Source: an uncultured Gaiellaceae bacterium | Lineage (GTDB): Bacteria > Actinomycetota > Thermoleophilia > Gaiellales > Gaiellaceae | Length of the DNA: 64,000 nt | Assembly: GCA_963850995.1 (NCBI GenBank) | Contig: CAWKNQ010000017.1 | Span: 11,115 to 75,114, forward strand | Reading direction: 5' to 3' | Shown: positions 1-64,000 of the stretch, piece by piece | Layout: each line of letters begins with the position of its first letter | How positions within the stretch are numbered: the stretch's first letter is position 1 | Position numbers and translations under genes: made by a program | The notes under the pieces: generated by a model | The model's input: the letters and a program-made list of their open reading frames with translations, nothing else | Database searches by the model: none | What the model was told of the DNA's origin: nothing

Positions 1-1950
1 TCGACCACGTGCACGTGTCACTTCGGTCGGCTGTCGCCGACGACAAGATCCTGAACCTGAACGACGTGCCGGCGCCGAACGGCGTCGCGACGATCGAGCT
101 GGGGCCGCTCGAGCGCGGCGCAGCGGTGGGCGTGATGGTGCAAGTCCGCGGGGAACAGTCACCGCGGACGGTGATCCTCCGCGGCGATGCGACGGCGAGG
201 CTTCGCCCGGACCTCGTGGTGGCGGCGGTGCACGCACCGCCTCAGACGCTGACGACGCGTCAGGTCGACGTCGTCGCCGACGTCGACGAGCTGAACGGGG
301 AGACGGGAGCGAAGGCCACCGCTCACCCTCATGCTCGGCCCGACCCCGCTCGCGGAGCCGAAGACGGTGACCGTCGGCGCCGGCGGCACGCAGTCGGTCA
401 CCTTCGAGGGCGTGAAGCTCGAGACGGCGATGTCCGCCGAGCTGACCGTGCGCATCGACGGCGCCGACCCGTACGAGACCGACGCGACGAACAACTCACG
501 CAAGCGCCAGATCGAGGTGACCGAGCACGAGCTCGTCCGCGCGAACGTGCTCGTCCCGAGCCTCGGCGGCTACGGCGCCCAGTTCAACAACCACGTCTAC
601 GCCCCGATCACGCCGTGGCCCGCCGGCCGCGCGCTGACGCGACTTCGAGGCAAAGGCGAAGGCGCTCCAGCCGCACCTCGTCCGGATCTTCTACAACGAC
701 AACTGGGAGGGAACCAGGACGGCGCCTACCCGGAGTGGCCGTGAACTACGCCTCGTTCGTGAAGGTCGTCGCAGCTCGCCCAGGAGGCCGGCGCGACGAT
801 CAACATCAGCTTCCAGGGCTCGGGAACGCGAGATCGACGCCCGGCCGCGTCATGGCGAAGTTCGCCGACGTGCTCGAGGATCTCGTCCGCAATCACGGCC
901 TCACGAACGTCCGCTGGGTCGAGGGTCGCGAACGAGCCCAACACGACCGGTCGGTGACGCTGCGCGAGTACAACGCGCTCGTCCGGCCGCTCGACGCGCA
1001 GCTCCGGGCGCGGGGCCTCCGCGACCACATCCGTCTGATGGGCGGCGGCCTCGTCGAGAACGCAGGCGTCCGGACCGAACCACTACGTCTGGATGACAGT
1101 GGATCGCGGCGAACATGAGCGACGTCCTCGACGCCTGGGCCGAGCACGTCGTACTGGTACTACAACGACACGGGACGGCTCGAGTACCGGCTCCGGGACG
1201 TCCTGGCACCTCACTGTACGAGGTGCTCCCGCCGGAGCAGCGGAAGCCGACCTACATGATGGAGTTCGGCGTCCGCGGGATCGCGAACGTGCCCGGGCAA
1301 GCCGATCGATGCGCGCCGTACTACGCTGGCGATCCGGCGTGCCCGGAGATCTGGCGCACGAACATCGGCGGCTTCCAGCAGCTCTGGTTCGCCATCGCCT
1401 CGGCGCAGCTCGGCTACGCGGCGCGGCGAAGTGGGACGCGTACTGGGGCGTCTACGACTGCACGCTGTGCTGCCGCAGGTGTACTGGACTGATCGGTCCG
1501 GCGGCGGAGGGCTGGCCGCTCCTCGCCGTGCGTACCACGCGCTGGCGCTCCTCTTCCAGACGACCGAGCCCGGCTGGCAGGTCGTGCAGGTCGCGCCGTG
1601 GGACGAGAGCGACTGGAGGCTGTCGATGATACGGGATCGAGGGCCACTCGAGCAAGGACACGCCCGAGCAGGAGATCGCGGCGTACGCCGAGCCCGAACG
1701 GCGAGCTGACCATCCTCGGCCTCGACACGAACGGCCGCGCGCTGAACACGACGTCCGCCGAGACCGCCGTCGCGTACAGCATCGGCGGCCTCCCGGCCGA
1801 ACACGGCGTTCACGCTCGCGCTCTGGAACGCGACCGGGAACGGCGAGAACACGATCGCCGGCACGGTCACGACGGACGCAGCCGGTGTCGCCCGCTTCGA
1901 GGTGCCGCTCCATGCCGCGTTCGCTCTGACGACGGTTCCCGTTTCCTAGG
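1..1950 (+). pseudogene. Secreted CARDB-domain / clan GH-A-like glycoside hydrolase. The 5' end lies outside the window and the gene is broken by many frameshifts.
   Basis: A coherent protein can only be read by hopping between frames (ORFs 9..1118, 331..744, 1115..1492, 1431..1709, 1598..1957). It has a CARDB-like segment (PDLVVAAVHAPP...ETDATNNSRKRQIEV) and clan GH-A style motifs (RWVE-ANEPN, KPTYMMEFGVRG). It ends ...FALTTVPVS* at 1950. About 8 or more frame switches are needed. Confidence 0.6.
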
Positions 1951-1955
1951 TGGCT

Positions 1956-1981
1956 GAAGGGGCGCCTCCGGGCGCCCCTTC
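1956..1981. terminator. GC-rich hairpin between convergent genes (candidate bidirectional terminator)
   Basis: The arms GAAGGGGCGCC / GGCGCCCCTTC form a perfect 11-bp stem with loop TCCG, directly after the stop at 1950 and overlapping the minus-strand stop at 1980. There is no clear U-tract. Confidence 0.5.
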
Positions 1982-2517
1982 ACTCACTCGCGAGCTCGAG
2001 CAGCTTGACGACGGTGTTCCAGTTGCGCGCCGTCGAAACGACTCCGAGACGCGAGTCGTCGAGGAGCTTCCCGAGCGGCGAGCGCTGGATGCCGTTTGCG
2101 TACCAGGCGTAGATCTCGCGGCCGCTGATCGCGACTCGCTCCGGTGCGACGTCCGCGGCCTCGAGCTCGCGAGCGACGGCGGCCGGCAGCCGCCCCGAGA
2201 GGAAGCTGACGAGGTGGCGGGATCCGTCCGTCGCGACCTTCCCGAGGGGATTCCGCTCGACCACCTTCGCCAGCTCGGCCCGCGTGCGCACGATCACGGA
2301 GATGTCGAAGCCGAAGCGCTCGGCCAGCTGCCGCTCGAGCGTCTCGCTCGAGCTGTCGCGGCGACAGGGGGCTCGAGAGGACGACGTTGCCGCTCTGCAG
2401 GTGCGTGCGCACGTTCTCGTAGCCGTGGCCTTCGAGCAGCTCGCGCAGATCGGCCATCCCGACCCGTCGCTTGCCTGCGAGGTTGATGCTGCGGAGGAGG
2501 ACGATCTGCCGTGGCAC
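1980..2517 (-). pseudogene. DUF1697-family protein with one apparent frameshift (~2355-2370)
   Basis: The N-terminus MPRQIVLLRSINLAGKRRVGMADLRELLEGHGYENVRTHLQSGNVVLSS is in the frame of ORF 1984..2517. The C-terminus SSSETLERQLAERFGFDISVIVRTRAELAKVV...ARNWNTVVKLLELASE is in the frame of ORF 1980..2792. Confidence 0.7.
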
Positions 2518-2520
2518 AGG

Positions 2521-3177
2521 CTAGGGCCGGCGCGCGACGCCCAGCACATAGGGCGCCGAGGTGATCGTGAGGAAGGACGAAGAGTGGAACCCGCGGTCGA
2601 GCGAGACGATCCGGAATCCGGCCGCGCGAATCGACGCCTCGGTGTCACGCGTCGTCCGGCAGCCCCCAAGCGCTCGCGTCCAGAAGAGCGTGTCGGCTGC
2701 TTGCTGAAGCCCGCGGAACGCGGCCCCCTGCGAGCGGACGTGCTCCCAGAAACGGAGCTCGCCGCCGGGAACGAGCACGCGCAGGAGCTCACTGAGCGCT
2801 CGGGCGGGGTCGGGCACGGTACAGAGGACTCCCATCACGACGGCTGCGTCGAAGGCGCCGTCTTCGGCCGGGATCGCATCGGCGACTCCGTCGACGACGT
2901 TGATCGGAACCGAGGCGTCGCGCGCTCGCGTGCCGGCCTCGGCGCGTGCGAGCGCGTCGGGCTCGACGGCGAGTACGTGCTCGACCGCCGACGGGTAGTG
3001 CTCGAACGAGCGGCCGTCGCCGCAACCGACCTCGAGCACGCGCCCGCGCAACCCCGCGAGCAGCCGCCGTCGAAGCTCGTGCGCGACCGGGTCGGGACGA
3101 CGCCGCTCCTGCCGTTCGAGGTAGCGGGCGAAGCGCGACTGCTGCGGGCCGTAGAGCGGCGGTTGACCGGAGCTCAA
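2521..3177 (-). CDS. Class I SAM-dependent methyltransferase
   Basis: The C-terminal two thirds of ORF 2521..3483 carry the motif VLEVGCGDG and a typical Methyltransf_11-like body. The start is placed at the in-frame TTG at 3177, because upstream sequence overlaps gloA on the other strand. The start is uncertain. Confidence 0.7.
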   Translation of the reverse strand: MSSGQPPLYGPQQSRFARYLERQERRRPDPVAHELRRRLLAGLRGRVLEVGCGDGRSFEHYPSAVEHVLAVEPDALARAEAGTRARDASVPINVVDGVADAIPAEDGAFDAAVVMGVLCTVPDPARALSELLRVLVPGGELRFWEHVRSQGAAFRGLQQAADTLFWTRALGGCRTTRDTEASIRAAGFRIVSLDRGFHSSSFLTITSAPYVLGVARRP

Positions 3178-3204
3178 CCGAACCCCGCCTGGCAGGATCT
3201 CGCC

Positions 3205-3591
3205 ATGGCCACTTACCTCCACACCATGTATCGCATCACAAACCCGGAGCAGAGCCGGGCGTTCTATGAGGCTCTCGGGATGGAGTTCCGTCGAGACATG
3301 GACATCGTCCGTGACGGCGAGAGAGAGGCGACCAACTACTTCTTCGGCTTCCCGGGGCAACAGGAGGAGCTGGAGCTGACTCTCAACCACGACGGCCGCA
3401 CCTACGACGTCGGCACCGGCTACGGACACATCGCTATCGGAGTCGAGGATCTCGACGGCACCCTCGCGCGTCTCAAGGAGCAAGGCATCGAGCCGGAGCG
3501 CGAGCCCTACCGTGTCCGAGAAGGCGGCAGCCGGCTCTGTTTCGTCGGCGACCCCGACGGCTATCGCATTGAGCTCATCGAGCGCGGATAG
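3205..3591 (+). CDS. gloA: Lactoylglutathione lyase (glyoxalase I)
   Basis: ATG at 3205 lies inside ORF 2284..3591. The sequence MATYLHTMYRITNPEQSRAFYEALGMEF...LELTLNHDG...YGHIAIGVEDLD...GYRIELIE is classic GloA-like VOC sequence. Confidence 0.85.
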   Translation: MATYLHTMYRITNPEQSRAFYEALGMEFRRDMDIVRDGEREATNYFFGFPGQQEELELTLNHDGRTYDVGTGYGHIAIGVEDLDGTLARLKEQGIEPEREPYRVREGGSRLCFVGDPDGYRIELIERG

Positions 3592-3596
3592 CCAGC

Positions 3597-3989
3597 ATGA
3601 ACGTACTCACGCATCTCATGTTTCAAGACGGTCGGGCGCGCGAGGCAGCCGAGTGGTACGTCTCGCTCGTCCCCGGATCAAGTACGGATCGGGTGATCGA
3701 CAACGATGCAGGGGGCGCGACCGTGTACTTCACATTGGCGGGCCGGGGCTTCATCGCATTCGATAGCCCGACACAGCACGGGTTCGACTTCACGCCGTCG
3801 ATGTCCATCTTCGTGCGTTGCGACGGCGAGGAGCAGGTTCGTCTCCTCTTCGACCAGATCGCCTCCGATGGCGACGTGAAGATGCCTGTGGACGACTACG
3901 GATTCAGCTCGTGCTTCGGCTGGGCCACGGATCGTTACGGCGTGTCGTGGCAGATCGGCGCAGCTGATCGCGAACTCGCTGATTCGTGA
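3597..3989 (+). CDS. VOC-family protein (PhnB-like)
   Basis: The 130-aa ORF contains FTLAGRGFIAFDSP...FTPSMSIFVRCD...DKYGVSWQI-like motifs typical of the PhnB / 3-demethylubiquinone methyltransferase-like VOC fold. GC looks lower than in neighbouring genes. Confidence 0.7.
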   Translation: MNVLTHLMFQDGRAREAAEWYVSLVPGSSTDRVIDNDAGGATVYFTLAGRGFIAFDSPTQHGFDFTPSMSIFVRCDGEEQVRLLFDQIASDGDVKMPVDDYGFSSCFGWATDRYGVSWQIGAADRELADS

Positions 3990-4004
3990 GGCGCAGGACC
4001 GCTT

Positions 4005-6042
4005 TCAGCTTCGCGCGCTGCGCGAGCGTTTCAAGACCTGGTGCACGAACGTGACCACCACTCGCCGGTTGACGGCTCGACCTTCCTCGGTGGCGTTCGT
4101 GGCGATCGGGTTCGACAGGCCATGGGGGACGATTCGCGGAGTTGCCGTGAAGCCGCCGGCGCGCCTCAGCTGGGCACAGACCTGTTGCGCGCGCGCGGAG
4201 GAAAGCGTCATCGGGTCGGCGGGACTCGGCGGCCACGTGGCCGTGTAGCCGTCGCAGCGCATGCCGACGATCGCCACCATGCGCTTGCGCAGGTCGTCGA
4301 CGAAGCTCTGGCCGAGCGGGGTGAGAATCGGCTGGTCGGGCACCCACGAGCCCGGGGTGGTGACGACCCGCTCGATTGCAAGCACCGCGCGCGCGGACTT
4401 CACGCCCGCACGCACCTCGTTCGACGCCGTCCGGCAAACGGCGCGCACGTCGACGATGACCCCGCCGATCTGCTTCGAGAGGAGCTGCTCCCCCTTCGGC
4501 TGAATGCCGACCCGGATCACCATCTGCCCTCTGCCGCCCGCAGGGGCACGTGCGAGGCCGCGGGCGACGACGACCTTCTGCGACCCGCGCGACCTCAGCT
4601 CGATCAGGCACGACTGGATCTGATCGTCCTGCATCTTGGTGATGATCTCGTCCGCGGCGGCCTCCGCCACCGGGCCGGCGGGCTGGGCCGGTTGCCCCGG
4701 GACGGCGGGCTGGGCCGGCTGTTCCGGCTGCTCCGGCTCCTCCGGGGCTCCGGGCGGGGCCGGCAGCTCCGGGAGCGGCGTTCTTCGGCGGCAGCACGAT
4801 TACGACCGGAGTGTCGATCTCGACCGGCGGAGGCTCCGGCGCCGCCGCGGGAGAGCAGATCCCGTCCGGGGTCGCGATCGCGCCGGTGTTGTCCGTCCAG
4901 ATGTTCGCGGTGCCGTTGCTGCGGTTTCCGAGCGAGCGCGTCGCGGCAGTCGAAATTGCCGGTCGCCGCTGGCGCCGCTCGCCTCGTTGCCCTCGGAAGG
5001 TGTTGCTCGTTCGAGTTGCACGCCGACGTCGATCCCGATCGTCGCTGCGCCGGTCGTCGTGTTCGCCTCGATCAGCGTCGCCGTGTCGTCCCGCTCGACG
5101 ACGATCCCGCTGTCGCCGCCCGTGATCGTGTTCGCGCGCAACGATGACGTCGCGCCGGCTGCGGGACGACACGACGCGAGGAGATGCCCCCGTCGTTGGC
5201 GCCGAACGTGTTGTTCGAGACGGTGACTCGCCGAGAGCGCCGAAGAGCAGGATCCCGGTCGAGGTCGCTCCTGTGTTCCGGTGTAGATGTTCGCGGAGAC
5301 CGTGTTGCCGGAGACCGTCGCGGTCGCCTGGCGGCTCACCTGGATGCCGTTCTGCGCGACGACGGTCGTTGGGCCGGCGCCGGTGACGTGTTGTTCGTGA
5401 TCGTCGCCGCCGAACCAGGCGCCGTCGACCACGATCCCGGCCTTCTGGTAGTCGGTGATCGTGTTGTTGGTGATCGTCGCCGTTCCGGACGTCGCCGACG
5501 CGTTCCGGCCGACCCGGATCCCGATCCCCATCTGGCAGCCGTCGAGCGGCTCGCTCGCTGGGCCGGTGATCACGTTGTCGTGGATCGTGGCGTTCGCGCC
5601 GCCGCGGACGAAGATGCCTGAGAGCAGGCCGGCCGCAATCGCTCAGGGCCGGGCCTTTGATCGTGAAGCCGCTGATCTCGACGACGACGCCGCCGCCCTC
5701 GACCGTGACGCCGTCCTGGTGCCCGGTCGGCGTCCGCGGCAGGACGATCGTCGTCTGCGCCGGGCCGGCGCCGACGAGCGTCAACGCTCTTGGTCGACCA
5801 CGACCTGCTCGGTGAAGTTGCCGGCGCAGACCTGGATCCGTGTCGCCCGGCTGCGGCCGCGGTCACACCGGACTGGATGGTCGGTAGCGGCGCGCCCGTC
5901 GGGCAGACGGTCACGCGTCGCCGCCGAGGCGGCGCCGGGCCAGAGCGCCGGCGTAGGCAATCCCGGCAAAGACGAGCACGGCTGCCGGCCGCGCGAACGA
6001 ACCTCGATTCCGCCGCAGGTGCGCTGCATGACCGATGGCCAA
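4005..6042 (-). pseudogene. Secreted right-handed beta-helix protein with Pro-rich linker and C-terminal OmpA-like domain, multiply frameshifted
   Basis: A signal-like segment (FARPAAVLVFAGIAYAGALA) is followed by TVCPTGAPLPTIQSGV / IQVCAGNFTEQVVVDQ / LTLVGAGPAQTTIVLP. Beta-helix repeats (ITNNTITDYQKAGIVVDG, NTVSANIYTG, NTITGGDSGIVVE) are spread over ORFs 5570..6046, 5781..6107, 3904..5784 and 4800..5573. The intact tail ORF 4005..4670 has an OmpA_C-like ending (CDGYTA...LSSARAQQVCAQL...NRRVVV). At least 5 frame switches are needed. Confidence 0.65.
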
Positions 6043-6136
6043 CCACCCCCCGGAATGAGCCACCAACAGTGTCCCAACGTCAAGCACTTGTCAAGTGCCG
6101 TTTGCAACGTGGCGACTTTCGGCGAAGACTACGGCC

Positions 6137-6667
6137 TCACCGACGCCTGACCTGGTCGGCGGCCCACTCGGCCCACTCGAGCCGCGCGCGGGTCGTGCGC
6201 AGGCCGAGCTCGAGCGCGACCCGGTAGGCACGCGTCTTGGGCGAGTCCGGGTCCTCTTGCTCGGCGATCGCCTCCAGCTCGGCCAGCACGGTGCGGGCCC
6301 GCTCCGCCTCGCCCTGGAGGTACGCCTCCGCCTCCGCCGGCTCGAGCAGCCAGAGGAAGAAGAGGCGCAGCGTCGCCTCGTTCCGCACCGTCCGCGACGG
6401 GTCGGTCTCGCGGAGCCAGCGGCGCACCTCGGCGAGGCCCGTCTCGGTGAGCTCGTACGGACGGCCGCCGCGGGGTACCGGCTCGCCCTCGCGGATCAGC
6501 CCCGCCTCGCGCAGCCTGGCCAGCTCGGGATAGATCTGGCTGTGGCTCGCGGGCCACGCGTACGCGAGCGACTGCTCGAAGTGCTTGACGAGCCCGTAGC
6601 CGGTGCGGGGACCCTCGGCGAGCAGCGCGAGGAGAGCGTGGCCGAGTGTACCTGTCAACCTTGACAT
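6137..6667 (-). CDS. PadR-family transcriptional regulator
   Basis: The 176-aa ORF carries the PadR winged-helix signature LLALLAEGPRTGYGLVKHFEQSL...SQIYPELARLREAGLI. Confidence 0.85.
   Translation of the reverse strand: MSRLTGTLGHALLALLAEGPRTGYGLVKHFEQSLAYAWPASHSQIYPELARLREAGLIREGEPVPRGGRPYELTETGLAEVRRWLRETDPSRTVRNEATLRLFFLWLLEPAEAEAYLQGEAERARTVLAELEAIAEQEDPDSPKTRAYRVALELGLRTTRARLEWAEWAADQVRRR
6653..6666. promoter_or_regulatory. Inverted repeat TGTCAA-CC-TTGACA overlapping the PadR start codon (candidate operator; also a TTGACA -35-like hexamer facing the divergent hydrolase gene)
   Basis: The repeat is read directly at 6653-6666. The PadR ATG is the reverse complement of 6665-6667. The divergent gene starts only 31 nt away at 6698. 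Confidence 0.4.
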
Positions 6668-6697
6668 GTCATAGCAGTCCTGTTAGACGTTCGCGAC

Positions 6698-7420
6698 GTG
6701 AGACGCGCGCTCCTGCTCCTCGCGCTGCTGGCCGCGACCACCGTTTCGGCGGCCGGCGCAGGGACGGACCGATCCCGGCACGCCTGCATCTCGGCCGGTG
6801 AGCACCGGTTCCGCGCCGCCGACGGGACGAAGCTCGTCGGCCATCGCTTCGGCAAGGGCACGACCGCGGTCATCCTCGCCCACCAGTCCGACGGCGACCT
6901 CTGCGAGTGGCTGCCGTACGCGCGCCGACTGGCCGGTAAGGGCTACTTCGTCTTCCCGATCGACTTCCGCGGCGCGGGGCTGTCGCAACGCCGGACCGGT
7001 GCGGCGGCGAACCGGCTCGCCGCAGACCTCGCCGCGGCCGCGAAGGAGCTGCGCCGGCTCGGCAAGCGCAAGGTCTTCCTCGTGGGCGCCTCCATGGGCG
7101 GGATCGCCTCGCTCGTCGCCGGCGCGAACGTCAAGCCGCCGGTCGACGGGGTGGTCAGCATCTCGTCGCCGGCGCGCTTCCGCGGCCTGGACGCGGCCGC
7201 GACGGCGCCGCGGCTCCGCGTGCCGGTGCTCTACCTAGCCGCGGAGGACGACGACAACGCCGGCTACGACTTCTCGCGCGACGCCGAGACGATGCATGCC
7301 GCCACGGCGTCGGCGGACAAGCAGCTCGAGCTCCTCCCCGGGCCCCTGCACGGCGTCGGCCTCCTCGCCGGGTCCGGCGCGGCCAAGGCCCTCGTCGAAG
7401 GCTTCCTCGCCGCGCACTGA
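6698..7420 (+). CDS. Secreted alpha/beta hydrolase (dienelactone-hydrolase-like)
   Basis: It has a signal peptide (MRRALLLLALLAATTVSAAGAG) and the nucleophile elbow GASMGG, with alpha/beta-fold spacing. Confidence 0.7.
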   Translation: MRRALLLLALLAATTVSAAGAGTDRSRHACISAGEHRFRAADGTKLVGHRFGKGTTAVILAHQSDGDLCEWLPYARRLAGKGYFVFPIDFRGAGLSQRRTGAAANRLAADLAAAAKELRRLGKRKVFLVGASMGGIASLVAGANVKPPVDGVVSISSPARFRGLDAAATAPRLRVPVLYLAAEDDDNAGYDFSRDAETMHAATASADKQLELLPGPLHGVGLLAGSGAAKALVEGFLAAH

Positions 7421-7436
7421 ACGCCCCGGACGCGGT

Positions 7437-7646
7437 CTAGCCGCGTCCGGGGAGTGGCGTGCTCACCGAGCCGGGAGCTGCGGTTGCCGCGTCGAGCCGG
7501 TCGGCCGCGCGTCGGAGAGTGCGCGCGGCGCGCCTGCGGGCCGGGTCGACGGCGGCGAGCCTGCGGGCGGCTGCCGACGCTCGCAGATCCTGCTGCCGGT
7601 CGTGGGTGAGCTGGTGGAGAAGATCGAAGGTGAAGGAGGGGTGCAT
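7437..7646 (-). CDS. Small hypothetical protein
   Basis: ATG at 7646 (MHPSFTFDLLHQLTHDRQQDLRASAAARRLA...). It lies divergent to the ArsR-like gene. I recognise no family. Confidence 0.35.
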   Translation of the reverse strand: MHPSFTFDLLHQLTHDRQQDLRASAAARRLAAVDPARRRAARTLRRAADRLDAATAAPGSVSTPLPGRG

Positions 7647-7667
7647 GTGGTCACCTGCGCTTTCGAC

Positions 7668-7685
7668 GTTCGTGAACTGTTCGAA
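7668..7685. promoter_or_regulatory. Array of alternating GTTC/GAAC half-sites in a divergent promoter region (candidate operator)
   Basis: GTTCgtGAACtGTTCGAA at 7668-7685, with a further GAAC at ~7692, lies in the low-GC stretch between the genes starting at 7646 (-) and 7748 (+). Confidence 0.35.
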
Positions 7686-7747
7686 ATTTATAGAACGCAC
7701 ATATCCTTGTCAAGAGCAGCCGTTGAGCGCTACGCTGCAGCCGTTAG

Positions 7748-8864
7748 ATGGCTGTCGAACGTACGACGCGCTCACCGGTGCTCGACCTCTCTCGCCCCGC
7801 CGGGATCGAGGTCGAGATCGACGTGGCGGAGGCGGCCGAGGTGCTGATGAGCATCTGCGCGCTCGGCGACCGTCGCCGACTACGACACGTTCGACCTCGG
7901 GGCCGACTGGCTGCGCGACCGGATCGAGACGGTGCCGCCCGACCTGCTCGAGGCGGTCGACGAGCTCGGGCTCGGCTCGCTGAAGGTGGCGGCACACCTG
8001 CTCGGGATCGTCCTCGAGACGCCAAAGCCGCGGACATTCGCGGCCTTCCTCGAGCGCCTCGCCGCGACCGATCCGGTCGAGCTCAAGCTGCATCTGTTCG
8101 GGTACTACGGCAGCTCGTTCAGCCATCTCGCCGGCCCGGACGTGATCGAGCGCGCGGCGCGCGGCGACGCGGAGGCGCGCGAGCTGTTCCTCCGGTCGCT
8201 CGCAGAGTTCTCGGACAAGCACGAGACCTACGGCGAGCTGCTCGAGCTGGGCGGCGAAGAGGTGAAGGCGCGGCTGCTCGACCTGCTGCCGCGGTGGTAC
8301 GAGCACGTCTTCCTGCCGTCCGAGCCCGAGTGGCGCGAGGCGGCCGAGCGGGACGCGGAGGCGAAGCGGGAGCAGGCACGGAAGCGCTCGCCGGAGCAGC
8401 TCGTCGAGCTGGCCACCCGCGGCTATCAGTACACGCCTGCGCCGGAGATTCGCACGCTCGCCTTCTTCCCCAGCTGGTGGATGCGGCCCTGGGTGATCCT
8501 CTGGGAGCACCGGGGCGTGAAGCTCTTCTGCTACCCGATCGCGCCGCCCGCCGAGGAGGCAGGAGCCGGTTCGCCTGCCGAGCTCGCGCGCGTCTACAAG
8601 GCGCTCGGCGACGAGAAACGGCTACGGCTGCTGAAGCGCTTGAACGACGGGCCGTTGACGTTGGGCCAGGCGGCGACCGAGCTCGGCCTGGCCAAGTCGA
8701 CGGCGCACCACCACCTCGCGATCCTGCGGCATGCCGGCTTCGTCTCGATCCGCGAGGAAGACGACAAGGTCTACAGCCTCCGCCTCCGTTCCGACCTGCC
8801 CGAGGCCGGGCAGCTGCTCTCCGCCTATCTCGGTTCGTCGAGGTCTTCCTCGACGAACCCGTAG
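7748..8864 (+). pseudogene. ArsR-family winged-helix regulator with an extended N-terminal domain; one apparent frameshift near 7865-7875
   Basis: The N-terminal MAVERTTRSPVLDLSRPAGIEVEIDVAEAAEVLMSICALGD is in the frame of ORF 7748... The protein continues as ADYDTFDLGADWLRDRIETVPPDLLEAVDE... in the frame of ORF 7932..8864. The C-terminal HTH is LARVYKALGDEKRLRLLKRLNDGPLTLGQAATELGLAKSTAHHHLAILRHAGFV. Confidence 0.65.
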
Positions 8865-9331
8865 AGCACGCCGTCGACCCAGCCGCCGTCGCGGGAGTAC
8901 GCCTTCCGCTTCACGCCCTCGCGGACGAAGCCCGAGCGCTCGGCGTGCCGCTGGGCGCGCTCGTTGAAGCCGTAGATCTCGAGCTCGAGCCGGTGCAGCC
9001 CGCGCTCCAGGATCAGATGCCGTTGTAGGAGCCGGGCGGCCTCGTCTGCGAGCCGGCGGCCGCGAAAGCGGGGGTGGACGGCGAGACCACTTATCTTGGC
9101 GATCCGGCTGCGCCGGTTCGCGAGCTCCCACGCCATCGCGCCCGCAGGCTCGCCCTCGAGCTCGACCACGAGCAGGCCGGCCGTCTCAGGATCCTGCGCG
9201 ACTCTCGCGGCGAGGCCGTCACGCTCGTACGAGCCGGCCGCGGCGAGGAAGGGCCGGACGTCGTCGTCGGCGTAGAGCTCGGCGAGGAAGTCGACGTCCG
9301 CGGCCGTCGCGGGGCGGATCGAGACGGTCAA
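8825..9331 (-). CDS. GNAT-family N-acetyltransferase
   Basis: The C-terminal part of ORF 8825..10291 reads IRPATAADVDFLAELYADDDVRPF...ISGLAVHPRFRGRRLADEAARLL...GLHRLELEIYGFNERAQRHAERSGF. A TTG start at 9331 overlaps the stop of the upstream transporter (TTGA). Confidence 0.8.
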   Translation of the reverse strand: MTVSIRPATAADVDFLAELYADDDVRPFLAAAGSYERDGLAARVAQDPETAGLLVVELEGEPAGAMAWELANRRSRIAKISGLAVHPRFRGRRLADEAARLLQRHLILERGLHRLELEIYGFNERAQRHAERSGFVREGVKRKAYSRDGGWVDGVLYGFVEEDLDEPR

Positions 9332-10230
9332 GGCCGGACGGTCGCGGCCTCGCGGCGCGGGAGGCGGACGGTGCCGGAGGCGAGCGCGATGCCGCCGAGG
9401 ATGAGGGCGAGACCGACGAGCATCGCGGCCGTGATCGCCTCGTCGAGGATGATTGCGCCGTAGACGAGCGCGAACCCGGGCATCAGGTAGGTGACGAGGG
9501 ACAGGCGCGCCGAGCCGTAGAGCGCGAGCATCCGGAAGAGGACGAGCTGCGCGAGCGCCGTCCCGGCGAGCGTGAGCGCGAGCACCGAGGCCGTCGCCTC
9601 CCAGCCCGGGACCTGGTCGGGCAGCTGGAAGAGGGCCAGCGGGAGCAGGATCAGCCCGCCCACGAGCATCGAGCCGGCCGCGAGCACGGGGCCGGGCGTT
9701 CCGGAGACGGCGCGCTGGCCGTAGACGCCGGCACTCGCGTACGCGAGCGACGAGCCGACGACCGCGAGCGCGCCCGCGATCGACCACCAGCCGCCGCCCG
9801 GGTTGATGCCGGTCACGACGGCGACGCCGACGATGCCAATCCCGAGCCCGACGAGCCGCGTGCCGCTCAGCCGCTCGTGCGGCAGGAACCGGAGCACGAG
9901 GAGGGCGTTGAAGATCGGCACCGACGCCTGGACGACGGCGGCGAGGCCCGAGTCGATGTACTGCTCGCCCCACGCGATCAGCCAGAAGGGGACGGCTGCG
10001 TTGAGCGCTCCGAGCACGAGGCAGTGCCGCCAGGCGGCACGGAGGCCGTCGAACGCGCCTGCCCGCCCGAGCCGCCAGACGAGATAGCCGGCCAGGACGC
10101 CGCCCGCCGCAAGGCAGCGGAAAGCCATCATCGGCGCGGGCGCGATCTCGTCTACTGCAACCTTGATGAAGAGGTACGACGCTCCCCAGACCCCCGCGAG
10201 CAGGAGCAGCATCGGCCAGTAGCGCCTCAC
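9328..10230 (-). CDS. EamA/DMT-family transporter
   Basis: The 300-aa polytopic ORF (MRRYWPMLLLLAGVWGASYLFIKVAV...) shows the two-EamA-repeat pattern. Confidence 0.85.
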   Translation of the reverse strand: MRRYWPMLLLLAGVWGASYLFIKVAVDEIAPAPMMAFRCLAAGGVLAGYLVWRLGRAGAFDGLRAAWRHCLVLGALNAAVPFWLIAWGEQYIDSGLAAVVQASVPIFNALLVLRFLPHERLSGTRLVGLGIGIVGVAVVTGINPGGGWWSIAGALAVVGSSLAYASAGVYGQRAVSGTPGPVLAAGSMLVGGLILLPLALFQLPDQVPGWEATASVLALTLAGTALAQLVLFRMLALYGSARLSLVTYLMPGFALVYGAIILDEAITAAMLVGLALILGGIALASGTVRLPRREAATVRP

Positions 10231-11123
10231 CTCTCCACGCTAGCGGGAGACGCCGCCGCGGCGGCCGCCGCCTGGCGCGCGCCGTTTCCACGCGCTACTC
10301 CGGTGCCGAGCGCCACCCCGGCGAGCACGAGCGCGAGGCCGGCGAGCGCGATCCCCGTCACCTGCTCGTCGAGCAGGACCGCGCCGTAGACGAGCGCGAG
10401 CGCCGGCACGAGGTACGTCACGAGCACGGCCTTCGAGGCGCCCGCGCCCGCGATCAGGCCGAAGTAGAGGAGGTAGGCGGCGCCGGTGGCGGCCAGCCCG
10501 AGGTAGAGCACTGCGAGGAGTGACTCCCAGCCGGGCACCACGGCCTGCGCGGCCCCGAGGGGAAGCGTGAAGAGCGTCGCCCAGAGGAGCGTCCCGAAGG
10601 CGACGAGGGCGGGAGAGAGGCCGTTGAAGCGGCGGCCCGCATAGAGGCCGCCGATGCCGTACAACGCCGACGCCGCGACGACCGCCAGGCCGCCGACGAC
10701 CGCGCGCTCCCCGCCGCTGAGCTCGAAGCCCACGAGGAGCACGACGCCCGCGAAGCCGAGCAGGACGCCGGCGAGCCGCAGACCGGTGACCCGCTGGCCC
10801 CGGTCGATCGACAGGGCGAAGACCGCCGTGAAGAGCGGGGCGGAGGCGTTCAGGATCGCGGCGAGGCCGGAGTCGATGTACTGCTGGCCCCACGCGATCA
10901 GGAAGAACGGCAGCGCCGTATTGACGACGCCGAGCACGGCGAGCGGGCCGGCATAGGGACGGAGGGATGCGATCCGGTGGCCGGCGAGACGGATGTAGAC
11001 GGCGAGCGTCAGCGCGCCCGTCACGATCCGGAGCAGGATCACGGTCGCGGGGGCGAGGTCGCGCAAGGCGATCTCGATGAACATGAACGACGAGCCCCAG
11101 ATCGCCGCCAGCCCGAGCAGCAT
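10227..11123 (-). CDS. EamA/DMT-family transporter (tandem paralogue of 9328..10230)
   Basis: The 298-aa ORF reads MLLGLAAIWGSSFMFIEIALRDL...FFLIAWGQQYIDSGLAAILNASAPLF. It shares the WGEQYIDSGLAA motif with its neighbour and overlaps it by 4 nt. Confidence 0.85.
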   Translation of the reverse strand: MLLGLAAIWGSSFMFIEIALRDLAPATVILLRIVTGALTLAVYIRLAGHRIASLRPYAGPLAVLGVVNTALPFFLIAWGQQYIDSGLAAILNASAPLFTAVFALSIDRGQRVTGLRLAGVLLGFAGVVLLVGFELSGGERAVVGGLAVVAASALYGIGGLYAGRRFNGLSPALVAFGTLLWATLFTLPLGAAQAVVPGWESLLAVLYLGLAATGAAYLLYFGLIAGAGASKAVLVTYLVPALALVYGAVLLDEQVTGIALAGLALVLAGVALGTGVARGNGARQAAAAAAASPASVER

Positions 11124-11198
11124 CAGAACAGTGGCGACGGCTCATGCCTTCTCCCAACGCGGCGGCCGCCGTCGTGCTTCCCGACTAGACTGAATCAC

Positions 11199-13289
11199 CT
11201 GTCGCAGCTCGCGGAACAGCCGCTGCATCGCGCATTGGGCCTCACGGACCGCGAGTTGACGCGTATCGTCGAACTGCTCGGGCGCGAGCCGAACCACTTC
11301 GAGCTGGCGGTCTTCTCGCTCCTCTGGTCGGAGCACTGCGGCTACAAGCACTCGGCCCTCCTGCTGAAACGGCTTCCCTCCTCGGGGAAACGCGTGCTGC
11401 AGGGCCCCGGTGAGAATGCGGGCGTCCTCGATCTCGGCGACGGCGAGGCAGTCTGCTTCAAGGTCGAGAGCCACAACCACCCGTCCGCGGTCGAGCCCTT
11501 CCAGGGGGCGGCGACCGGGGTCGGAGGGATCCTGCGCGACGTGATCGCGATGGGCGCGCGGCCGATCGCGCTTCTCGACGGGCTCCGCTTCGCCGACGGC
11601 GACCCGCGTTTCGACCGTGCCGTCGCCGGGATCGGCGCCTACGGGAACTCGGTCGGCGTGCCGACGGTCGGCGGCGAGGCGGTCTTCGACGACACCTACC
11701 GCGACAACGTGCTCGTGAACGCGATGTGCGTCGGCCTCCTGCCCGCCGACCGCGTGACGCGCGCCGCTGCGAGCGGCCCCGGTCGGCTCGTCGTCCTCTA
11801 CGGCGCGACGACCGGCCGCGACGGGATCGGCGGGGCCTCGGTGCTGGCGAGCCAGGAGCTGGGCGAGGAGGACGCCGACAAGCGCCCAAGCGTCCAGGTC
11901 GGCGACCCGTTCACGGGCAAGCGGCTGATCGAGGTCTCGGTCGAGCTGGTCGAGTCGGGCCTCGTCGAGTCGCTCCAGGACTGCGGCGCGGCCGGCCTTG
12001 CCTCGTCGCTCTCGGAGATGGCACGCGACTGCGGGATCGACCTGCGCCTCGACCGGGTGCCGCTCCGCGAGGAGGGGATGGAGCCGTGGGAGGTGATGAT
12101 CTCCGAGAGCCAGGAACGGATGGTCGCCGTCGTCCGCCCCGAGATGCTCGACGCGGTCCTCGCCGTCTGCGACCGGTGGGAGCTCCACCGCGCCGTCGTC
12201 GGCGAGGTCACCGACAGCGGCCTCCTGCGCGCGCTCTGGGAGGACGAGGTCGTGGGCGAGATCCCGGCGCGCCTGCTCACCGACGAGTGCCCGCGCTACA
12301 CCGTCGAGCCGAAGCCGCGCGAGGAGCCAAGTAACAGTCTGTTACTTGGTGACGGTGACCGCCCGGCCCACACCGACGCGCTGCTCGAGCTGCTCGCGTC
12401 GCCGAACGTCCGCAGCCGCGAGCCGATCTACCGCCGCTACGACCATCTCGTCGGCTCCCGGACGGTTCGCCGCCCCGGCCTCGACGCTGCGGTGCTGCGG
12501 CTGCGGCCGGGCTACCGCGGCCTCGCCGTCTCGCTCGACGGCACGGGGCGGATGGGCCGCCTCGACCCGCGCACGGGCGGCGCGCTCGCCGTGCTCGAGG
12601 CAGCCCGCAACGTCGCCTGCACCGGCGCCGAGCCGCTGGGGCTGACCGATTGCCTCAACTTCGGCAACCCGGAGAAGGGGGAGATCGCCTGGGAGCTCGG
12701 TGAGTCGATCGAGGGGATCGCAGCGGCCTGCGAGGCGCTGCGCATCCCGGTCGTCTCCGGCAACGTCTCGCTCTACAACGAGACCGACGGACGCGCGATC
12801 GACCCGACCCCGGTCGTCGGCTGCGTCGGCCTGCTCGCGGACGTGCGACAGGTGCCGGGCGCCTGGCGCGAGGGCGACGTGATCCTGCTCGCGGGCGCCT
12901 CGCCGGTCGCGCTCGCGGGCTCCGAGTACCAGGCGCGCTACGGCGAGGTCGGCGGCCGCCCGGCGCGGCTCGACCTGGCGGCCGAGGCGGCGCTCGTCGA
13001 GTTCCTCTGGCGCGCGGCGCCGCAGTGCTCGCTCGTGCACGACGTCTCGCACGGCGGCCTCGCCGTCGCTCTCGCCGAGTCGGCGCTTCACTCCGAGCTG
13101 GGCGCGGACGTCGCGCTGCCGGAGGACCCGCGCGCCTGGTTCGGCGAGGGCGGCGGCCAGGCGGTGCTCGCCTGCGGGCCCGAGGTCGCGAACCGGCTCG
13201 GCGGCGTCCCGCTCCGGCGGCTCGGGGTCGTGGGCGGCGGGCGGCTGCTCGGACACGAGCTCGACGCGCTCAGGGACGCGTACTCCTGA
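11199..13289 (+). CDS. purL: Phosphoribosylformylglycinamidine synthase subunit PurL (FGAM synthase II)
   Basis: HRALGLTDRELTRIVELLGREPNHFELAVFSLLWSEHCGYKHS...ESHNHPSAVEPFQGAATGVGGILRD...GGASVLASQE.. is diagnostic. The start is uncertain: there is no ATG/GTG near the conserved N-terminus, and the candidates are CTG 11199 and TTG 11235. Confidence 0.9.
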   Translation: MSQLAEQPLHRALGLTDRELTRIVELLGREPNHFELAVFSLLWSEHCGYKHSALLLKRLPSSGKRVLQGPGENAGVLDLGDGEAVCFKVESHNHPSAVEPFQGAATGVGGILRDVIAMGARPIALLDGLRFADGDPRFDRAVAGIGAYGNSVGVPTVGGEAVFDDTYRDNVLVNAMCVGLLPADRVTRAAASGPGRLVVLYGATTGRDGIGGASVLASQELGEEDADKRPSVQVGDPFTGKRLIEVSVELVESGLVESLQDCGAAGLASSLSEMARDCGIDLRLDRVPLREEGMEPWEVMISESQERMVAVVRPEMLDAVLAVCDRWELHRAVVGEVTDSGLLRALWEDEVVGEIPARLLTDECPRYTVEPKPREEPSNSLLLGDGDRPAHTDALLELLASPNVRSREPIYRRYDHLVGSRTVRRPGLDAAVLRLRPGYRGLAVSLDGTGRMGRLDPRTGGALAVLEAARNVACTGAEPLGLTDCLNFGNPEKGEIAWELGESIEGIAAACEALRIPVVSGNVSLYNETDGRAIDPTPVVGCVGLLADVRQVPGAWREGDVILLAGASPVALAGSEYQARYGEVGGRPARLDLAAEAALVEFLWRAAPQCSLVHDVSHGGLAVALAESALHSELGADVALPEDPRAWFGEGGGQAVLACGPEVANRLGGVPLRRLGVVGGGRLLGHELDALRDAYS
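12327..12349. repeat. 23-bp low-GC perfect palindrome CCAAGTAACAGTCTGTTACTTGG (copy 1, central T), inside purL
   Basis: Read directly from the sequence. It is translated in frame as PSNSLLLG within a variable PurL linker. Confidence 0.9.
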
Positions 13290-14674
13290 TGTGCGGCGTC
13301 TTCGGAATCCGCTCCGCCGAGCGCGACGTGGCCAGGGTCTCGTACTTCGGTCTCTTCGCGCTCCAGCACCGCGGCCAGGAGGCGGCCGGGATCGCCGTCT
13401 CCGACCGGGGCCGGTTGACGGTGCTTCGCGATCTCGGCCTCGTCGCACAGGTCTTCAACGAGGAGAAGCTGCAGGCGCTCCCGGGCGACGTCGCGATCGG
13501 GCACACCCGCTACTCGACGACGGGCTCGTCGCACTGGGCGAACGCGCAGCCGCTCGTCCACCACGGGCGCGCCCGGACGGTCGCGCTCGGACACAACGGC
13601 AACCTGACGAACACGACCGCGCTCCGCGACGAGATCGCGGCCGAGGGGATCGCGCTGGGCGCAACGTCCGACACCGAGGCGATCGCGGCGCTGATCGCGC
13701 ACGATCCCGCGCCGCTGCCGCTCGCCGTCGCGGGAACGATGGCGCGGCTCGACGGGGCCTACTCGGTGGTCGCGCTCACCGAGGGCAAGCTGGTCGGCTT
13801 CCGCGACCCGCACGGAATCAGGCCGCTCGCGCTCGGCCGGCTCGGCCAGGACTGGGTGCTCGCCTCCGAGACGTGCGCGCTCGACCTGATCGGAGCCGAC
13901 TACGCGCGCGACGTGCGTCCCGGCGAGCTGGTCGTGATCGACGAGCAGGGACTGCACGCGAGCCAGGCGCTGCCCGAGGGCAGGCAGGCGCTCTGCATCT
14001 TCGAGCACGTCTACTTCGCGCGACCCGACTCCACGCTCGCCGGAGCGGAGGTGCACGGCGTCCGCGTCCGGATGGGCGAGCGGCTCGCCGGCGAAGCGCC
14101 CGTCGAGGCCGACCTCGTCATGCCGATCCCGGATTCCGGCACGCCCGCGGCCGTCGGCTACGCCCGGGCCTCGGGGATCCCCTACAGCGAGGGCCTGATC
14201 AAGAACCGCTACGTCGGCCGCACGTTCATCGAGCCGGACGAGGACCTGCGCCGGCAGGGGATCAAGATGAAGTTCAACCCGCTCGCCGAGGTCGCGGGCA
14301 AGCGGCTCGTGATCGTCGACGACTCGATCGTCCGCGGCTCGACCATGCGTCAGCTGGTCGCGATGCTCGTCGACGCAGGCGCGGCCGAGGTGCACGTGCG
14401 CATCTCGTCGCCGCCGATCGTCTCTCCCTGCTTCTACGGGATCGACATGGCAGACGAGGCGGAGCTCGCCGCGGCACACCGCTCCGTCGAGCAGATGCGC
14501 GAGCTGATCGGTGCGACCTCGCTCCACTACCTCTCGCTCGAGGGCATGCAGTCGGCCACGCGCCTGCCCGAGCAGTCTGTCTGCCGCGCCTGCTTCACCC
14601 GTTCCTACCCGACACGCGTACCTGCGGAGCGCACCCTGGCGAAGCTCCGGTTCGAGCCGGCCTCGCGCGGGTGA
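13289..14674 (+). CDS. purF: Amidophosphoribosyltransferase
   Basis: ATG at 13289 overlaps the purL stop. MCGVFGI...FALQHRGQEAAGI...the PRPP-binding VIVDDSIVRGST motif and the C-terminal Cys cluster are present. Confidence 0.95.
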   Translation: MCGVFGIRSAERDVARVSYFGLFALQHRGQEAAGIAVSDRGRLTVLRDLGLVAQVFNEEKLQALPGDVAIGHTRYSTTGSSHWANAQPLVHHGRARTVALGHNGNLTNTTALRDEIAAEGIALGATSDTEAIAALIAHDPAPLPLAVAGTMARLDGAYSVVALTEGKLVGFRDPHGIRPLALGRLGQDWVLASETCALDLIGADYARDVRPGELVVIDEQGLHASQALPEGRQALCIFEHVYFARPDSTLAGAEVHGVRVRMGERLAGEAPVEADLVMPIPDSGTPAAVGYARASGIPYSEGLIKNRYVGRTFIEPDEDLRRQGIKMKFNPLAEVAGKRLVIVDDSIVRGSTMRQLVAMLVDAGAAEVHVRISSPPIVSPCFYGIDMADEAELAAAHRSVEQMRELIGATSLHYLSLEGMQSATRLPEQSVCRACFTRSYPTRVPAERTLAKLRFEPASRG

Positions 14675-15324
14675 AGGTCGTCTCCGTCAACGCCGGCCGC
14701 GCCGAGCTGATGCGCATCGGCGGGCGGACGATCTCGACCGGAATCCGTAAGGCGCCCGTCGAGCGCGGGTACGTGAGCGCGCTGGGGCTCGTGGGCGACG
14801 TGGTCGCCGACGAGGAGAATCACGGTGGGCCGGACCAGGCGCTCTATCTCTACAGCGCCGAGGACTACGCCTGGTGGGCGGGCGAGCTCGGCGCGTCGCC
14901 TGCCCCCGGCACCTTCGGCGAGAACCTGACCCTCTCGAGCTTCGGCCCCGGTGAGGTGCGGATCGGCGACCGTTTCCGTGTCGGCGATGCGCTCGTCGAG
15001 GCGACGGCCCCGCGCATTCCCTGCGCGACGTTCGCGACGCGGATGGACGAGCCGCAGTGGGTGAAGCGCTTCGCCGCGGCGCGCCGCCCCGGTATCTACG
15101 TGCGCGTGCTCGAGCCCGGCGAGGTCGCGGCCGGCGATCCGGTCGAGCGCGTCGACTCGTCGAACGGCCATGCCACGATCGTCGAGCTGATGGACGCGTG
15201 GTACGACGCACAGCCGCCGCCCGAGCTGCTCGAGCGACTGTTCGCCTCACCTCTCGCCCTGCGGGCCCGTGCAGGCCTCGAACGCAAGCGCCGGCGCAAC
15301 GAACGACCAGGCTCCCGCTCCTAG
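14671..15324 (+). CDS. MOSC-domain protein
   Basis: A GTG start overlaps the purF stop (GTGA). VKVVSVNAG...GLVGDVVADEENHGGPDQALYLY...PRIPCATFA...IYVRVLEPGEVAAGD is typical of the MOSC/YiiM family. Confidence 0.8.
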   Translation: MKVVSVNAGRAELMRIGGRTISTGIRKAPVERGYVSALGLVGDVVADEENHGGPDQALYLYSAEDYAWWAGELGASPAPGTFGENLTLSSFGPGEVRIGDRFRVGDALVEATAPRIPCATFATRMDEPQWVKRFAAARRPGIYVRVLEPGEVAAGDPVERVDSSNGHATIVELMDAWYDAQPPPELLERLFASPLALRARAGLERKRRRNERPGSRS

Positions 15325-15370
15325 ACTTTCGGGGGTCGTATCCGTCCGGCGCTTTCCCGATGATTTCGGC

Positions 15371-15601
15371 ATGAAGATCGTGATTCGCCACGACGAGGCG
15401 GGTCAATGGTGGTGGACGGCGCTCGGCGACACCGGCGGTGCAGCGGCGATCTCGAGGCTCTATCCCAGCCGGTGGGAATGCATGCGCGCAGTGGCGGAGC
15501 TGAAGGTGGAGGGCCCTGCCGCGGCGGTCAGCTACGAGGAGCCCTACGCGGCGAGCCCGGGCACGTGGACGATCTCGAGCTTGATGCCGTCCGGGTCGTA
15601 G
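15371..15601 (+). CDS. Small hypothetical protein (possibly YegP/DUF1508-like)
   Basis: The protein starts MKIVIRHDEAGQWWWTALGDTGGAAAISRLYPSRWECMRAVAELK. The 3' end overlaps the convergent VOC gene by 58 nt. The family call is weak. Confidence 0.4.
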   Translation: MKIVIRHDEAGQWWWTALGDTGGAAAISRLYPSRWECMRAVAELKVEGPAAAVSYEEPYAASPGTWTISSLMPSGS

Positions 15602-15975
15602 AAGAAGACCGCGTAGTAGCCGGGTGAGTAGGCGTATTCGCGCGGCGGCGTCTCGATCGTCGCGCCCGAGCCGACGAGCCAGGCGTGTCGCTCGTCGACG
15701 ACCGCGCGGGAGCCCGCCTCGAGCGCGAGATGGTGCAGCCCCACTTCGTACCGGTCGATCCCGCCGAGGCGCTGGATCGTTCGAGTACCAGGTGCCTGCC
15801 GGATCCCGATCGAGCTGCCGGGACCGCCGAAGTACCAGATCGTCTCGCCCCGCTCGCCCTCGACTTCCGAGACGCGGTGGTAGCCGAGCGGGCCGAGCAG
15901 ATCGCGGTAGAACGGCAGGCTGCGCTCGACCGAGGAGACGACCAGGTCGATGTGATGCACCCCGCTCGAGCGCAT
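15544..15975 (-). CDS. VOC/glyoxalase-family protein
   Basis: ATG at 15975. The protein reads MRSSGVHHIDLVVSSVERSLPFYRDLLGPLGY...GLHHLALEA...YYAVFFYDPDGIKLEIV. Confidence 0.75.
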   Translation of the reverse strand: MRSSGVHHIDLVVSSVERSLPFYRDLLGPLGYHRVSEVEGERGETIWYFGGPGSSIGIRQAPGTRTIQRLGGIDRYEVGLHHLALEAGSRAVVDERHAWLVGSGATIETPPREYAYSPGYYAVFFYDPDGIKLEIVHVPGLAA

Positions 15976-15988
15976 TGAGACTTGGTGT

Positions 15989-16837
15989 TCAGCGCGGCCC
16001 GGCCAGCTCCTGCGCGCGGCCGTAGCGGACGGCGCGCTGAACCGTGCGCGGGTCGAGGCCGCGCTCCAGGAGCTCCTGGCGCAACTCCCCCTCCTTCGCC
16101 AGCCGGAGGAAGAGCCACGCAAGCGCGACGATCGTGACGAGCGAGCCCTCGATCATCATCACGGCGCCGGCGAGGCCCTGGTCCTGGAGCGGCGAGACGC
16201 CCCACAGCTCCTCCCCCTCCGCGTAGACGCCGTAGAAGACGGTGCCGGACCAGACGAAGGCGTTCCCGAGAATCGTCTCGACGACGCGGACGCACGCGAT
16301 GTAGCCCAGCTTCGGCCCGGTCCCGAACCACTCCGGCGCGGGCAGCGTCTCGAGGACGGGCAGCCACATGATCACTCCGGCCGTGAAGAAGCAGATGTGC
16401 TCGAGCGCGTGGACGGTCGAGTGGCGGACGGCCGCCTCGTACAGGAGCGGCAGGTGCCAGAGATAGAGGTTGGCAGCCCAGAGCGGCAGCGCCACGAGGG
16501 GGTTGGCGAGCACACGAAGGCGCTCGACGGGGCGGAACGCGAGCAGCGGCCGCAGCATCGGCCCGGAAAGGCCGGCGAGCAGGCAGAGCGGTGCGAGATC
16601 CCCGATCACGACGTGCTGGAGCATGTGGAAGCTGAAGAGCTCCTCCTCGCCGATCGCGGCGACCGGGGAGGCGAATACGAGCAGGAGCAGGGCGATCCCG
16701 AGGCTGAAGAGAACGACCCGCCAGGTGGCCATCGGCGTCCCGCGGCGCCGGAGCGTGCGCGCCCTCAGGCCGTAGGCGAGCGCGGCGAGCACGACCGGAG
16801 CGAGCTGCAGCGGGTCGATCGTCCAGTCGGTGAGCAC
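15989..16837 (-). CDS. ctaG: Cytochrome c oxidase assembly factor CtaG (Caa3_CtaG family membrane protein)
   Basis: The 282-aa polytopic ORF carries HMLQHVVIGDLAPLCLL...LWHLP...ALEHICFFTAG, characteristic of Caa3_CtaG. Confidence 0.75.
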   Translation of the reverse strand: MLTDWTIDPLQLAPVVLAALAYGLRARTLRRRGTPMATWRVVLFSLGIALLLLVFASPVAAIGEEELFSFHMLQHVVIGDLAPLCLLAGLSGPMLRPLLAFRPVERLRVLANPLVALPLWAANLYLWHLPLLYEAAVRHSTVHALEHICFFTAGVIMWLPVLETLPAPEWFGTGPKLGYIACVRVVETILGNAFVWSGTVFYGVYAEGEELWGVSPLQDQGLAGAVMMIEGSLVTIVALAWLFLRLAKEGELRQELLERGLDPRTVQRAVRYGRAQELAGPR

Positions 16838-16874
16838 GCGCTCACTCTACGAGCCTTCGTAGAATCCGCCGCTC

Positions 16875-17486
16875 GTGCGCCTCTTCCACTACCACCTCGT
16901 CACGACCAACGTGCGCCGGGTGGAGGCGCGGTACATCGGCAAGCTCGCGTTCTCGCTCGTCGCGAGGCACGGGCGGATCGGGGAGGACTACCAGTCCTTC
17001 TCCGCCGGGACCTCATGGGAGGAGCTCGACGAGCTGGGTTTCAAGCTGCGGCTCTCCGAGCTCGAGCATGGGGCGGTCAACGTCGTCGTCCAGCCCGGTC
17101 AGTGGGAGCTGCCGCGGGTCGACCACCTCGGGCTCGCGTTGGACGAGGACGAGTTCGGTGACGTGATCGACCGCGCCGTCGACCGCGAGCTCCGGGTGCA
17201 GGCGCACGGTGGGAGGCGGACCTTCGTCTCCACGAGCGCCGGCTACCGGCTCGAGGTGCACCCGCCGCGCGAGTGGCTGAACGACCTGCTCGAGTCGGCC
17301 GACACGCTGACGCTGAGCGAGCTGCACCTGCTCGCGGACGACCCCGACGCCAAGGCGACAGTGCTCGCCGACCTGCTCGCGACCGAGCGGGACGGGACGA
17401 GCGTGGAGGTGGGCGACGCCGTCGTCCGCTTCCTGCCGGGCGGGCCGCAGGGTCGTCCGCAGCTCCACGCCGAGCTCTTCAGCTGA
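16875..17486 (+). CDS. Hypothetical protein (glyoxalase-like fold suspected)
   Basis: The 203-aa ORF begins MRLFHYHLVTTNVRRVEARYIGKL...VDHLGLALDEDEF. The family call is weak. Confidence 0.45.
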   Translation: MRLFHYHLVTTNVRRVEARYIGKLAFSLVARHGRIGEDYQSFSAGTSWEELDELGFKLRLSELEHGAVNVVVQPGQWELPRVDHLGLALDEDEFGDVIDRAVDRELRVQAHGGRRTFVSTSAGYRLEVHPPREWLNDLLESADTLTLSELHLLADDPDAKATVLADLLATERDGTSVEVGDAVVRFLPGGPQGRPQLHAELFS

Positions 17487-17523
17487 CCGGAGGCCTTCCG
17501 CGGGAGGTCGTAGACTCGCTCTC

Positions 17524-18423
17524 GTGAGCGACGACCGGACGTACGCCGCCGCCGGGGTCTCGCTTGCGACCGCCGCGGACGTCGTCGAGCGGCTCCGCGC
17601 GGCCGTCGAGTCCACGGGCGCGCGCGGCTTCGGCGCCTTCGCCGGGCTGCACCCGCTCGACGAGCGACGGCTACTCGCGGCCTCGACCGACTCGATCGGG
17701 ACGAAGCCCGTCGTCGCCCGCCCGCGCGGCGCTCTGCGGTCGTGCGGCGCCGATATGGCTGCGCACTGCATCAACGACGTGATCACGTGCGGAGCCGACC
17801 CGCTGATCCTGCTCGACTACGTCGCCGCGAGCCGGCTCGACCTCGAGCAGGTGGCGGAGCTGGTCGAGGGCGCCGCCGAGGTCTGCCGCGAGGCCGGAGT
17901 CGCGCTGATCGGAGGTGAGACCGCGGAGCTGCCGGGGGTCTATCGCGAGGGCGAGCTCGATTTCGCGGCGACCTGCGTGGGGATCGTGGAGCGAGAGCAC
18001 GTGCTCGACGGCTCGGCCGTGCGGGACGGCGACTACGTGGTCGGCTTGCCGTCGGCGGGTGTCCACGCCAACGGCTTCACGCTCGTCCGCTCCGTGCTGG
18101 AGCTGGAGGACTACGACGGGCCCGACCTACTCGCCCCGACCCGCCTCTACCTCGACGACGTCCGCCGCCTCCGCGGGACGGCGCATGCGTTCGCGCACGT
18201 CACCGGCGGCGGGATCGCGGGCAACCTCGCCCGCGTGCTGCCCGAAGGGCTCCGGGCCGAGCTCGATTGGGACGCCTGGGAGCGCCCACCGGTGTTCGAC
18301 TGGCTCGCTCGTCACGTCGACGAGGAGGAGGCGCGCCGCGTCTTCAACCTCGGGATCGGCTACTGCGCCGTCGTGCCGGAGCCCGGCGACGGGCTCGTGA
18401 TCGGCCGCATCGTCCCGGAGTGA
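17524..18423 (+). CDS. purM: Phosphoribosylformylglycinamidine cyclo-ligase (AIR synthase)
   Basis: YAAAGVS...STDSIGTK...NDVITCGADPLILLDY...IGGETAELPGVY...PSAGVHANGFTL...AHVTGGGIAGNL are PurM motifs. At 299 aa it is somewhat short. Confidence 0.9.
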   Translation: MSDDRTYAAAGVSLATAADVVERLRAAVESTGARGFGAFAGLHPLDERRLLAASTDSIGTKPVVARPRGALRSCGADMAAHCINDVITCGADPLILLDYVAASRLDLEQVAELVEGAAEVCREAGVALIGGETAELPGVYREGELDFAATCVGIVEREHVLDGSAVRDGDYVVGLPSAGVHANGFTLVRSVLELEDYDGPDLLAPTRLYLDDVRRLRGTAHAFAHVTGGGIAGNLARVLPEGLRAELDWDAWERPPVFDWLARHVDEEEARRVFNLGIGYCAVVPEPGDGLVIGRIVPE

Positions 18424-18957
18424 TCGGTGTTCTGGTCAGTGGGGAGGGCTCGAACCTGCAGGCGCTGCTCGACAAGCGGGCTTCCCGTGCGCGCCGTCGC
18501 CTCGAACGACCCCGGCGTCCGCGCGCTCGAGCGCGCGGAGCGCGCAGGGGTTGCGGCGCGCGTCTTCGAGCTCGACGGCTATCGCAAGCTCGGGACGGCG
18601 CGCGACACCGCCATGGCCGACTGGCTCGACGCCGAGGGTGTCGAACTCGTCGTCTGCGCAGGCTACATGCACCTGCTCACCGCGGCCTTCCTCGACCGCT
18701 TCCCCGGTCGGATCGTGAACGTGCACCCGTCGCTCCTGCCCGCCTTTCCGGGCGCGCACCCGATCGAGGACGCGCTTGCCGCAGGTGTCGAGACGACAGG
18801 CGTGACCGTCCACGTCGTCGACGAAGGGCTCGACACGGGCCCTGTCCTGCGCCAGGAGCCGCTTCCGGTCGAGCCGCGCGAGACGCTCGTCGAGCGCATC
18901 CACGCCGTCGAGCACCGGCTCCTGCCCGAGGTGGTGAGAGAGCTGTGCGCGCGCTGA
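18420..18957 (+). CDS. purN: Phosphoribosylglycinamide formyltransferase, interrupted by a 1-nt frameshift at the GGG run 18478-18480
   Basis: The N-terminal VIGVLVSGEGSNLQALLDKR starts at a GTG at 18420 that overlaps the purM stop. The remainder, LPVRAVASNDPG...NVHPSLLPAFPG...TGVTVHVVDEGLDTGP, is in the +1 frame (ORF 18427..18957). Confidence 0.8.
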
Positions 18958-20477
18958 TCTCCGTTTGGGACAAGACGGGCCTGGACGAGCTCGCGGCCGG
19001 ACTTGCCGAGCTCGGCTGGGAGCTCGTCGCGAGCGGCGGCACCGCGGCGCAGATCGAGGAGCTCGGTCTCGAGGTGACGAGGGTCGAGAGCCTGACCGAG
19101 TTTCCGGAGATGCTCGGCGGCCGCGTCAAGACCCTGCACCCGCGCATTCACGGCGGCATCCTCGCGCGGCGAGAGGTGGAGGCGGACGTCGCCGCGCTCG
19201 CCGAGCACGGGATCGAGCCGTTCGACCTCGTCTGCGTCAACCTCTATCCGTTCGAGCAGGTCGCGCGTGAGCACGGTGTCCGCGAGGAGGAGGCGGTCGA
19301 GATGATCGACGTCGGCGGGCCGGCGATGCTGCGGGCTGCCGCGAAGAACTTCGCCCACGTCGCGCCGCTCTGCCGGCCGGCCGACTACCCGACCGTGCTC
19401 GCGGAGCTGCGCGAGCACGGCGAGCTCGCGCACGAGACGCGCCGGGCGCTGGCCGCGACGGCGTTCTCCACCTCGGCGTCGTACGAGTCGGCGATTGCGG
19501 GCTGGTTCGCAGGCAGGCAGTCGTTCCCCGACGTGCTCGTGCCGGCGTTCGAGAAGCAGCTCGATCTCGCTTACGGCGAGAACCCGCACCAGCGCGCCGG
19601 CTACTACGCGGAGCGCGGCGCCCGCACGCACCTGCTCGCCCGCGTCGAGCAGCTGCACGGACGGGAGCTCTCGTACAACAACCTGAACGACCTGAACGCG
19701 GCCCGCCTGCTGCTGCGCGAGTTCACGCTGCCGGCCTGCGTGATCGTCAAGCATGCGAACCCGTGCGGAGTCGCGGTCGGCGCGTCGATCGAGGAGGCGT
19801 ACGAGCTCGCGCACGCCGCCGACCCGCTCTCCGCCTACGGCGGCGTCGTCGTGCTGAACCGGCCCGTCTCAGCCGTGCTCGGCGAGCGGCTCGCGGAGCA
19901 GTTCGTGGAGGTGCTCCACGCGCCCGGCTACGCCGAGGACGCACTGGAGGCGCTCACGCGCAAGCCGTCGACGCGGATCCTCGACGACCGCGAGCGGCGC
20001 GCGCCGGATCCGTCCGAGCGTCACTACCGGCGTGTGCTGGGCGGGCTGCTCGTGCAGGAGCGCGACTGGGACGTCGCCGACCGCGAGGGGATGGAGGTCG
20101 TCGCCGGGCAGCCGTCCGAAGCCGCCTGGGGCGACCTCCTCTTCGCCTGGCGCGTCTGCAAGCACGTCACCTCGAACGCGATCGTGCTCGTGCACGACCT
20201 CCACACGATCGGGATCGGCGCGGGGCAGATGAGCCGCGTCGACGCCGTCCGGATCGCGCTCGAGAAGGCGCGGGCGCACGGCCACTCGCTCGAGGGCGCT
20301 GCGCTGGCGTCCGACGCGTTCTTCCCCTTCCCGGACGGACCGCGGCTCGCGCTCGAGGCGGGCGTGACGGCGCTGATCCAACCCGGCGGCTCGAAGCGGG
20401 ACGAGGACGTCGTTGCCGCCGTCCAGAGCTCCGGCGCCGCGATGGTCTTCACCGGCCGCCGGCACTTCCGTCACTGA
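18945..20477 (+). CDS. purH: Bifunctional AICAR transformylase / IMP cyclohydrolase
   Basis: GTG at 18945. VRALISVWDKTGL...GGRVKTLHPRIHGGILA...VNLYPF...KHANPCGVA...GQMSRVDA...IQPGGSKRD...TGRRHFRH is present. Confidence 0.95.
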   Translation: MRALISVWDKTGLDELAAGLAELGWELVASGGTAAQIEELGLEVTRVESLTEFPEMLGGRVKTLHPRIHGGILARREVEADVAALAEHGIEPFDLVCVNLYPFEQVAREHGVREEEAVEMIDVGGPAMLRAAAKNFAHVAPLCRPADYPTVLAELREHGELAHETRRALAATAFSTSASYESAIAGWFAGRQSFPDVLVPAFEKQLDLAYGENPHQRAGYYAERGARTHLLARVEQLHGRELSYNNLNDLNAARLLLREFTLPACVIVKHANPCGVAVGASIEEAYELAHAADPLSAYGGVVVLNRPVSAVLGERLAEQFVEVLHAPGYAEDALEALTRKPSTRILDDRERRAPDPSERHYRRVLGGLLVQERDWDVADREGMEVVAGQPSEAAWGDLLFAWRVCKHVTSNAIVLVHDLHTIGIGAGQMSRVDAVRIALEKARAHGHSLEGAALASDAFFPFPDGPRLALEAGVTALIQPGGSKRDEDVVAAVQSSGAAMVFTGRRHFRH

Positions 20478-20538
20478 TCCGTGGACGCGCTCGAACTGGT
20501 GTGCGCACGTAACGGCGCCTTCGCACCGTTCGTGCGAC

Positions 20539-20931
20539 CTACTCCTCAAAGCGACTCGTGGCGTCACGATCGCGGTCGTACCGTCTCGTGAGCGGAAACG
20601 GCGGCAACCAGGACTCGCGACGGACGGTCCAGAGCTCGTAGGTTGGCCTCAGTTGGTCAGGGGCATCCAGGGATCCGAGGTTCACTTCGATTTCGTCTGC
20701 GCTGCGTGAGAAAACGGACGAGCCGCAGCGGGGACAGAAAGACCTCCCGGCGTAGTCGCGTGTTTCGCCGTCGATCGTCACCGCATCCTCAGGGAACACC
20801 GCGGAAGCGTGAAAAAGGGCCCCATGATGCTTGCGGCAGTCGAGACAGTGACAAACGCCGACCCGGTATGGGAGTCCCGACGCCACAATTCGGACGTTGC
20901 CGCACAGGCAACCGCCGGTGAATCGGTCCAT
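20539..20931 (-). CDS. GFA-family (CENP-V/glutathione-dependent formaldehyde-activating-like) Zn protein
   Basis: The protein reads MDRFTGGCLCGNVRI...CHCLDCRKHHGA...FCPRCGSSVF. GC is visibly lower than in neighbouring genes. Confidence 0.85.
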   Translation of the reverse strand: MDRFTGGCLCGNVRIVASGLPYRVGVCHCLDCRKHHGALFHASAVFPEDAVTIDGETRDYAGRSFCPRCGSSVFSRSADEIEVNLGSLDAPDQLRPTYELWTVRRESWLPPFPLTRRYDRDRDATSRFEE

Positions 20932-21036
20932 GCTGCGTCTCCTCTAAATCAAGCGGCCGAAGTAGTTACAACGAACAGCACTGTCATCGCAATTCCCCGC
21001 TGCAGGCCCGAATGGCGGCCGCGGACGGCCATGGAG

Positions 21037-21930
21037 TCACCGGCGATCCTGGACGAGCTCGGGCTGACCGGTGAGCTCTGGCAGCTGACGTGACCGCTCG
21101 CGGTGCACCGCCACGCCGCCGACGACGAGCACGACACCGACGAGCTCGACCCGCGTCGGCACCTGACCGAGCACGACGACGCCGATCGCGGTCGCGGTCG
21201 CCGGCAGCAACGAGACCAACAGCGCATACGTCGCCCGCTCGAGGCGCGCCATCGCCAGCTGGTCGCAGACGTACGGGATCACCGAGGACGCGATCCCGAC
21301 GCCGATCCCGGCCGCGAGCGCGACCGGATCGGTGAGCGCCGGCGCCGCATTCCAGGCGCCGAGCGGCGTCACGACGACGAGCGCGACGAGCATCGAGGCG
21401 GCGAGGCCGTCGATGCCGCTCACCACCTCGCCCTGCGCGACCCGATGGCCGAGCACGATGTAGGCCGCGAAGAGCAGCGCGTTCGCGAGCGCCAGGGCGA
21501 CGCCGATCGGCTCGCCCTCGAGCTGGACGTCGGTGAGCAGGTAGACGCCGGCGACCGCGAGCGCGAGGGCGGCGCCGTTCCGCAGCGTCCGCGCTCCCAG
21601 CGCAGCCAGTGCGATCACGGGCAAGAACTCGATGGCTGCGACCGTGCCGAGTGGTAGTCGGTCGATCGCGAGGTAGAAGCACGCGTTCATCACGGCCAGC
21701 ACGGAGCCCCAGGCAACGAGCAGTCGGCGGCCGCGATCGTCGAGTCGCGCGTACGCCCGCCAGGGTCGCCGCCAGACCGCGAAGACCGCCGCAGCCGCCG
21801 CGATCCGCAGCCAGGCGACCCCCAGCGGCTCGACGCGCGCGAAGAGCAGCACGGCGAAGGCGGGACCGAGGTAGTGGAAGACCGCGCTGCCGACGAAGTA
21901 GGCGTGTGGAGGAAGCCGCCGAATGATCAC
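21037..21930 (-). CDS. EamA/DMT-family transporter
   Basis: A 297-aa polytopic ORF lying divergent to an Lrp/AsnC regulator. Confidence 0.8.
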   Translation of the reverse strand: MIIRRLPPHAYFVGSAVFHYLGPAFAVLLFARVEPLGVAWLRIAAAAAVFAVWRRPWRAYARLDDRGRRLLVAWGSVLAVMNACFYLAIDRLPLGTVAAIEFLPVIALAALGARTLRNGAALALAVAGVYLLTDVQLEGEPIGVALALANALLFAAYIVLGHRVAQGEVVSGIDGLAASMLVALVVVTPLGAWNAAPALTDPVALAAGIGVGIASSVIPYVCDQLAMARLERATYALLVSLLPATATAIGVVVLGQVPTRVELVGVVLVVGGVAVHRERSRQLPELTGQPELVQDRR

Positions 21931-21991
21931 GAGGTATGATCCCCGGCCAGGGCGGCGATTGACCCCTTCGAGCGAAAGGATCCGACGCGAG

Positions 21992-22462
21992 ATGGCAACG
22001 AAGCAACGGCGATCGAGCGTTTCTACCTTCGACGCGACCGACCGGCGCCTGCTCGCCGAGCTTCAGGAGGACGCGCGCCTCACGCACGCGGAGCTGGGGC
22101 GCCGGGTCAACCTGTCGGCGCCGGCGGTCGCGGAGCGAGTCCGCAGGCTCGAGCGCGACGGCGTCATCGAGGGCTACCGGGCCGAAGTCGACCCGAAGGC
22201 GCTCGGCTACTCGCTCGGCGCGATCATGCGGATCCGGCCGTCTGCGCGGCAGCTACACACGGTGGCCGAGCTTGCGCGCGAGACGCCCGAGGTCGTCGAG
22301 TGCCACCGGATCACGGGTGAGGACTGTTTCTTCATGAAGTTGCACCTGCGGGACGTCGAGCACCTCGAGGAGGTGCTCGACCAGTTCATCCTGTACGGCC
22401 AGACGACGACGTCGATCATCCAGTCCTCGCCGGTGCCCCGGCGCGGCCCGGCCGTTACGTAG
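21992..22462 (+). CDS. Lrp/AsnC-family transcriptional regulator
   Basis: ATG at 21992. DATDRRLLAELQEDARLTHAELGRRVNLSAPAVAERVRRLERDGVIEGY is followed by an AsnC_trans_reg domain. Confidence 0.9.
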   Translation: MATKQRRSSVSTFDATDRRLLAELQEDARLTHAELGRRVNLSAPAVAERVRRLERDGVIEGYRAEVDPKALGYSLGAIMRIRPSARQLHTVAELARETPEVVECHRITGEDCFFMKLHLRDVEHLEEVLDQFILYGQTTTSIIQSSPVPRRGPAVT

Positions 22463-22474
22463 GCTTACGCGCCG

Positions 22475-23878
22475 ATGCCACGGGAGTATCCGACGCTGCT
22501 CGACCTCGTCGGCCGGACGCCGATCGTCCGGCTCGACCGGATCGGGCGTGAGGTCGAGCCGCAGCTGCTCGCCAAGCTCGAGTACCTGAACCCCGGCGGC
22601 TCGAACAAGGACCGGATCGGGATGGCGATGATCGAGGCTGCCGAGCGCGAGGGGAAGCTGCGCCCGGGCGGCACGATCGTCGAGCCGACCTCGGGCAACA
22701 CGGGCGTCGGACTTGCGATCGCCGCCGCAGCTCGCGGCTACCGCTGCATCTTCGTGATGCCGGACAAGATGAGCCAGGAGAAGATCTCGATGCTGCGGGC
22801 GTACGGCGCCGAGGTCGTGATCACGCCGACCGCGGTCGAGCACGACTCGCCGGAGAGCTACTACTCCGTCTCCGACCGGCTCGCCGAGGAGATCCCGGGC
22901 GGGTTCAAGCCCGACCAGTACTCGAACATGGCCAACCCGCAGGCCCACTACGAGACCACGGGGCCCGAGATCTGGGAGCAGACCGGCGGCGAGATCGACG
23001 CGCTCGTGATCTCGGTCGGCACCGGCGGGACGATCTCCGGGGCGGGCCGCTATCTCAAGGAGCGGAACGCGGACATCCTCGTGGTCGGCGCCGATCCGGA
23101 GGGCTCCATCTTCACCTCGGAGGAGACGCACCCGTACCTCGTCGAGGGCATCGGCAAGGACACCTGGCCGGAGACGATGTCGCGCGACGTCGTCGACCGC
23201 TGGGTTCGCGTCTCCGACCGCGACTCGTTCGTGACCGCGCGCCGCCTCGCCCGCGAGGAAGGGATTCTTGCGGGAGGCTCCGCGGGCACGACGATCTGGG
23301 CGGCGCTCGAGGTCGCGCGGGAGCTCGGGCCGGACGCGACGATCCTCACCGTCCTCCCCGACTCCGGCCGCTCCTACCTGTCGAAGTTCTACGACGACAA
23401 CTGGATGCTCCAGTACGGCTTCCTCGAGCGGCGGGCTCCCGTGCCGACGATCGACGAGGTGCTGCGGCACAAGCGCGCCGAGGAGCACGAGGTTCCCGAC
23501 CTCGTCACGATCGCGTCGCACGCGAAGGTCGGCGCCGCGATCGACCTGATGCAGCGCTACTCGATCTCGCAGCTCCCGGTCGTCCGCCACGAGCCGGCCG
23601 AGTCTCTTGCCGACATCGTCGGCTCGCTCCAGGAGCGCGGCGTGCTCGACCGTGTCTTCAAGAACTCGGACGCGCTCAACGAGGACGTCGCGGCGCTGAT
23701 GCAGCCGCCGCTCGCCGCGGTCGACGTCGGCGACACCCTCGACCAGGTCTTCGCCGATCTCTCCGGGCCGAGCGCAGCCGTCGTCGTCGCTGCCGCGGGC
23801 CGCCCGGCCGCGATCCTCACGCGGTCTGATCTGCTGGAGTACCTCGCGCACCAGCGGTCTCAGGTGAACGGGGCGTAG
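22475..23878 (+). CDS. Cystathionine beta-synthase (PLP fold-II domain plus C-terminal CBS pair)
   Basis: LLDLVGRTPIVRL...LEYLNPGGSNKDRIG...EPTSGNTGVGLA... is followed by a CBS-pair tail (ISQLPVV...ILTRSDLLEYL). Confidence 0.9.
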   Translation: MPREYPTLLDLVGRTPIVRLDRIGREVEPQLLAKLEYLNPGGSNKDRIGMAMIEAAEREGKLRPGGTIVEPTSGNTGVGLAIAAAARGYRCIFVMPDKMSQEKISMLRAYGAEVVITPTAVEHDSPESYYSVSDRLAEEIPGGFKPDQYSNMANPQAHYETTGPEIWEQTGGEIDALVISVGTGGTISGAGRYLKERNADILVVGADPEGSIFTSEETHPYLVEGIGKDTWPETMSRDVVDRWVRVSDRDSFVTARRLAREEGILAGGSAGTTIWAALEVARELGPDATILTVLPDSGRSYLSKFYDDNWMLQYGFLERRAPVPTIDEVLRHKRAEEHEVPDLVTIASHAKVGAAIDLMQRYSISQLPVVRHEPAESLADIVGSLQERGVLDRVFKNSDALNEDVAALMQPPLAAVDVGDTLDQVFADLSGPSAAVVVAAAGRPAAILTRSDLLEYLAHQRSQVNGA

Positions 23879-24755
23879 TCCGGCCTTCCTGCCGGACCGC
23901 GACGAAGACCGAGCCGACGATCAGGGCGGCACCCAGGCCGACGGCGAGCGTGATCTTCTCGTCGAGCAGGAGCGCGCCGAGTGCGATCGCGACGAGCGGG
24001 TTCACGTACTGGTGCGTGACGACCTTCGAGATCGGTGCGTTCCGGAGCAGCCATGTGTACGCCGTGAAGGCGACGAGCGTGCCGAAGATGCCGAGATAGA
24101 GCCACGCGAGCACAGACTCGAGGCTGAACGAGGCCGGATCGGCTGAGCCGAGCTCGCCGCGCGCAGTCCCGAGGAGCAGGAGGACGACCCCCGCGCTCAG
24201 CATCTGCCAGGTCGACGCGACGAAGCCGTCCTGCGGGAGCGGCAACCGGTGGCCGAAGAACGAGCCGAGCGACCACGAGATGCTCGCGCCGAGCGCGAGC
24301 GCAAGCCCGATCGCGCTGGACGAGCCCTCGCCCCCCGGGATGACGACCAGGGCGAGCCCGCCGAGGCCCACGAGGACGGAGAGCCGCGTCGCGAGCGCGA
24401 CCCGCTCGCGCGCGAGCGTGCGCAGAAGGATCACCTGCAGCGGCACCGTGCCGGCGATCATCGCGGCCGTGCTCGAGTCGATCCGAGTCTCGGCGAGGGT
24501 GACGACGCCGACGCCGAGCGCGAGCAGCGCCGTGCCGACGACCGTGGCCGCACCGAGCTCTCGCGGGGCGACCCGGAGGCTGCGTCCGGTCGCGACGAGG
24601 ATCAGCGCGAGGAGTGCCCCGGCGAGGAGGAAGCGCGTGCCGGCCGAGAGAAACGCCGGCAGCGTGCGTACCGAGATCTTGATCGCCAAGTACGTCGAGC
24701 CCCAGACCAGGTAGACGGTCCAGAGGGCAATCAGGAACTTCCAGCGGGCGGCCAT
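23817..24755 (-). CDS. EamA/DMT-family transporter
   Basis: MAARWKFLIALWTVYLVWGSTYLAIKISV... The start is taken at the second ATG (24755). The 3' end overlaps the CBS gene by 62 nt. Confidence 0.8.
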   Translation of the reverse strand: MAARWKFLIALWTVYLVWGSTYLAIKISVRTLPAFLSAGTRFLLAGALLALILVATGRSLRVAPRELGAATVVGTALLALGVGVVTLAETRIDSSTAAMIAGTVPLQVILLRTLARERVALATRLSVLVGLGGLALVVIPGGEGSSSAIGLALALGASISWSLGSFFGHRLPLPQDGFVASTWQMLSAGVVLLLLGTARGELGSADPASFSLESVLAWLYLGIFGTLVAFTAYTWLLRNAPISKVVTHQYVNPLVAIALGALLLDEKITLAVGLGAALIVGSVFVAVRQEGRTTPRSPETAGARGTPADQTA

Positions 24756-24803
24756 GCCACTACAAGGCAACGCCAGCCAGAGGCGTGAGATTCCTCGGCC
24801 GAG

Positions 24804-25496
24804 TCAGCTCGGGGTTGAGCAGAGGTACTCCGCGTAGATTCTGTTCGGGGAGTACGTGGCCTGGTCGATGCGAAAGCCGGCGCGCTCGAGCATCGGCTCC
24901 AGCAGCCAGTTGAAGGTGCTGTGCTCGGTGGCCAGGTGCGTCTCGAGCTCGGCGCGTGTCCAGCCGTGGGCAGTGTCCTCGGCCGCGCCGTCCAGCCACT
25001 GCGCGACGAACGACTCGGTTTCGGCCGGCTCGCATGAGAAGACGAGATCCCGCAGGCGGAGGACGCCACCCGGTCGCAGCAGCTCCGCCAGCCGCTGCAA
25101 GGCGAGCGCTTTCCAGAAGTCGGGTAGGTGGTGGAGGGCGTTTCGCGAGTAAACGGCGTCGGGCGGCGCTCCGGTGTGCTCGTAGCTGAGAAAGCCGGCC
25201 TGAACGCACTCCACGTTTGAGATGCCTTGCGCGGCCGCGCGCGAGCGAATCGCCGCGACCATCGCCGGCGAGATGTCGACGGCGAATACCCGCCGGCACA
25301 TGGGCGCGACGGCGAGCGCGAACGTGCCGGTCCCGGCACCGACATCGACGAGTGTGCTGTCGGAATCGACGCCGTGGCGCCGCAGCACGGCCAGGTCCTC
25401 GGCGGGATCGAAAGCTGCCTTCTGGTCATAGCGCTCGACGTAGTCGGCATCGAGGTGCTCCGGGCCGGCGAGCGCGATCTCGTCGAGCAGTCGCAC
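24804..25496 (-). CDS. Class I SAM-dependent methyltransferase
   Basis: This is the C-terminal part of ORF 24804..26258. The GTG at 25496 lies 3 nt after the upstream stop. The motif is TLVDVGAGTGTFALAVA...VFAVDISPAMV. Confidence 0.75.
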   Translation of the reverse strand: MRLLDEIALAGPEHLDADYVERYDQKAAFDPAEDLAVLRRHGVDSDSTLVDVGAGTGTFALAVAPMCRRVFAVDISPAMVAAIRSRAAAQGISNVECVQAGFLSYEHTGAPPDAVYSRNALHHLPDFWKALALQRLAELLRPGGVLRLRDLVFSCEPAETESFVAQWLDGAAEDTAHGWTRAELETHLATEHSTFNWLLEPMLERAGFRIDQATYSPNRIYAEYLCSTPS

Positions 25497-25498
25497 CG

Positions 25499-26496
25499 TC
25501 AGGCTGACCTGATGAAGCTCGCCTCGTGGCCGCGGGAGTTGGCGGCCTCGAGCTCGTCCCGGGTGAGCGCGCCGATCCGCTCCAGCAGCTCGAGCTCGTC
25601 GCGCAGGTGCGTGCGCATCATCTCGGGCCCGTCCGTCGCGATCGTGAAGGCGACGCCGTTCTCGACGAACGCCCGGAACGTCGCGCGCACGGCATCCTCG
25701 TCCGGGAGCGCCTTCGTGAGCAGGTTCGACGTCGGGCAGATCTCCAGCACGATGCCCTGCTCCTGCAGGAGGCGCATCAACTCGGGGTGCTGGGCCGCGA
25801 GGATGCCGTGGCCGATCCGGTCGGGGCGAAGGTGCTCGACCACCTCTCGCGACCTCCTCCGCGCCCGTCTCGCCTTCCTCCCCGACGTGGATCGTGACGC
25901 CGAGCCCCGCCGCCCGCGCGGCCTCGACCATGGGTGTGATCTGCGTGTAGTCGTAGCGGCCACCGCCCGGCCGCGGGCCTGCGATGTCGATTCCGACGAC
26001 TCCCCGTGATGCCCAGCTGATCGCCTTCTCGACGATCACTTCGTTCTGCCGGTGCGAGAACGTCCGGTCCATCATCAGGATCAGTCCGGCTCGAACCTGC
26101 GGATACTCGAGGCCGGCGATGTCGAGACCGCGGATCGCGGCGAGGATGATGTGGTCGAGGTCGCGCTCGCCGCCCCGGTTCCGCTTCATCGGGTTGAAGC
26201 GCAGCTCGAGCGTCGTGATCCTCTGGCTGCGATAGGCGCCGCCGATTGCGCCGTGCACCGAGCGCTCGACTGCGAGCGGGGAGGACTGGATCAGCTCCGT
26301 CCAGTGGTAGATCCGGTCGAGCGCGTCGAGGTTCTCGACGCCGCGCGGGATCGGAGACGGTGACGAGCGCGTCGAACTCCCAGTAGTCCTTCACCGGGAG
26401 CGCGATCCCCTGCTCGTGCGCGAGCGACCAAAGGATGTCGGAGGCGACCGAGCCGCCGAGGTGGGTGTGCAGCTCGGCGAGACCCTGGTCGAGCAT
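25499..26496 (-). pseudogene. Adenosine/AMP-deaminase-family metallohydrolase with two frameshifts (~26350 and ~25850)
   Basis: The motifs are in order but in three frames: AELHTHLGGS (ORF 25777..26496), TLELRFNP...TIHVGEEG (ORF 24804..26258 frame), then RIGHGI...LEICPTSN...TIATDGP (ORF 25499..25963). Confidence 0.7.
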
Positions 26497-26511
26497 CGCG
26501 TTCGAGCTTAT

Positions 26512-26534
26512 CCAAGTAACAGACTGTTACTTGG
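26512..26534. repeat. 23-bp palindrome CCAAGTAACAGACTGTTACTTGG (copy 2, central A)
   Basis: Read directly. It lies 16 nt upstream of the deaminase ATG (26496) and contains the TAA stop (26527-26529, minus strand) of the esterase gene. Confidence 0.9.
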
Positions 26535-27156
26535 CGTCGAGCGCGCTCGCGACGAACTCTCGGAGCTCGGGGACGATGCGGGGGTCGATCGTGTGCGCGA
26601 GCGGCGCTTCGCGGTAGAGCACGTCGGCTCCGGCCTGCTCGAGCGTGGCCCGCGCCTGGCGGCTGAAGTCGGCCGGGATGACGGCGTCGAGCGAGCCGTG
26701 GGCGATCGCGACCGGGTAGCCCTCGAGCCCGCCGAGGTCGAGCTCGAGCCCGTCGACGCTGGGCATGAACCCTGAGAGGGCGACGATCCCGGCGGGCCGC
26801 GTACCGGCGCCGCGGCCGAGCCCGAGCGCCCAGCTCATCACCGCGCCCTGAGAGAAGCCGCCGAGCACGGTGCGCTCGAGCGGGATGTCGAGCGCGTCGA
26901 GCCAGGCCGACGCGGCCTCGAAGGTGGGCCAGAACGTGGACGGTTCCGGGGTGGGGAGGCCGCCCAGCGCATACCAGTGCGCGCCGCCCGGGGGCAGCGA
27001 GAGCGGCCCGCGCGGGGTCACGCCGAGGAGTCGCCTCTCCGGGTCGAGGGCGTCGAGAAGGGGGTAGAGGTCGCGCTCGTCGGCGCCGCGGCCGTGCAGG
27101 AGGACGAGCGCGCCCTCCGGCTCGGCCGCGGCGGGCCGCTCGAGCGCCTCGATCAC
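26527..27156 (-). CDS. Phospholipase/carboxylesterase-family alpha/beta hydrolase (MhqD-like)
   Basis: A GTG at 27156 overlaps the upstream stop (GTGA). LVLLHGRGADERDL...GGFSQGAVMS...IAHGSLDAVIP is present. Confidence 0.8.
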   Translation of the reverse strand: MIEALERPAAAEPEGALVLLHGRGADERDLYPLLDALDPERRLLGVTPRGPLSLPPGGAHWYALGGLPTPEPSTFWPTFEAASAWLDALDIPLERTVLGGFSQGAVMSWALGLGRGAGTRPAGIVALSGFMPSVDGLELDLGGLEGYPVAIAHGSLDAVIPADFSRQARATLEQAGADVLYREAPLAHTIDPRIVPELREFVASALDAK

Positions 27157-28079
27157 GTCGCCGCCCACGCGCCGCGAGGATCGGGCAGCGGCGTGAGCGC
27201 CGGCTCGATCCGCTCGCGCAGGTGCTCGAACGCGGGCGGCAGCGAGAGCCGCTCGCCCAGGTGCTCGGGATCCTCGTCGGTCGCGAACCCGGGGCCGAGC
27301 GTGGCGAGCTCGAAGAGGACACCGCTCGGCTCGCGGAAGTAGATCGACTTGAAGTAGAAGCGGTCGATCACGGGCGTGGGCCGGTAGCCGGCAGCCTCGA
27401 CGTGCCGCTGCCAGGCCTCGTGCTCCTCTTGCTGCGTCCCCCAGGCAACGTGGTGCACCGTGCCCGCGCCGGGCACTCCCGCTCCCGCCGGAGGCGCGTC
27501 GTAGCTGATCCAGCCGCCGCGACGGGCGCCGCGCGCCTCCCACGTGGAGTCGCCTGCCGCGGTGAAGCCGAGCGTCTCCTCGAGCAGGCCGCGGCTGCGC
27601 TCCGGATCGGAGGAGAACGCGCGCACGCCCTCGAAGCCCTGCAGCGCGAGCCCCGACGGGATCTCGGGGTGCTTCGCGACGAGCGGCGCGTCGGCGGTCT
27701 CGACGACGGCGAGCTCGAGCCGCATCCCCTCGAAGTCGGTGAAGACGAGGCCGGACTCGTGCCGCTCGACCTCGACGCCCTCGGCGCCGAGCCGCTCCTC
27801 CCAGAAGTCGAGCGCGTCGGTGCTCGCGACCCGCCAGACGATCGTGTGGATCATCCCGGCTCCAGCGCGGCCGCGGCGCGCGCCCGGGTACTCGAAGAAG
27901 GTGATGTCGGCGCCGGCACTCCCCTGCTCGTCCGCGTAGAAGAGGTGGTAGACGGTCGGGTCGTCCTGGTTGACGGTCTTCTTGACGAGGCGCAGGCCGA
28001 GCACGCGGGTGTAGAAGTCGACGTTCCGGGGAGCGTCCCCGGTGATCAGCGTGATGTGGTGGATTCCTTCGAGCCGCAT
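27153..28079 (-). CDS. Ring-cleaving dioxygenase, two-domain VOC family (MhqO/YkcA-like)
   Basis: The protein reads MRLEGIHHITLITGDAPRNVDFYTRVLGLRLVKKTVNQDDPTVYHLFYAD...VHHVAW...YFKSIYFREPSGVLFELAT. Confidence 0.85.
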   Translation of the reverse strand: MRLEGIHHITLITGDAPRNVDFYTRVLGLRLVKKTVNQDDPTVYHLFYADEQGSAGADITFFEYPGARRGRAGAGMIHTIVWRVASTDALDFWEERLGAEGVEVERHESGLVFTDFEGMRLELAVVETADAPLVAKHPEIPSGLALQGFEGVRAFSSDPERSRGLLEETLGFTAAGDSTWEARGARRGGWISYDAPPAGAGVPGAGTVHHVAWGTQQEEHEAWQRHVEAAGYRPTPVIDRFYFKSIYFREPSGVLFELATLGPGFATDEDPEHLGERLSLPPAFEHLRERIEPALTPLPDPRGAWAAT

Positions 28080-28112
28080 CGGCCCTCGCTTTCTGGGTCA
28101 TCTCTTGGCCTG

Positions 28113-28140
28113 TTGACTTTCTTGCGTGTGCAAATATAAT
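28113..28140 (+). promoter_or_regulatory. Sigma-70-like promoter TTGACT-16 nt-TATAAT, probably driving a leaderless MarR transcript
   Basis: TTGACT is at 28113-28118 and TATAAT at 28135-28140. The first ATG of the MarR ORF is at 28149, only 9 nt after the -10 element. Confidence 0.6.
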
Positions 28141-28154
28141 AGTTGCAGATGCAA
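28122..28154. promoter_or_regulatory. Two TTGC-N4-GCAA pseudo-palindromes spaced 21 nt apart (candidate MarR operators)
   Basis: TTGCGTGTGCAA is at 28122-28133 and TTGCAGATGCAA at 28143-28154. They overlap the promoter spacer and the start codon. Confidence 0.45.
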
Positions 28155-28592
28155 GGAAATGTCAAGCTGCTCTCCCCGGTCGAGCTCGGCGCCTGGCGGG
28201 GCTTCCTCCGCGCCCACGCGGCAATCGTGCGCCGGCTCGACGCCGAGCTGGAGGCGGAGCACGGACTCTCGCTGAGCGCCTACGAGGTGCTCCTCCTCCT
28301 ACACGAGGCGCCCGGACGGCGCCTGCGGATGTCGGAGCTAGCCGACTCGGCCCTCCTCAGCCACAGCGGGATGACGCGGCTGGTCGACCGGCTCGTCGGG
28401 GCAGGTCTCGTCCAGCGCCGCCGCTGCGACGAGGATCGACGCGGCTTCTTCGCCGAGCCCACAGCCGCCGGGACGGCGCTCTTCAGGCGCGCCCGGACCA
28501 CCCATCTCCGGGGCATCCGTGAGCGCTTCCTCTCGCGCCTCTCGGACGCCGAGCTCGCCGGGCTCGTCGACCTCTGGGACCGCGTGGCGTGA
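28149..28592 (+). CDS. MarR-family transcriptional regulator
   Basis: LSLSAYEVLLLLHEAPGRRLRMSELADSALLSHSGMTRLVDRLVGAGLVQRRRCDEDRRG is present. The ORF track begins at TTG 28143; ATG 28149 is preferred. Confidence 0.85.
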   Translation: MQGNVKLLSPVELGAWRGFLRAHAAIVRRLDAELEAEHGLSLSAYEVLLLLHEAPGRRLRMSELADSALLSHSGMTRLVDRLVGAGLVQRRRCDEDRRGFFAEPTAAGTALFRRARTTHLRGIRERFLSRLSDAELAGLVDLWDRVA

Positions 28593-28638
28593 GGATGGCC
28601 GCTTTCACGGCCGCCCTCTCTGCATAGACTCACCGAGG

Positions 28639-29787
28639 ATGAAGATCGGGATCGTCGTCCCGTTCTCGTGGTCATTCTGGGGCGCCGTCGTCGAGCACGC
28701 CGAGCTGCAGGCGGCCGCGCTGCGCGACCTCGGGCACGAGGTGCGCCTGGTGATGGGGAACGACCCGCCGGGACAGTTCACGCGCGCGCTCCATCCGCGG
28801 GTGGGGCGGCACGGCGACCCGCCGCCGGAGGTGATCCCGATCGGCCGCTCCGTGATCGTCCCGGCGAACGGCTCGCTGCCGAACATCATCCTCAGCCCGC
28901 GCTCGATCTTCCGGATCCGACGGGTGCTCGAGCGGGAGCGGTTCGACCTCCTGCACCTGCACGAGCCGATGACGCCGACACCGTGCATCGCGTCGCTCGC
29001 GCTCTTCGAGGGGCCGATGGTGGGGACGCACCACGCGAGCGGCGACCTCGGCTGGATGCGGCTCGCGACGCCGGTCTGGGGCTTCCTCGAGCAACGGCTC
29101 GACCGCCGCATCGCCGTCTCCGAGCAGGCGCGCGCGTCGGCGCAGCGGTGGCTGCCCGGCGAGTACGAGATCGTGCCGAACGGCGTCCTGATCCCGGAAG
29201 GCGTCGAGCCCGGCGGGCGCGAGCATCGCGTCGTGTTTGCCGGCCGACAGGAGCCGCGAAAGGGCCTTCAGGTCCTGCTGCGCGCCTGGCCGGACGTGCG
29301 CAGACGTACCGGCGCGACGCTCCGGATCGCGGGCGCGGACCCGCTCGCGGTGCGGCTGCTGCTCGCCCGCCTGCGCGTGCCGGACGAGGGCATCGAGGTG
29401 CTCGGCTTCCTCAGCCAGGACGAGCTGACCGCCGAGCTCTCGTCCGCGAAGGCGCTCGTCGCGCCCTCGCTCGGGGGCGAGAGCTTCGGCATGGTGCTCA
29501 CGCGGGCGTTCGCCTGCGCGACCCCGGTCGTCGCGTCCGACATTCCCGGCTACCGTGACGTGATGACGCCTCACACGGCCATGGCCGTTCCTGCCGGCGA
29601 CGTGGAGGCGCTCGCAGCCGCAGTCTCCGGGCTGCTCGAGGACGAGCCGCGGCGTGAGGCGCTCGGCGCCGCAGCGCGGGAGCTCGCGGTCGACCGCTAC
29701 TCCTGGGCCGACATCGCCCGCCGGCTCGTGGCGATCTACGAAGCCGCAGGCGCCGGCGCGACGAGCGGCCTGGCGGACGTCGCGTGA
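28639..29787 (+). CDS. GT4-family glycosyltransferase (PimA-like)
   Basis: ATG at 28639. MKIGIVVPFSWSFWGAVVEHA...LHLHEP...FAGRQEPRKG...PSLGGESFGMVLTRAFACATPVVASDIPG is present. Confidence 0.85.
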   Translation: MKIGIVVPFSWSFWGAVVEHAELQAAALRDLGHEVRLVMGNDPPGQFTRALHPRVGRHGDPPPEVIPIGRSVIVPANGSLPNIILSPRSIFRIRRVLERERFDLLHLHEPMTPTPCIASLALFEGPMVGTHHASGDLGWMRLATPVWGFLEQRLDRRIAVSEQARASAQRWLPGEYEIVPNGVLIPEGVEPGGREHRVVFAGRQEPRKGLQVLLRAWPDVRRRTGATLRIAGADPLAVRLLLARLRVPDEGIEVLGFLSQDELTAELSSAKALVAPSLGGESFGMVLTRAFACATPVVASDIPGYRDVMTPHTAMAVPAGDVEALAAAVSGLLEDEPRREALGAAARELAVDRYSWADIARRLVAIYEAAGAGATSGLADVA

Positions 29788-30836
29788 GCCTCGTGCCGCG
29801 CAGCCCGTGGATCCGCGGCGGGCTCGTGCTCCCCTTCTTCGCGGCTGTCGTCGTGCTGCTCTGGTGGCGCGGCCCCGACTGGCACGTCGTCCGTCACGCG
29901 CTCGACCTCGTCAACTGGGCCTGGATCGGGTTCGCGCTCCTGCTCAACCTCGTCTCGGTGCTCTTCCGGTCGTTCGCGTGGCGGCTAACGATCGACCAGG
30001 CGCTCGATCCGCCGCGACCGCGCTTCGACAAGATCTTCTCGGCGTTCTCGATCGGACTGCTGGCGAACGCGATCCTGCCCGGCCGGATCGGCGAGCTGGC
30101 GCGTGTCGCGGTGCTGCGCCGGCACGTGCAGCAGGGCCCGGGGACGACGGGCACGCTCGTCGGAACCGTGTTCGCGCACCGGCTCTTCGATCTCTTCCCC
30201 GCACTCATCCTCGTCGCCTACGTGATCGCGACTGCGAAGGTCCCGCACTGGGCGGTGACGAGCCTCGTGATCGTCTCCGCGGCGGGGACGATGCTCTTCA
30301 TGGCCGGGGTCGCGGGTGCCCGCCGGCGTCACCAGACGAGCCTCGACGACGCTCATCCAGCGCGGCGGCTGCTGGCGATGGCCCGGCAGGGCCTCTCCGT
30401 GCTTCGCTCGCCGCTGCCCGCCCTGGGAGCGATCCTGTTCCAGTGCGCGGGATGGTTGATGCAGCTGTTCGCCGTCTACGTCGCGATGCGGGCTTTCGAC
30501 ATCCATGCGCCGCTTTCGGCTGCTGCGCTCGTCTTGCTTCTGATGAACGTCGCGACGATCTTCCCGCTCTGGCCGGGAAACATCGGCCTCCTCCAGGCGG
30601 CGGTCGCGCTGCCGCTCGTCCAGTACGGCGTCGCGTACTCGACGGGCTTCGCGTACGCGCTCGTGCTCCAGATGCTCGAGATGTCCGTCGGCGTCGGGGT
30701 CGGCCTGCTCTTCCTGGCGCGCGAGGGGCTCTCGTTCGCGATGCTGCGCGGGCTGCCCGAGGAGACGGAGCTGGCCGAGGAGACCGACCAACGGCGACCG
30801 GTCGAGCAACGTGCGCGCGCTGGCGTGTCCGGCTAG
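29784..30836 (+). CDS. Lysylphosphatidylglycerol-synthase-TM-region / flippase-like (UPF0104) membrane protein
   Basis: The 350-aa polytopic ORF carries LANAILPGRIGELARV and overlaps the GT4 stop by 4 nt. Confidence 0.75.
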   Translation: MSLVPRSPWIRGGLVLPFFAAVVVLLWWRGPDWHVVRHALDLVNWAWIGFALLLNLVSVLFRSFAWRLTIDQALDPPRPRFDKIFSAFSIGLLANAILPGRIGELARVAVLRRHVQQGPGTTGTLVGTVFAHRLFDLFPALILVAYVIATAKVPHWAVTSLVIVSAAGTMLFMAGVAGARRRHQTSLDDAHPARRLLAMARQGLSVLRSPLPALGAILFQCAGWLMQLFAVYVAMRAFDIHAPLSAAALVLLLMNVATIFPLWPGNIGLLQAAVALPLVQYGVAYSTGFAYALVLQMLEMSVGVGVGLLFLAREGLSFAMLRGLPEETELAEETDQRRPVEQRARAGVSG

Positions 30837-31725
30837 CCTCAAGAACGTCCTCGACGCTGCCGCTGCCGCTGCAGCGCTGGGCGAAGGGCTCCGGCGAGGC
30901 GGCGCGTCCGCCGTCGAGCTCCCGGTCGCGGACGGCGGCGAGGGGACCGCGGCAGTCCTGCACTCGGCGCTCGGCGGCGAGTGGCGCGAGGCGGACGTGC
31001 ACGACGCCTTCGGCCGCCCGTGCGCCGCGCGCTGGCTGCTCCTGCCGGAGGGTGAGGCCGTGGTCGAGGCGGCGGCCGCGATCCCGCTCGACCCGTCCCG
31101 GCTCGATCCGCTCGCCGCGTCGAGCCGCGGCTTCGGCGAGCTCGTCCTCGCGGCGCTCGCCGAGCGTCCTCGCTCGCTCCTGCGTCTGCCTCGGCGGCAC
31201 CGCGACGATGGACGCCGGCGCCGGCTTCCTCGAGCTCGTGCGCGAGCTTCCCGTGCCCGCGCGTGTCGCGTGCGACGTCCGGGCCACCCTTCTCGAGGCG
31301 CCGCGGCTCTTCGGCCCGCAAAAGGGCGCCGGTCCCGCCGAGGTGCTCGAGCTCGAGCGCCGGTTCGCCGCCCGGGGAGAGCTTGTGTTGTTTCAACACA
31401 AGCCCGGCTCCGGCGCCGCGGGTGGGCTCGGCGCGGCGCTCGCCTCGCTCGGCGCGAGCCTCGAGCCGGGCGCTCCGCTCGTCCTCGACAGCGTCGGCTT
31501 CGACCCGTCGGGCTACGACCTCGTCGTCACCGGCGAGGGCCGCGTCGACGCCACGACCTGGCTTGGCAAGGCGCCCGGCGAAGTCGTGCGCCGAGCCGCC
31601 GGCACCCGTTGTGTGATCTTCGGCGGCGTCGTCGAGGAGTCGCTCGCAGGCGTCGAGACGCACGCGCTTTCGGGCGATCCGGCGCGGGCGCGTGCCGACC
31701 TGGTGGCGCTCGGACCGAGACCTAA
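30811..31725 (+). pseudogene. Glycerate kinase with at least 2 frameshifts (~31180 and near the 3' end)
   Basis: VRALACPASLKNVLDA...ELPVADGGEGT...ASSRGFGELV is in the frame of ORF 30811... CLGGTATMDAGAGFLE...GSGAAGGLGAAL...DLVVTGEGRVDATTWLGKAPGEV is in the frame of the spurious ORF 29654..34051, which has no nearby stop. Confidence 0.7.
31381..31403. repeat. 23-nt low-GC hairpin GCTTGTGTTG-TTT-CAACACAAGC inside the glycerate kinase coding sequence
   Basis: Read directly: a 10-bp perfect stem with a 3-nt loop. It is translated in frame as ELVLFQHK immediately before the conserved PGSGAAGGLG motif. Confidence 0.85.
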
Positions 31726-31729
31726 GTCT

Positions 31730-32146
31730 CTAGGACGACCTGGCGTCGGCCTCGCGCAGCCGGTGCGCGAGCTGCTGGACGAGCTTCCACGCGATCCGGG
31801 AGTCGTTCTCGACGATGGGGCGGAACTCCCAGAACGTCATCGCGTAGGTGGTCATGTCGGTGTCTGCGATCACCGACGCGGTGCGTGCGCCCTCGTCGAT
31901 CAGGGCGATCTCGCCGAAGTAGTCGCCCGGGCCGAGGGTGGTGCGCTCCTCGTCGTGCACGGTCACCTTCGCCGTTCCCTCGCCGATGATGAAAAAGCCC
32001 GCGCCGCCCTGGCCCTCGCCCGCGATCGTGTCGCCGGCGGCGTAGTCGCGCTGCTTGAACGAGTCCGCGATCCGCTCCAGGTCACGGCGCTCGAGGCTGG
32101 AGAAGAGGGGTACGCGTGCGATCGTCTCGATCGAGGGCTTCGCCAT
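31730..32146 (-). CDS. Cyclic-nucleotide-binding domain protein
   Basis: VPLFSSLERRDLERIADSF...AGDTIAGEGQGGAGFFIIGEGTAKV...GDYFGEIALID is present. Confidence 0.85.
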   Translation of the reverse strand: MAKPSIETIARVPLFSSLERRDLERIADSFKQRDYAAGDTIAGEGQGGAGFFIIGEGTAKVTVHDEERTTLGPGDYFGEIALIDEGARTASVIADTDMTTYAMTFWEFRPIVENDSRIAWKLVQQLAHRLREADARSS

Positions 32147-32156
32147 CGCGCCGATC

Positions 32157-32357
32157 TTAACCGGGTTCTCCGCGGCGAGCCAGTTCCTCGATCTTCCCCT
32201 CCGCGGTCTCGAGCCTCGCCAGGCAGAGCCGCAGCAGCTCCTCGCCGCGCTCCCAGAGCCGGATCGCCTCGTCGAGGTCGGGCTGCCCGCGCTCGAGCCG
32301 CTCGACGATCTGCTCGAGCTCCTTCTGCGCGGCCTCGAAGCTCAACGATTCGCTCAC
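32157..32357 (-). CDS. xseB: Exodeoxyribonuclease VII small subunit
   Basis: A GTG start overlaps the xseA stop. The protein reads SFEAAQKELEQIVERLERGQPDLDEAIRLWERGEELLRLCLARLETAE. Confidence 0.85.
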   Translation of the reverse strand: MSESLSFEAAQKELEQIVERLERGQPDLDEAIRLWERGEELLRLCLARLETAEGKIEELARRGEPG

Positions 32358-33574
32358 GGGCGCACGTCCTCGACCGTCGCGCCGAAGGCGCCCTCCGCCA
32401 GCTCGACGTCGACGCGCTTGCCGTGATCGAGCCCTCGCACGCTGCGCAGCACCCTGTCGTCGGCCCGGACGATCGCGTAGCCGCGGCCGAGCGTCGCGCG
32501 TGGGGAGAGGGCGGCGAGGCGGCCACCCGCCCGCTCGAGGGCCGACCGGCGGCGCTCGACGAGGAGGGCCGGGCCACGCCGGAGCCGGTCGCGGAGTTGC
32601 GAGAGCCGCTGCTCGTCCCGCTCGAGCGCCCGGCGGGCGCCGCGCTCGAGCGCGGAACGTGTGCGCGCGACACCCTCCCGCTCGCGCTCGATCGTCCGGC
32701 GCACGCAGCGCTCCAGCGACCCGCCGGCGCGGAGCAGCTCGGCGCGCAGCGCCTCGAGGTCGGGCACGACGAGCTTGCCCGCCGCCGTCGGCGTCGAGGC
32801 GCGAACGTCGGCGGCGAGGTCGCAGAGCGGCGTGTCCTGCTCGTGCCCGACCGCGGAGACGACGGGCACGGGGCATGCCGCGACGGCGCGCACGACGCGC
32901 TCGTCGCTGAACGGGAGCAGGTCGTCGAAGCTCCCGCCGCCGCGGGTCAGCACGACGACGTCGACGCCGGGCTCGCGGGCGACAGCCTGGAGCGCCTCGA
33001 CGATGCCGGCGGCCGCGCGCGGGCCCTGCACGAGCGTCTCGGCAACGAGGATGCGAGCAGGGGGGAAGCGGGTCTGGACCGTCGTGACGACGTCACGCCG
33101 GGCGGCGGCGTCGGTCCCCGTGACGAGCGCGATCCGGCGTGGGAAACGCGGCAGCGGCCGCTTCCGCTCCGCATCGAAGAGGCCTTCGGCGGCGAGTGTC
33201 TGCTTCAGCCGCTCGATCGCCGCCAGGTGCGCGCCGAGGCCGAAGCGCTCGAGCGACAGCGCCCGCAACCGGAACTCGCCCTTGGCGGTGTAGAGCTCCG
33301 GCCGGCCGAGCACGTGAATCCGCTCCCCTTCGGCGAGCTCGAGCTTGAGCGCGTCGAACGTGCGGCGCGGGATCGAGGCGGGCAGGCAGGCGCCGTCGTC
33401 CGGGTCCTTGAGCGTGAAGAAGACGCTCCCCCAACGCTCCGACCGGCGCAGCTCCGTCACCTCGCCCTCGATCCAGAGGGTCGGCAGCCGCTGCAGCCAC
33501 TCGGCGACGCCGCGGTTGAAGCCCGCGACGGTGTAGACCTTCCGGTCGCCGTACTCCAGCGGCTCGACCTTCAC
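32354..33574 (-). CDS. xseA: Exodeoxyribonuclease VII large subunit
   Basis: VYTVAGFNRGVAEWLQRLPTLWIEGEVTELRRS...FTLKD... is followed by IALVTGTDAAARRDV and TRGGGSFDDL. Confidence 0.9.
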   Translation of the reverse strand: MKVEPLEYGDRKVYTVAGFNRGVAEWLQRLPTLWIEGEVTELRRSERWGSVFFTLKDPDDGACLPASIPRRTFDALKLELAEGERIHVLGRPELYTAKGEFRLRALSLERFGLGAHLAAIERLKQTLAAEGLFDAERKRPLPRFPRRIALVTGTDAAARRDVVTTVQTRFPPARILVAETLVQGPRAAAGIVEALQAVAREPGVDVVVLTRGGGSFDDLLPFSDERVVRAVAACPVPVVSAVGHEQDTPLCDLAADVRASTPTAAGKLVVPDLEALRAELLRAGGSLERCVRRTIEREREGVARTRSALERGARRALERDEQRLSQLRDRLRRGPALLVERRRSALERAGGRLAALSPRATLGRGYAIVRADDRVLRSVRGLDHGKRVDVELAEGAFGATVEDVRP

Positions 33575-33583
33575 GGAGTCAGA

Positions 33584-33787
33584 CTAGAGCAGGATCTCGG
33601 CTGCGACTCTTGGATCGCAGCCACGGCCGACGAGCTCGACCGCGGCGTGCAGGTCGGCGTCGAGCGCCACGGCGAGCTTCTCCGCCAGCGGGAGTGGGTA
33701 GCCGGCCTCGATCAGGACATGCAGGCGCCAGGACTCGACCTTGGCCCGCTCGCTGTGCCGGTCGATCAGCTCCGTTGCATCGGTCAT
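33584..33787 (-). CDS. Small hypothetical protein
   Basis: A 67-aa ORF with coding-like codon usage. I recognise no family. Confidence 0.45.
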   Translation of the reverse strand: MTDATELIDRHSERAKVESWRLHVLIEAGYPLPLAEKLAVALDADLHAAVELVGRGCDPRVAAEILL

Positions 33788-33849
33788 GGTGCGCGTTCTG
33801 TTCGTGCTGGAGTTGACGCATCCTGCACCGTCTTGTTAGTCGCGCCTGC

Positions 33850-34995
33850 TCAGACGCGGCGGACCCGCGCGGCCTCGTCGACCCGTCGCGAGAGCTCCCC
33901 CAGCCGGTCCGCGAGCGCCGAGCGCTCGGCCTCGGCCTCGGCGACGAAGGCGCCGAGGGTACGCCGGAGCTCGGCGTCGGCGGCGGCGATGCGGTCGGAG
34001 AACGACGCGGCGAGCTCTTCTTGCTGGCGCTCGAAGGCCGCCTGCACCTGACGCTGCCGTGCTTCCAGCCGCTGTTGGCCGGCGTCGCCCGTCTGCGAGA
34101 GCCGCTCGGCGAAGACCATGTCCGCCTGACGCACGAACGTCTCGACGGCGCGGTCGAGCTCGCGAGAGAGCCGGCCCGCCGCCTCCTCGCGCGCCGAGCG
34201 CATCGTCGAGTCGAACTGAACCGCCGCAGCCTCGGCGTAACGCTCCGCTTCGCGCGCGATCACCCGCTGCAGCTGCTCGACCTGGCGGCGCTCGATATCG
34301 GCGAACGACGCCTCGATCCGTCGCGCCGCCTCCGTCTCGCCGCGCTCGATCTGCTCGGCCAGCGCCTCTTCGCGGCGCCTCAGCCGGTCGGCGATCTCCT
34401 CGATCACGCGGCGGCGCTCGCCCGTGTGAGCCTCCAGCTCCTCGAGCGCCTCCGCGACTGCCGCCTGCGCCGAGCGCTCGAGCTCCTCGCGCAGGCGCAG
34501 CACCGACGCGCGCTGCTCGTCGGAGGTCGTCACGAGCTCGGCCGCCTCGGACTCGATCCGGGCCTCGGCCTCGGCGATCTGCTGCTTCTGGCGCTGATCG
34601 AGACGGCGGAGCTCGACCTCCAGGTTCTGTTGCGCGCGGTCGAGATCGTCGCTCCAGCCGCGCAGCCGCTCCTCGACGCGCCGGGTCGTGACCACCAACG
34701 TCTCGGCGAGCTCGGCTCCGGCGGTGCGCTCCCTCTCGACGAACTCGCGGCGGCGCTCGTCCGCGATCCGTCGCTCCTCCTCGACGAGGCTGGAGTGCGC
34801 GTTCGCGCGCATCTGGGCGACCCGCGACTTCAACTCGGCTGCAGCAGCGGTCGTCTCTTCAGCGACGAGCGCATCGAGTTGCGCCCGCGTCTCCGCTAGC
34901 GGATCCTCGGGACGCTTTCCACGCCCGCGCAGGAGTGCAGCGAGCGCCAGCGCGACCGCGACGACGGCCAGCACGAGTGCGACCCGTTCGACCAC
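33850..34995 (-). CDS. Membrane-anchored coiled-coil protein
   Basis: An N-terminal TM segment (VALVLAVVAVALALAALL) is followed by ~340 aa of E/R/A/L-rich heptad-like sequence. Confidence 0.55.
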   Translation of the reverse strand: MVERVALVLAVVAVALALAALLRGRGKRPEDPLAETRAQLDALVAEETTAAAAELKSRVAQMRANAHSSLVEEERRIADERRREFVERERTAGAELAETLVVTTRRVEERLRGWSDDLDRAQQNLEVELRRLDQRQKQQIAEAEARIESEAAELVTTSDEQRASVLRLREELERSAQAAVAEALEELEAHTGERRRVIEEIADRLRRREEALAEQIERGETEAARRIEASFADIERRQVEQLQRVIAREAERYAEAAAVQFDSTMRSAREEAAGRLSRELDRAVETFVRQADMVFAERLSQTGDAGQQRLEARQRQVQAAFERQQEELAASFSDRIAAADAELRRTLGAFVAEAEAERSALADRLGELSRRVDEAARVRRV

Positions 34996-35029
34996 GGCCG
35001 CATCGTAGTGGCGCGCCTATGCTGGCGCC

Positions 35030-35563
35030 GTGGGGCTGGCGGCGGAGCTCGAACGGGTCGCGGCGCGGTCGGGGGCAGCCGCGGTCCTCGCGGCCGAGGC
35101 GCACGGAGGCGACCGGATCTTCCTCTGCGCGTTCGAGGAAGGCGACGGCGGCCGGACGTGGCTCGCTTACGACCCCGGCGGCGAGCCGGTCTCGGATCGG
35201 CTTCGCGTGCGGGACGCCGTCTCGATCATCGCCCTCTGCGAGCTCGCCGAGGAGACGGCGGCCGGCGGCGACCTGGACGAGCTGCGTGCGCAGCTCGCGT
35301 CCTTGCGGATCACGGAGAGCCCACCGGGGATCGAGGAGGCGGAGGAGGCCGCCCTCGCGCTGCAGCGGGTGCTCGGCGCCCCGCCGACGCTCGCGACGCC
35401 GGCCCGGCTCGACGAGATCGGCGCGGCGACGAAGCGGCTCGAGCTCGCGCTCGGCAGTGCGCTGCACGGGTCGCCGTTCGCAGAGGCCATGAAGGGCGCC
35501 GGCGACGTCGTCGAGGCGCTCTTCGCGGACGTTGAGCGCTCCTACCGGATAGAGCTCAGCTAA
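35030..35563 (+). CDS. Hypothetical protein
   Basis: A 177-aa ORF with acidic composition, followed by a strong hairpin. Confidence 0.5.
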   Translation: MGLAAELERVAARSGAAAVLAAEAHGGDRIFLCAFEEGDGGRTWLAYDPGGEPVSDRLRVRDAVSIIALCELAEETAAGGDLDELRAQLASLRITESPPGIEEAEEAALALQRVLGAPPTLATPARLDEIGAATKRLELALGSALHGSPFAEAMKGAGDVVEALFADVERSYRIELS

Positions 35564-35583
35564 CGGGCTAGCGGCCCCTGGCC

Positions 35584-35625
35584 GGCTGCGCCTCCCGGCC
35601 GGCGGAGCCGGCCTCCGGCGCAGCC
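35584..35625 (+). terminator. Long GC-rich hairpin downstream of 35030..35563
   Basis: GGCTGCGCC...GGCCGGC-GGA-GCCGGCC...GGCGCAGCC. There is no U-tract. Confidence 0.45.
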
Positions 35626-35726
35626 TCGCGCCGCTCGTGGCGCTCGAGCCGGCGGCCCGTACCTCCGTACTGTTCCACCGGCCTACGCACCGCGAGCGGC
35701 GCGCCAGGAACCGCTAGCCTTGAGAA

Positions 35727-36029
35727 ATGGAAGGTAGTGGCGGTTTCGGCTTCCCGTTCGGCGGCGATCCCGAGGAGCTCCTGCGCGGAATCCAGGAGTT
35801 CGCGGCGCAGCAGGCCGAGTCGGTCCAGGAAGCTCAGCGCGAGCAGTTCGCGACGCTGACGCTCAACACCGCCGTCGAGCTGACCGCCGCGGCGCTGAAG
35901 CAGGTTCAGCCGAGCGGCGGGGTCGACGAGCAGGCCGTCGCCCTCCGCGACGCGATGCGTGTGCTTTTCCCGGAGGCTGTGGCGCTCGTCAGCGCCGCGC
36001 GCCAGGGGTTCATGCGCGAATCGCGCTAG
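35727..36029 (+). CDS. Hypothetical protein
   Basis: A 100-aa ORF with a GAAAT-ATG context. I recognise no family. Confidence 0.4.
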   Translation: MEGSGGFGFPFGGDPEELLRGIQEFAAQQAESVQEAQREQFATLTLNTAVELTAAALKQVQPSGGVDEQAVALRDAMRVLFPEAVALVSAARQGFMRESR

Positions 36030-36046
36030 CCGTTTAGGTTCAGCGC

Positions 36047-36955
36047 GTGTCCCTGCTTGACCGCGCTGTTGTCACGCTGCTCCCTGCCGTCCCGAAGCGG
36101 CTCGTGCGGAAGCTGTCTTCCCGCTACATCGCGGGCTCCTCGCTCGATGACGCGCGGCGGGTCGTCGCGGGCCTGAACGCGGAGGGGAAGCTGGCGACCG
36201 TAGACGTGCTGGGCGAGGAGCTCGTAAGTGCAGCCGAAGCCGCGGCGATCACGGCCGAATACATCGCCGCGCTCGATCTCTTCGAGCGCGACGACCTCGA
36301 CGCGAATGTCAGCGTCAAGCCGACGGGGCTCGGCTTGAAGCTCGGCTACGAGCTCTGCAAGCGCAACGTCGAGGCGGTGATCGCGGCCGCGGAGCCGACG
36401 AACCGCTTCGTCCGCATCGACATGGAGGACTCGTCGACGACCGACGACACCCTCCGGCTCTTCCGCGAGCTGCGCGACGAAGGGCACGGGCGAGTCGGGC
36501 CGGTGCTCCAGGCTTCGCTCAAGCGGACGGTGTCCGATGCCGCGTCGCTCGCCGGGGCGAGCGTCCGGCTCTGCAAGGGGATCTACATAGAGCCCGAGTC
36601 GATTCAGTTCCGCGACGACCAGCAGGTGCGGGCCAGCTTCCTGCAGGCTCTGGCGACGCTCTTCGAAGGCGGCTGTTACGCGGCGATCGCAACGCACGAC
36701 GAGTGGCTCGTCGACCGCGCCTCGGCGATGATCGCCGAGCGAGGGCTCGAGCCGAGCGCATACGAGTTCCAGATGCTGCTCGGCGTGCGACCGGAGCTCG
36801 GCGACAGGATCGTCGCCGACGGTCACCGGCTCCGGATCTACGTTCCGTTCGGGCGCCAGTGGTACGAGTACTCGCTCCGGCGGCTGCAGGAGAACCCGAA
36901 AGTCGCCGGCTACGTCGCCGGCGACATCGCCCGCTCCCTCGTCCGCCGGAGGTAA
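36047..36955 (+). CDS. Proline dehydrogenase
   Basis: YIAGSSLDDARRVVAGLNAEG...TVDVLGEE...VSVKPTGLG...VRIDMEDS...LQENPKVAGYV is typical of monofunctional PutA-like PRODH. Confidence 0.85.
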   Translation: MSLLDRAVVTLLPAVPKRLVRKLSSRYIAGSSLDDARRVVAGLNAEGKLATVDVLGEELVSAAEAAAITAEYIAALDLFERDDLDANVSVKPTGLGLKLGYELCKRNVEAVIAAAEPTNRFVRIDMEDSSTTDDTLRLFRELRDEGHGRVGPVLQASLKRTVSDAASLAGASVRLCKGIYIEPESIQFRDDQQVRASFLQALATLFEGGCYAAIATHDEWLVDRASAMIAERGLEPSAYEFQMLLGVRPELGDRIVADGHRLRIYVPFGRQWYEYSLRRLQENPKVAGYVAGDIARSLVRRR

Positions 36956-36958
36956 GCG

Positions 36959-37240
36959 CTACGGAGGCGGGGGCCCGGGAGCGACGTCCTCTTCGACCAC
37001 GGTCTCGCGGCGGCGGGGCACCGCGGTCGGGCGGGCAGGCCCGCCCTCGACGTAGGTCTCACGCCGTCGGAAGCCGCCCCAGCTCGACCAGAAGATGAGT
37101 GAGAGGACGAGGCCGAGAATGCCGACGATCAGGAGGATGACGCCGATCGCGTTCACGTCGAGGCCCTCGGCCTCGGCCGTGACTCCCCACGTGAGGATGG
37201 CGCCGGCTGCGATCAGGAGCAGGCTGACTGAGATACCCAT
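36959..37240 (-). CDS. Small membrane protein (DUF6458-like)
   Basis: ATG at 37240. The protein reads MGISVSLLLIAAGAILTWGV...AIGVILLIVGILGLVLSLIFW. Confidence 0.55.
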   Translation of the reverse strand: MGISVSLLLIAAGAILTWGVTAEAEGLDVNAIGVILLIVGILGLVLSLIFWSSWGGFRRRETYVEGGPARPTAVPRRRETVVEEDVAPGPPPP

Positions 37241-37269
37241 GGGCGCTCTGTCCCCGGCGGCACGGGTTT

Positions 37270-37890
37270 CTAAGCGTCGGGCTTCTCTGCGGCGAGCACG
37301 AGGTGCCCCGGTACGTTCGCATCCTTGCCCGGCCACTCCTCCAGTCCGCGGAGCACGAGCCCCGCGCGCGCGACGGCGCTCACGATCTCGCCGAGCCCGG
37401 CGGCGGCGAAGTAGTCGCCCCGCCAGCGGCCGAAGGCGTCGAGGCAGGCGGCGGCCGGGTGGGCGTCGTGGAGCAGGAGGACGCCTCCTGCTCGAAGCGC
37501 GGCCGCGATGCCCCCGGCCCACGAGTCGAGGGCGCGGATGCGGGCGAGCGAGCCGTGACCGAGGTAGACGAGATCCCAGCGGCCGAGCAGGAGCTCGGGT
37601 GGAAGCGCGTGCGCGTCTGCGTGCACCCACGGGAGGTCAGGTCGTCGCCGGCGCGCTCCCTCGATCGCGGCTGCGTCGTCGTCGACGCCGGTGACGAGCG
37701 CGCCTAGCTCTGCCAGGTCGTTCGACTCGCGCCCGGTGCCGCAGAAGAGATGGAGGACGCGACTGCCCTCGGCACCGTGCAGGCGCTCGCGGATGCGGTC
37801 GGGCATCCCGGGCGAGGCCAGGACGTTCTCGGAGGTCCTGTAAGCGTCGTCGAAGGCGCGCCGGTTCTCGTCGGTGGGCTCCATCGGCAT
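37270..37890 (-). CDS. SAM-dependent methyltransferase
   Basis: VLHLFCGTGRESNDLAELGALVTGVD is present. Confidence 0.7.
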   Translation of the reverse strand: MPMEPTDENRRAFDDAYRTSENVLASPGMPDRIRERLHGAEGSRVLHLFCGTGRESNDLAELGALVTGVDDDAAAIEGARRRRPDLPWVHADAHALPPELLLGRWDLVYLGHGSLARIRALDSWAGGIAAALRAGGVLLLHDAHPAAACLDAFGRWRGDYFAAAGLGEIVSAVARAGLVLRGLEEWPGKDANVPGHLVLAAEKPDA

Positions 37891-37895
37891 AAACG

Positions 37896-38630
37896 CTAGG
37901 CCCTCAACGAAAAGCCGCCGTCGACGACGAGTGTCTGGCCGCGGATCATCTCTGCGCCGGGAGAGCAGAGGAACGTGACCGCCTCGGCGATGTCCTCCGG
38001 CGTCACGAGCCGGCCGGCGGGGTTGTCCGCGCCGGTCCGGAGCATGTCCTCGCGGTTCGGGAAGTGCTCGAGCGCGCCCGTCTCGACGACGCCGCCCGAG
38101 ACGGCGTTGACCCGGATTCCGCGTGGTGCGAGCTCGACTGCGAGGTAGCGGACGAGCGCTTCGAGCGCCGCCTTCGAGGTGCCGACCAGCGTGTAGTTCT
38201 CGAGCACGCGCTGCGCGCCGAGGCTCGAGATGCCGATGATCGACGCGCCGTGTTGCATCTGCGGCGCGACGACGCGCGTGAGGGCGAGCAGCGCCCGCGC
38301 GTTGGCCGCGAGCGTCCAGTCCCAGTGCTTGTCCTCGGTCTCGAGCGCCGGGCGGATCACGCCCGTGGCGGCGTTGTGGACGAGCACGTCGAGCGCACCG
38401 AGCTCCGCGACCTGCTCGAGCACGCGGTCGGAGGAGACGTTGCCGCGGACGAGGACGGGCTCCGCTCCCAGCGCTCGGAGCTCCTCGGCCGTCGCCTCGG
38501 CGGCCGCATCGGAGCGGAGGTACCCGATCGCCACCCGGGATGCGCCGAGCTCGGCGAAGCGGAGCGCGATCGCCTTCCCGATCCCGCGCGAGCCACCGGT
38601 CACGAGGACCGAGGCACCGTTGAAGCTCAT
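37896..38630 (-). CDS. SDR-family oxidoreductase (FabL-like enoyl-ACP reductase type)
   Basis: ATG at 38630. VLVTGGSRGIGKAIA...NAATG...YTLVGTSKAALEAL...RVNAVSGG is present. The rest of ORF 37896..39665 is spurious. Confidence 0.85.
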   Translation of the reverse strand: MSFNGASVLVTGGSRGIGKAIALRFAELGASRVAIGYLRSDAAAEATAEELRALGAEPVLVRGNVSSDRVLEQVAELGALDVLVHNAATGVIRPALETEDKHWDWTLAANARALLALTRVVAPQMQHGASIIGISSLGAQRVLENYTLVGTSKAALEALVRYLAVELAPRGIRVNAVSGGVVETGALEHFPNREDMLRTGADNPAGRLVTPEDIAEAVTFLCSPGAEMIRGQTLVVDGGFSLRA

Positions 38631-38905
38631 GACCGTCGCGGCAGCGGCTCTTGGGCCGGAGCGGAGCTCGGGATTCCCTCCCAGCCGAGCCGCTCCCGCG
38701 ACTCCTTCGCGCCGTCCTCGGCCTTGGACGAGGCGTGCCCGAGGTCGTCCAGGAGCTGCATCTTCTCCTCGCCGTAGCGACGCACTGGGTGGTCGTGCGG
38801 CAGGTCCTCGATCAGCTCGCGCACGCGCGCCCGCAGCTGATACGCGAAGTGCGGCGTTGCCGGCCCGACGAGGGCGTCGATGTCGCGGATCGAGGGCTCG
38901 GCCAT
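38627..38905 (-). CDS. Hypothetical protein
   Basis: ATG at 38905 (MAEPSIRDIDALVGPATPHFAYQLRARV...). It overlaps the SDR start by 4 nt (ATGA). Confidence 0.45.
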   Translation of the reverse strand: MAEPSIRDIDALVGPATPHFAYQLRARVRELIEDLPHDHPVRRYGEEKMQLLDDLGHASSKAEDGAKESRERLGWEGIPSSAPAQEPLPRRS

Positions 38906-38951
38906 GAAGGCGCAGCGTAACGAGTTCGCGCGCTGGCAATAGGGTCGGCCG

Positions 38952-39845
38952 ATGCGGCGGCCGCGCACTCTCGAGCTGATGCTGCTGACGACGGTGGTGC
39001 TCTGGGCGCTGAACCTGACCGTCACGCGCTACATCCTCACGCACGGGTTCGAGCCGCTCGCGTACGCGACCGTCCGCTACGGCGCTGCGGGCGCGATCTT
39101 CGTCGGCATCGCGGTCATCGCCGAGCGGTCGCTCCGGATCCGCCGGACCGACCTCGCACTCGTCGCGGCTGCTGTGCTCTGCCTCTGGCTGAACCAGCTG
39201 GCGTTCGTGTACGCGCTCGAGGGGACGAGCGCCTCGACGATCGCGCTGATCCTCGGAGCGACCCCGATCTTCGCCGCCCTGATCGGGCTCCCGCTCGGGC
39301 TCGAGCGCGCCTTGCCGCGACGCTTCTGGATCGCGGCCGCGATCTCGTTCGCAGGTGTCGGCCTCGTTGCGCTCGGCTCCACGGCCGGACTGGGCGGCGA
39401 CGTGCGCGGCACGTTGCTCGGGATCGCAACTGCGGCGACGTGGGCAGGCTACTCGGTCGCGATCGCGCCGCTGATGGAGCGGTACTCGGCGTCGCGGATC
39501 AGCGCAGTCGTGCTTCCGCTCGCCTGGATCCTGATCGCACTCGTCGGCTGGCCGCAGACGCTCGAACAGGATTACGCGCTCGGCTGGGAGGTCTGGGCCC
39601 TGCTTGCGTTCGCGACGCTCGGCCCGCTGGTGCTCACGAACGTGCTCTGGTTCCGCTCGCTGCACCGGATCGGTCCGTCGCGGGCCACGCTCGTCGCGAA
39701 CCTGCAGCCGTTCGTCGCGGCGGTCTTCGCCGTCGTGCTCCTCTCCGAGCGGATGACGGCGCTTCAGGTCCTCGGCGGGTTTCTGATCGCCGCGGGAATC
39801 CTGTTCGCGCGAGGGCGCACCTCCGTACCCGTGGCGGGCGAGTAG
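38952..39845 (+). CDS. EamA/DMT-family transporter
   Basis: The 297-aa polytopic ORF begins LLTTVVLWALNLTVTRYIL... Confidence 0.8.
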   Translation: MRRPRTLELMLLTTVVLWALNLTVTRYILTHGFEPLAYATVRYGAAGAIFVGIAVIAERSLRIRRTDLALVAAAVLCLWLNQLAFVYALEGTSASTIALILGATPIFAALIGLPLGLERALPRRFWIAAAISFAGVGLVALGSTAGLGGDVRGTLLGIATAATWAGYSVAIAPLMERYSASRISAVVLPLAWILIALVGWPQTLEQDYALGWEVWALLAFATLGPLVLTNVLWFRSLHRIGPSRATLVANLQPFVAAVFAVVLLSERMTALQVLGGFLIAAGILFARGRTSVPVAGE

Positions 39846-39881
39846 CCGTTCTCCTCGTACACAACCGAGGAGGGGCTACGG

Positions 39882-40445
39882 ATGGACGCAGTGCTTTGGA
39901 TCGTGCTTGCCGTCGTTGTGCTGGCGGCGATCGCGCTGATCGCGTGGATCGTCGACCGCAAGCGGCGTACCTCGCACCTGCAGGACCGATTCGGCTCCGA
40001 GTACGACCGGACGGTCGAAACCTTGGACGACCGCCGCGAGGCGGAGCACGAGCTCCGCGAACGCGAACAGCGGCACGACGAGCTCGACATCACGCCGCTG
40101 ACGGCAGCGTCACGCAGCCGCTACGCGGACGAATGGGAGCGCGTGCAGGCCCGGTTCGTCGACGACCCCGAGGGCGCGGTCGGCGACGCCGACCGGCTCG
40201 TCAAGCGAGTGATGGGCGAGCGCGGGTATCCGACCGACGACGACTTCGAGCGGCGTGCCGCAGACGTCTCGGTCGACTATCCGGACGTCGTCGAGAACTA
40301 CCGCGAGGGTCACGGGCTCTGGCATCGCTACCGCTCGAGCGACGGTGACGGCGAGACCGAGGATCTGCGCCAGGCGATGGTGCACTTCCGCCGCCTCTTC
40401 GACGAGCTGCTCGAGGGCGAGCAGGTCGAAGGAGGTGTGCGCTGA
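39882..40445 (+). CDS. Membrane-anchored hypothetical protein
   Basis: It has an N-terminal TM segment and then an acidic domain containing RYADEWERVQARFVDDPEGAVGDADRLV and ...EDLRQAMVHFRRLFDELL. Confidence 0.55.
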   Translation: MDAVLWIVLAVVVLAAIALIAWIVDRKRRTSHLQDRFGSEYDRTVETLDDRREAEHELREREQRHDELDITPLTAASRSRYADEWERVQARFVDDPEGAVGDADRLVKRVMGERGYPTDDDFERRAADVSVDYPDVVENYREGHGLWHRYRSSDGDGETEDLRQAMVHFRRLFDELLEGEQVEGGVR

Positions 40446-40446
40446 C

Positions 40447-40803
40447 ATGGCCGACGACAATCGCCTGACGACCGCCGATCTGGTCAAGGAGGCCGACGAC
40501 GACGCCGAGGCCCGCGCCGACGACGACACGGAGCGCGAGCCGCTGTTCGCAGGCGAGGACGCCGAGAGCTTCCGCTCGCGCTGGCAGGAGGTGCAGGCCG
40601 GGTTCGTCGACGAGCCGCAGCAGGCCGTCAAGGACGCCGACAGCCTCGTCGCCGACCTGATGCAGCGGCTGGCCGAGACGTTCTCGCAGGAGCGCTCGAA
40701 CCTCGAGTCGCAGTGGGACTCGGGGGAGGACGCCTCGACGGAGGACCTGCGGGTCGCCCTGCAGCGCTACCGGTCGTTCTTCGACCGGCTGCTCTCCGCC
40801 TGA
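40447..40803 (+). CDS. Hypothetical protein, paralogous to the C-terminal domain of 39882..40445
   Basis: ATG at 40447. SFRSRWQEVQAGFVDEPQQAVKDADSLV and ...EDLRVALQRYRSFFDRLL mirror the upstream gene. Confidence 0.55.
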   Translation: MADDNRLTTADLVKEADDDAEARADDDTEREPLFAGEDAESFRSRWQEVQAGFVDEPQQAVKDADSLVADLMQRLAETFSQERSNLESQWDSGEDASTEDLRVALQRYRSFFDRLLSA

Positions 40804-40813
40804 ACGAGACCGC

Positions 40814-40844
40814 GGGCGTGCCGGAGGGAGGCTCCGGCACGCCC
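40814..40844 (+). terminator. 13-bp perfect-stem hairpin after 40447..40803
   Basis: GGGCGTGCCGGAG-GGAGG-CTCCGGCACGCCC. A second short hairpin (CCGCGCC-CGG-GGCGCGG) follows. Confidence 0.5.
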
Positions 40845-40878
40845 GAAGCCGCGCCCGGGGCGCGGTAACATCCGCGCG

Positions 40879-41979
40879 ATGGGCGAGCGCGACTTCATGC
40901 CGCTCGACGGCTGGGACCACGTCGAGCTCTGGGTGGGCAACGCGAAGCAGGCTGCCTACTGGTACGAGCACGCGCTCGGGTTCGAGCGCGTCGCCTATGC
41001 GGGCCCCGAGACGGGCGTCCGCGACCGCGCGTCGTACGTGCTCCAGCAGGGCGAGATCCGGTTCGTGCTCACGAGCGGCGTCCGCGCCGACAGCGAGATC
41101 GTCCGCTTCGCCGCCACCCACGGCGACGGCGCGAAGGACGTCGCGCTCCGGGTGCCGGACGCGCGCCAGGCGTACCGCGAGGCCGTCCAGCGCGGCGCGC
41201 GCGGGATCCGCGAGCCGGAGTGGTTCGAGGACGAGCACGGCCGGGTCGAGCTCGCGACGATCGCGACCTACGGCGAGAACGTGCACACGTTCGTGAACCG
41301 CGCCGAGTACGCCGGCCCCTACCTGCCGGGCTACGTCTCCCTCGCGCCGAACGGGCAGCCCGCCCAGGGCGTCGGGCTCGTCGCGATCGACCACGTGGTC
41401 GGCAACGTCGAGCTCGGCCGCATGGACCACTGGGTCGAGTTCTACGAGCGCGTCTTCGGGATGACGAACATCGTCCACTTCGGCGACGACCAGATCCAGA
41501 CCGAGTACTCGGCGCTGATGAGCAAGGTGATGGCGGACGGCAGCGGCAAGATCAAGTTCCCGATCAACGAGCCGGCCCAGGGCAAGCGCAAGAGCCAGAT
41601 CGAGGAGTACCTCGAGTTCAACGGCGGCCCCGGCGTGCAGCACATCGCGCTCCAGAGCGAGGACATCGTCGGGACGATCGAGGCGCTGAAGGACCGCGGC
41701 GTGCTCTTCCTGGACACCCCCGAGGCGTACTACGAGGAGGTCGAGGGCCGCGTCGGGGCGATCGACGAGGACTACGGCGACCTGCAGCGGCTGAAGATCC
41801 TCGCCGACCGCGACGAGGACGGCTACCTGCTCCAGATCTTCACGAAGACGGCGCAGGACCGCCCGACGCTCTTCTTCGAGGTGATCGAGCGGCACGGCGC
41901 GACCACCTTCGGCGAGGGCAACTTCAAGGCGCTCTTCGAGTCGATCGAGCGCGAACAAGCGCTCCGCGGCAACCTCTAG
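40879..41979 (+). CDS. hppD: 4-hydroxyphenylpyruvate dioxygenase
   Basis: WDHVELWVGNAKQAAYWY...IDHVVGNVE...INEPA...KSQIEEYLEFNGGPGVQHIAL...IFTKT...FFEVIERHG...GFGEGNFKALFESIE is present. Confidence 0.9.
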   Translation: MGERDFMPLDGWDHVELWVGNAKQAAYWYEHALGFERVAYAGPETGVRDRASYVLQQGEIRFVLTSGVRADSEIVRFAATHGDGAKDVALRVPDARQAYREAVQRGARGIREPEWFEDEHGRVELATIATYGENVHTFVNRAEYAGPYLPGYVSLAPNGQPAQGVGLVAIDHVVGNVELGRMDHWVEFYERVFGMTNIVHFGDDQIQTEYSALMSKVMADGSGKIKFPINEPAQGKRKSQIEEYLEFNGGPGVQHIALQSEDIVGTIEALKDRGVLFLDTPEAYYEEVEGRVGAIDEDYGDLQRLKILADRDEDGYLLQIFTKTAQDRPTLFFEVIERHGATTFGEGNFKALFESIEREQALRGNL

Positions 41980-41996
41980 GTCTAACCTTCGGCGGC

Positions 41997-43334
41997 ATGA
42001 CGCCGCAGCGGCGGACCGCGCTCGTCTCGATCGTGGCGGCGGCGACGCTCGTCGCGCTCAAGCTCGTCACGGGCCTCGCGAGCGGCAGCCTCGGGTTCGT
42101 CTCCGAGGCGCTCCACTCGGGCACCGACCTGGTCGCCGCGCTGCTCACGTTCTTCGCGATCGGCGTGGCGGTGCGGCCGGCGGACGAGCAGCACCAGTAC
42201 GGGCACGGGAAGGCAGAGCACCTCGCTGCGCTCGGCGAGGCGACCGTGCTCGCGCTCGTCAGCGTCGCCGTTGCCGCGCTCGCGGTCGCACGGCTCACGG
42301 GCGCCGCGGAGCACTCGCTCGACCCGGCCTGGTGGGTCTTCGTCGTCGCCGTGGTCGTGCTCGCGATCGACCTTTACCGCACGGTGATCTCGCTCCGGAC
42401 CGCCCGGCGGTTCAACAGCGAGGCGCTGCGCTCGAACGCGCTCCACTTCGCCAGCGACTTCGCCGGCACGCTGGCCGTGCTCGCCGGTCTCGTCGCGGCG
42501 GCGGCCGGCTTCCCGGAGGGGGACTCGCTCGCGGCCCTCTTCGTCGCCGCGCTCGTGCTTCTCGCCGCCGGCCGCCTGATCCGGCGCAACGTGGACGTGC
42601 TCATGGACCGGGCCCCGGCGGACGCCGAGGCGGCCGCGCGGGCTGCGATCGCGCGGATCGAGCCGCCGGTCTCGCTCTCCCGGCTCCGTCTCCGCCAGGC
42701 GGCCGGCCGGACGTTCGCCGACGTCGTCATCACGGTCTCTCCCGAGGCCGCCGTCGGCCAGGGGCACGCCGCGGCCGACCGCATCGAGGCCGCGCTGGAG
42801 CGGGCGCTGCCGGAGAGCGACGTCGTCGTGCACGTGGAGCCCGACATCGACCGGGCTGCGCTGCGCGAGCGTGCCCACGCGGCCGCGCTGACGGTGCCGC
42901 GCGTGCGCGAGATCCACAACCTCAGCCTCGTCTCGCTCGACGGCGTCACGGAGCTCTCCCTGCACCTGAAGCTGCCCGGTGAGCTGCCGCTCGAGGAGGC
43001 GCACGACATCGCGGAGCAGCTCGAGCGGGCGATCGTCGGCGCCGTTCCCGAGATCGCGTCGGTGCAGACCCATCTCGAGCCGCTCGCAGAGGCGGGGCCA
43101 GGCGAGGAGGTGGAGGCGGAGGAGCTCGCGGCCGCGGTCGAGCGGGCCGCGGGCGGACCACCGCGCGCGCTGCGGCTGTTGCGGACGGAGCAAGGGGTCG
43201 TCGCCTTCGTCACGCTCGGGCTCGACCCAGCGTCGACGCTCTCCGACGCCCACGCCCGCGCGAGCGAGGTCGAGGAGCGCCTCCGCCGCGCCCGCCCCGA
43301 CGTCGCCGACGTGATCGTCCACACGGAGCCGTGA
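41997..43334 (+). CDS. Cation diffusion facilitator (CDF) family transporter with a long C-terminal extension
   Basis: ATG at 41997. SGSLGFVSEALHSGTDLVAALL...YGHGKAEHLAAL...HFASDFAG..; the cytoplasmic-domain segment VVVHVEP is duplicated later as VIVHTEP. Confidence 0.85.
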   Translation: MTPQRRTALVSIVAAATLVALKLVTGLASGSLGFVSEALHSGTDLVAALLTFFAIGVAVRPADEQHQYGHGKAEHLAALGEATVLALVSVAVAALAVARLTGAAEHSLDPAWWVFVVAVVVLAIDLYRTVISLRTARRFNSEALRSNALHFASDFAGTLAVLAGLVAAAAGFPEGDSLAALFVAALVLLAAGRLIRRNVDVLMDRAPADAEAAARAAIARIEPPVSLSRLRLRQAAGRTFADVVITVSPEAAVGQGHAAADRIEAALERALPESDVVVHVEPDIDRAALRERAHAAALTVPRVREIHNLSLVSLDGVTELSLHLKLPGELPLEEAHDIAEQLERAIVGAVPEIASVQTHLEPLAEAGPGEEVEAEELAAAVERAAGGPPRALRLLRTEQGVVAFVTLGLDPASTLSDAHARASEVEERLRRARPDVADVIVHTEP

Positions 43335-43945
43335 GGCTCTGCATGTTCACGCCCGCCGAGGCCGCCCTCGAGCGGGGCTGGCCTGGGCGGATCGACGGCG
43401 ACACCGTGATCCAGCTGGCTGCGCAGACGCTGCAGGCGTTCTTCACCGGAGGTTTTACGGCGCGCGAGCACGCCAGGTACCTGCTCGCCGACGTGCTCCT
43501 GCGGGCGCCGGTGCTCGAGCCGCCGGCCGTCCGGCTCTTCGACGGCCCGGACGAGTTCTCGTTTGCGAACCCGGCCGCGATCCGGTCGCCGGGAGCGGTC
43601 GTGGCGCGTCCCGAGGGGAGGCTCGACGTCGCGATGCGGCTCGCGGCATTGATCGGCTACGACGGCGAGATCGCCGGCTTCACCGGTCTTGCGGAGTGGC
43701 GCGCCCCGGAGCTCGTGCCGCCGAAGGACCGCGACTTCGCCCTGCTGCTCGGCCCGGTCGTGGAGACGGATCTCGACGGCGGGCCCGAGTGGGAGACGGC
43801 GCGCTCGCTTGCGGCCGCGAACACGCGCCTGCGGCCGGGCGACTTGCTCGGCGGGCCGGTGCTCGAGCTGCGCGAGGACGTCCCGAGCGGCCCCGTCGAG
43901 CTCGTCTTCGCCGGCCTCGGCCCGCTCCGCGCGACGGTCGCTTGA
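43331..43945 (+). CDS. Short divergent FAH-family-like protein
   Basis: MRLCMFTP...GWPGRIDGDTVIQL resembles the FAH N-terminal domain, and ...TRLRPGDLLGGPV resembles the FAH C-terminus. It lacks several catalytic motifs, so the call is weak. Confidence 0.4.
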   Translation: MRLCMFTPAEAALERGWPGRIDGDTVIQLAAQTLQAFFTGGFTAREHARYLLADVLLRAPVLEPPAVRLFDGPDEFSFANPAAIRSPGAVVARPEGRLDVAMRLAALIGYDGEIAGFTGLAEWRAPELVPPKDRDFALLLGPVVETDLDGGPEWETARSLAAANTRLRPGDLLGGPVLELREDVPSGPVELVFAGLGPLRATVA

Positions 43946-45167
43946 CTACCTGCAGGTGCTCGGTGCCGGCTTGCCGGCGAAGCGGTCGGCGATCCAGCTC
44001 GACGACGTCGCGGCACGGCGACGTGTCCGGCGGCGAGGTGAGCGATGCCGGGGATAGAGGCGGAGCTGCGACGGTCTCGCCCTGCTCGCAGAGCTTGTCC
44101 ACGAGCCGCTTCGTCAGGTCAGGCGGCGATGATCGGGTCTTCAGTCGCCCTGGGTGATCAGGATCGGAGCACCGGTCCGTGGGTGCCTCCGGGCGTGTTC
44201 TGCATCGAGGATCGTCTTCCACGGCTCCGCTTCCCACGGCGGTGTGTGGAGGAAGGTGAGGTCGAGCGCGAGCGCGGCGCGGCACCGAGGCGAGGATCTG
44301 CTTCTGGTTGTAGAGGCAGTTGCTCGGCGATCCTGCCGACGAGCGGGCGTGCCACGGGCGTGACGATCTGGTCGAGGCTGGCGTCGTCGTAGACGCTCGC
44401 CCAGGACTGCATCGCCATCGCGATCAAGATGCGGCCGACGGTGGTCTCGATGTTGACCGCGAAGAGCTCCTCGAGATTCGGCACCGGGGCTCCGGCCGCG
44501 ACCCCGACGAGGGTCAGCTCGGGTGCGTAGCCGGAGGCGAGCTGACCGGTGAAGAGCGATGCGTGCCCGCCTTGGGAGTGGCCCCACACAACGAAGTCGG
44601 CGCTCGCATTCGCCTGGGTCAGGTTGCGGGCGGCGCGCACGCTGTCCAATGCGTTCATGGCCTCCGCGTCGCCGACGAGGTACGGGTGCGGACCGGGTGT
44701 GCCGAGCCCCTGGTAGTCGCTGGCCGCAACGACGTAGCCGGCTTTCAGGAGCTCGGCGCCGCCCTCGAAGAGCAGCGGCTGCTGCTCCGGGTTCGTGACG
44801 AGCGAGGGCGCGCAGTTGGACGCGACGCCGACGGTGCCGTGCGTGTACGCGATGACCTTCCGGCCCTCCGCGGGAGGCTCTCCGTGCGGCACGACGATCA
44901 ACCCACTGACGGCCGCCGGGTTGCCGTCGAAGCCGGTCGACTTGTAGAGCACCCGGTAGGCGGTCGCGCCGGGGTAGAAGCCCTCGACGACCTCGCGGCG
45001 GATGATCGTTCCTGGAGGCCCTCGGGAAGAGGCGAGGGTGCCGAGTAGAACGCTCCGGGATCGGCGCGGCCGGCGCGATCGATGGCGACGCTGATCGCTA
45101 TTCCGCGAGCGAGAGGAAGGCCACTGCGCTGATCAGGCGCAGGACGCGGCCAGGTGCCGACTCTCAC
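43946..45167 (-). pseudogene. Secretory-lipase (LIP) family alpha/beta hydrolase, multiply frameshifted
   Basis: The pieces, read in gene order, lie in ORFs 44898..45167, 44158..44952 (YKSTGFDGNPAAVSGLIVVP...VVWGHSQGGHASL), 44141..44587 (PWKTILDAEH...APILITQGD), 43680..44285 (LVDKLCEQGETV) and the tail ...WIADRFAGKPAPSTCR* ending at 43946. At least 4 frame switches are needed. Confidence 0.7.
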
Positions 45168-47267
45168 GGCTCGTCTCTACTGCGCGCTTCAGCTCGACGG
45201 CGTTATGAAGCTGATCCCGCCGTTAGCTGAACAGAACCGCGAGGACGACGTCGCATCTGTAGGACAGGGCTGAGATATCGGCCACACGTTTTGTTTGCTC
45301 TGGATGAGCTGTTCGTCGTCGCTGCTGAAAGCGCTGTAGAGCTTGATGGCGCTGCCCACGACGAGCGCGATCGATCGTGATCGCAGTGCTCGGATCGTCA
45401 GACCTGGCCATTCCGGCTAAGGTCGGTGATCACAGATGCTGACGAACTGCGACCTCCGGCTGCGAAGCGGTGCGGACGATGAAGATCGCCGAGGCCGGAA
45501 CGACAGCGCCGCCACGACGAGAACGCGAGGATGTCAGCGATCGGACGGATCTGCGATCAGCAGCCACCAGAGCGACGTGCGGCTCGTCCGTCGAGTCTCT
45601 CGGCGGTGTCGATCCATTGCTGTCTCATAATCAGCTAGGTGTTGTTAGCTGCAATTGAGAATACTGTGTGATTCTGAAGATAGGGTAGATGGATAGGTTT
45701 TGCGATAGATAAGGTGTCGGCGGGTGGCACGGCTGCACTGTCGCTGCGGGAGTGGCGAGGTTTCGTCGGTGACGGTGAGGGTCGCTTTCTCCAAGGCGTA
45801 AGTCGTCTACTGTTGCGCTATGGTTCGTCCTGTGTTAAGCTGCGTGCTATTAGCTGATCTGACTGCGGTGGAGCGATGTTTGAGGTAGCGACAGAGGTGC
45901 TCGCTGGAATGCTGCTCCGTCGTTTAGCGGCGGTGTGACCTCCTCGATCTCGGTGAATTTCGCGAGTGGGACGAGCGTGCAGCTCGGTGCGCTGACAGCT
46001 CGTGCTCCGGCGACGTCCTGCGGCTTTTTTTTTTAGGCTCTTCGTTTTGTGTGTGTCTCTTTTTTCTTCTAGGTCTACGTCGCTATTGTTATCAATGCCG
46101 ATGATGTGTGCTGAGTGTTAGTTGCTGGTGTTGAATGCTGAGATTAGCGGAGGTGTTGTGTGCACGCGGCTCGCTGATCTCTTCTACGCCGACGCTGTCG
46201 ACGGCAGGGAGCGAGCCTCTTTTGCCGTCTGGCGTTCTAGAATGTCATTGCTCGCTAGTGACGGTTTGGATGCGAGATGATTGCGCTAGTGGTGCACTCG
46301 ATCCTCTGCGATCGACTGGATCGAGGTATTTTTGATGTGCTTATATGCTAGCTTTCTCTACATCGAGATCGGAGTGCGGCGTTGCAGATCGATAGGTTGC
46401 GCTGGCTGAATCTCGGTTCGCTACCTGTCTTCCGCAGGATTTACTCTGTTCTGTGCGTCTTTTCTGTCTGCTGTGGTCTGTTACTTCGTCGGCGGCTTGC
46501 TTTCCACGTTTTGCTTGTGTTTCGGTGCTGCTGGCCTATGTTTTGTGTGCGCTTGCTGCGCTAGTTTCAAATGGGTTCGACGAGCTCTGACGGTATGCGT
46601 CCAGTTCGGGGAGCTCTCAATGATCTGTGTGACCGCCGGTTCTTAGCGCTTGCGCTCTCGGCCGCGCTGCCGCTCCGCGTCTGTGTTCGATCGAGCCATT
46701 TCGTTATGCGTAGGGCTTGCAGTGAGATGTTAGGGCGGGTTGTGATCGAAGGGCTAGAGATCGAGCTGGCCGCGCTCTCGCTAGTAGCTAGCTGCGGAGA
46801 GTGCGTTCGTCACGTGCCGCTTTTTCGATCCTCGTCGCGAGCGCTTGTCTGACTGGTACGTCGCGCTCGGCGCTTTCGATATGGAGCGCGTCGCTGCGTC
46901 GACTCTTGCATAGCTGATGGCGTGTTGATGCGTAAGGCTCGCGTGTGCTGACGCGATGCGGCTCGCTTACTCTGTAGCGAGTACCGGTGCGCGCTAGTAC
47001 GATACTGACGAGAAGCGGTCGTGAGCACCTCCGCCCTTGATTTCCGACGTGTGCGCGTCGTCTTCGCGCGCTGCTCGCGCGCGCGCCGCTGCCCCTGTCC
47101 GTTCCACCGCGAGCGTCGGCATCGCCTTCCCGAAGGGCAGCGCCTGCGCGAGCGTCACGCGGCGTGCGCCGCTCCGCCCTGCCCTAGAACGCTGGCTGAG
47201 CGTGACTCGAGCTCCGCGGCTGCGCTGAGCGGCGCGCCGGCTGCCGCGCGCTCCGCCTAGCGTAGGA
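45168..47267. other. ~2.1 kb ORF-poor, low-GC, strand-skewed non-coding block (function unknown)
   Basis: No ORF longer than 93 aa is present and none has a recognisable family. Stops occur in all frames. Hand counts over eight 60-nt lines between 45661 and 46680 sum to A59 C98 G155 T168 (of 480). The block contains T10 (46025-46034) and GT/CT-rich tracts. GC returns to about 70% after ~47040. Confidence 0.6.
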
Positions 47268-50200
47268 CTATGGCAGCAGTCGCTCGAGCAAGGTGACGGT
47301 GTCGAGCCCTGCGTCGGTGCGGCCGCGGTCGCGGCCGGGGCCGCCGTCGACGGCATCGCGGATCCGGTCGCGCGCCTGGATCATGTCGGCACCGCGGCCG
47401 CCGAGGAGCCGGTCAGCGCCCGGCCCGCCGGTCAGTGTGTCGTCGCCGAGCGCCCCGTAGACGCTGTCGTTGCCGCGCCCACCCTCGACAGTGTCGCCGA
47501 CCGGCGCCGCCCCAGACGGCGTCGTTACCGAGACCGAGCGTGATGCGGTCGTTGCCGGGGCCGGCGCAGACGAAGTCGTTACCCGACCCCATGTCGACCT
47601 GGTTCGTGCCCATGCCGGTGAACACCTTGTCGCGTCCCGGCCCCGCGTCGAAGGTGTTCCGGCCGGCGTCTCCGAGGAGGAGGTCGTTGCCCGGCCCGCC
47701 GGAGAGCGCGTCGTCTCCCGGGCCCGCCGACCACCGTGTCGTTGCCGGCGCCGCCGGAGAGCGTCTCGTTGCCGGGGCCGCCGTAGATGACGTCGTTGCC
47801 GCCGCGGGCGTCGATCGTGTCGTTGCCGCCGCGGCCGCAGATGACGTCGTTCCGGAGGTGCCCTGGAGATTGTCGTCGCCCGGGGTGCCGACGATCGTGC
47901 AGCGCGCGTTGCCGGCGACGAGCGGCTCGACCTGCACGGTCGCGGTGGCGCGGTTGTCGGCCGGTGTCGGATCGGGTGTCGCGGCGGCGACCGTGGCGGT
48001 GTTGTCGTACGTTGCCGGTGCTGTGACTGCGATGACGGTGATCGTCACGCGGGCGGTGGCGCCGGCGGCGAGGTTGCCGAGGGCGCAGGTGACGGTCTGC
48101 CCGGACAGCGGGCAGGTGCCCTGCGAGGCGGTGGCGCCGGTGAGCAGGAACCCGGTGGGCAGGGTGTCGGAGACCTGAACCGCCGGCGCCGGGAGGCCGC
48201 CGCCGTTCGAGACCTCGATCGTGTAGGTGAACGGGTTGCCCACCGTCGGCGCTGCCGGGTGTGGCGCGCTTCGAGACCGTGAGGTCGAACGGCAACGGCG
48301 CGTAGCGCGGGCGCTACGGCCGAGAGCGGCGGCGCCACGACCTCGAGAGCGCGCGGCGGTGTTGTCCGACGGGTTCGGATCGGCCACGGAGGATCCGCGC
48401 CGTCGCACTGTTCGTGACGGTGCTGCCGATCAAGCTGGGCTGGGCGCGCACGGTGATCTCGAGGTCCGCGGCTCTCGCCGGCGGGGCAGCGTGCCGACGT
48501 CGCAGGTGACGGTCTGGCCGGCGGCCGTGCAGCCGGCGCTGCCGCTGACGAACTCGACACCGGCCGGCAGCGTGTCCACGACCTGCACGGCCGTGGCGTC
48601 CTGCGGCCCGCCGTTCCGCACCGTCAGCTGGAACGTCACGTTCGTGCCCGCTTGCACCGGCGCCGACGGTCCGGTCTTGGTCAGCGACAGGTCCGCGCTC
48701 GGCGCGAGCGGCGTGAACGAGACCAGAGCGTCGTTGTTGACGAAGTCGGGCTCGAAGCTGAAGACGCCGGTGATTGGGAGGGTGTTACTCGAGAGCGCGA
48801 GGTTGTCGACCTGGGTGCCGGCGCTGTCGGGCGCCAGCGTGCTCTCGATCGTGATCACGCGGTCCTCGCCGGGGCCGAGCTGGGGGATCTCGCAGAACAC
48901 GATCGGGGACCCCGGGGGGAAGCCGCTGTTCTCCCTGGTCGGGTCGTACTCACAGATGCCTGTCCCTCCGGAGATCGAGATCGCAGTTGGGGGCTTCTGC
49001 AGCGCGTCCGGCAGGATGTCGGCCACCACCATGTCCACCGTTCCGGGCCCGTCGCTGTGGAGGGTGAGCGTGTAGGTGACCGGGCCTCCCGCGACCGGCT
49101 GCGCAGGCGCGAAGGTCTTCGTGATCGAGGTCTCGGCCCACGGCACCGTGGAGATCGCGGCCGACGCGCTGTTGTCGTTGGGGTTGATCTCGGTGCCGAC
49201 CGGGGCGGACACGGTCGCGGTGTTGTTCAGCAGCGCGTCGGACGGATGGGTGTCGAAGCTATTCGCAATCGAGAGCTGTACGTCGATCGTGACCGGCGCC
49301 TGGCCTGGCGGTGATCGTGCCGAGGTTGCAGTCGGTTACCGAGCACGTGCCCTGCGAGGGAGTGATCGAATCGAGGATGAGGGGCGCGTCGAAGATCTCC
49401 GTGAGCTGCACGTTGGCGGCGTCGGCGACGCCGTTGTTGGTCACCTCGATGCGATATGTGATCGGATCGAGGAAGAGGAGGTAACCGACCGGCGTGAAGT
49501 TCGGCGTGCTGGTCACGACCTTCTCGACGTGCAGGTCGATCGCCGGCTCGCTGACGGCCCCGGCGTCGGTGAAGGAGTTGTTGTCGGGGTTGCCGTCGCT
49601 CGGCGCCTGCAGGGTCGCCGTGTTGCTGAGCGACCGGGCTGCGCGCTCGGGCTGACGAGCACGGGGATCGAGATCGGCGGATAGTCGCTGCCGGCGGCGA
49701 GCGCGTCCGGAGCGCGTGCACGTGACCGTTGTGCCCGACGGTCGTGCAGGCCCAGCCGGCACCGGTGGCCGGGCCGGTGAGGGTCAGCCCGGGGGGCTCG
49801 ATCGTGTCGGTGACCGTCACCGCCCCGGACGTCGGCCCCGCACCGACGTTGCTGACCGTGATCGTGTACGTGCTGGGCTGCCCGGGCGAGAGCGTCGGCG
49901 AGTGCGTCTTGCCGATCGCCAGATCGGGAACGAGCACGTTCGTGACGGCCGGAGCTGTCGCCACCGTGCTCGGAACTCCGGTCGTCGCGGCCTGGAAGGC
50001 GAACTCCGCCGTGTTCTCGATCGTCGCTCCCAACGCCAGCCCCGACGTGGCGACCGTGACCTGGAAGCTCACCGTGGCGCTCGCGTTCGGGGCGAGCGTG
50101 CCGCCCGTAGCTGGCCGACGCGCCGGTGCCGAGGCGCACCACCACGCTGACCGCCGGCGAACTCGCCGAGATCGTCGCCGGCGGCGTCGGTGAGCGGCTG

Positions 50201-51458
50201 CTCCGTTGAGCGTGATGCTGCCGGGGACGAAGACGGTCCCAGCCGGGAGCAGGTCGGTGAACGTCGTGCCGGTGGCGCCGTCCAGGCCCGTGTTCTGCAC
50301 ATTCACCGTGTACGTCAGCGTGTCGCCGAGATTCGCCGTGGCGTTGATCGACGGTCTTCGTCGCGGTGATCCTGGGCGCATACAGGTCGGTCGCGATCGT
50401 CACCACGCCCGGCTGGTAGGCGTCGCCGCTGGTCGAGAGCCGCACCTGCGTGCTCGTCTGCCCGTTGCCGAGCACGTTCGTCGTCCTGAACAGGTCGGCG
50501 TCGTAGCCGAGGTTGTTCTGGAAGCTCGGCTTGCGCGAGGTGACCAACACGCCGGCATTCGAGATCGTCGCGTTGAAGACGTTCGAGTTCGACGCCGAGG
50601 TCGCCGGTGGTCCCGGGTTGACGGCATTCGACAGTGCGGTAAATGCCCCCGACGCACCCTGGATCGCCGCGCCGTCGCCGTTGGTCCCAAGATCCCCCTC
50701 GTAGGCGACGATCCCGACCGTCGAGGTCACCGGGCCCGTCAGCGGCGTCTGGAAGCCGCTCAGCGGGATCGTCACCGTCCCGCTGCCGCGTGACGGTCTG
50801 CATCCCGTCGAACACCGACAGGTTGCGGCTCGGCGCCGCCGGGTCCCCGTAGGCGACGACGAGCGCCCAGCCGCCGGACTGCGCGTCGCTCTTCCCGGTG
50901 CCGAGCTGCACGTCGGCGGTCCAGTAGGTTCCCGCGCCCGCGCATCGCGACGATCGAGGTGACGTCGACGAACCCCTGGTACTGCGTCGACGACGTGTCG
51001 ACCGGTGCTGGGGCGGTCAGCGTTGTGTAGGTCGCGTCGCCCGGGGCTTTGAACTTGACCGTGTTGTTCGCGGACGGGTTCTTCGCCGGCGACCCTCCCG
51101 TGCCGGGGGTCAGCTTGCCGCCGAAGTACAACCCGGCGAACAGCACCTTGGCCCCCGCCGGCATCACGAGGTCCGCGGAGCTCGAGTCGAACGTGGCCGG
51201 GTCGCTGTCGGCGTCGATCCACGTCATCGTCCGGTCGTTGTTGTTGAGGCCCGTGCCCACACCGTCGCGGACACTCGGACAGGCGGCGAGCGCGTCCAAG
51301 CAGGACATGATCGAGTTGGCGGCGATCGTGATGTCGCCCTGCGTGTTGACGCTGAAGCGCGGGCCGAACGCTCGGTCCGCGGCGACGTCGGGCGGCACTG
51401 CACCGACGACCGCGCAGAGCGCCAGGAGCACGAGCAGGCGAGTCCCGTACCTGGGCAC
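47268..51458 (-). pseudogene. Large secreted adhesin-like protein: N-terminal domain, DUF11-type repeat domains, C-terminal hemolysin-type Ca-binding (RTX-like) repeats; heavily frameshifted
   Basis: GTG at 51458 is followed by a signal peptide (RLLVLLALCAVVGAVPP), then FSVNTQGDITIAANSIMSC. DUF11-like units follow ([80 protein letters not shown]). Next come [41 protein letters not shown] and the tail ...DGGPGRDRGRTDAGLDTVTLLERLLP*. The pieces are spread over at least 9 ORF fragments in three frames. Confidence 0.7.
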
Positions 51459-51549
51459 GACGCACCGAGAGTAGAGACAAAAGGAACACGGGGTTGGGCT
51501 GCGCGCGACGAGCGCCGCTCCACGATGGGCGGCGTCAGTGCGGCCGCCG

Positions 51550-52056
51550 TCACGAGCACGAGCTGCCACATGGGAGGCGAGCCGGCCACCAGGTCGGCGC
51601 GGCGGAACGCGTGCACGGCGAGCAGAAGCACGGCGATCCCGAGAGCGCAGCTCGCGCGAGCGCGACTGCGGCACGCCGGATGAGCAACGCGCCGACGGCG
51701 AGCACGATCGCGGCCAAGTAACAGACTGTTGCAAGGGTGAAGAGCGTCTCGAGCCCGGCCGGCGCTTTCCCCTCCGGCCACGGGGCGGGCGGGATATGCC
51801 GCTCGAGCCCCTGGACGAAGCCGAACACCGTGACGATGCCGAAGAGAACGAAGAGCGCGGCGAGCCGCGGGTGCGGCCTCGGGGCGAGCTCGTTGAAGCG
51901 CGCGGCCACCTCCTCGGTCGTGCCGAAGCGCTCCATCGCCTCCTGGTCGCCGCCGTCGTCCAGCAGGTGCGCCTCCACCTCCGCCAGGATCCGGCGCCTG
52001 CGCCACGGGGAGACGCGAAGCTGCGCGGCGAGGGCGGCGAGGTAGTTGTTGATCAC
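51550..52056 (-). CDS. PadR-associated membrane protein (DUF1700-like N-terminus); C-terminal part probably frameshifted near ~51650
   Basis: A GTG at 52056 overlaps the PadR stop (GTGA). INNYLAALAAQLRVSPWRRRRILAEVEAHLLD is followed by TM segments. After ...AVALARA a better TM-like continuation (ALGIAVLLLAVHAF...) lies in another frame. Confidence 0.5.
   Translation of the reverse strand: MINNYLAALAAQLRVSPWRRRRILAEVEAHLLDDGGDQEAMERFGTTEEVAARFNELAPRPHPRLAALFVLFGIVTVFGFVQGLERHIPPAPWPEGKAPAGLETLFTLATVCYLAAIVLAVGALLIRRAAVALARAALSGSPCFCSPCTRSAAPTWWPARLPCGSSCS
51713..51735. repeat. Degenerate copy of the 23-bp palindrome (CCAAGTAACAGACTGTTGCAAGG, 3 mismatches in one arm)
   Basis: Read directly. 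It lies inside the membrane-protein coding sequence and is translated as LATVCYL within a predicted TM helix. Confidence 0.8.
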
Positions 52057-52361
52057 GCGACGACCGCCCCGACTGCGTTTGCGAACACGAGCCACTCCTC
52101 GCGCCTACGGGCGAGCTCGCGCCGCCCGCTTCGCGTGAGCGAGTAGACGCGGCGGCGTCGACCCGACTCTGTCGACCAGCGGCTCGCGACCACGCCGGCC
52201 GCCTCGAGCCGGTGCAGTGCGGGATAGACGGTTCCCTCTGGCAGCTCGAACCCGCCGCGACGCCGCAGTGTTTCGATCACGGCATAGCCGTGGAGCGGCT
52301 TGTCCGCGAGCACCGACAACAGCAGCAGGTCGAGGTGGCCCTTCAGCTGCTCCGCCTTCAT
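52053..52361 (-). CDS. PadR-family transcriptional regulator
   Basis: ATG at 52361. The protein reads MKAEQLKGHLDLLLLSVLADKPLHGYAVIETLRRRGGFELPEGTVYPALHRLEAAGVV. Confidence 0.85.
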   Translation of the reverse strand: MKAEQLKGHLDLLLLSVLADKPLHGYAVIETLRRRGGFELPEGTVYPALHRLEAAGVVASRWSTESGRRRRVYSLTRSGRRELARRREEWLVFANAVGAVVA

Positions 52362-52379
52362 ACCTAGCAATTCTAGGTA
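52361..52379. promoter_or_regulatory. Palindrome TACCTAG-CAATT-CTAGGTA abutting the PadR start codon (candidate autoregulatory operator)
   Basis: Read directly. The 7-bp perfect arms form a low-GC island. Confidence 0.45.
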
Positions 52380-52407
52380 AAGCGCACGCGGAGCGCAAGT
52401 CCGGCGC

Positions 52408-53088
52408 CTAGTAGTCGGGAATGAAGCTCGACAGCCCCCGACTGCGCAGGCGGTCTGCGTACTCGGCCTTGAAGGCGCTCTTCGCCCGTGACGCTTCGCG
52501 CGACGCTTCCAGCTGGGCCTGCCAGAGCCGGTCGGCCGCGGCGTCGCCGTCGTAGCGCGCGACGATCCACTGCCGCACGAGCCGGTCGTCGGCGAGAGAG
52601 GCGGTGATCGAGTCGCGCAGCAGCGCGAGGGCGTCCGAGAGCTCGTCCGGCGTCGAGAACGCCGCGAGCGCCGCATGCAGCCCTTCGCGCTGCTGCACGA
52701 TCCTGTCGATCTCGTGAAGTGCCGCCGCGCGTGCGATTTCCGGCGGGCTGGACTGGACACGGCTGATCAGCGAGCCGAGGTTGCCCTTGGTGCGCGCCGA
52801 CTCGGCGAGGAGCTCGTTGAGATTGCCCAACGCTCGGTCGAGCGACGGCGTCTGAGCCGACCTCACGACGGCCGGTTGCGTGCGCGCCGGCTCGGTCTGA
52901 GCAGGCGTCGCGGACGACCCGATCACGCCGGCCTGGACGAGCACGGTCGCGAGCCCGACGAACGAGCCGACGACCGTGGCGAGGCCCGCAAGCAGCTTCG
53001 GTGCGCCGGTCCAGAACGACGCGTCCGGCGACGCAGCAGTAGGCGTGACGTCGACCGAATCCGGCGGCAATGAGTGTGCGGTATCCAA
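52408..53088 (-). CDS. Membrane-anchored hypothetical protein
   Basis: A 226-aa ORF with one TM segment (LLAGLATVVGSFVGLATVLV) and a helical C-terminal domain. Confidence 0.5.
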   Translation of the reverse strand: MDTAHSLPPDSVDVTPTAASPDASFWTGAPKLLAGLATVVGSFVGLATVLVQAGVIGSSATPAQTEPARTQPAVVRSAQTPSLDRALGNLNELLAESARTKGNLGSLISRVQSSPPEIARAAALHEIDRIVQQREGLHAALAAFSTPDELSDALALLRDSITASLADDRLVRQWIVARYDGDAAADRLWQAQLEASREASRAKSAFKAEYADRLRSRGLSSFIPDY

Positions 53089-53153
53089 CGGCCCTCCACC
53101 ACGGGACGGCTGGATGCGGCGTCTTCTTCCCTGCGCGGGGGTATCCTCGGCCC

Positions 53154-54347
53154 ATGCCCTTCTACCAGCGCCTCGGCGAGGTCCCGCGCAAGCGGCACAT
53201 CCAGTTCCGCGACAACGGCGCGCTCCTGACCGAGGAGGTGATGGGCCTCGAGGGCTTCAGCGGCCTCGAGTCGATCCTCTACCACCTCTACTCGCCTTGC
53301 CGCGTCCAGGAGGTCGGGGAGTTCGAGCCGATCGAGCGCGAGGAGTGGGTGCCGGACACCCACCAGCACCGGATGATGCACACGAAGGGAGTCGAGGCCG
53401 GCGGGGACGAGATCACCGGCCGCCGCGTCCTGATGTGGAACGCCGACGTCGAGATCTCGCTCTGCCGACCGACGGAGCGGATGGAGTACTTCTTCCGCAA
53501 CGGCGAGGGCGACGAGGTGATCTTCGTCCACGAGGGCTCCGGCACGCTCGAGACGATCTTCGGCGAGCTGCCCTACAAGGAGGGGGACTACGTCGTCGTC
53601 CCACGCGGGGTCACCTACCGCTTCCGGCCGGAGGGCGAGCAGCGCTATCTCGTCTTCGAGACCCCCGGGCTGATCGAGATCCCGCGCCGCTACCGGAACC
53701 AGTACGGCCAGATCCTCGAAGGCGCGCCGTACTACCACCGCGACATCCACCCGCCGACGGAGCTGAACACGCACCGCGAGCGGGGCGAGTTCCCGGTCAA
53801 GGTGCGCGTGCGCGGCGGCTATCAGACCTACCTCGTCGACTACCACCCGTTCGACGTCGTCGGCTGGGACGGCTACCTCTATCCGTGGACGTTCTCGATC
53901 CACGACTTCGAGCCGATCACGGGCCGGATCCACCAACCGCCGCCGTCACACCAGACCTTCGCCGGACGCAACTTCGTCATCTGCTCCTTCTGTCCGCGCA
54001 AGCTCGACTTCGACCCGCTCGCGATCCCGATCCCGTACCACCACTCGAATCTGCAGAGCGAGGAGATGATCTATTACGTCTCCGGCAACTTCGGCTCGCG
54101 CAAGGGGGTCGACGTCGGCTCGATCACGTTGCATCCGTCGGGCCTGCCGCACGGGCCTCAGCCCGGGCTGGCGGAGAAGTCGATCGGCCTGCACGAGACG
54201 GGCGAGCTCGCGGTGATGTGCGACACGTTCAACCCGCTCAGGCTCTCCACGCTCGCGCGCGACCTCGACGACGGCAAGTACGCGCTCTCCTGGTACGAGA
54301 CGGGCGACGAGGCACCGTCGGACGCGGGCCTGACCTCGCACTTGTAG
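53154..54347 (+). CDS. hmgA: Homogentisate 1,2-dioxygenase
   Basis: ATG at 53154. The cupin-type HGO motifs are present: MPFYQRLGEVPRKRHIQFRD...FRNGEGDEVIFVHEGSG...YHHSNLQSEEMIYYV...LHPSGLPHGP. Confidence 0.85.
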   Translation: MPFYQRLGEVPRKRHIQFRDNGALLTEEVMGLEGFSGLESILYHLYSPCRVQEVGEFEPIEREEWVPDTHQHRMMHTKGVEAGGDEITGRRVLMWNADVEISLCRPTERMEYFFRNGEGDEVIFVHEGSGTLETIFGELPYKEGDYVVVPRGVTYRFRPEGEQRYLVFETPGLIEIPRRYRNQYGQILEGAPYYHRDIHPPTELNTHRERGEFPVKVRVRGGYQTYLVDYHPFDVVGWDGYLYPWTFSIHDFEPITGRIHQPPPSHQTFAGRNFVICSFCPRKLDFDPLAIPIPYHHSNLQSEEMIYYVSGNFGSRKGVDVGSITLHPSGLPHGPQPGLAEKSIGLHETGELAVMCDTFNPLRLSTLARDLDDGKYALSWYETGDEAPSDAGLTSHL

Positions 54348-54350
54348 CGC

Positions 54351-54947
54351 TTGCGGCTCGCGCTCGACTGGGACGGGACGGTGACCGTCGAGGACTCGCT
54401 CGTGCGGGTGATCCACGAGTTCGGCGATCCCGCCTTGCTCGCCGAGCTCGAGCCGAGAGTCGGCGTCGACCTGACGCTGCACGAGGAGATCGCGCTCGAG
54501 TTCGCCTCGATCACCGCCCCGCTCGAGCAGGTCGTGAGCTGGGTGGTCGCGCACATCGAGGTGCGGGACGGGCTGCACGAGCTCGCCGAGCGCCACCGCC
54601 CGCTCGTGATCTCGGCCGGATTCGAGGAGCTGATCGAGCCCGTGCTCGCCCGGGAAGGCGTGCAGCTCGAGCTGATCGCGAACCGCGTCGAGGCTCGCCG
54701 GGAGGGCTGGCGCGTGCACTTCCGCGACGAGTCCGCCTGCGCTACCTGCGGCGAGCCGTGCAAGCGCGCCGGCCTCTCCGGCGAGCCGTACACGTACGTC
54801 GGGGACGGCTACTCCGACCGCTGCGCGGCGCTCGCCGCCGACCGCGTCTTCGCCCGTGACGGGCTCGCCCGCTACCTCGACGAGCGCGGCGTCGCCTACG
54901 AGCCCTTCGACGATCTTCGCGACGTCGCGGCCGCGTTGGCCAAGTAA
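54351..54947 (+). CDS. HAD-superfamily hydrolase (PSP/MtnX-like subfamily)
   Basis: TTG start. LALDWDGTVT (DxDxT) ...VISAGF...YVGDGYSDRCAA is present. The TAA stop lies inside the palindrome at 54940-54962. Confidence 0.7.
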   Translation: MRLALDWDGTVTVEDSLVRVIHEFGDPALLAELEPRVGVDLTLHEEIALEFASITAPLEQVVSWVVAHIEVRDGLHELAERHRPLVISAGFEELIEPVLAREGVQLELIANRVEARREGWRVHFRDESACATCGEPCKRAGLSGEPYTYVGDGYSDRCAALAADRVFARDGLARYLDERGVAYEPFDDLRDVAAALAK

Positions 54948-54962
54948 CAGACTGTTACTTGG
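54940..54962. repeat. 23-bp palindrome CCAAGTAACAGACTGTTACTTGG (copy 4, central A)
   Basis: Read directly. It supplies ...GCC AAG TAA (AK*) to the HAD gene and lies ~130 nt upstream of the sugar-binding-protein gene. Confidence 0.9.
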
Positions 54963-55093
54963 CTCCAGGCGAGCGCTCGAGCGGGCTGGTCGCGCTCCCG
55001 CGATCCGCAAAAAAAGCTGGCACAATTCCGCGTGCGTTTAAGGAACTGAGCCCAGTTTCGCGCATAGTCGCAACCTCTGAAGGAAGGACTCGT

Positions 55094-56335
55094 ATGAAGA
55101 AGCATGTTCGGCGCGTCGTCCCCGGCGCGCTGTTGGTGGTCGCCGCCCTCCTGCTCGTCGCCGGCCCGGTCGGCGCGGCGCCCAAGGCGCCGACGACGAC
55201 GGTCACGATCTGGACCGACGCGGACCGCAAGGCCGCCGTCGACAAGATCGCCTCCACCTGGGGCAGCCAGCGCGGCGTGAGCGTCGCGGTCGTCCAGAAG
55301 GACTTCGGCAAGATCCGCGACGACCTCAAGACCGTCCAGCCCGAGACGGCCCCCGACGTGATCGTCGGCGCGCACGACTGGACGGGCGAGCTCGCGGCCA
55401 GCGGCCTCGTCCTGCCGCTCAACCCGCGTGCCGCCGTGAAGGCGAAGTTCCCGAGCTACGCGCTCGACGCGTTCTCGTACGGGACGGCCGTCAAGCGGCT
55501 CTACGGCGCCCCGGTCGTGATCGAGAACATCGGCCTCGTCGTCAACACGAAGCTCGCCAAGGTGCCGACGAGCTTCGCCAACCTGCAGGCGCAGGCGCTC
55601 GCCTTCAAGAAGAAGAAGGCCGGCAACATCGCCATCGCCGTCCAGCAGGGCGCGAACGGCGACGCGTACCACATGTACCCGCTCTTCTCCGGCCTGTGTG
55701 GCTACGTGTTCGGGAAGAACAGCGCCGGCAACCTCGACCCGTCCGACATCGGCCTGCGGAGCCCCGCGTTCCTCCGCAACGCCCCCGAGATCGACGCGTG
55801 GAACCGGCTCGGGCTGATCAACGCCAAGGTCGACGACGGCGCCGCCTCGAACGCGTTCCTCAAGGGTCAGGCCGCGTTCTGGCTCACAGGCCCGTGGAAC
55901 GCCGACCGGATCACGCAGGCGAAGATCCCGTTCAAGGTCGTGCAGGTCCCGGGCAACAAGTGCAAGTCGGTGCCGTTCCTCGGCTCGCAGGGCTTCCTGG
56001 TGACGAAGTTCGCCCAGACCCACGGCGTCGAGTCGGCGGCGAAGGACCTCGTCGGCGACTACATGATGCGGGCTGACTCGCAGCTCGCGCTGTCGCAGGC
56101 GAACGGCCGCTACCCGGCCAACGTCGACGCTGCGAAGCAGGTCAAGAGCAGCGTGCTGAAGCAGTTCGGCGCCGCCGGCACCGGCGGTGTGCCGATGCCG
56201 AACATCCCGCAGATGTCGAGCGTCTGGTCCGACCTGGGCGCGGCCTGGGTCAAGTCGACCCGCGGCCCCGGCTCCGTGCGGGCCCGCGTGTCGTTCACGA
56301 CCGCAGCGCGCAACATCGCGAACAAGATCGGCTAA
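55094..56335 (+). CDS. Maltose/maltodextrin-type ABC transporter substrate-binding protein
   Basis: A GAAGGAAGG RBS and ATG at 55094 are followed by a signal peptide. The MalE-like body reads TIWTDADRKAAVDKI...APDVIVGAHDWTGELAASGL...PWNADRI...MPNIPQMSSVW. Confidence 0.85.
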   Translation: MKKHVRRVVPGALLVVAALLLVAGPVGAAPKAPTTTVTIWTDADRKAAVDKIASTWGSQRGVSVAVVQKDFGKIRDDLKTVQPETAPDVIVGAHDWTGELAASGLVLPLNPRAAVKAKFPSYALDAFSYGTAVKRLYGAPVVIENIGLVVNTKLAKVPTSFANLQAQALAFKKKKAGNIAIAVQQGANGDAYHMYPLFSGLCGYVFGKNSAGNLDPSDIGLRSPAFLRNAPEIDAWNRLGLINAKVDDGAASNAFLKGQAAFWLTGPWNADRITQAKIPFKVVQVPGNKCKSVPFLGSQGFLVTKFAQTHGVESAAKDLVGDYMMRADSQLALSQANGRYPANVDAAKQVKSSVLKQFGAAGTGGVPMPNIPQMSSVWSDLGAAWVKSTRGPGSVRARVSFTTAARNIANKIG

Positions 56336-56351
56336 CCGCCGGTCGCAGTAA

Positions 56352-56379
56352 GGTGGGGGCGCCGCGAGGCGCCCCCACC
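56352..56379 (+). terminator. 12-bp perfect-stem hairpin after the binding-protein gene (intra-operon attenuator/terminator candidate)
   Basis: GGTGGGGGCGCC-GCGA-GGCGCCCCCACC is followed by GTTTC. Confidence 0.55.
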
Positions 56380-56423
56380 GTTTCACCCGCCGCCGCCGGC
56401 GGGGCCGCGATCCACCGACACGC

Positions 56424-58040
56424 GTGAGCACGACGACAGCCTCCGAAGCTCCTCGTCGCCGGCCGGCCGGGAACGCGGCGTGGGCGCTGCCGTCACGGGC
56501 CGTCGCCGCCGCGTCCGGCCCTGTCGGGCTCGCGATCAAGCTCTGCTTCCTCGCGATCGTCAACGCGATCGCGCTCTGGGCGGCGATCATCCTCGCGGGC
56601 AAGGAGAAGTGGGTCTCGCTCCTCGTCCTCGTCCTCGCCACGGCAGCGATCGACGCGGTCTACCTGATTCCGGGCCGGCTGGTCCCGCTCAAGTTCCTCA
56701 TCCCCGGCACGGTCTTCCTGCTCGCCTTCCAGATCGCGCCGATCGTCTACAACATCAACATCGCCTTCACGAACTGGTCGACGGGCCACATCGTGACCAA
56801 GGACGAGGCGATCGCGGGGATCCAGCGCAACTCGCTTGCGGAGGCGCCGGACGGTGGCCAGTACGTGATGAGGCCGGCACGCGCGGAGGACGGCTCGCTC
56901 GTCCTGATCCTGTACGACGAGGAGGCCTCGGCCGGCTTCGTGGGCACGAAGGAGGGCCTCGAGGAGGCGCCCGCAGGCGCGGTCGAGCTGGACGAGAACT
57001 TCGAGATCTCGTCCGCTCCGGAGGGGTACACGCTCATACCGCCCGATCAGCTGCTCGCGCTCGACCGCGAGCTCGCCGGCTACACGGTGCCGGTCGAGGG
57101 CGGCGCGATCAGGCCGGAGGGCTTCGACACGGCGCTCGAGCTGCAACCGACGCTGCGCTACGACCCGGTGGCGGACACGTTCACCCGGATCGAGGACGGC
57201 ACCGTCTTCCGCGACAACGACAAGGGCTCGTTCGTCGCCGCGGGAGGCGAGGAGCTCGAGCCGGGCTGGAAGACGGGCGTCGGTTTCGCGAACTTCTCCG
57301 CGGTCCTCACCAACCCGCTCGTGCGCGATCCGTTCATCCGCGTCTTCATCTGGACGTTTGCCTTCGCGAGCCTGACGGTCCTCTTCTCGTTCGCCCTCGG
57401 GCTCTTCATGGCGATCGTGCTCGACAAGCCCGGTCTGCACTTCCAGCGTCTCTATCGATCGCTGCTCGTGATTCCGTATGCGATCCCCGGCTTCCTCTCC
57501 GTGCTCGTCTGGGCGGGCCTCCTGAACGACGACTTCGGCGTCGTCAACAACGTCTTCGGCCTCGACGTCCCGTGGCTCTTCGACCCGAACTGGGCCAAGG
57601 TCTCGATCATCATCGTCAGTACCTGGCTCACCTTCCCCTACTTCTTCCTCGTCTCGATGGGCGCGCTCCAGTCGATTCCGGGCGAGCTGATCGAGGCGGC
57701 GAAGGTCGACGGCGGCGGCCCGACGCAGATCTTCCGCAAGGTGACCCTGCCGCTCCTGCTCGTCGCGGTCGCGCCGCTCCTGATCGCGTCGTTCGCCTTC
57801 AACTTCAACAACTTCGGGAACATCTACTTCCTCACCGGCGGCGGCCCGCCGGCGGAGGATCAGTCCGTCGCCGGGGCGACGGACATCCTGATCACCTACA
57901 CGTACAAGATCGCGTTCGAGTCCGGGAAGGGGCAGGACTACGGGCTCGCGGCCGCGGTCTCGATCTTCATCTTCGTCATCGTGGGCGTGATCTCCGCGAT
58001 CGCGTTCAAGCGTGCCGGGTCGCTGGAGAACATCGCATGA
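56424..58040 (+). CDS. ABC sugar permease, MalF-like (large periplasmic loop)
   Basis: The 538-aa ORF carries an EAA-type motif (IPGELIEAAKVDGGGPTQIFRKVTLP). Confidence 0.85.
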   Translation: MSTTTASEAPRRRPAGNAAWALPSRAVAAASGPVGLAIKLCFLAIVNAIALWAAIILAGKEKWVSLLVLVLATAAIDAVYLIPGRLVPLKFLIPGTVFLLAFQIAPIVYNINIAFTNWSTGHIVTKDEAIAGIQRNSLAEAPDGGQYVMRPARAEDGSLVLILYDEEASAGFVGTKEGLEEAPAGAVELDENFEISSAPEGYTLIPPDQLLALDRELAGYTVPVEGGAIRPEGFDTALELQPTLRYDPVADTFTRIEDGTVFRDNDKGSFVAAGGEELEPGWKTGVGFANFSAVLTNPLVRDPFIRVFIWTFAFASLTVLFSFALGLFMAIVLDKPGLHFQRLYRSLLVIPYAIPGFLSVLVWAGLLNDDFGVVNNVFGLDVPWLFDPNWAKVSIIIVSTWLTFPYFFLVSMGALQSIPGELIEAAKVDGGGPTQIFRKVTLPLLLVAVAPLLIASFAFNFNNFGNIYFLTGGGPPAEDQSVAGATDILITYTYKIAFESGKGQDYGLAAAVSIFIFVIVGVISAIAFKRAGSLENIA

Positions 58041-58981
58041 CGACCGTCGACCAAGCCGCCGCCGCGCGCCCGGCCGCCGAGCCGGCAGCGGTCGCGAAGG
58101 CTCCTCGCCGCCCCAATCTGGGCGACACGTGGTGGCGCCACCTGATCGCGATCGTGGCGCTTCTGTTCGCGCTCTTCCCGGCCGCCTACGTCGCGTCGGC
58201 CGCGTTCAGCGCGGATCCGACGCTCACCGGCGCGTCCCTGTTCCCAAGTGAGCTGACGCTGGACAACTTCCGCACGATCCTCTCGGGCACGGTCAACATC
58301 GCCGGCGCCGACAACGACATCCCCTATATCCGCTGGTACGCGAACACGCTGGTGGTCGCGACTGCGACGGCGATCCTGACGGTGTTGCTCGGTGCGCTCG
58401 CGGCGTACGCGTTCAGCCGCTTCCGCTTCCGGGGGCGCCGGCTCGGGATGCTGACGCTCCTCCTCGTCCAGATGTTCCCGCAGCTGCTGGCGGTCGTCGC
58501 GATCTACCTGATCATCCTCAACACGGGCGAGGTCTTCCCGGTGCTCGGCCTGAACAGCCTGACCGCGCTCACCCTCGTCTACCTGGGCGGCGTGATGGGT
58601 GTGAACGTGTGGCTGATGAAGGGCTTCTTCGACACGATCCCGCGCGAGCTGGACGAGTCCGCCCGGGTCGACGGCGCCACCCCGGCGCAGGTCTTCTGGG
58701 GCGTCGTGTTGCCGCTCGCCGCACCGGTGCTGGCCGTCGTCGGCCTCTTCTCGTTCGTCGGCACGATCAACGAGTACGTGATCGCGAGCGTGCTGATGCA
58801 GGAACGCGACAACTTCACGCTCCCGCTCGGGATGCGCTCGTTCATCGACAAGCAGTACGCCGAGCAGTGGGGGATCTTCGCGGCCGGCGTGCTGCTCGCG
58901 GCCGTGCCCGCGGTGATCCTCTTCCAGTTCCTGCAGCGCTTCATCGTCTCCGGGCTGACACAAGGATCGGTGAAAGGTTGA
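58037..58981 (+). CDS. ABC sugar permease, MalG-like
   Basis: ATG at 58037 overlaps the malF-like stop (ATGA). The motif is IPRELDESARVDGATPAQVFWGVVLP. Confidence 0.85.
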   Translation: MTTVDQAAAARPAAEPAAVAKAPRRPNLGDTWWRHLIAIVALLFALFPAAYVASAAFSADPTLTGASLFPSELTLDNFRTILSGTVNIAGADNDIPYIRWYANTLVVATATAILTVLLGALAAYAFSRFRFRGRRLGMLTLLLVQMFPQLLAVVAIYLIILNTGEVFPVLGLNSLTALTLVYLGGVMGVNVWLMKGFFDTIPRELDESARVDGATPAQVFWGVVLPLAAPVLAVVGLFSFVGTINEYVIASVLMQERDNFTLPLGMRSFIDKQYAEQWGIFAAGVLLAAVPAVILFQFLQRFIVSGLTQGSVKG

Positions 58982-58983
58982 CC

Positions 58984-60786
58984 GTGACCGACGTCAGCGC
59001 GCCGGCCACGCTGCTCGACCGGCCGCATCACGACGGCTCCGACGCGTACGTGCTCGAGCGGCCGGACGAGCTCGGCGGCCGGGCAACGGTTCGCCTGCGC
59101 GTGCCGCGCGGAACGCAGGTGGACGACGTCGTCCTCCGCTCCGTCGTCGACGGCGAGCCGGCACACGTCAAGGCGGTCGTCGACGAGGAGACGGACACGG
59201 ACGTCTGGTACCGCGCGAGCTTCACGCTGGGCAATCCCTCGACGCGCTACCGCTGGCTGCTCTCGGGCGGCACCGTCGGCTACGCCTGGGTGAACGGGCT
59301 CGACCTCCATCACCACGACGTCGCCGACGCCGACGACTTCGTCCTCACGACCGATCCCGGCGGGCCGGCATGGCACCTCGGCTCGGTCGCCTACGAGATC
59401 GTCCCCGACCGGTTCGCGACCAGCGGGCTCGACGTCGAAGCGCCCGCCTGGGCCGTCCGCCGCGAGTGGGACGACCTGCCGCGCGGGCGGGACGCGACGA
59501 CGCCGTTCGAGCTCTTCGGCGGTGACTTGCGCGGGATCGAGGCGCATCTCGATCACATCGAGCGCCTCGGCGCCGACCTGCTCTACCTGACCCCGTTCTT
59601 CCCCGCCGGCAGCACCCACCGCTACGACGCGTCGTCGTTCGACCGGGTCGACCCGCTTCTCGGCGGCGACGAGGCGCTCGCCTCGCTCGTTCGCGCCGCA
59701 CACGCGCGCGGCATCCGGATCGTCGGCGACCTGACCCTGAACCACAGCGGCGCGGAGCACGAGTGGTTCGAGCGCGAGCGGGAGTTCTACTTCTTCGACG
59801 AGACGCTGCCGCACGGGTACGTCTCGTGGTTCGGCGTCCGCACGCTGCCGAAGCTCAACTGGGGCTCGCCGGCGCTGCGCGAGCGGATGCAGGCGGTCGC
59901 GCGGCGCTGGCTCGACGCCGGCCTCGACGGCTGGCGGATCGACGTCGCGAACATGGCCGGGCGGTATCGCGACGCCGACTTGCATCGCGAGGCGGCTGCG
60001 GCGATCCGCGCCGTGCTCGGGCCCGAGCACCTGCTCGTCGCGGAGCACGGCTACGACTTCCGCGGTGACCTGGCCGGCGGCGGCTGGCACGGGGCGATGA
60101 ACTACGCCGGCTTCATGCGGCCGGTCTGGGGTTGGCTGCGGCGCGACGGGGAGCTCCCCGACGAGCTGGACACGTCCTTCTGGAGCACGCAGGTCGCGCT
60201 GCCGCGCCTCGACGGGCGCGCCGCGGCCGACTCGATGCAGGCGTTTCGCGCCGGCGTGCCCTGGCAGTCGCTGCTGCACTCCTGGAACGTGCTCGACAGC
60301 CACGACACGGCGCGCTTCCGCACCGTCTCGGGCTCGCGCGGGCTGCACGAGGTCGGGATCGGGCTGCAGATGACGCTTCCCGGCGTGCCGATGGTCTTCG
60401 CCGGCGACGAGCTCGGCCTCGAGGGGGCATGGGGCGAGGACGCCCGCCGGACGATGCCCTGGGACCGGCCGGAGACGTGGGACACGGCGCTCTACGAGGA
60501 GTACCGCCGCCTGATCGCGCTGCGACGCTCGGCGCCGGCGCTCGCGAGCGGCGGCTGCCGCTGGGTCTACGTCGATGCCGACTGCCTCGCCTATCTGCGC
60601 GAGACAGCGTCCGAGCGCCTTCTCTGCCTCGCGAGCCGAGACGCGCACGCACCGGTCCGGCTGCCGCTCGCAGCGCTCGGCGCCGGCGGGCTCGAGACGC
60701 TCTACGGCGGCGAAGCCCTCGTCGAGAACGGCGGCGCGATCCTGCCCGCCGACGGCCCCTCATTCCACGTCTGGAGGATCACCTGA
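58984..60786 (+). CDS. Cytoplasmic GH13 alpha-glucosidase / maltodextrin glucosidase-like enzyme
   Basis: GTG at 58984. The GH13 regions are present: YEIVPDRF, GDLRGIEAHLDHIERLGADLLYLTPFF, DLTLNHSG, GWRIDVAN, AEHGYD, LDSHDT. Confidence 0.85.
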   Translation: MTDVSAPATLLDRPHHDGSDAYVLERPDELGGRATVRLRVPRGTQVDDVVLRSVVDGEPAHVKAVVDEETDTDVWYRASFTLGNPSTRYRWLLSGGTVGYAWVNGLDLHHHDVADADDFVLTTDPGGPAWHLGSVAYEIVPDRFATSGLDVEAPAWAVRREWDDLPRGRDATTPFELFGGDLRGIEAHLDHIERLGADLLYLTPFFPAGSTHRYDASSFDRVDPLLGGDEALASLVRAAHARGIRIVGDLTLNHSGAEHEWFEREREFYFFDETLPHGYVSWFGVRTLPKLNWGSPALRERMQAVARRWLDAGLDGWRIDVANMAGRYRDADLHREAAAAIRAVLGPEHLLVAEHGYDFRGDLAGGGWHGAMNYAGFMRPVWGWLRRDGELPDELDTSFWSTQVALPRLDGRAAADSMQAFRAGVPWQSLLHSWNVLDSHDTARFRTVSGSRGLHEVGIGLQMTLPGVPMVFAGDELGLEGAWGEDARRTMPWDRPETWDTALYEEYRRLIALRRSAPALASGGCRWVYVDADCLAYLRETASERLLCLASRDAHAPVRLPLAALGAGGLETLYGGEALVENGGAILPADGPSFHVWRIT

Positions 60787-60789
60787 GCC

Positions 60790-61954
<1,165 letters not shown>

Positions 61955-61971
<17 letters not shown>

Positions 61972-64000
61972 CGCAGCCCTGGCGGCTGCGCTTCTCGCCA
62001 CACTGCCCGCGGCCGCTGCGCCAGCGCCGGCACCCGCCCCTCCGAGCGGGCCTGCGCTCGTGACGCTCGGGAAGGCGCCGACGCGCAGCTCGATCGCCTC
62101 CCAGCGCGTCTACTTCGTCTTCCCCGACCGCTATGCGAACGGCGATCCGGCGAACGACCGCGGCGGCCGGACAGGGCTCAGAGGAAGCACCGGCTTCGAT
62201 CCCGCCGACAGCGGCTGGTTCCACGGCGGCGACTATCGCGGGCTCACCGACGACTGCACGACACCGGCACGCGGCCTCGCCCGGATCAAGTCGCTGGGCT
62301 TCACGGCGGTCTGGGTGACGCCGCCGGTGCGTCAGAAGCCCGTCCAGGCGTCGAGTGCGGCGTACCACGGCTACTGGGGCCTCGACTTCACGACCGTCGA
62401 CCCGCACCTCGGCGCCGAGCGCGACTTCGCCGCCTTCGTCGATTGCGCCCACCGGCTCGGCCTGAAGGTCTACCTCGACGTGGTCGTCAACCACACCGCG
62501 GACGTGATCACGCCCACGGGCGGCTCCGCGTGGCTCGGGCCCGAGCAGAAGCCGTACCGCGACTGCCGCGGGAAGCCGTTCCTCCCGGCGCTGTACACGC
62601 TCGGACGCTTCTTCCCGTGCCTTCGCGCCGCGACGATGCCGCGGCCGCCGCTCGTCCTTGCGGCCGAGCGAGCCGCCAAGAAGCCCGCGTGGCTGAACGA
62701 CGTCCGCCGCTACCACAACCGCGGCGACGTCAACTTCGACTCGTGCAGCGAGCTCTGCTTCGAGCAGGGCGACTTCTTCGGGCTCGACGACCTCTTCACC
62801 GAGCAGCCGACGGTCGTGCAAGGCCTCGCCGAGATCCACGCCGGCTGGATCCGCCGCTACAAGGTCGACGGCTTCAGAGTCGACACCGCGCGCCACGTGA
62901 ACCGGGACTTCTTCACGCTCTGGGTTTCTCAGATCCAGGCGGCGGCGCGCGCTGCGGGTGTCCGCGACTTCGAGCTCTTCGGCGAGGCCTTCGTCACGAG
63001 CGCGGTCGACCTCGCTCCCTACGTGCGCGACCGGGGGCTGCCGAACGTGCTCGACTTCCCGCTCCAGGATGCCGCCGTCGGCTTCGCCTCCGGTCAGGTC
63101 GGCGCCGGCGGGATCGCCTCGCGACTCGAGGACGACGACTACTTCCTGCTGCCGAACGGGGCCGCCCACACGCCGCCGACGTTTCTGGGCAACCACGACA
63201 TGGGGCGCGGTGCGGCTCTGATCCGGACGCGCGCCGGCGTTGGCGGCGCGCCCTGGCTGCGCCGGGTCCTGCTCGGCCACGACCTGCTCTACCTGCTGCG
63301 TGGCGCGCCCGTCGTCCTCTACGGCGACGAGGTCGGCCTCGCCGGCCGGGGCGGCGACAAGGCGGCGCGGCAGGATCTCTTCCCGACCCAGGTGCGTGAG
63401 TGGCAGACCGAGGAGCGCGTCGGCGCGCCGCCGATCGGGACACGGTCTTCCTTCGACGTCACCAGCCACCCGGTGATCGCGCGGCTGCGGACGCTCGGCG
63501 CGCTGCGCGACGCCCATCCGACCCTCTCGACCGGCGCGAGCGTCGTCCGTCGCGCCGCCGGGAGCGTCTTCGCGGTGAGCCGGATCGACACGGCCGGACG
63601 GCGGGAGTACCTCGCGGCCTTCAACGCCGGCACGGCGCCGGCGCGCGTGACGCTGCGCACCTCGACGCCGCGCTCGGCCTGGGCGCCGCTCTTGGGTGGC
63701 GGGCGGGTGTCGAGCACCGCCACCGGCGACCTGACGTTCACGGTGCCGGCGCTCTCGACCGTCCTGCTCCGGGCCCAGGGCCGGATCCCGGCGGCGCGGG
63801 CGGCTGCGCCGACGGTGCAGGTCGCCGCTGACGACCTGAGCGAGCTCCTGCGTGTGAGCGCGACTCCGGCCGCCGCGGGCACGGCGAGCGTCTCGTTCGC
63901 GGTCAAGCGCGCCCGGACCGGCTGGCGCCGGCTCGCCGCCGACGACTCGCCGCCGTTCCGCGCCTTCCTCGACCCGCGGGACTACGACCGCGGCGAGACG
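61955..64000 (+). CDS. Secreted GH13 alpha-amylase-family enzyme (3' end outside the window)
   Basis: This gene is not in the ORF track because the frame stays open to the window edge. GTG at 61955 overlaps the ATPase gene by 17 nt, followed by a signal peptide ([22 protein letters not shown]). GH13 motifs follow: [20 protein letters not shown]...[52 protein letters not shown]. Confidence 0.8.

What the first reader, a model, noticed from the sequence alone, without database searches (positions are those of the whole stretch)
12327..54962. A low-GC 23-bp perfect palindrome, CCAAGTAACAG[A/T]CTGTTACTTGG, recurs four times in a ~70% GC window
- Three copies (12327-12349, 26512-26534, 54940-54962) are identical apart from the central base.
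- The central base is T in copy 1 and A in copies 2 and 4, so copy 1 is simply the inverted orientation.
- A fourth copy (51713-51735) has 3 mismatches in one arm, and an 11-nt half-site lies at 46476-46486.
- The motif is about 39% GC in DNA that is otherwise about 70% GC, and an exact 23-mer is not expected to recur by chance in 64 kb.
- The copies are not confined to intergenic DNA. Two are translated, and two sit exactly on gene ends.
- The window has no transposase, RAYT/TnpA or recombinase that could explain them.
- The behaviour resembles REP/MITE elements or Rickettsia-palindromic-element insertions. It could also be a dispersed binding or recombination site (11-1-11 architecture) for an unidentified protein.
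Basis: partly seen in the sequence, partly recalled or inferred. Interest (0 to 1): 0.78.

Follow-up and report, generated by a model that had tools for sequence, protein, structure and literature searches.

The report
Dispersed palindrome paired with small protein
The 23-bp palindrome is a real repeat found across the soil actinobacterial family Gaiellaceae, mostly at gene ends, and it is probably the binding site of an uncharacterised ~95-residue protein whose own gene is always bracketed by two copies.

Summary
**Observation.** It is confirmed. Three perfect 23-mers and one 3-mismatch copy occur in the window, against 0 expected by chance. Two copies are translated and two supply a TAA stop codon.

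**Distribution.**
- The exact 23-mer is in at least 113 genome tiles from 73 species-level Gaiellaceae/Thermoleophilia assemblies, both long-read and short-read. It is not an artefact.
- Flanks are unrelated, there are no target-site duplications, and the centre is A or T equally often.
- The half-site is CCWWGYAACAG.
- Of 148 classifiable sites, 64 contain a gene's stop codon. Most of the rest lie 0-15 nt after a stop. Only 2 lie between divergent genes.
- Filled and empty orthologous sites both exist.

**Main new result.**
- A ~95-aa, Arg-rich, all-helical protein family with no Pfam, NCBIfam or PDB match is bracketed by two sites in 10 of 10 complete loci.
- Four protein subfamilies carry four matching palindrome variants: GTAACAG, GCAACAG, GTGACA and GTATCTC cores.

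**Best reading.** The palindromes are cognate, probably double-stranded-DNA, binding sites of this protein. The layout resembles REP/RAYT, but the protein is not a transposase. A role as a boundary or transcription roadblock is inferred, not shown.

**Novelty.** New variant of a known kind.

The parts
12327..12349 (.). Perfect palindrome CCAAGTAACAGTCTGTTACTTGG. It is in frame inside purL (window 11235-13289, + strand), in the hypervariable linker, and is translated as PSNSLLLG.
   Evidence: The homologue alignment shows a variable linker. The syntenic relative L118 has a decayed copy, CCGAGTGCCAGTCTGTTACAAGG, at the same place.
26512..26534 (.). Perfect palindrome with centre A. Its minus-strand TAA (window 26527-26529) is the stop codon of the Abhydrolase_2 gene at 26527-27168 (-). 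The site lies 13 bp upstream of the ATG at 26499, where the adenosine deaminase gene appears to start (its Pfam A_deaminase match is on the 25499-25843 part).
   Evidence: An orthologous perfect copy is present in L074, another species, with flanks 87-95% identical.
51714..51736 (.). Variant copy CCAAGTAACAGACTGTTGCAAGG with 3 mismatches in one arm. It lies inside a minus-strand gene for a HAAS-domain membrane protein (51550-52056) and is translated as ATVCYLA.
   Evidence: Its variant arm (GTTGC, CAAGG) matches arm types that recur in other genomes.
54940..54962 (.). Perfect palindrome with centre A. Its TAA at 54945-54947 is the stop codon of the HAD-hydrolase gene at 54351-54947 (+). The next gene, a solute-binding protein, starts at 55094.

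Best explanation
**What it is.** The 23-mer is the consensus of a repeat dispersed through Gaiellaceae/Thermoleophilia genomes. Its half-site is 5'-CCWWGYAACAG-3', arranged 11-1-11, with a weak G/C preference at the next base on each side.

**Most likely mechanism.**
- The repeat is most likely the high-affinity binding site of a dimer of a small (about 90-100 aa), Arg-rich, all-helical protein of a previously undescribed family.
- That protein's own gene is always bracketed by two copies. One lies about 40-150 bp upstream of the coding region. The other lies on or just after the stop codon.
- Protein lineages and palindrome sequences have changed together.
- The layout resembles REP/RAYT (one flanked gene plus many dispersed cognate palindromes), but the partner is not a recognisable transposase.

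**How copies arise and persist.**
- Copies are gained and lost as short, untidy indels.
- They persist almost only where they do little harm: on or just after stop codons, between convergent or tandem genes, and in variable protein loops in the two open reading frames.

**Shown versus inferred.**
- Shown: the repeat is real, it is lineage-wide, it sits at gene ends, orthologous loci are filled or empty, and it associates and covaries with the small gene.
- Inferred: binding by this protein, and recognition as double-stranded DNA rather than RNA.
- Speculative: that bound sites act as orientation-independent boundary elements (transcription roadblocks or insulators) at gene 3' ends.
For: **Reality and spread**
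- 0 matches are expected by chance in the window.
- Flanks are unrelated and the central base is A:T = 59:59.

**Motif structure**
- Variants keep G5, A8, C9, A10 and G11 and vary at positions 3-4 (W) and 6 (Y).

**Position**
- 64 of 148 sites contain a stop codon, about 10 of them for both convergent genes.
- 43 are tandem-intergenic, mostly 0-15 nt after the upstream stop. 20 are convergent, 2 divergent, and 16 in frame inside coding sequence.

**Gain and loss**
- L104 is filled where L041 and L048 are empty.
- One junction is empty in L006, has one site in L059 and has two in L035/L086.
- L099 has two sites where L038 has one. L040 is filled where L063 is empty.

**Cognate gene**
- 6 of 113 motif-selected tiles hold the small gene, against roughly 0.3 expected for a single-copy gene.
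- In loci fetched through the protein alone, sites occur only around that gene within 16-20 kb.
- All 10 complete loci have both flanking sites, 348-407 bp apart.
- 68 of 265 family members end in K, and 10 carry read-through peptides of the site.

**Covariation**
- P0074 (55% identical) is surrounded by four GTGACAYTTCGTCAC sites and has no TAACAG-type site.
- The 'IELF' subfamily is flanked by GCAACAGWCTGTTGC sites.
- P0117 (43% identical) is flanked by GTATCTCTGAGATAC/GACAC sites, with its TGA stop in the palindrome centre.

**Protein properties**
- The AlphaFold2 model has pLDDT 88 and five helices.
- Mean net charge is +6 and Arg content is 17%.
- The weak fold hits include several DNA-binding winged-helix/HTH domains, among them RTP, Orc/Cdc6, PadR and Fur.

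**Favouring DNA over a hairpin**
- One-sided, pair-breaking changes dominate at pairs 1/23, 3/21 and 4/20.
- Dyad symmetry runs through the centre.
- The central base shows no orientation bias relative to the gene (43 A: 42 T).
- The GTAAC and GTTAC half-site cores lie 10 bp apart, centre to centre.
Against: - No binding experiment exists. The protein has no significant match to any DNA-binding family. Its helix-turn region is not a canonical helix-turn-helix.
- Most sites are not in promoter regions, so an ordinary repressor/operator role does not explain them.
- RNA hairpins remain feasible: -14.6 kcal/mol for the perfect copy and -9 to -10 for variants. The type iii centre (ACTTC) is not symmetric.
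- The mechanism that creates new copies is unknown.
- The intragenic purL copy has decayed in a close relative, so not every copy is under constraint.
- Copy number per genome could not be measured. The ~11-bp periodicity in paired-site spacing is not significant once orthologues are collapsed (P = 0.23).
- The gene calls behind the position statistics come from my own crude caller.
Confidence: 0.5

Rival explanations
1. An RNA-level element. The palindrome is transcribed as a 10-11 bp hairpin at mRNA 3' ends and works as a bidirectional terminator, a stabiliser, or a landing pad for an RNA-binding protein. That protein could be the same small Arg-rich one, which would then autoregulate through hairpins in its own 5' and 3' untranslated regions.
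For: - Sites show a strong 3'-end and stop-codon-proximal position.
- The hairpin is stable relative to shuffles, at -14.6 kcal/mol and z = -5.1. Variants still fold with a 2x2 internal loop.
- A palindrome gives the same hairpin on both transcripts of convergent genes.
- REPs near stop codons are known (PMC3733652).
- An Arg-rich small protein is compatible with RNA binding.
Against: - Arm changes are mostly one-sided and pair-breaking, with no excess of compensatory changes.
- The stem sequence itself is conserved across 73 species, which a structure-only role does not need.
- Symmetry extends through the would-be loop.
- There is no U-tract after the site; the flanking bases are G/C.
- The stem is AT-rich in a 70% GC genome, an odd choice for a terminator.
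- The loop base shows no bias relative to transcription direction (43:42).
- Rfam gave no match.
Confidence: 0.2
2. A classical REP/REPIN- or MITE-like mobile element that is cut and pasted, or copied as single-stranded-DNA hairpins, by a transposase (RAYT or other) encoded elsewhere in the genome. On this reading the small protein is only an accessory or a bystander.
For: - Orthologous loci are filled or empty and copy number varies at the same junction.
- In-frame intragenic copies occur at independent positions in PurL.
- Sites occur in pairs 49-79 bp apart.
- REP termini are known to supply stop codons and to occur inside ORFs (PMC3733652).
Against: - There are no target-site duplications of 2-8 bp beyond chance.
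- There is no GTAG/CGTC head and no maintenance of stem complementarity.
- Spacers between paired sites are not conserved, so the pairs are not REPIN units.
- Inserted segments are untidy (about 32 bp net), not a precise 23 bp.
- No transposase is present in the window or next to any site examined.
- The gene that is flanked is a 95-aa all-helical protein. By my own judgement that cannot be an HUH or DDE enzyme.
- The apparent density is low, roughly one site cluster per 100 kb of motif-selected tiles (my estimate from the site lists).
Confidence: 0.12
3. Site-specific recombination (att- or attC-like) sites that mark the boundaries of small gene cassettes. On this reading the small gene is itself a cassette integrated at a site, and solo sites are landing pads or scars.
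For: - The small gene, and at least one other small ORF (L055), are bracketed by two sites.
- L099 differs from L038 by exactly one spacer plus one site, as expected from site-by-site recombination.
- No two perfect copies lie within 100 bp of each other.
- The small gene's neighbourhood differs between deep clades.
Against: - A 1-nt centre is incompatible with the 6-8 bp (tyrosine) or 2 bp (serine) crossover regions of known recombinases (my own knowledge).
- No recombinase lies near any site.
- The small gene is syntenic within subclades: L117, L119 and L120 share one context, and L116 shares another with the P0053 contig.
- Most sites flank ordinary housekeeping genes.
Confidence: 0.07
4. 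A DNA uptake signal sequence, like Neisseria DUS or Pasteurellaceae USS, that accumulated through biased uptake and recombination.
For: - The sequence is conserved family-wide across many species.
- It is placed at terminator-like positions between genes and at tolerated in-frame positions.
- Neither the site nor the small protein occurs in viral contigs.
Against: - Half-sites essentially never occur alone: 252 exact half-sites come from about 126 full sites.
- Density is orders of magnitude below DUS/USS, with 4 in 64 kb here and none in most 16-20 kb loci.
- The tight, covarying association with one small gene is unexplained by uptake.
Confidence: 0.03

Closest known systems
REP/REPIN elements and their RAYT (REP-associated tyrosine transposase) genes
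   Same: - Short palindromes are dispersed mainly at gene 3' ends and in intergenic DNA, sometimes supplying the stop codon or lying inside ORFs (PMC3733652).
- They often occur in pairs.
- A cognate gene is always flanked by two copies, and repeat sequence covaries with the gene lineage (PMC2817692).
- The arrangement is vertically inherited and conserved across a lineage.
   Different: - The flanked gene encodes a ~95-aa all-helical protein with no Pfam match. It is not an IS200/IS605-like Y1 enzyme.
- The palindrome is perfect and fully symmetric, without a GTAG/CGTC head.
- Stem pairing is not preserved in variants.
- Spacers of pairs are not conserved, so there is no REPIN unit.
- Apparent copy number is tens per genome, not hundreds.
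- The host is an actinobacterial lineage.
Autoregulated dimeric transcription factors with dyad-symmetric operators (for example LexA/SOS boxes, or restriction-modification controller C proteins with C-boxes)
   Same: - Inverted half-sites have core contacts one helical turn apart.
- A site lies upstream of the factor's own gene.
- Tens of sites occur per genome.
- Half-site variation is position-specific.
   Different: - Almost all sites lie at gene ends, on stop codons or between convergent genes. Only 2 of 148 lie in divergent promoter regions.
- A second site always sits on the factor gene's own stop codon.
- Sites arise by insertion-like indels, including inside coding sequence.
Sequence-specific roadblock or termination proteins (B. 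subtilis RTP-Ter, E. coli Tus-Ter, yeast Reb1, mitochondrial mTERF). These comparisons rest on my own knowledge.
   Same: - A small DNA-binding protein has specific sites of about 20-30 bp placed at the ends of transcription units.
- In B. subtilis the rtp gene lies next to its own Ter site and is autoregulated by it.
- RTP appears among the weak fold matches (E = 3.3).
   Different: - The fold match is not significant.
- The sites here are perfect palindromes, hence non-polar.
- They are far more numerous than Ter sites and are not known to cluster at a terminus.
- No functional data exist.
Rickettsia palindromic elements (RPE) and other in-frame palindromic insertions
   Same: Palindromic repeats are tolerated in frame inside protein-coding genes, as with the PurL linker and a membrane helix here.
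   Different: - By my own knowledge, RPEs are about 100-150 bp and add whole peptide segments.
- Here the unit is 23 bp, most copies are extragenic, and intragenic copies are the minority (16 of 148).

Membership tests
REP/RAYT system | The cognate gene is an IS200/IS605-related Y1 (HUH) transposase. | tested here: not met
   The flanked gene gave no Pfam, NCBIfam or PHROG family. Its AlphaFold2 model is five helices in 94 aa. No family member in the lists is longer than 185 aa.
REP/RAYT system | The cognate gene is flanked by two copies of the repeat, and repeat sequence covaries with the gene lineage. | tested here: met
   10 of 10 complete loci have both flanking sites. Four site types match four protein subfamilies.
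REP/RAYT system | An imperfect palindrome with an unpaired GTAG/CGTC head, whose stem is kept by compensatory changes (PMC3733652, PMC2817692). | tested here: not met
   The element is a fully symmetric 23-mer with no head. One-sided pair-breaking changes outnumber compensatory ones at pairs 1/23, 3/21 and 4/20.
REP/RAYT system | High copy number, above 100 per genome. | tested here: inconclusive
   There are 4 sites in the 64-kb window. No sites occur away from the small gene in the 16-20 kb loci.
MITE / small transposon | Terminal inverted repeats flanked by target-site duplications. | tested here: not met
   Direct repeats of 2-8 bp flanking 159 sites occur at chance level.
Intrinsic (Rho-independent) terminator | A GC-rich hairpin followed by a U-tract. 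| tested here: not met
   The stem is 43% GC. The flanking bases are G/C rather than a T run. The stem sequence, not just its structure, is conserved.
Dimeric transcription-factor operator | Dyad symmetry with half-site cores about one helical turn apart, and a site upstream of the factor's own gene. | tested here: met
   The GTAAC and GTTAC cores are 10 bp apart, centre to centre. An upstream site lies 38-153 bp before the aligned N-terminus in all loci that include that region.
Dimeric transcription-factor operator | Sites lie in promoter regions of regulated genes, and the protein binds them. | tested here: not met
   The position criterion fails: 2 of 148 sites lie in divergent intergenic regions, and most lie on or after stop codons. 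Binding itself cannot be tested with these tools.
DNA uptake sequence (DUS/USS) | Very high density, with the single recognition unit sufficient and common on its own. | tested here: not met
   Half-sites occur almost only within full palindromes. Density is at most 1 per 16 kb.
Sequencing or assembly artefact, or cloning oligonucleotide | The sequence is present only at contig joins, or in one data set or one technology. | tested here: not met
   Sites lie inside contigs of up to 1.86 Mb, from 73 assemblies of several independent projects and assemblers. Orthologous copies are conserved between species. The 15-mer core appears in no paper.

The most novel reading that the evidence does not exclude
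A REP/RAYT-like partnership of a new kind.
- A ~95-aa protein of a new family, with no recognisable catalytic domain, and its palindromic site co-evolve. At least four specificity types exist.
- In Gaiellaceae the sites have spread to gene 3' boundaries.
- There the bound protein would act as an orientation-independent transcription roadblock or insulator. Such a device would be a protein-dependent terminator in a high-GC lineage poor in intrinsic terminators.
Probability: 0.2. Interest if true: 0.85.

Novelty: new variant of a known kind. Interest (0 to 1): 0.68.

Why it matters
- By my own knowledge, Gaiellaceae are among the most abundant and least cultured soil actinobacteria, and almost nothing is known about how their genes are organised or regulated.
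- A perfectly conserved 23-bp element marks gene ends across at least 73 species. Together with a candidate cognate protein that shows four co-varying specificities, it gives a directly testable protein-DNA (or protein-RNA) recognition code.
- It is a possible new way to delimit transcription units in compact high-GC genomes.
- It is a second, non-transposase example of the 'one flanked gene plus dispersed palindromes' architecture so far known from REP/RAYT.
- Practically, the motif is a lineage marker for binning and for detecting mis-binned contigs. It also explains many '...K*' gene ends and odd PSN[SR]LLLG / QVT[VD]CYL peptides in predicted proteomes.

Tried and rejected
- **Rfam and tRNA scans of the window.** They found nothing.
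- **Literature.** No paper contains the 15-mer core. Hits to the 11-mer are unrelated primers. A search for 'Gaiella palindromic repeat' gave nothing relevant.
- **Target-site duplications and flank hairpin extension.** Both are at chance level.
- **Helical periodicity of paired-site spacing.** The best period is 11.2 bp, with P = 0.04 on raw data but P = 0.23 after collapsing orthologues. I do not claim it.
- **Metagenome scan with the type iii 15-mer (GTGACAYTTCGTCAC).** It returned 120 hits spread over all GC contents, none with the small gene.
- **Viral contigs.** They contain neither the 23-mer nor the protein.
- **Fold and sequence searches for the small protein.** Foldseek against PDB gave nothing below E = 1. 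The PDB profile search hit only designed helical repeats, a compositional effect. Pfam, NCBIfam and PHROGs gave nothing credible.
- **A purine regulon.** Copy 1 lies in purL and copy 2 lies upstream of the adenosine deaminase gene. I rejected the idea because the other copies and 113 further loci show no functional theme.
- **parS or Noc-type sites.** Two sites sit at the rsmG end, upstream of parAB, in L054/L108. The sequence is unlike parS and the sites are dispersed, so I rejected this.
- **CCWWGG target duplication by a 15-bp insert.** This fails for the majority form, CCAAG...CTTGG.

Full report
**1. Observation**

The pattern CCAAGTAACAGWCTGTTACTTGG occurs perfectly at window 12327-12349, 26512-26534 and 54940-54962. 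It occurs with three mismatches at 51714-51736. None of 100 dinucleotide-preserving shuffles gave a match.

- The 'half-site' is at 46478-46488 with one mismatch. It lies in an odd non-coding stretch and is probably chance.
- The motif is 43% GC, not 39%. The window is 65-75% GC.

The four copies sit as follows:

| Copy | Position | Context |
|---|---|---|
| 1 | 12327-12349 | In frame in the purL linker (EEPSNSLLLGDGD) |
| 2 | 26512-26534 | Supplies the stop of a minus-strand Abhydrolase_2 gene (...ALDAK*); 13 bp upstream of the ATG where the adenosine deaminase gene appears to start |
| 3 | 51714-51736 | In frame in a HAAS-domain membrane protein (TLATVCYLAA) |
| 4 | 54940-54962 | Supplies the stop of a HAD hydrolase gene (...AALAK*) |

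About 66 predicted window proteins show no transposase or recombinase domain.

**2. The repeat is real and lineage-wide**

- By my count of accession prefixes, the tiles come from 73 assemblies. Nearly all are labelled Gaiellaceae, Gaiellales, Thermoleophilia or unclassified Actinomycetota.
- They include long-read assemblies with contigs up to 1.86 Mb and short-read assemblies from several projects.
- Flanks are unrelated. The unit is 23 bp, with only a G (59%) or C (55%) preference at the next base on each side. The central base is A in 59 copies and T in 59.
- The 15-mer core appears in no paper of the searchable library.

**3. Anatomy of the motif**

- Fifty non-consensus copies in the same loci define the half-site C-C-W-W-G-Y-A-A-C-A-G. 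G5, A8, C9, A10 and G11 are essentially invariant.
- Changes at pairs 1/23, 3/21 and 4/20 are mostly one-sided. At pair 4/20, for example, there are 28 pair-breaking changes against 2 compensatory ones.
- Arms such as CCAAG...CAAGG or CCTTG...CTTGG are direct repeats rather than inverted ones. The two arms therefore behave as two independent copies of a recognition half-site, not as a stem kept by pairing.
- The centres of the GTAAC and GTTAC cores are 10 bp apart, and the symmetry runs through the centre.
- As RNA, the perfect copy would still fold at -14.6 kcal/mol and variants at -9 to -10. A hairpin is disfavoured but not excluded.
- There are no target-site duplications and no extension of the palindrome into the flanks.

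**4. Where the sites sit**

I used a self-trained codon log-odds gene caller. It is crude and% of the sequence as coding. With it I classified 148 sites:

| Class | Number of sites |
|---|---|
| Contains a gene's stop codon (nearly always the TAA at positions 6-8, so the protein ends ...K*) | 64 |
| of these, serving both convergent genes | about 10 |
| Between tandem genes, mostly 0-15 nt after the upstream stop | 43 |
| Between convergent genes | 20 |
| Between divergent genes | 2 |
| Inside coding sequence, only in the two open frames (PSN[SR]LLLG or QVT[VD]CYL) | 16 |

- The central base shows no bias relative to the sense strand of the gene that ends at the site (43 A: 42 T).
- About a quarter of the tiles have a second, always non-identical, site 49-79 bp away, with an unconserved spacer.
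- The apparent 11-bp periodicity of that spacing is not significant after collapsing orthologues.

**5. Gain, loss and conservation**

Orthologous comparisons show the following:
- L104:152 is filled where L041 and L048 are empty. The net difference is about 32 bp, and it replaces the last residues of a gene by ...AK*.
- One convergent junction is empty in L006, has one site in L059 and has two in L035/L086.
- L099 has two sites where L038 has one. The difference is exactly one spacer plus one site.
- L040 is filled where L063 is empty.

New copies therefore arise as untidy short indels, not as precise 23-bp insertions.

- Where sites are retained between species, their cores stay identical while the spacers between paired sites become unalignable.
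- The window's copy 2 is conserved in L074.
- The window's intragenic copy 1 lies in a hypervariable PurL linker. It has decayed at five positions in a syntenic relative that is 84% identical (L118).
- Another PurL carries SNSLLL at a different position.

**6. The candidate cognate protein**

*How it was found.* Several site pairs 348-394 bp apart enclose a 91-97 aa ORF with the conserved motif LGLPRPSYExVRxL.

*The family.*
- It has 117 clusters at 90% identity, all annotated as hypothetical.
- It has about 500 clusters at 50% identity with E <= 0.001. All 150 listed are stand-alone proteins of 63-185 aa.
- There is no Pfam, NCBIfam or PHROG family and no PDB sequence relative.
- The AlphaFold2 model is confident (pLDDT 88) and consists of five helices.
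- Foldseek finds nothing below E = 1. The weak hits include several winged-helix or HTH DNA-binding domains.
- The proteins are basic, with mean net charge +6 and 17% Arg.

*Its association with the sites.*
- Six of 113 motif-selected tiles contain the gene. Roughly 0.3 would be expected for a single-copy gene in a ~3-Mb genome, which is my own estimate.
- Loci were also fetched through the protein alone. In L114, L115 and L117, palindromes occur only around this gene within 16-20 kb.
- In all ten complete loci, one site lies 38-153 bp upstream of the aligned N-terminus. Another lies 0-52 bp after the C-terminus, often supplying the stop.
- Across 265 family members, 68 end in K and ten carry read-through peptides of the site.

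**7. Covariation between protein and site**

| Protein subfamily | Flanking palindrome |
|---|---|
| Main family | GTAACAGWCTGTTAC |
| P0080 / P0086 ('IELF' C-terminus) | GCAACAGWCTGTTGC |
| P0074 (55% identical to the query) | Four copies of GTGACA[CT]TTCGTCAC around the gene, one supplying its TGA stop; no TAACAG-type site in 17.6 kb |
| P0117 (43% identical) | GTATCTCTGAGACAC upstream and GTATCTCTGAGATAC on its stop, with TGA in the palindrome centre |

- The bracket architecture is kept while the palindrome changes symmetrically with the protein lineage. This is the strongest evidence that the protein recognises the palindrome.
- The nearly invariant Arg before PSY is replaced in both proteins flanked by GTGACA-type sites (Q in P0074, H in P0053). 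Q also occurs in P0080, which is flanked by GCAACAG-type sites.

**8. Interpretation**

- The best-supported reading is that the 23-mer is the cognate, most likely duplex-DNA, binding site of a dimer of this small protein.
- The genomic layout parallels REP/RAYT. [quoted passage not shown] REP termini can supply stop codons, and some REPs lie within ORFs (PMC3733652).
- The partner here is not a transposase, and the repeat lacks the REP hallmarks.
- How new copies are made is unknown.
- The extreme bias to stop codons and convergent junctions, the avoidance of divergent promoter regions, and orientation independence suggest a boundary role. A protein roadblock or insulator at gene 3' ends is one possibility. 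These features could also simply reflect where insertions are tolerated. This last step is inference.
- The rivals are, in order: an RNA-level hairpin element, a transposase-driven REP/MITE, recombination sites, and uptake sequences. None is fully excluded except the artefact reading.

**9. Verdict**

- I found no description of either the motif or the protein family.
- I rate the finding a new variant of a known kind, with an architecture like REP/RAYT or an operator regulon. Interest is 0.68.

Noticed in passing
window 45000-47250: A ~2.2-kb stretch has no convincing ORF, lower GC (about 64-65%) and a strong T-over-A skew (AT skew -0.36). It contains runs such as ggcttttttttttaggctcttcgttttgtgtgtgtctcttttttcttc. 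It lies upstream of fragmented DUF11/RTX-type secreted-protein ORFs at 47.4-49.8 kb.
   Followed up: partly
window 25499-26499 (minus strand): The adenosine deaminase gene appears split into two overlapping ORFs in different frames (25777-26499 and 25499-25843). This could be a frameshift pseudogene or an indel error of a long-read assembly. Many homologues from the same kind of assemblies are also fragmented.
   Followed up: no
L054 1185-1487, and the orthologue L108: Two sites sit at the 3' end of rsmG (gidB), one inside the coding sequence and one 3 nt after the stop. A ~600-bp gap follows, then parA and parB. This is an origin-proximal locus and the arrangement is conserved in two species.
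   Followed up: partly
L116 7640-8240: Downstream of the type iii small gene is a ~600-bp non-coding region. It holds two more GTGACACTTCGTCAC sites, each followed by AAGGAG. It also holds about three tandem copies of a ~60-bp GC-rich repeat (about 8000-8160) and a related palindrome, CTTGTGGCAGTTCGCTACAAG, at 7711.
   Followed up: no
L101 (CAVTCB010000005.1): This contig is labelled 'uncultured Gemmatimonadales'. It carries the Gaiellaceae palindrome and is 86-91% identical to the Gaiellaceae tile L005. It is probably mis-binned or mislabelled. The motif could serve as a lineage marker.
   Followed up: no
L055 245-661: Another small ORF (about 100 aa, beginning MKSVLFLDVDG...) is bracketed by two sites 394 bp apart, with its stop inside the second site. 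Bracketing is therefore not exclusive to the candidate cognate gene.
   Followed up: no
window 11235-20477: Purine biosynthesis genes are clustered here, with purL, purF, purM, purN and purH inferred from their Pfam domains. The cluster is syntenic at about 84% identity with the metagenomic contig L118.
   Followed up: partly

What the first reader, a model, noticed from the sequence alone, without database searches (positions are those of the whole stretch)
12327..12349. A palindrome copy is translated in frame inside the essential purL gene
- The palindrome is read through as ...REE-PSNSLLLG-DGDRP... in the poorly conserved linker that precedes the conserved ALLELLASPNV..YRRYD block of PurL.
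- The downstream frame stays correct even though 23 is not a multiple of 3. Insertion must therefore have added or removed an extra nucleotide, or the element boundary differs by 1 nt.
- In this frame the element contains no stop codon. In one other frame it gives TAA.
- A tolerated insertion into a housekeeping enzyme is the hallmark of RPE-like elements, and I know of no such report in high-GC Gram-positive genomes.
Basis: partly seen in the sequence, partly recalled or inferred. Interest (0 to 1): 0.62.

Follow-up and report, generated by a model that had tools for sequence, protein, structure and literature searches.

The report
In-frame palindromic repeat in purL
A 23-base AT-rich perfect palindrome read in frame inside purL is one of about 40 copies of a repeat found only in one genus of soil Gaiellaceae; it fills existing linker codons rather than adding new ones, and something that acts across the whole genome keeps the copies identical.

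Summary
**Observation.** Confirmed. CCAAGTAACAGTCTGTTACTTGG sits at window 12327-12349 and is read as PSNSLLLG in the interdomain linker of PurL.

**What it is.** It is one of 42 copies ("F1") in this 70.6% GC Gaiellaceae MAG.
- The family has 0-34 copies per genome within the genus. It has none in 24 genomes of four sister families.
- About half the copies lie between convergent genes. At least 8 genes end on the TAA inside an arm (...AK*).
- At least 5 genes read the palindrome through in the same frame: purL, a dnaE2-like polymerase, a biotin carboxylase, an Lhr-like helicase and a glycosyltransferase-like gene.

It is not a lineage-specific 8-codon insertion.
- The PurL linker is 26 residues here and 25-28 in outgroups, including Thermus PurL (3VIU).
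- The copy is as old as the genus.

**How it behaves.**
- It is 23/23 identical in five species whose adjacent linker DNA is only 63-79% identical.
- Close sisters carry a decayed copy or a different palindrome at the same codons.
- Two genomes without F1 have decayed remnants at all 15 orthologous sites examined.

**Reading.** This is a REP/RPE-like dispersed palindrome, maintained by an unknown sequence-specific factor. It has no RAYT (REP-associated tyrosine transposase) link, no GTAG/CGTC tag and no target duplication. I rate it a new variant of a known kind, of moderate interest.

The parts
12327..12349 (+). F1 palindrome copy, translated in frame as PSNSLLLG in the PurL interdomain linker
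11190..13289 (+). purL (FGAM synthase II) coding region supported by homology; the listed ORF starts at 10977 and the true start was not fixed
   Evidence: Pfam FGAR-AT_linker, AIRS and AIRS_C. Match to PDB 3VIU at E = 3.7e-174.
26512..26534 (.). Perfect F1 copy (centre A on the + strand) with minus-strand coding signal on both sides. It is conserved in the closest relative G006 with the centre base flipped
Evidence: (L109).
51714..51736 (-). Variant F1 copy (CCAAGTAACAGACTGTTGCAAGG) read in the second frame (..TLATVCYLAAIV..) inside a membrane-protein gene
54940..54962 (+). Perfect F1 copy whose left-arm TAA ends a plus-strand gene (...AAALAK*)
31381..31403 (+). Copy of a second AT-rich hairpin family (F4, GCTTGTGTTGTTTCAACACAAGC) read in frame (ELVLFQHK) in the glycerate kinase gene

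Best explanation
**What it is.** The purL palindrome is one copy of a dispersed family (F1) restricted to one genus. The unit is g-CCAAGTAACAG-W-CTGTTACTTGG-c: 23-25 bp, a perfect palindrome, about 35% GC in a 70.6% GC Gaiellaceae genome. In kind it is a REP/RPE-like short palindromic repeat.

**Shown**
- Copies have sharp ends and unrelated flanks.
- Copies sit where they are tolerated: between convergent genes (often donating a TAA stop to one or both genes), and in frame in variable linkers or loops of real proteins.
- In coding DNA the palindrome replaces existing codons. The net length change is 0, +6 or +9 nt. It is never the 23-25 nt of the element itself.
- Copies persist at the same sites across the genus with all 23 bases unchanged while the flanks diverge.
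- In sister species the same codons can hold a decayed copy or a palindrome of another family.
- Lineages that lack F1 have lost it at every site examined.

**Inferred**
- A sequence-specific factor acting in trans maintains or rewrites these sites. It would most likely be a protein that recognises the palindrome, as duplex DNA or as a hairpin, and drives copying or conversion between copies in either orientation. When that factor is lost, AT-to-GC mutation pressure erodes all copies.
- In purL the copy is a tolerated passenger in a flexible interdomain linker, not an adaptation of the enzyme.
- At gene ends the -14.6 kcal/mol hairpin may also act as a 3'-end or terminator-like structure.
For: **Family and limits**
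- 42 core sites in G000. Half-sites occur essentially only inside palindromes.
- Flanks fall to background composition beyond one G or C on each side. Centre base T:A = 84:76.
- 0-34 copies per genome in the genus and 0 in 24 genomes of four sister families. All hits across GTDB species genomes come from Gaiellaceae, Thermoleophilia or Actinomycetota MAGs.

**Context in G000**
- About 19 of 42 sites have a plus-strand gene on the left and a minus-strand gene on the right. One site shows the reverse by the automated call, and a second divergent site (upstream of rpmB, C14:107499) was identified by eye.
- At least 8 genes end ...AK* on the internal TAA.
- In-frame read-through as PSN(S/R)LL(L/Q)G in purL, dnaE2-like, biotin carboxylase, Lhr-like and glycosyltransferase-like genes.

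**No net insertion**
- PurL linker 26 aa against 25-28 in outgroups and Thermus 3VIU.
- The accA-like site has equal or shorter length than outgroups. dnaE2 is +6 nt.
- Filled-versus-empty coding sites compare as 23 nt against 17 nt and 23 nt against 14 nt.

**Maintenance**
- purL copy 100% identical in five species from three clades. Loci are 84-95% identical overall. The adjacent linker DNA is 63% and 79% identical.
- The dnaE2 site carries F1 in 21 of 21 genus genomes, although it is built of A/T-ending codons that are rare here.

**Replacement**
- L002 is perfect while its sister L003 has 8 mismatches, on branches of about 0.03. L004 is perfect while its sister L008 carries CCAAGTGTTTCCGAAACACAAGG.
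- The accA-like codons carry F1, F3, F4 or other palindromes in different species.
- G006 carries other hairpins at two intergenic F1 sites.

**All-or-none loss**
- The F1-null genomes G013 and G017 lie in different clades. They have 0 of 15 orthologous sites intact.

**Orientation flips**
- The centre base switches A to T or T to A in about 5 of 19 orthologous comparisons and is almost never G or C.

**Hairpin and precedent**
- Hairpin energy -14.6 kcal/mol, z = -5.5.
- Intragenic REPs that donate stops, and different REPs at the same recB site in two Xanthomonas species, are on record (PMC3733652).
Against: - No mobilising enzyme was found. None of 33 Y1_Tnp/RAYT-like loci in the genus has F1 beside it; where they have a palindrome, it is a GC-rich one (F2 or another type). 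Y1 gene counts do not track F1 counts.
- There is no GTAG or CGTC tag and no target-site duplication.
- Copy number (up to 34) is far below classical REPs.
- Positions 3, 4 and 20, 21 vary only between A and T, and often on one arm only. That breaks pairing, and fits duplex recognition by a protein better than a hairpin.
- Doublets show preferred spacings of about 55, 66 and 77 bp with unconserved spacers. This suggests a phasing constraint typical of cooperative protein binding rather than a mobile doublet.
- Third-position conservation at the dnaE2 copy (0.73) is no higher than in its flanks (0.71) by simple identity. The case for constraint therefore rests on retention of A/T-ending codons and on the contrast with the null genomes.
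- No transcript data exist for this organism.
Confidence: 0.55

Rival explanations
1. F1 copies are binding sites on duplex DNA for a genus-specific dimeric protein, for example a chromosome-organising 'address' protein of the matS, NBS or SBS kind, or a transcription roadblock. Purifying selection conserves them. They sit at gene ends and in linkers because those are the only places where a 23-bp AT-rich word is tolerated.
For: - Sites are conserved at the same positions across the genus, including inside dnaE2 in 21 of 21 genomes.
- Loss is genome-wide in two independent lineages.
- Positions 3, 4, 20, 21 and the centre accept A or T regardless of pairing, as in minor-groove readout.
- Doublet spacings peak near 55, 66 and 77 bp, about one helical turn apart, with unconserved spacers.
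- No transposase link and no target duplication.
Against: - Forty identical 23-bp words at unrelated loci are hard to build by point mutation.
- Other palindrome families replace F1 at the same codons, which would mean exchanging binding proteins.
- Only 1-2 of 42 sites lie in divergent promoter regions, so it is not a classical operator set.
- ParB is single-copy and present in the F1-null genomes too.
- Some doublets counted in the spacing analysis are orthologous, so the periodicity rests on few independent cases.
Confidence: 0.25
2. The copies are selected RNA hairpins. At convergent gene ends they act as two-way 3'-end or terminator structures. Inside genes they form clusters of rare codons plus a hairpin at domain boundaries, which slow translation or mark mRNA processing sites. 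Sequence identity between copies would be secondary.
For: - Stable hairpin at -14.6 kcal/mol.
- Enrichment between convergent genes and overlap with stop codons.
- In G006 and G002 a GC-rich terminator-like hairpin occupies the place of the F1 copy at C14:206121.
- Different hairpin families occupy the same codons.
- Intragenic copies fall in interdomain linkers.
Against: - A structural role does not need 23 of 23 identity across 40 loci and many species.
- One-sided A/T changes that break pairs are common.
- No U-tract follows the hairpin, and the terminator scan finds nothing.
- Some species lack any hairpin at the purL site.
- A genome-wide loss of only one sequence family is not expected if any hairpin would serve.
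Confidence: 0.12
3. One reading: a recent RPE-like insertion of the 23-bp element, plus or minus one base, into purL of this lineage, adding about 8 codons.
For: - The element belongs to a dispersed family.
- With one flanking G or C the unit is 24 nt, which is 8 codons.
- Some species of the genus have a linker 9 nt shorter.
Against: - Linker length equals that of the outgroups.
- The copy is present across the genus, including the basal clade.
- The short-linker species are nested among carriers.
- No coding site shows a +24 nt difference.
Confidence: 0.05

Closest known systems
REPs (repetitive extragenic palindromes), including the intragenic REPs of Di Nocera et al. 2013 (PMC3733652)
   Same: - Short (20-40 bp) palindromic repeats.
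- Mostly downstream of genes, between convergent or same-direction genes.
- Their ends donate stop codons.
- Some copies lie inside genes in loops or linkers, notably replication and repair genes including error-prone polymerases.
- Different REPs at the same recB site in two Xanthomonas species.
- Several families coexist in one genome.
   Different: - F1 is a perfect, symmetric, AT-rich palindrome in a GC-rich actinobacterium.
- It has no GTAG or CGTC tag.
- Copy number is at most 34, not hundreds.
- No RAYT gene is flanked by it.
- Doublet spacers are not conserved.
- The related families F3 and F4 are mostly intragenic.
Rickettsia palindromic elements (RPEs)
   Same: Palindromic repeats tolerated in frame inside functional, often essential, protein genes, at surface or linker positions.
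   Different: - RPEs are about 100-150 bp and add 30-50 residues as true insertions.
- F1 is 23 bp, encodes 8 residues, and shows no net insertion against outgroups.
- The host is a free-living high-GC soil actinobacterium.
REPIN-RAYT systems
   Same: - Vertically inherited, lineage-specific palindromic repeats that persist over long periods.
- They occur as singlets and doublets.
- They depend on a factor acting in trans.
   Different: - No cognate Y1 transposase was found for F1.
- In this genome the RAYT-like genes sit next to a different, GC-rich, CGTC-containing palindrome family (F2).
Chromosomal address sites (parS, matS, Noc and SlmA sites)
   Same: - Tens of palindromic sites per genome.
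- Often intragenic.
- Conserved at the same positions in related species.
- Dependent on one binding protein.
   Different: - Those sites are 12-16 bp and degenerate.
- F1 does not match the parS sequence.
- The single ParB is also present in F1-null genomes.
- Replacement by other families is not a known feature of such sites.

Membership tests
REP (GTAG/CGTC superfamilies) | Short (20-40 bp) palindromic unit repeated at unrelated loci | tested here: met
   23-25 bp unit at 42 sites with background flanks.
REP (GTAG/CGTC superfamilies) | GTAG or CGTC tetranucleotide tag at one end | tested here: not met
   The F1 consensus gCCAAGTAACAGWCTGTTACTTGGc is symmetric and untagged. The separate F2 family does contain CGTC.
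REP (GTAG/CGTC superfamilies) | High copy number (typically more than 100 per genome) | tested here: not met
   0-34 copies per genome at up to 1 mismatch; 42 core sites in G000.
REP (GTAG/CGTC superfamilies) | Mostly extragenic, downstream of genes, between convergent or same-direction genes | tested here: met
   About 19 of 42 sites between convergent genes and 1-2 divergent; at least 8 overlap stop codons. About a quarter are intragenic, which is also reported for some REPs.
REPIN-RAYT | A single-copy Y1 (RAYT) transposase gene flanked by the same repeat | tested here: not met
   33 Y1_Tnp loci in the genus were scanned. None has F1 nearby; where they have a palindrome it is GC-rich.
REPIN-RAYT | Doublets of two repeats with a conserved spacer acting as the mobile unit | tested here: inconclusive
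   Seven doublets in G000 at 53-56 bp spacing. One is present or absent as a block, but the spacers share no sequence.
RPE (Rickettsia palindromic elements) | In-frame presence inside functional protein genes | tested here: met
   purL, dnaE2-like, biotin carboxylase, Lhr-like and glycosyltransferase-like genes.
RPE (Rickettsia palindromic elements) | An element of about 100-150 bp that adds a peptide segment relative to orthologues | tested here: not met
   The unit is 23 bp. The linker length equals that of the outgroups.
MITE | Terminal inverted repeats around an internal region, with a target-site duplication | tested here: not met
   The whole unit is the palindrome. Filled-versus-empty comparisons show no duplication.
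Transcription-factor operator set | Sites concentrated in promoter or 5' regions, with graded conservation | tested here: not met
   Only 1-2 sites lie in divergent or promoter regions; most are at 3' ends or inside genes. 22 of 42 copies are perfect 23-mers.
parS/ParB | Match to the parS consensus and dependence on a ParB paralogue | tested here: not met
   F1 is unlike TGTTTCACGTGAAACA. One ParB_N gene is present in most genomes searched, including the F1-null ones; the few with none or several do not track F1.
DNA uptake sequences (DUS/USS) | Hundreds to thousands of single short motifs, with inverted pairs only a subset | tested here: not met
   Half-sites occur essentially only inside full palindromes (50 strand-wise counts, about 25 palindromes). 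Copy number is about 40.

The most novel reading that the evidence does not exclude
A genus of Gaiellaceae has an undescribed sequence-specific system that writes and keeps identical 23-bp palindromes at fixed chromosomal sites. These include positions inside essential genes such as purL, dnaE2 and accA. The system overwrites existing codons without changing the frame, flips orientation, and exchanges one palindrome family for another. It would be either a new kind of templated DNA conversion machinery or a new chromosomal address-site system. Its loss leads to genome-wide decay of the sites.
Probability: 0.2. Interest if true: 0.8.

Novelty: new variant of a known kind. Interest (0 to 1): 0.55.

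Why it matters
**Extends a known phenomenon.** Short palindromic repeats that live inside protein-coding genes, known from Rickettsia and some Proteobacteria, also occur in an uncultured high-GC actinobacterial lineage.

**The data set is unusually clean.** Dozens of related MAGs let single sites be followed through time. Three results go beyond 'a tolerated insertion':
- Copies occupy existing codons with no net insertion.
- The same codons host different palindrome families in sister species.
- A whole family disappears genome-wide in independent lineages.

**A testable prediction follows.** These results point to an unknown sequence-specific factor acting in trans. They make it findable by comparing F1-rich and F1-null genomes.

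**Practical consequences**
- These repeats create real AT-rich, rare-codon patches and shared ...AK* gene ends. Annotation pipelines could misread these as errors.
- They coincide with apparent frameshifts in some MAG assemblies.

Tried and rejected
- **RAYT/Y1 transposase link.** Three Y1_Tnp genes in G000 and 30 more loci in the genus were scanned. Where they have a palindrome beside them it is a GC-rich one, never F1. Y1 counts do not follow F1 counts.\n- **ParB/parS.** One ParB_N gene is present in most genomes searched, including the F1-null ones; the few with none or several do not track F1. G000 has no canonical parS at up to 2 mismatches.\n- **Operator set.** The positions are wrong for a transcription-factor regulon.\n- **DNA uptake sequence.** Half-sites never occur alone and the copy number is too low.\n- **MITE or target duplication.** None in filled-versus-empty comparisons.\n- **Longer hidden element.** Flanks are at background composition beyond one base.\n- **Phage origin.** No exact match in IMG/VR.\n- **Known RNA family.** No Rfam hit in the window.\n- **Intrinsic terminator or promoter around the purL copy.** None found.\n- **Third-position conservation test at dnaE2.** Uninformative by simple identity: 0.73 against 0.71.\n- **Compensatory-change test.** There is an excess over random placement (33 against 4.4). 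The excess is confined to pair 3/21, and many one-sided changes also occur, so it does not establish a hairpin constraint.\n- **Apparent compensation in the F1-null genomes.** Parallel AT-to-GC transitions on both arms explain it.\n- **RNA-seq.** No RNA run holds this organism.\n- **Structure prediction.** Not run. No diverse permitted alignment was at hand, because none of the DNA-search loci contain purL. The 3VIU alignment and Pfam boundaries were used instead.
Full report
**1. The observation**

The sequence CCAAGTAACAGTCTGTTACTTGG is at window 12327-12349. It is a perfect palindrome of 11-1-11 bases.
- Perfect copies that differ only in the central base lie at 26512 and 54940. A variant with 3 mismatches lies at 51714. 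None is expected by chance in 100 shuffles.
- The purL copy lies in the only long high-GC3 frame there (ORF 10977-13289). It reads CCA AGT AAC AGT CTG TTA CTT GG, which is PSNSLLLG.
- The protein is PurL. Pfam finds FGAR-AT_linker, AIRS and AIRS_C. Thermus thermophilus PurL (PDB 3VIU) matches at E = 3.7e-174.
- The eight residues fall after the first AIRS_C domain (residues 197-347 of the translation from 11190). They come before the conserved ALLELLASPNV..YRRYD block, so they are in the linker between the two halves of the enzyme.
- Contigs from four independent soil metagenome runs span the palindrome joined to purL flanks. They show no variant letters inside it and many in the flanks.

**2. 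The family (F1)**

The window comes from a 3.33 Mb MAG with 70.6% GC. Record titles of related genomes name uncultured Gaiellaceae, class Thermoleophilia.
- The genome holds 35 copies within 3 mismatches and 42 sites with the core AACAGWCTGTT.
- Half-sites occur essentially only as part of full palindromes.
- Across 159 distinct copies, the conserved unit is 23 bp plus a preferred G before it (67%) and C after it (62%). Beyond that the flanks are at background composition. The centre is T or A in equal numbers.
- The family is confined to one genus. There are 0-34 copies per genome in 37 genomes of the genus and none in 24 genomes of four other families of the order.
- There is no exact match in viral contigs and no Rfam family in the window.

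**3. Where copies sit**
- About 19 of 42 sites have a plus-strand gene on the left and a minus-strand gene on the right. One shows the opposite by the automated call. A second divergent site, upstream of rpmB, is evident from the sequence.
- At least eight genes end on the TAA inside an arm, giving ...GCC AAG TAA, which is ...AK*. At some sites both convergent genes end inside one palindrome.
- At least five recognisable genes read it through in the same frame as purL, as PSN(S/R)LL(L/Q)G:
  - a 1071-aa dnaE2-like polymerase
  - a biotin carboxylase/BCCP protein
  - a 1430-aa Lhr-like helicase
  - a glycosyltransferase-like protein
  - purL itself
- The window copy at 51714 is read in the second frame inside a membrane protein.

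**4. Not a net insertion, and old**

I aligned purL from 19 genomes of the genus and 10 outgroup genomes.
- The same palindrome is at the same position in many species of the genus. It is perfect in five. It has 2-4 mismatches in three more (L007, L016, L017), and L009, L024 and L027 carry a GCAAC..GTTGC variant at 5-7 mismatches.
- Between the conserved RY and ALLELL the linker has 26 residues here. It has 25-28 in four other families and 27 in Thermus, which aligns across PSNSLLLG without a gap.
- Five species of the genus have a linker 9 nt shorter. On the purL tree they are nested among carriers, and the basal clade of the genus carries the palindrome at 2-3 mismatches.
- The accA-like site has no added length. 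The dnaE2-like site is +6 nt against outgroups.
- Two other coding sites compare as 23 nt against 17 nt and 23 nt against 14 nt.
- In coding DNA the palindrome therefore occupies existing variable codons.

**5. Dynamics**
- **Maintenance.**
  - The purL copy is 23/23 identical in five species from three clades. Their loci are 84-95% identical overall.
  - Their adjacent 30-nt linker stretches are only 79% (upstream) and 63% (downstream) identical.
  - The dnaE2-like site carries F1 in 21 of 21 genomes of the genus, although it is built of A/T-ending codons that are rare at GC3 of about 0.9.
- **Abrupt change.** L002 is perfect while its sister L003 differs at 8 positions, on branches of about 0.03. 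L004 is perfect while its sister L008 has a different palindrome, CCAAGTGTTTCCGAAACACAAGG. L010 has yet another.
- **Switching between families at the accA-like codons**:
  - F1 in eleven species
  - family F3 (CTTGTGTTTC-W-GAAACACAAG) in one
  - F4 (CTTGTGTTG-NNN-CAACACAAG) in three
  - other palindromes in four
  - no palindrome in any outgroup
- **Close relatives G006 and G002**:
  - An F1 doublet is present or absent as a block of about 90 nt.
  - Doublets and singlets differ by 55-56 nt.
  - Other hairpins stand in place of F1, including a GC-rich terminator-like hairpin.
- **All-or-none loss.** G013 and G017 have no F1 copies and lie in different clades. All 15 orthologous sites examined in them are decayed, mainly by AT-to-GC changes.
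- **Orientation flips.** The central base switches between A and T in about 5 of 19 orthologous comparisons and is almost never G or C. This is what inversion, or recopying in either orientation, would give.

**6. Mechanism: what is shown and what is inferred**

Shown:
- A dispersed family confined to one genus.
- Tolerated positions, with no net insertion in genes.
- Long-term identity at fixed sites.
- Replacement by other families.
- Genome-wide loss in independent lineages.

Inferred: a sequence-specific factor acting in trans maintains or rewrites the sites. Without it, mutation pressure erodes them.

I could not identify the factor.
- The genome has three Y1_Tnp (RAYT-like) genes. Each has a GC-rich, F2-type palindrome directly upstream, perfect at one gene (GGACACGTCCGGGGAC-A-GTCCCCGGACGTGTCC) and 73-89% complementary at the other two.
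- Thirty further Y1 loci in the genus never have F1 beside them.
- Y1 counts do not track F1 counts.
- ParB is single-copy in most genomes searched, and is present in the F1-null ones.

Evidence on how the palindrome is recognised:
- **For a hairpin.** RNA fold of -14.6 kcal/mol. Position at 3' ends. Exchange with other hairpins.
- **For duplex recognition by a protein.** Positions 3, 4, 20, 21 and the centre accept only A or T, often on one arm only. Doublet spacings peak at 53-57, 66-67 and 75-79 bp with unconserved spacers.

I therefore rate the readings as follows:
- REP/RPE-like maintained repeat: about 0.55
- Protein address-site set: about 0.25
- Purely structural RNA role: about 0.12
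- Literal recent 8-codon insertion: about 0.05

**7. Comparison with what is known**

Di Nocera et al. 2013 (PMC3733652) describe the following for REPs in Proteobacteria:
- Placement between convergent and same-direction genes.
- Donation of stop codons.
- Copies inside genes, notably replication and repair genes including error-prone polymerases.
- Different REPs at the same recB site in two Xanthomonas species.

RPEs are the classic in-frame case. F1 resembles these in behaviour but fails several defining features:
- no GTAG or CGTC tag
- low copy number
- no RAYT link
- no conserved doublet spacer
- not 100-150 bp
- no net insertion

My literature searches found no such report for Gaiella or Actinomycetota. 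I file it as a new variant of a known kind.

**8. Wider pattern in this genome**

Families F3 and F4 are 21-23 nt AT-rich hairpins that share the outer CTTGT..ACAAG with F1 variants. They are mostly intragenic and in frame, as ..LVFQKHK.., ..LVLEQHK.. or ..CVSETQG... By eye from their sequences, their hosts are:
- NAD synthetase
- anthranilate synthase
- an E2 acyltransferase (two copies, in its linkers)
- SelB
- glycerate kinase (window 31381-31403)
- an acyl-CoA synthetase
- a phosphomannomutase

In-frame AT-rich palindromes are therefore a general feature here, affecting about 17 genes, and not a peculiarity of purL.

Noticed in passing
window 31381-31403; genome C3:55200, C3:55418, C4:176395, C4:671780, C4:671932, C4:765274, C5:15083, C14:190825, C23:46173, C26:25739, C26:124154: Two more AT-rich hairpin families are mostly read in frame inside housekeeping genes: F3 (CTTGTGTTTC-W-GAAACACAAG) and F4 (CTTGTGTTG-NNN-CAACACAAG). 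The hosts, named by eye from their sequences, include NAD synthetase, TrpE, an E2 acyltransferase, SelB, glycerate kinase, an acyl-CoA synthetase and a phosphomannomutase. The copies usually sit at linkers. They share the outer CTTGT..ACAAG with F1 variants.
   Followed up: partly
genome C14:211659-211691; L032 1379-1417; L033 1370-1422: All three Y1_Tnp (RAYT-like) genes of the genome have a long GC-rich, CGTC-containing palindrome directly upstream (F2, core GTCCGGGGAC-W-GTCCCCGGAC). It is perfect at one gene and 73-89% complementary at the other two. About 10 short copies lie elsewhere. This looks like a separate, classical REP-RAYT system.
   Followed up: partly
genome C4:323606, 461231, 470551, 492597, 492642; C5:9753, 9802; C19:124992; C22:125559; C23:60851, 60899: A palindrome family CATGGGGGAA(A/C)C..GGTTCCCCCATG (F5) has ATG/CAT at both ends, often in pairs about 45 bp apart. 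A sixteen-member family GC(G/C)CCGATAGC-loop-GCTATCGG(C/G)GC (F6) has TTCG- or GAAG-type loops. The function of both is unknown.
   Followed up: no
genome C4:470990 and C4:473854-474132: An F1 variant (CCAAGCAACAGACTGTTACAAGG) is read in frame in a gene that looks like rsmG, about 3 kb upstream of the single parB. No canonical parS (TGTTTCACGTGAAACA, up to 2 mismatches) exists anywhere in this 85%-complete MAG. The F3 half-sites TGTTTC/GAAACA equal the parS half-sites, but with a 1-nt centre instead of 4 nt.
   Followed up: partly
L027 (G011), L024 (G024) and the purL matches of G019, G009, G021, G010: In several MAGs of the genus the purL reading frame breaks at or next to the palindrome position. 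For example, L027 has CCTAGTCAACAGACTGTTGCAAAG with one extra base. These may be assembly errors at palindromes in long-read MAGs or real frameshifts. I did not resolve which.
   Followed up: no
genome C4:448973/449028, C4:570842/570895, C13:53024/53080, C14:49637/49691, C18:111173/111228, C19:48613/48669, C26:153539/153594: F1 copies form doublets 53-56 bp apart, and across relatives the spacings peak near 55, 66 and 77 bp. The spacers are GC-rich and not conserved. Within a doublet the two copies usually share the same centre base. As RNA the two copies can pair with each other into a long hairpin (-36 kcal/mol).
   Followed up: partly
genome C13:499548 compared with G006:C2:207037-208198 and G002:C2:61017-62178: Homology between G000 and its two closest relatives breaks exactly at the edge of an F1 copy, with about 900 bp more DNA in the relatives. 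Several other synteny breaks also coincide with palindrome edges.
   Followed up: no
genome C14:107499: One F1 variant (CCTAGT..ACTAGG) lies about 20 nt upstream of the GTG start of rpmB (ribosomal protein L28), between divergent genes. It is conserved in G006 and G002 and is one of very few promoter-proximal copies.
   Followed up: no

Follow-up and report, generated by a model that had tools for sequence, protein, structure and literature searches.

Why a stretch of bacterial DNA between a lipase and an adhesin gene should be so rich in T and so poor in C on one strand, with its purines at normal levels, is the question raised by this locus. The window analyzed here, i.e., the whole stretch of 64 kb, was described in an earlier note as holding a block with reduced C, raised T, and G and A near the local baseline, a pattern that the computed composition confirmed. 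The T-rich core (45629-46978) consists of A 0.136, C 0.228, G 0.324 and T 0.312, its T content lying more than 5 SD from the remainder of the window. In 300-nt windows, T reaches 0.309 in the tract against an outside mean of 0.147 (sd 0.029, maximum 0.267) and C falls to 0.232 against 0.352 (sd 0.028), the corresponding values being 0.323 against 0.358 for G and 0.136 against 0.143 for A. The identity of the plus-strand pyrimidines, C versus T, is the sole odd property of the core: T/(C+T) is 0.578 versus a baseline of 0.289, and A/(A+G) is normal (0.297 versus 0.289). Previous hand counts (A/C/G/T 12/20/32/35%) had given the right direction but, having used the most extreme lines, exaggerated the magnitude, which for the whole core is 13.6/22.8/32.4/31.2%. 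The excess of TAG (20.7/kb in the tract versus 3.2/kb) and CTAG (7.9/kb versus 0.34/kb) noticed before was recovered as well, TpA/ApT is up from 0.45 to 0.88 in the core, and the longest ORFs (66, 60, 57 and 93 aa) do lie on the plus strand, because A is scarce there. A T10 run occurs inside the core at 46025-46034. Elsewhere in the 64 kb, and in ~160 kb of related loci, T/(C+T) and A/(A+G) stay below 0.5 in every 500-nt window (maximum 0.44). Nothing comparable to the core occurs in ~220 kb of the lineage, and the adjacent pseudogene-like DNA is free of such drift.

The limits of the tract were set by maximum-likelihood segmentation on T/(C+T), which places it at 45607-46978 (left limit 45573-45636, right limit 46926-47076) with a ratio of 0.58 within and 0.33 outside. 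The edges are sharp, the left one coincides with the end of homology to two conspecific contigs, L010 and L013, and T/(C+T) is even along the tract (sd ~0.076 over 100-nt bins versus a binomial expectation of ~0.067). The skew once ascribed to the full 2.1-kb block thus holds for ~1.37 kb of it, but neither for 45168-45600, which merely has a lower GC (~0.6) and is strand-symmetric, nor for 46979-47267, which has a normal GC of 0.72. Likewise, the block had been taken as ORF-less and without a credible gene; this is true of the core, which has no coding signal, but 45463-45628 is the 5' end of the lipase. The features of the locus are as follows.

43947-45075, minus strand: body of a LIP-family secretory lipase (Pfam PF03583), ending at the left edge of the variable island.
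45076-45462, no strand assigned: insertion 1 (387 nt), GC 0.61 and no strand skew, which splits the N-terminal coding region of the lipase.
45463-45628, minus strand: original 5' end of the lipase (ATG 45617-45615) with the last bases of a 19-nt spacer, homologous to L010 and L013.
45629-46978, plus strand: T-rich core, recognized by its composition and merge signature; coding, RNA-family and repeat signals are absent.
46979-47267, no strand assigned: GC-normal tail of insertion 2 (GC 0.72), with abundant CG repeats and short inverted repeats.
47268-51479, minus strand: DUF11/RTX adhesin (Pfam PF01345, PF00353), with its stop (CTA on the plus strand) at 47268-47270.
51480-52401, minus strand: PadR regulator (52053-52361) and HAAS-domain membrane protein (51550-52095) (Pfam PF03551, PF22564).

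The Pfam assignments bear out that the flanking genes encode a lipase and an adhesin, both on the minus strand. In L010 and L013 the adhesin stop and the lipase ATG are 19 nt apart, and it is in this spacer that the window carries insertion 2, of 1,639 nt (45629-47267), the core being its first 1.35 kb. Alignment to the syntenic region of relatives, which the earlier note had proposed, identified the tract as a strain-specific insertion, absent from L010 and L013. Insertion 1 and the GC-normal tail (46979-47267) are also missing from both contigs, and the PadR/HAAS module is missing from L010. Three more contigs have no island and hence no tract either, so that the tract is recent here; at least four structural alleles exist at the locus in the population. 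The lipase of the window and its intact orthologue of 396 aa in L010 are 93.7% identical over an alignment with 17 gap openings, and the adhesin is 95% identical to its L010 counterpart, with many frame changes. Only 2-3 C-to-T differences from L010 were seen, in the last bases of the common spacer. Neither terminal inverted repeats nor a target duplication were found at 45629 and 47267, a local search gave no source for insertion 1, and the ORFs of the block, like the PadR and HAAS proteins, had no match in exact look-ups.

To what kind of DNA the core belongs was addressed with a composition-corrected k-mer signature, compared with that of the host in four letters and after merging letters. 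In four letters the signature of the core is abnormal (chi2 91; baseline median 19, maximum 57). Merging C and T brings its score to ~7 versus a baseline median of 8 at K=2 and to 40 versus 33 at K=3, shuffled core sequences scoring 52±15, and every merge other than C/T leaves the signature abnormal. The merged signature separates lineages, with medians of 7 for the window, 10 for a Solirubrobacterales MAG and 23 for a Pseudonocardia plasmid, and of 40 for phage B5, 52 for Pf1 and 67 for E. coli, the core standing at 7.4. This C/T-merge test provides a cheap way to tell converted host DNA from foreign DNA.

The conversion implied by these values amounts to ~40% of the plus-strand C and ~0% of the minus-strand C; the plus-strand C-to-T pattern claimed previously is upheld by the merge test, with a fraction of ~40% in place of about half. 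In-silico conversion of host genes at the implied rates reproduces the observed base composition. By composition rather than by alignment, then, the changes are limited to plus-strand C-to-T in a bounded tract. The dinucleotide context, whose computation had been suggested, showed a disfavored 5'-G and no restriction to TC: implied conversion is 0.27 after G, 0.50 after A and 0.48 after Y, and 0.61 before A, 0.42 before G and 0.32 before Y, the highest value (3'A) being only 1.5-2 times that in other contexts. Context dependence is therefore weak. The TC, CC or WRC contexts of DddA, APOBEC3A/B, A3G and AID were considered and rejected on the same 5' values (A 0.50, Y 0.48, G 0.27), and the weak context would suit a context-relaxed ssDNA enzyme, SsdA for example, or non-enzymatic deamination.

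In summary of its properties, the core is an insertion with a strand- and base-specific anomaly, a host-like signature and sharp limits. The best reading of it, in which we place moderate confidence, is a one-strand deamination-type footprint on host-type DNA. As cause we infer deamination of a single-stranded intermediate: one strand would have been exposed as ssDNA to cytosine deamination with little sequence-context preference. Candidates for this intermediate are a displaced or incoming strand during insertion or recombination, an R-loop or D-loop, or, in the template of the lagging strand, a gap of Okazaki size. Across the whole window G exceeds C on the plus strand, which is presumably, on this basis, the lagging-strand template, the strand known to be deaminated at replication forks. 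The C-to-T change may be fixed in the genome, or it may exist only in a few molecules read on one strand that stand behind a poorly supported assembly. The fuller version, a heritable kataegis-like footprint in which a context-relaxed deaminase of a toxin or defense system attacked inserted host-type DNA at an ssDNA stage, converted ~40% of its C and had the change fixed by replication, is on present evidence unlikely.

Several other origins have to be weighed against a deamination footprint. The remains of a protein-coding gene or IS element that C-to-T hypermutation alone had silenced, as the earlier note considered, would fit the composition, and a 1.6-kb insertion is about IS-sized, yet the core has no period-3 signal, not even the G and A periodicity that conversion cannot erase. 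A C/T-blind codon model (G/A-blind for minus-strand genes) gave 3.7 and 3.9 for the core, the level of shuffles, against 12-14 for frameshifted pseudogenes and a median of 18 (minimum 8.8) for simulated C-to-T genes. No Pfam domain, transposase included, was found in the six frames of the tract, and together with the missing terminal repeats and target duplication this makes such a relic very improbable. Since coding signal is absent where ~90% of the local DNA is coding, the parent sequence was non-coding or the tract carries dense indels too. An integrated remnant of an ssDNA replicon, either a filamentous phage or a plasmid of the rolling-circle type, would owe its bias to a packaged strand that is T- and G-rich by nature. 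In its favor, B5, a filamentous phage of high GC (A 0.129, C 0.263, G 0.380, T 0.228), is skewed the same way, and small hydrophobic ORFs all lie on the T-rich strand; these ORFs, however, are an automatic product of T-richness. B5 and Pf1 show period-3 in most 300-nt windows and the tract in none. The six-frame fragments of the tract, concatenated, had no homologue among 5.8 billion proteins, the block had no BLAST match among plasmids and phages, one exact 27-mer had no counterpart in viral contigs, and neither a Rep nor an integrase gene lies nearby. This suggestion of the earlier note must also be regarded as highly improbable. Its third suggestion, a long non-coding RNA, belongs with a broader possibility, namely a natively T-rich, A-poor non-coding insertion (untranslated or R-loop-prone spacer, or unstructured ncRNA) shaped by slow C/T drift, through chronic strand-biased deamination or through selection, and not by a discrete conversion event. 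The tract is gene-free, has a positive GC skew and begins in an AT-rich stretch, a host-like signature would also be expected of long-resident DNA of the lineage, and transcription is known to bring C-to-T change to the non-template strand. Against this, L010 and L013 have the same adhesin-lipase pair without the tract, which the three island-less contigs lack as well; it shows no sigma-70-like promoter and its folding z-scores (-2.7 to +1.9) are centered on 0. Promoters and terminators were examined and dropped as an explanation. The window has no gathering-level Rfam match, only a sub-threshold asX3 at E<=1 that lies outside the core. Nothing similar occurs in the ~220 kb of the lineage, and the adjacent pseudogene-like DNA has not drifted in this way. 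We hold a native T-rich insertion to be quite unlikely, and an ncRNA locus in particular found no support.

The strongest competitor is a pure assembly or sequencing artefact, i.e., junk, a chimeric long read or systematic C-to-T miscalls that entered the consensus at a strain-heterogeneous locus of low coverage, so that this DNA would exist in no cell. The contig looks like the product of a long-read metagenome assembly, related contigs having Flye-style names and many 1-nt indels between them. About 17 small insertions relative to L010/L013 are found in the ~150 nt of the lipase 5' end adjoining the tract (alignment score 153.5 versus 35±6 for shuffles), and the lipase body has many 1-nt non-homopolymer insertions relative to the intact orthologue, L010 and L013 agreeing with each other. 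Because of these dense small insertions the assembly is unreliable here, and because at least four structural alleles exist the coverage per allele is probably low. The block is moreover unique, with no second copy in any database searched. Other evidence opposes an artefact: junk would not look host-specific in its A/G/Y k-mer signature, and we know of no generic long-read error restricted to C-to-T with zero G-to-A, as an error of that type would have to be. The immediate right flank is clean (3 differences from L010 over 47268-47500), and third codon positions account for most substitutions elsewhere in the island, which are therefore real divergence. The remnant of an ONT adapter at and around the T10 run was considered and rejected, since the resemblance (z=5 versus shuffles) is not significant (P 0.10 and 0.58) with the T-run and local composition taken into account. 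In an error-rich and hypervariable locus an artefactual or single-molecule origin still has to be reckoned with; a pure artefact is unlikely in our judgement.

The deamination footprint was also examined through its expected partners, a parent sequence and an enzyme. The reverted search recommended earlier, run as BLAST with C and T merged, covered the window and 12 loci and recovered no homologue, unconverted parent or duplicate. Local alignments that tolerated gaps, made to the window and the loci, gave nothing above shuffled or reversed controls, permissive scoring being uninformative. In JGI metagenomes no match turned up for a Y-degenerate 26-mer, nor for an exact 24-mer taken from the GC-normal tail, and no repeats were found in the core. 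The conversion is therefore deduced from statistics and not from alignment. As to the enzyme, six-frame translation of the 64 kb contained no credible H/C-x-E...PCxxC deaminase motif (the single match is apparently off-frame), and no toxin or immunity gene was seen in it. The literature search gave no documented conversion of 40% density in a natural bacterial chromosome.

Several known systems resemble a one-strand footprint of this kind. Kataegis by APOBEC/AID and G-to-A hypermutated retroviral DNA share with the core a kilobase tract, C changes on one strand and sharp limits. Both are attributed to deamination of exposed ssDNA, and the conversion density of hypermutated proviruses is comparable to that of the core. 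These enzymes, however, have a strong TC, CC or WRC preference where the core only disfavors 5'-G, and the host of the core is a bacterium, with neither parent sequence nor deaminase found in the sequence searched. Fungal RIP is similar in that C-to-T change is highest before A (3'A 0.61), with the rise of TpA/ApT from 0.45 to 0.88, and in that non-essential inserted DNA is affected. RIP requires duplicated DNA and a eukaryotic sexual cycle, whereas no duplicate of the core was found in the window and 12 loci and its CpA preference is mild. The BaDTF toxins SsdA and DddA mutate bacterial DNA by C-to-T change. The substrate of SsdA is ssDNA, in which any base may precede the C, pyrimidines being modestly preferred (PMC12494967). 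Its relaxed context resembles the weak context in the core; DddA, in contrast, acts on dsDNA at 5'-TC. No toxin or immunity gene was seen in the 64 kb. Deaminase toxins were proposed to leave signatures that can be mined in genomes and metagenomes, and the portions of that work drawn on here document mutagenesis of surviving target populations rather than a clustered one-strand tract (PMC7901873). In the laboratory, R-loops and D-loops mapped by non-denaturing bisulfite and read on single molecules appear as long, strand-specific, partial C-to-T tracts, which lie on the displaced strand and end sharply (10.1101/640094; PMC7695462). The pattern of the core is the same, but footprinting is a deliberate chemical treatment and nothing indicates a treated sample.

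If real and heritable, the core would be a natural case, in a bacterial genome, of cytosine-deaminase hypermutation that is dense and strand-coordinated, tying interbacterial or defense deaminases, or the exposure of ssDNA during recombination, to a visible genome change. It would then be a genomic deaminase signature of the kind proposed for mining (PMC7901873), and would provide a search image for metagenomes, namely an anomaly that vanishes upon C/T merge. If it reflects instead lesion-laden molecules or a poor consensus, strain-variable loci in long-read MAGs may hold kilobase pseudo-features and false pseudogenes.

The genes on both sides of the tract gave two further observations. A protein search with the adhesin C-terminus returned distant matches only, though L010 encodes a close homologue; the repeat words had saturated the search, so that its lack of close matches is not reliable. 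For the lipase, the genome collection contained only a 77% identical counterpart, which occurs in a Solirubrobacterales MAG in a different gene context.

On the plus strand between about 45,600 and 47,000, T and C account for 0.31 and 0.23 of the bases (G 0.32, A 0.14), compared with 0.151 and 0.349 over the window (G 0.358, A 0.143; ~71% GC). In 300-nt windows, T exceeds the rest by over 5 SD and C falls 4 SD short of it, with G and A near baseline, and the computed profile thus agrees with the C loss and T gain proposed in the earlier note. Maximum-likelihood segmentation on T/(C+T) (0.58 inside, 0.33 outside) placed the limits of this tract at 45607-46978, with 2-log-likelihood support intervals of 45573-45636 on the left and 46926-47076 on the right. 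The 2.1-kb block (45168-47267) first described as anomalous is thereby reduced to these limits: neither 45168-45600, where GC is just lower, nor 46979-47267, of normal GC, is skewed. No 500-nt window in the remainder of the 64 kb, nor in related loci totalling ~160 kb, has a comparable profile. The reported excess of TAG and CTAG was also recovered (6-fold and 23-fold), and the longest ORFs of the tract are indeed all on the plus strand, which follows from the scarcity of A there.

Conspecific ENA metagenome contigs with 93-99% identity were retrieved through an exact match to the neighbouring HPPD protein. Three of them (L001-L003) lack window 43947-52400 entirely, the breakpoints falling between two convergent genes. 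A lipase search added contig L010, which has 99% identical flanks and, at the corresponding site, the adhesin-lipase island with an intact lipase of 396 aa, and contig L013, where the lipase is preceded by just the last ~170 nt of the adhesin. In both, only a 19-nt spacer separates the adhesin stop codon from the lipase ATG. Homology between the window and L010 reaches the adhesin stop codon and resumes at ~45628, just before the lipase ATG, so that the intervening sequence is an insertion in this spacer, and the left edge of the T-rich tract coincides with the insertion junction.

47268-47270, minus strand: adhesin stop codon
45617-45615, minus strand: lipase ATG, by homology with L010
45629-47267: insertion of 1,639 nt, T-rich core (45629-46978) plus 289-nt GC-normal tail
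45076-45462: second insertion, 387 nt, interrupting the lipase N-terminal coding region
51480-52401: PadR-HAAS module, absent from L010

Between a 204-aa ORF (43331-43945) and a convergent 226-aa ORF (52408-53088), at least four structural forms occur among conspecific contigs, and the site is a recombination or indel hotspot:

empty site
adhesin and lipase
lipase and 170-nt adhesin remnant
PadR-HAAS, adhesin, 2-kb block and lipase

The core was compared with 212 local 1.4-kb chunks, taken from both strands, in its di- and trinucleotide usage after correction for composition. With four letters the core stands apart (chi2 91; local median 19, maximum 57), whereas with C and T merged into one letter (Y) it is indistinguishable from local DNA (7 vs a median of 8 at K=2; 40 vs 33 at K=3). 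Every other pairwise merge leaves it abnormal, the G/T merge alone being borderline, with the same outcome on repetition. The match is not trivial, since shuffled core sequences remain abnormal in the merged alphabet (52±15), and the merged signature discriminates lineages.

C/T-merged signature chi2 (K=2); medians of chunks, except the core
Core: 7.4
Window: 7
Solirubrobacterales MAG: 10
Pseudonocardia plasmid: 23
Filamentous phage B5: 40
Pf1: 52
E. coli: 67

T/(C+T) in the core (0.578 vs 0.289) implies conversion of ~40% of plus-strand C, whereas A/(A+G) (0.297 vs 0.289) implies none for the other strand; the anomaly is confined to cytosines of one strand, which read as T. Context dependence is weak (implied conversion after G 0.27, A 0.50, Y 0.48; before A 0.61, G 0.42, Y 0.32), and conversion varies little from end to end, T/(C+T) in 100-nt bins scattering about as much as binomial sampling predicts. 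Simulating the same rates on real host genes reproduced the observed base composition.

The pattern agrees with deamination of cytosines on one strand of DNA of the host type. The underlying process is of a known kind, its chemistry being that of APOBEC/AID kataegis and of hypermutated retroviral DNA, and also that of bacterial deaminase toxins and of ssDNA footprinting in the laboratory. Enzymes like DddA, APOBEC3 and AID are disfavoured by the weak context; an ssDNA deaminase with relaxed context, such as SsdA (PMC12494967; PMC7901873), would be compatible with it, as would non-enzymatic ssDNA deamination. Several routes to the single-stranded state may be inferred. Because the tract starts at a junction, the strand could have been exposed during an insertion or recombination event. 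It might also have been lagging-strand template: of the two strands the plus strand is richer in G across the window, and the tract, at 1.35 kb, has roughly the length of an Okazaki fragment. An R-loop or D-loop could also have exposed it, and footprints of this form have been made experimentally (10.1101/640094; PMC7695462). In the literature searched, no natural bacterial genome was found to be described with a kilobase-long tract of this density, confined to one strand and lying at an insertion junction.

The earlier note had offered a relic gene or mobile element, an ssDNA replicon fragment and a long non-coding RNA as origins, none of which was borne out. None of G, A and Y shows three-base periodicity in the tract; for G and A, conversion does not explain the lack, as plus-strand C-to-T changes cannot alter these bases. 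Codon-model scores (model trained on local genes, conversion-blind alphabets) were:

Core: 3.7 and 3.9 (plus- and minus-strand models), shuffle level
Intact genes: 23-24
Frameshifted lipase and adhesin: 12-14
Simulated genes, C-to-T only: median 18, minimum 8.8

No Pfam domain was found across six frames, no homologue of the six-frame fragments among 5.8 billion protein clusters, and no repeats or terminal inverted repeats in the tract. Negatives of the word-indexed protein search are not trustworthy for repeat-rich queries: the adhesin C-terminus missed its close L010 homologue, probably through repeat words saturating the 8000 candidates. A relic gene or IS element altered by C-to-T only is contradicted by these direct tests and is very improbable. 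Adding indels to the simulated converted genes at the density seen beside the tract lowers their score to 4.7; dense indels thus erase the codon signal, and the substrate may have been a noisy copy of coding DNA. A remnant of an ssDNA replicon is just as hard to credit, since the tract has no phage or plasmid similarity and lacks the clear coding periodicity of phages B5 and Pf1. The tract gave no Rfam match, tRNA or promoter-like site; neither of its strands folds into more RNA structure than expected, and its terminator-like sites do not exceed chance frequency. These missing RNA and promoter signals, together with absence from conspecifics, speak against a long non-coding RNA and make a natively T-rich non-coding element improbable. 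Across the entire 64-kb window, neither a tRNA gene nor a gathering-threshold match to any Rfam family was found.

Sequence quality bears on whether the pattern is genomic. The related contigs have Flye-style names and many 1-nt indels between them. Against L010, the core flanks show ~3 gaps in 7.6 kb, and the island 17 in 1.8 kb and 40 in 4.2 kb; 58-63% of island substitutions fall at third codon positions, so its divergence is partly genuine. Between adhesin alleles (window 47268-51479), L010 C stands opposite window G 45 times and the reverse 5 times, mostly at third codon positions; G is the most frequent inserted base (28/62), and GC skew is 0.075 vs 0.037. Compared with the intact L010 ORF, the window lipase has many extra single bases outside homopolymers (43960-44300, 45463-45628). 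Beside the tract (150 nt, 45463-45628), ~17 small insertions, 4 deletions and 9 substitutions separate it from the sequence on which L010 and L013 agree. Bacterial pseudogene decay is deletion-biased and substitution-rich, and this insertion-dominated pattern rather suggests a poorly polished consensus. The supposed lipase and adhesin pseudogenes may owe their broken frames to assembly or consensus errors instead of to biology.

Poor local quality and the uniqueness of the block favor a pure artefact, which is nevertheless unlikely, if far from negligible, given the host-specific merged signature, the exclusively C-to-T change, a clean right flank and a non-significant adapter test. A single-strand read of a deaminated duplex would likewise give pure C-to-T; if only a single read, or a few of the same orientation, underlay the consensus here, the pattern might not represent a fixed mutation. 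Heritable hypermutation is also rather doubtful, and is weighted low because no unconverted parent was found (window, 12 loci, JGI metagenomes and protein database) and the locus is visibly unreliable.

Directly upstream of the PadR start codon, the near-palindrome ACCTAGCAATTCTAGGT (52362-52378) may be a PadR operator; it forms a further local cluster of the otherwise rare CTAG. In L001, ~800 nt between a cation-efflux gene and the 204-aa ORF (12457-13257), absent from the window, contain a called 194-aa ORF that may be a tandem duplicate of its neighbour.
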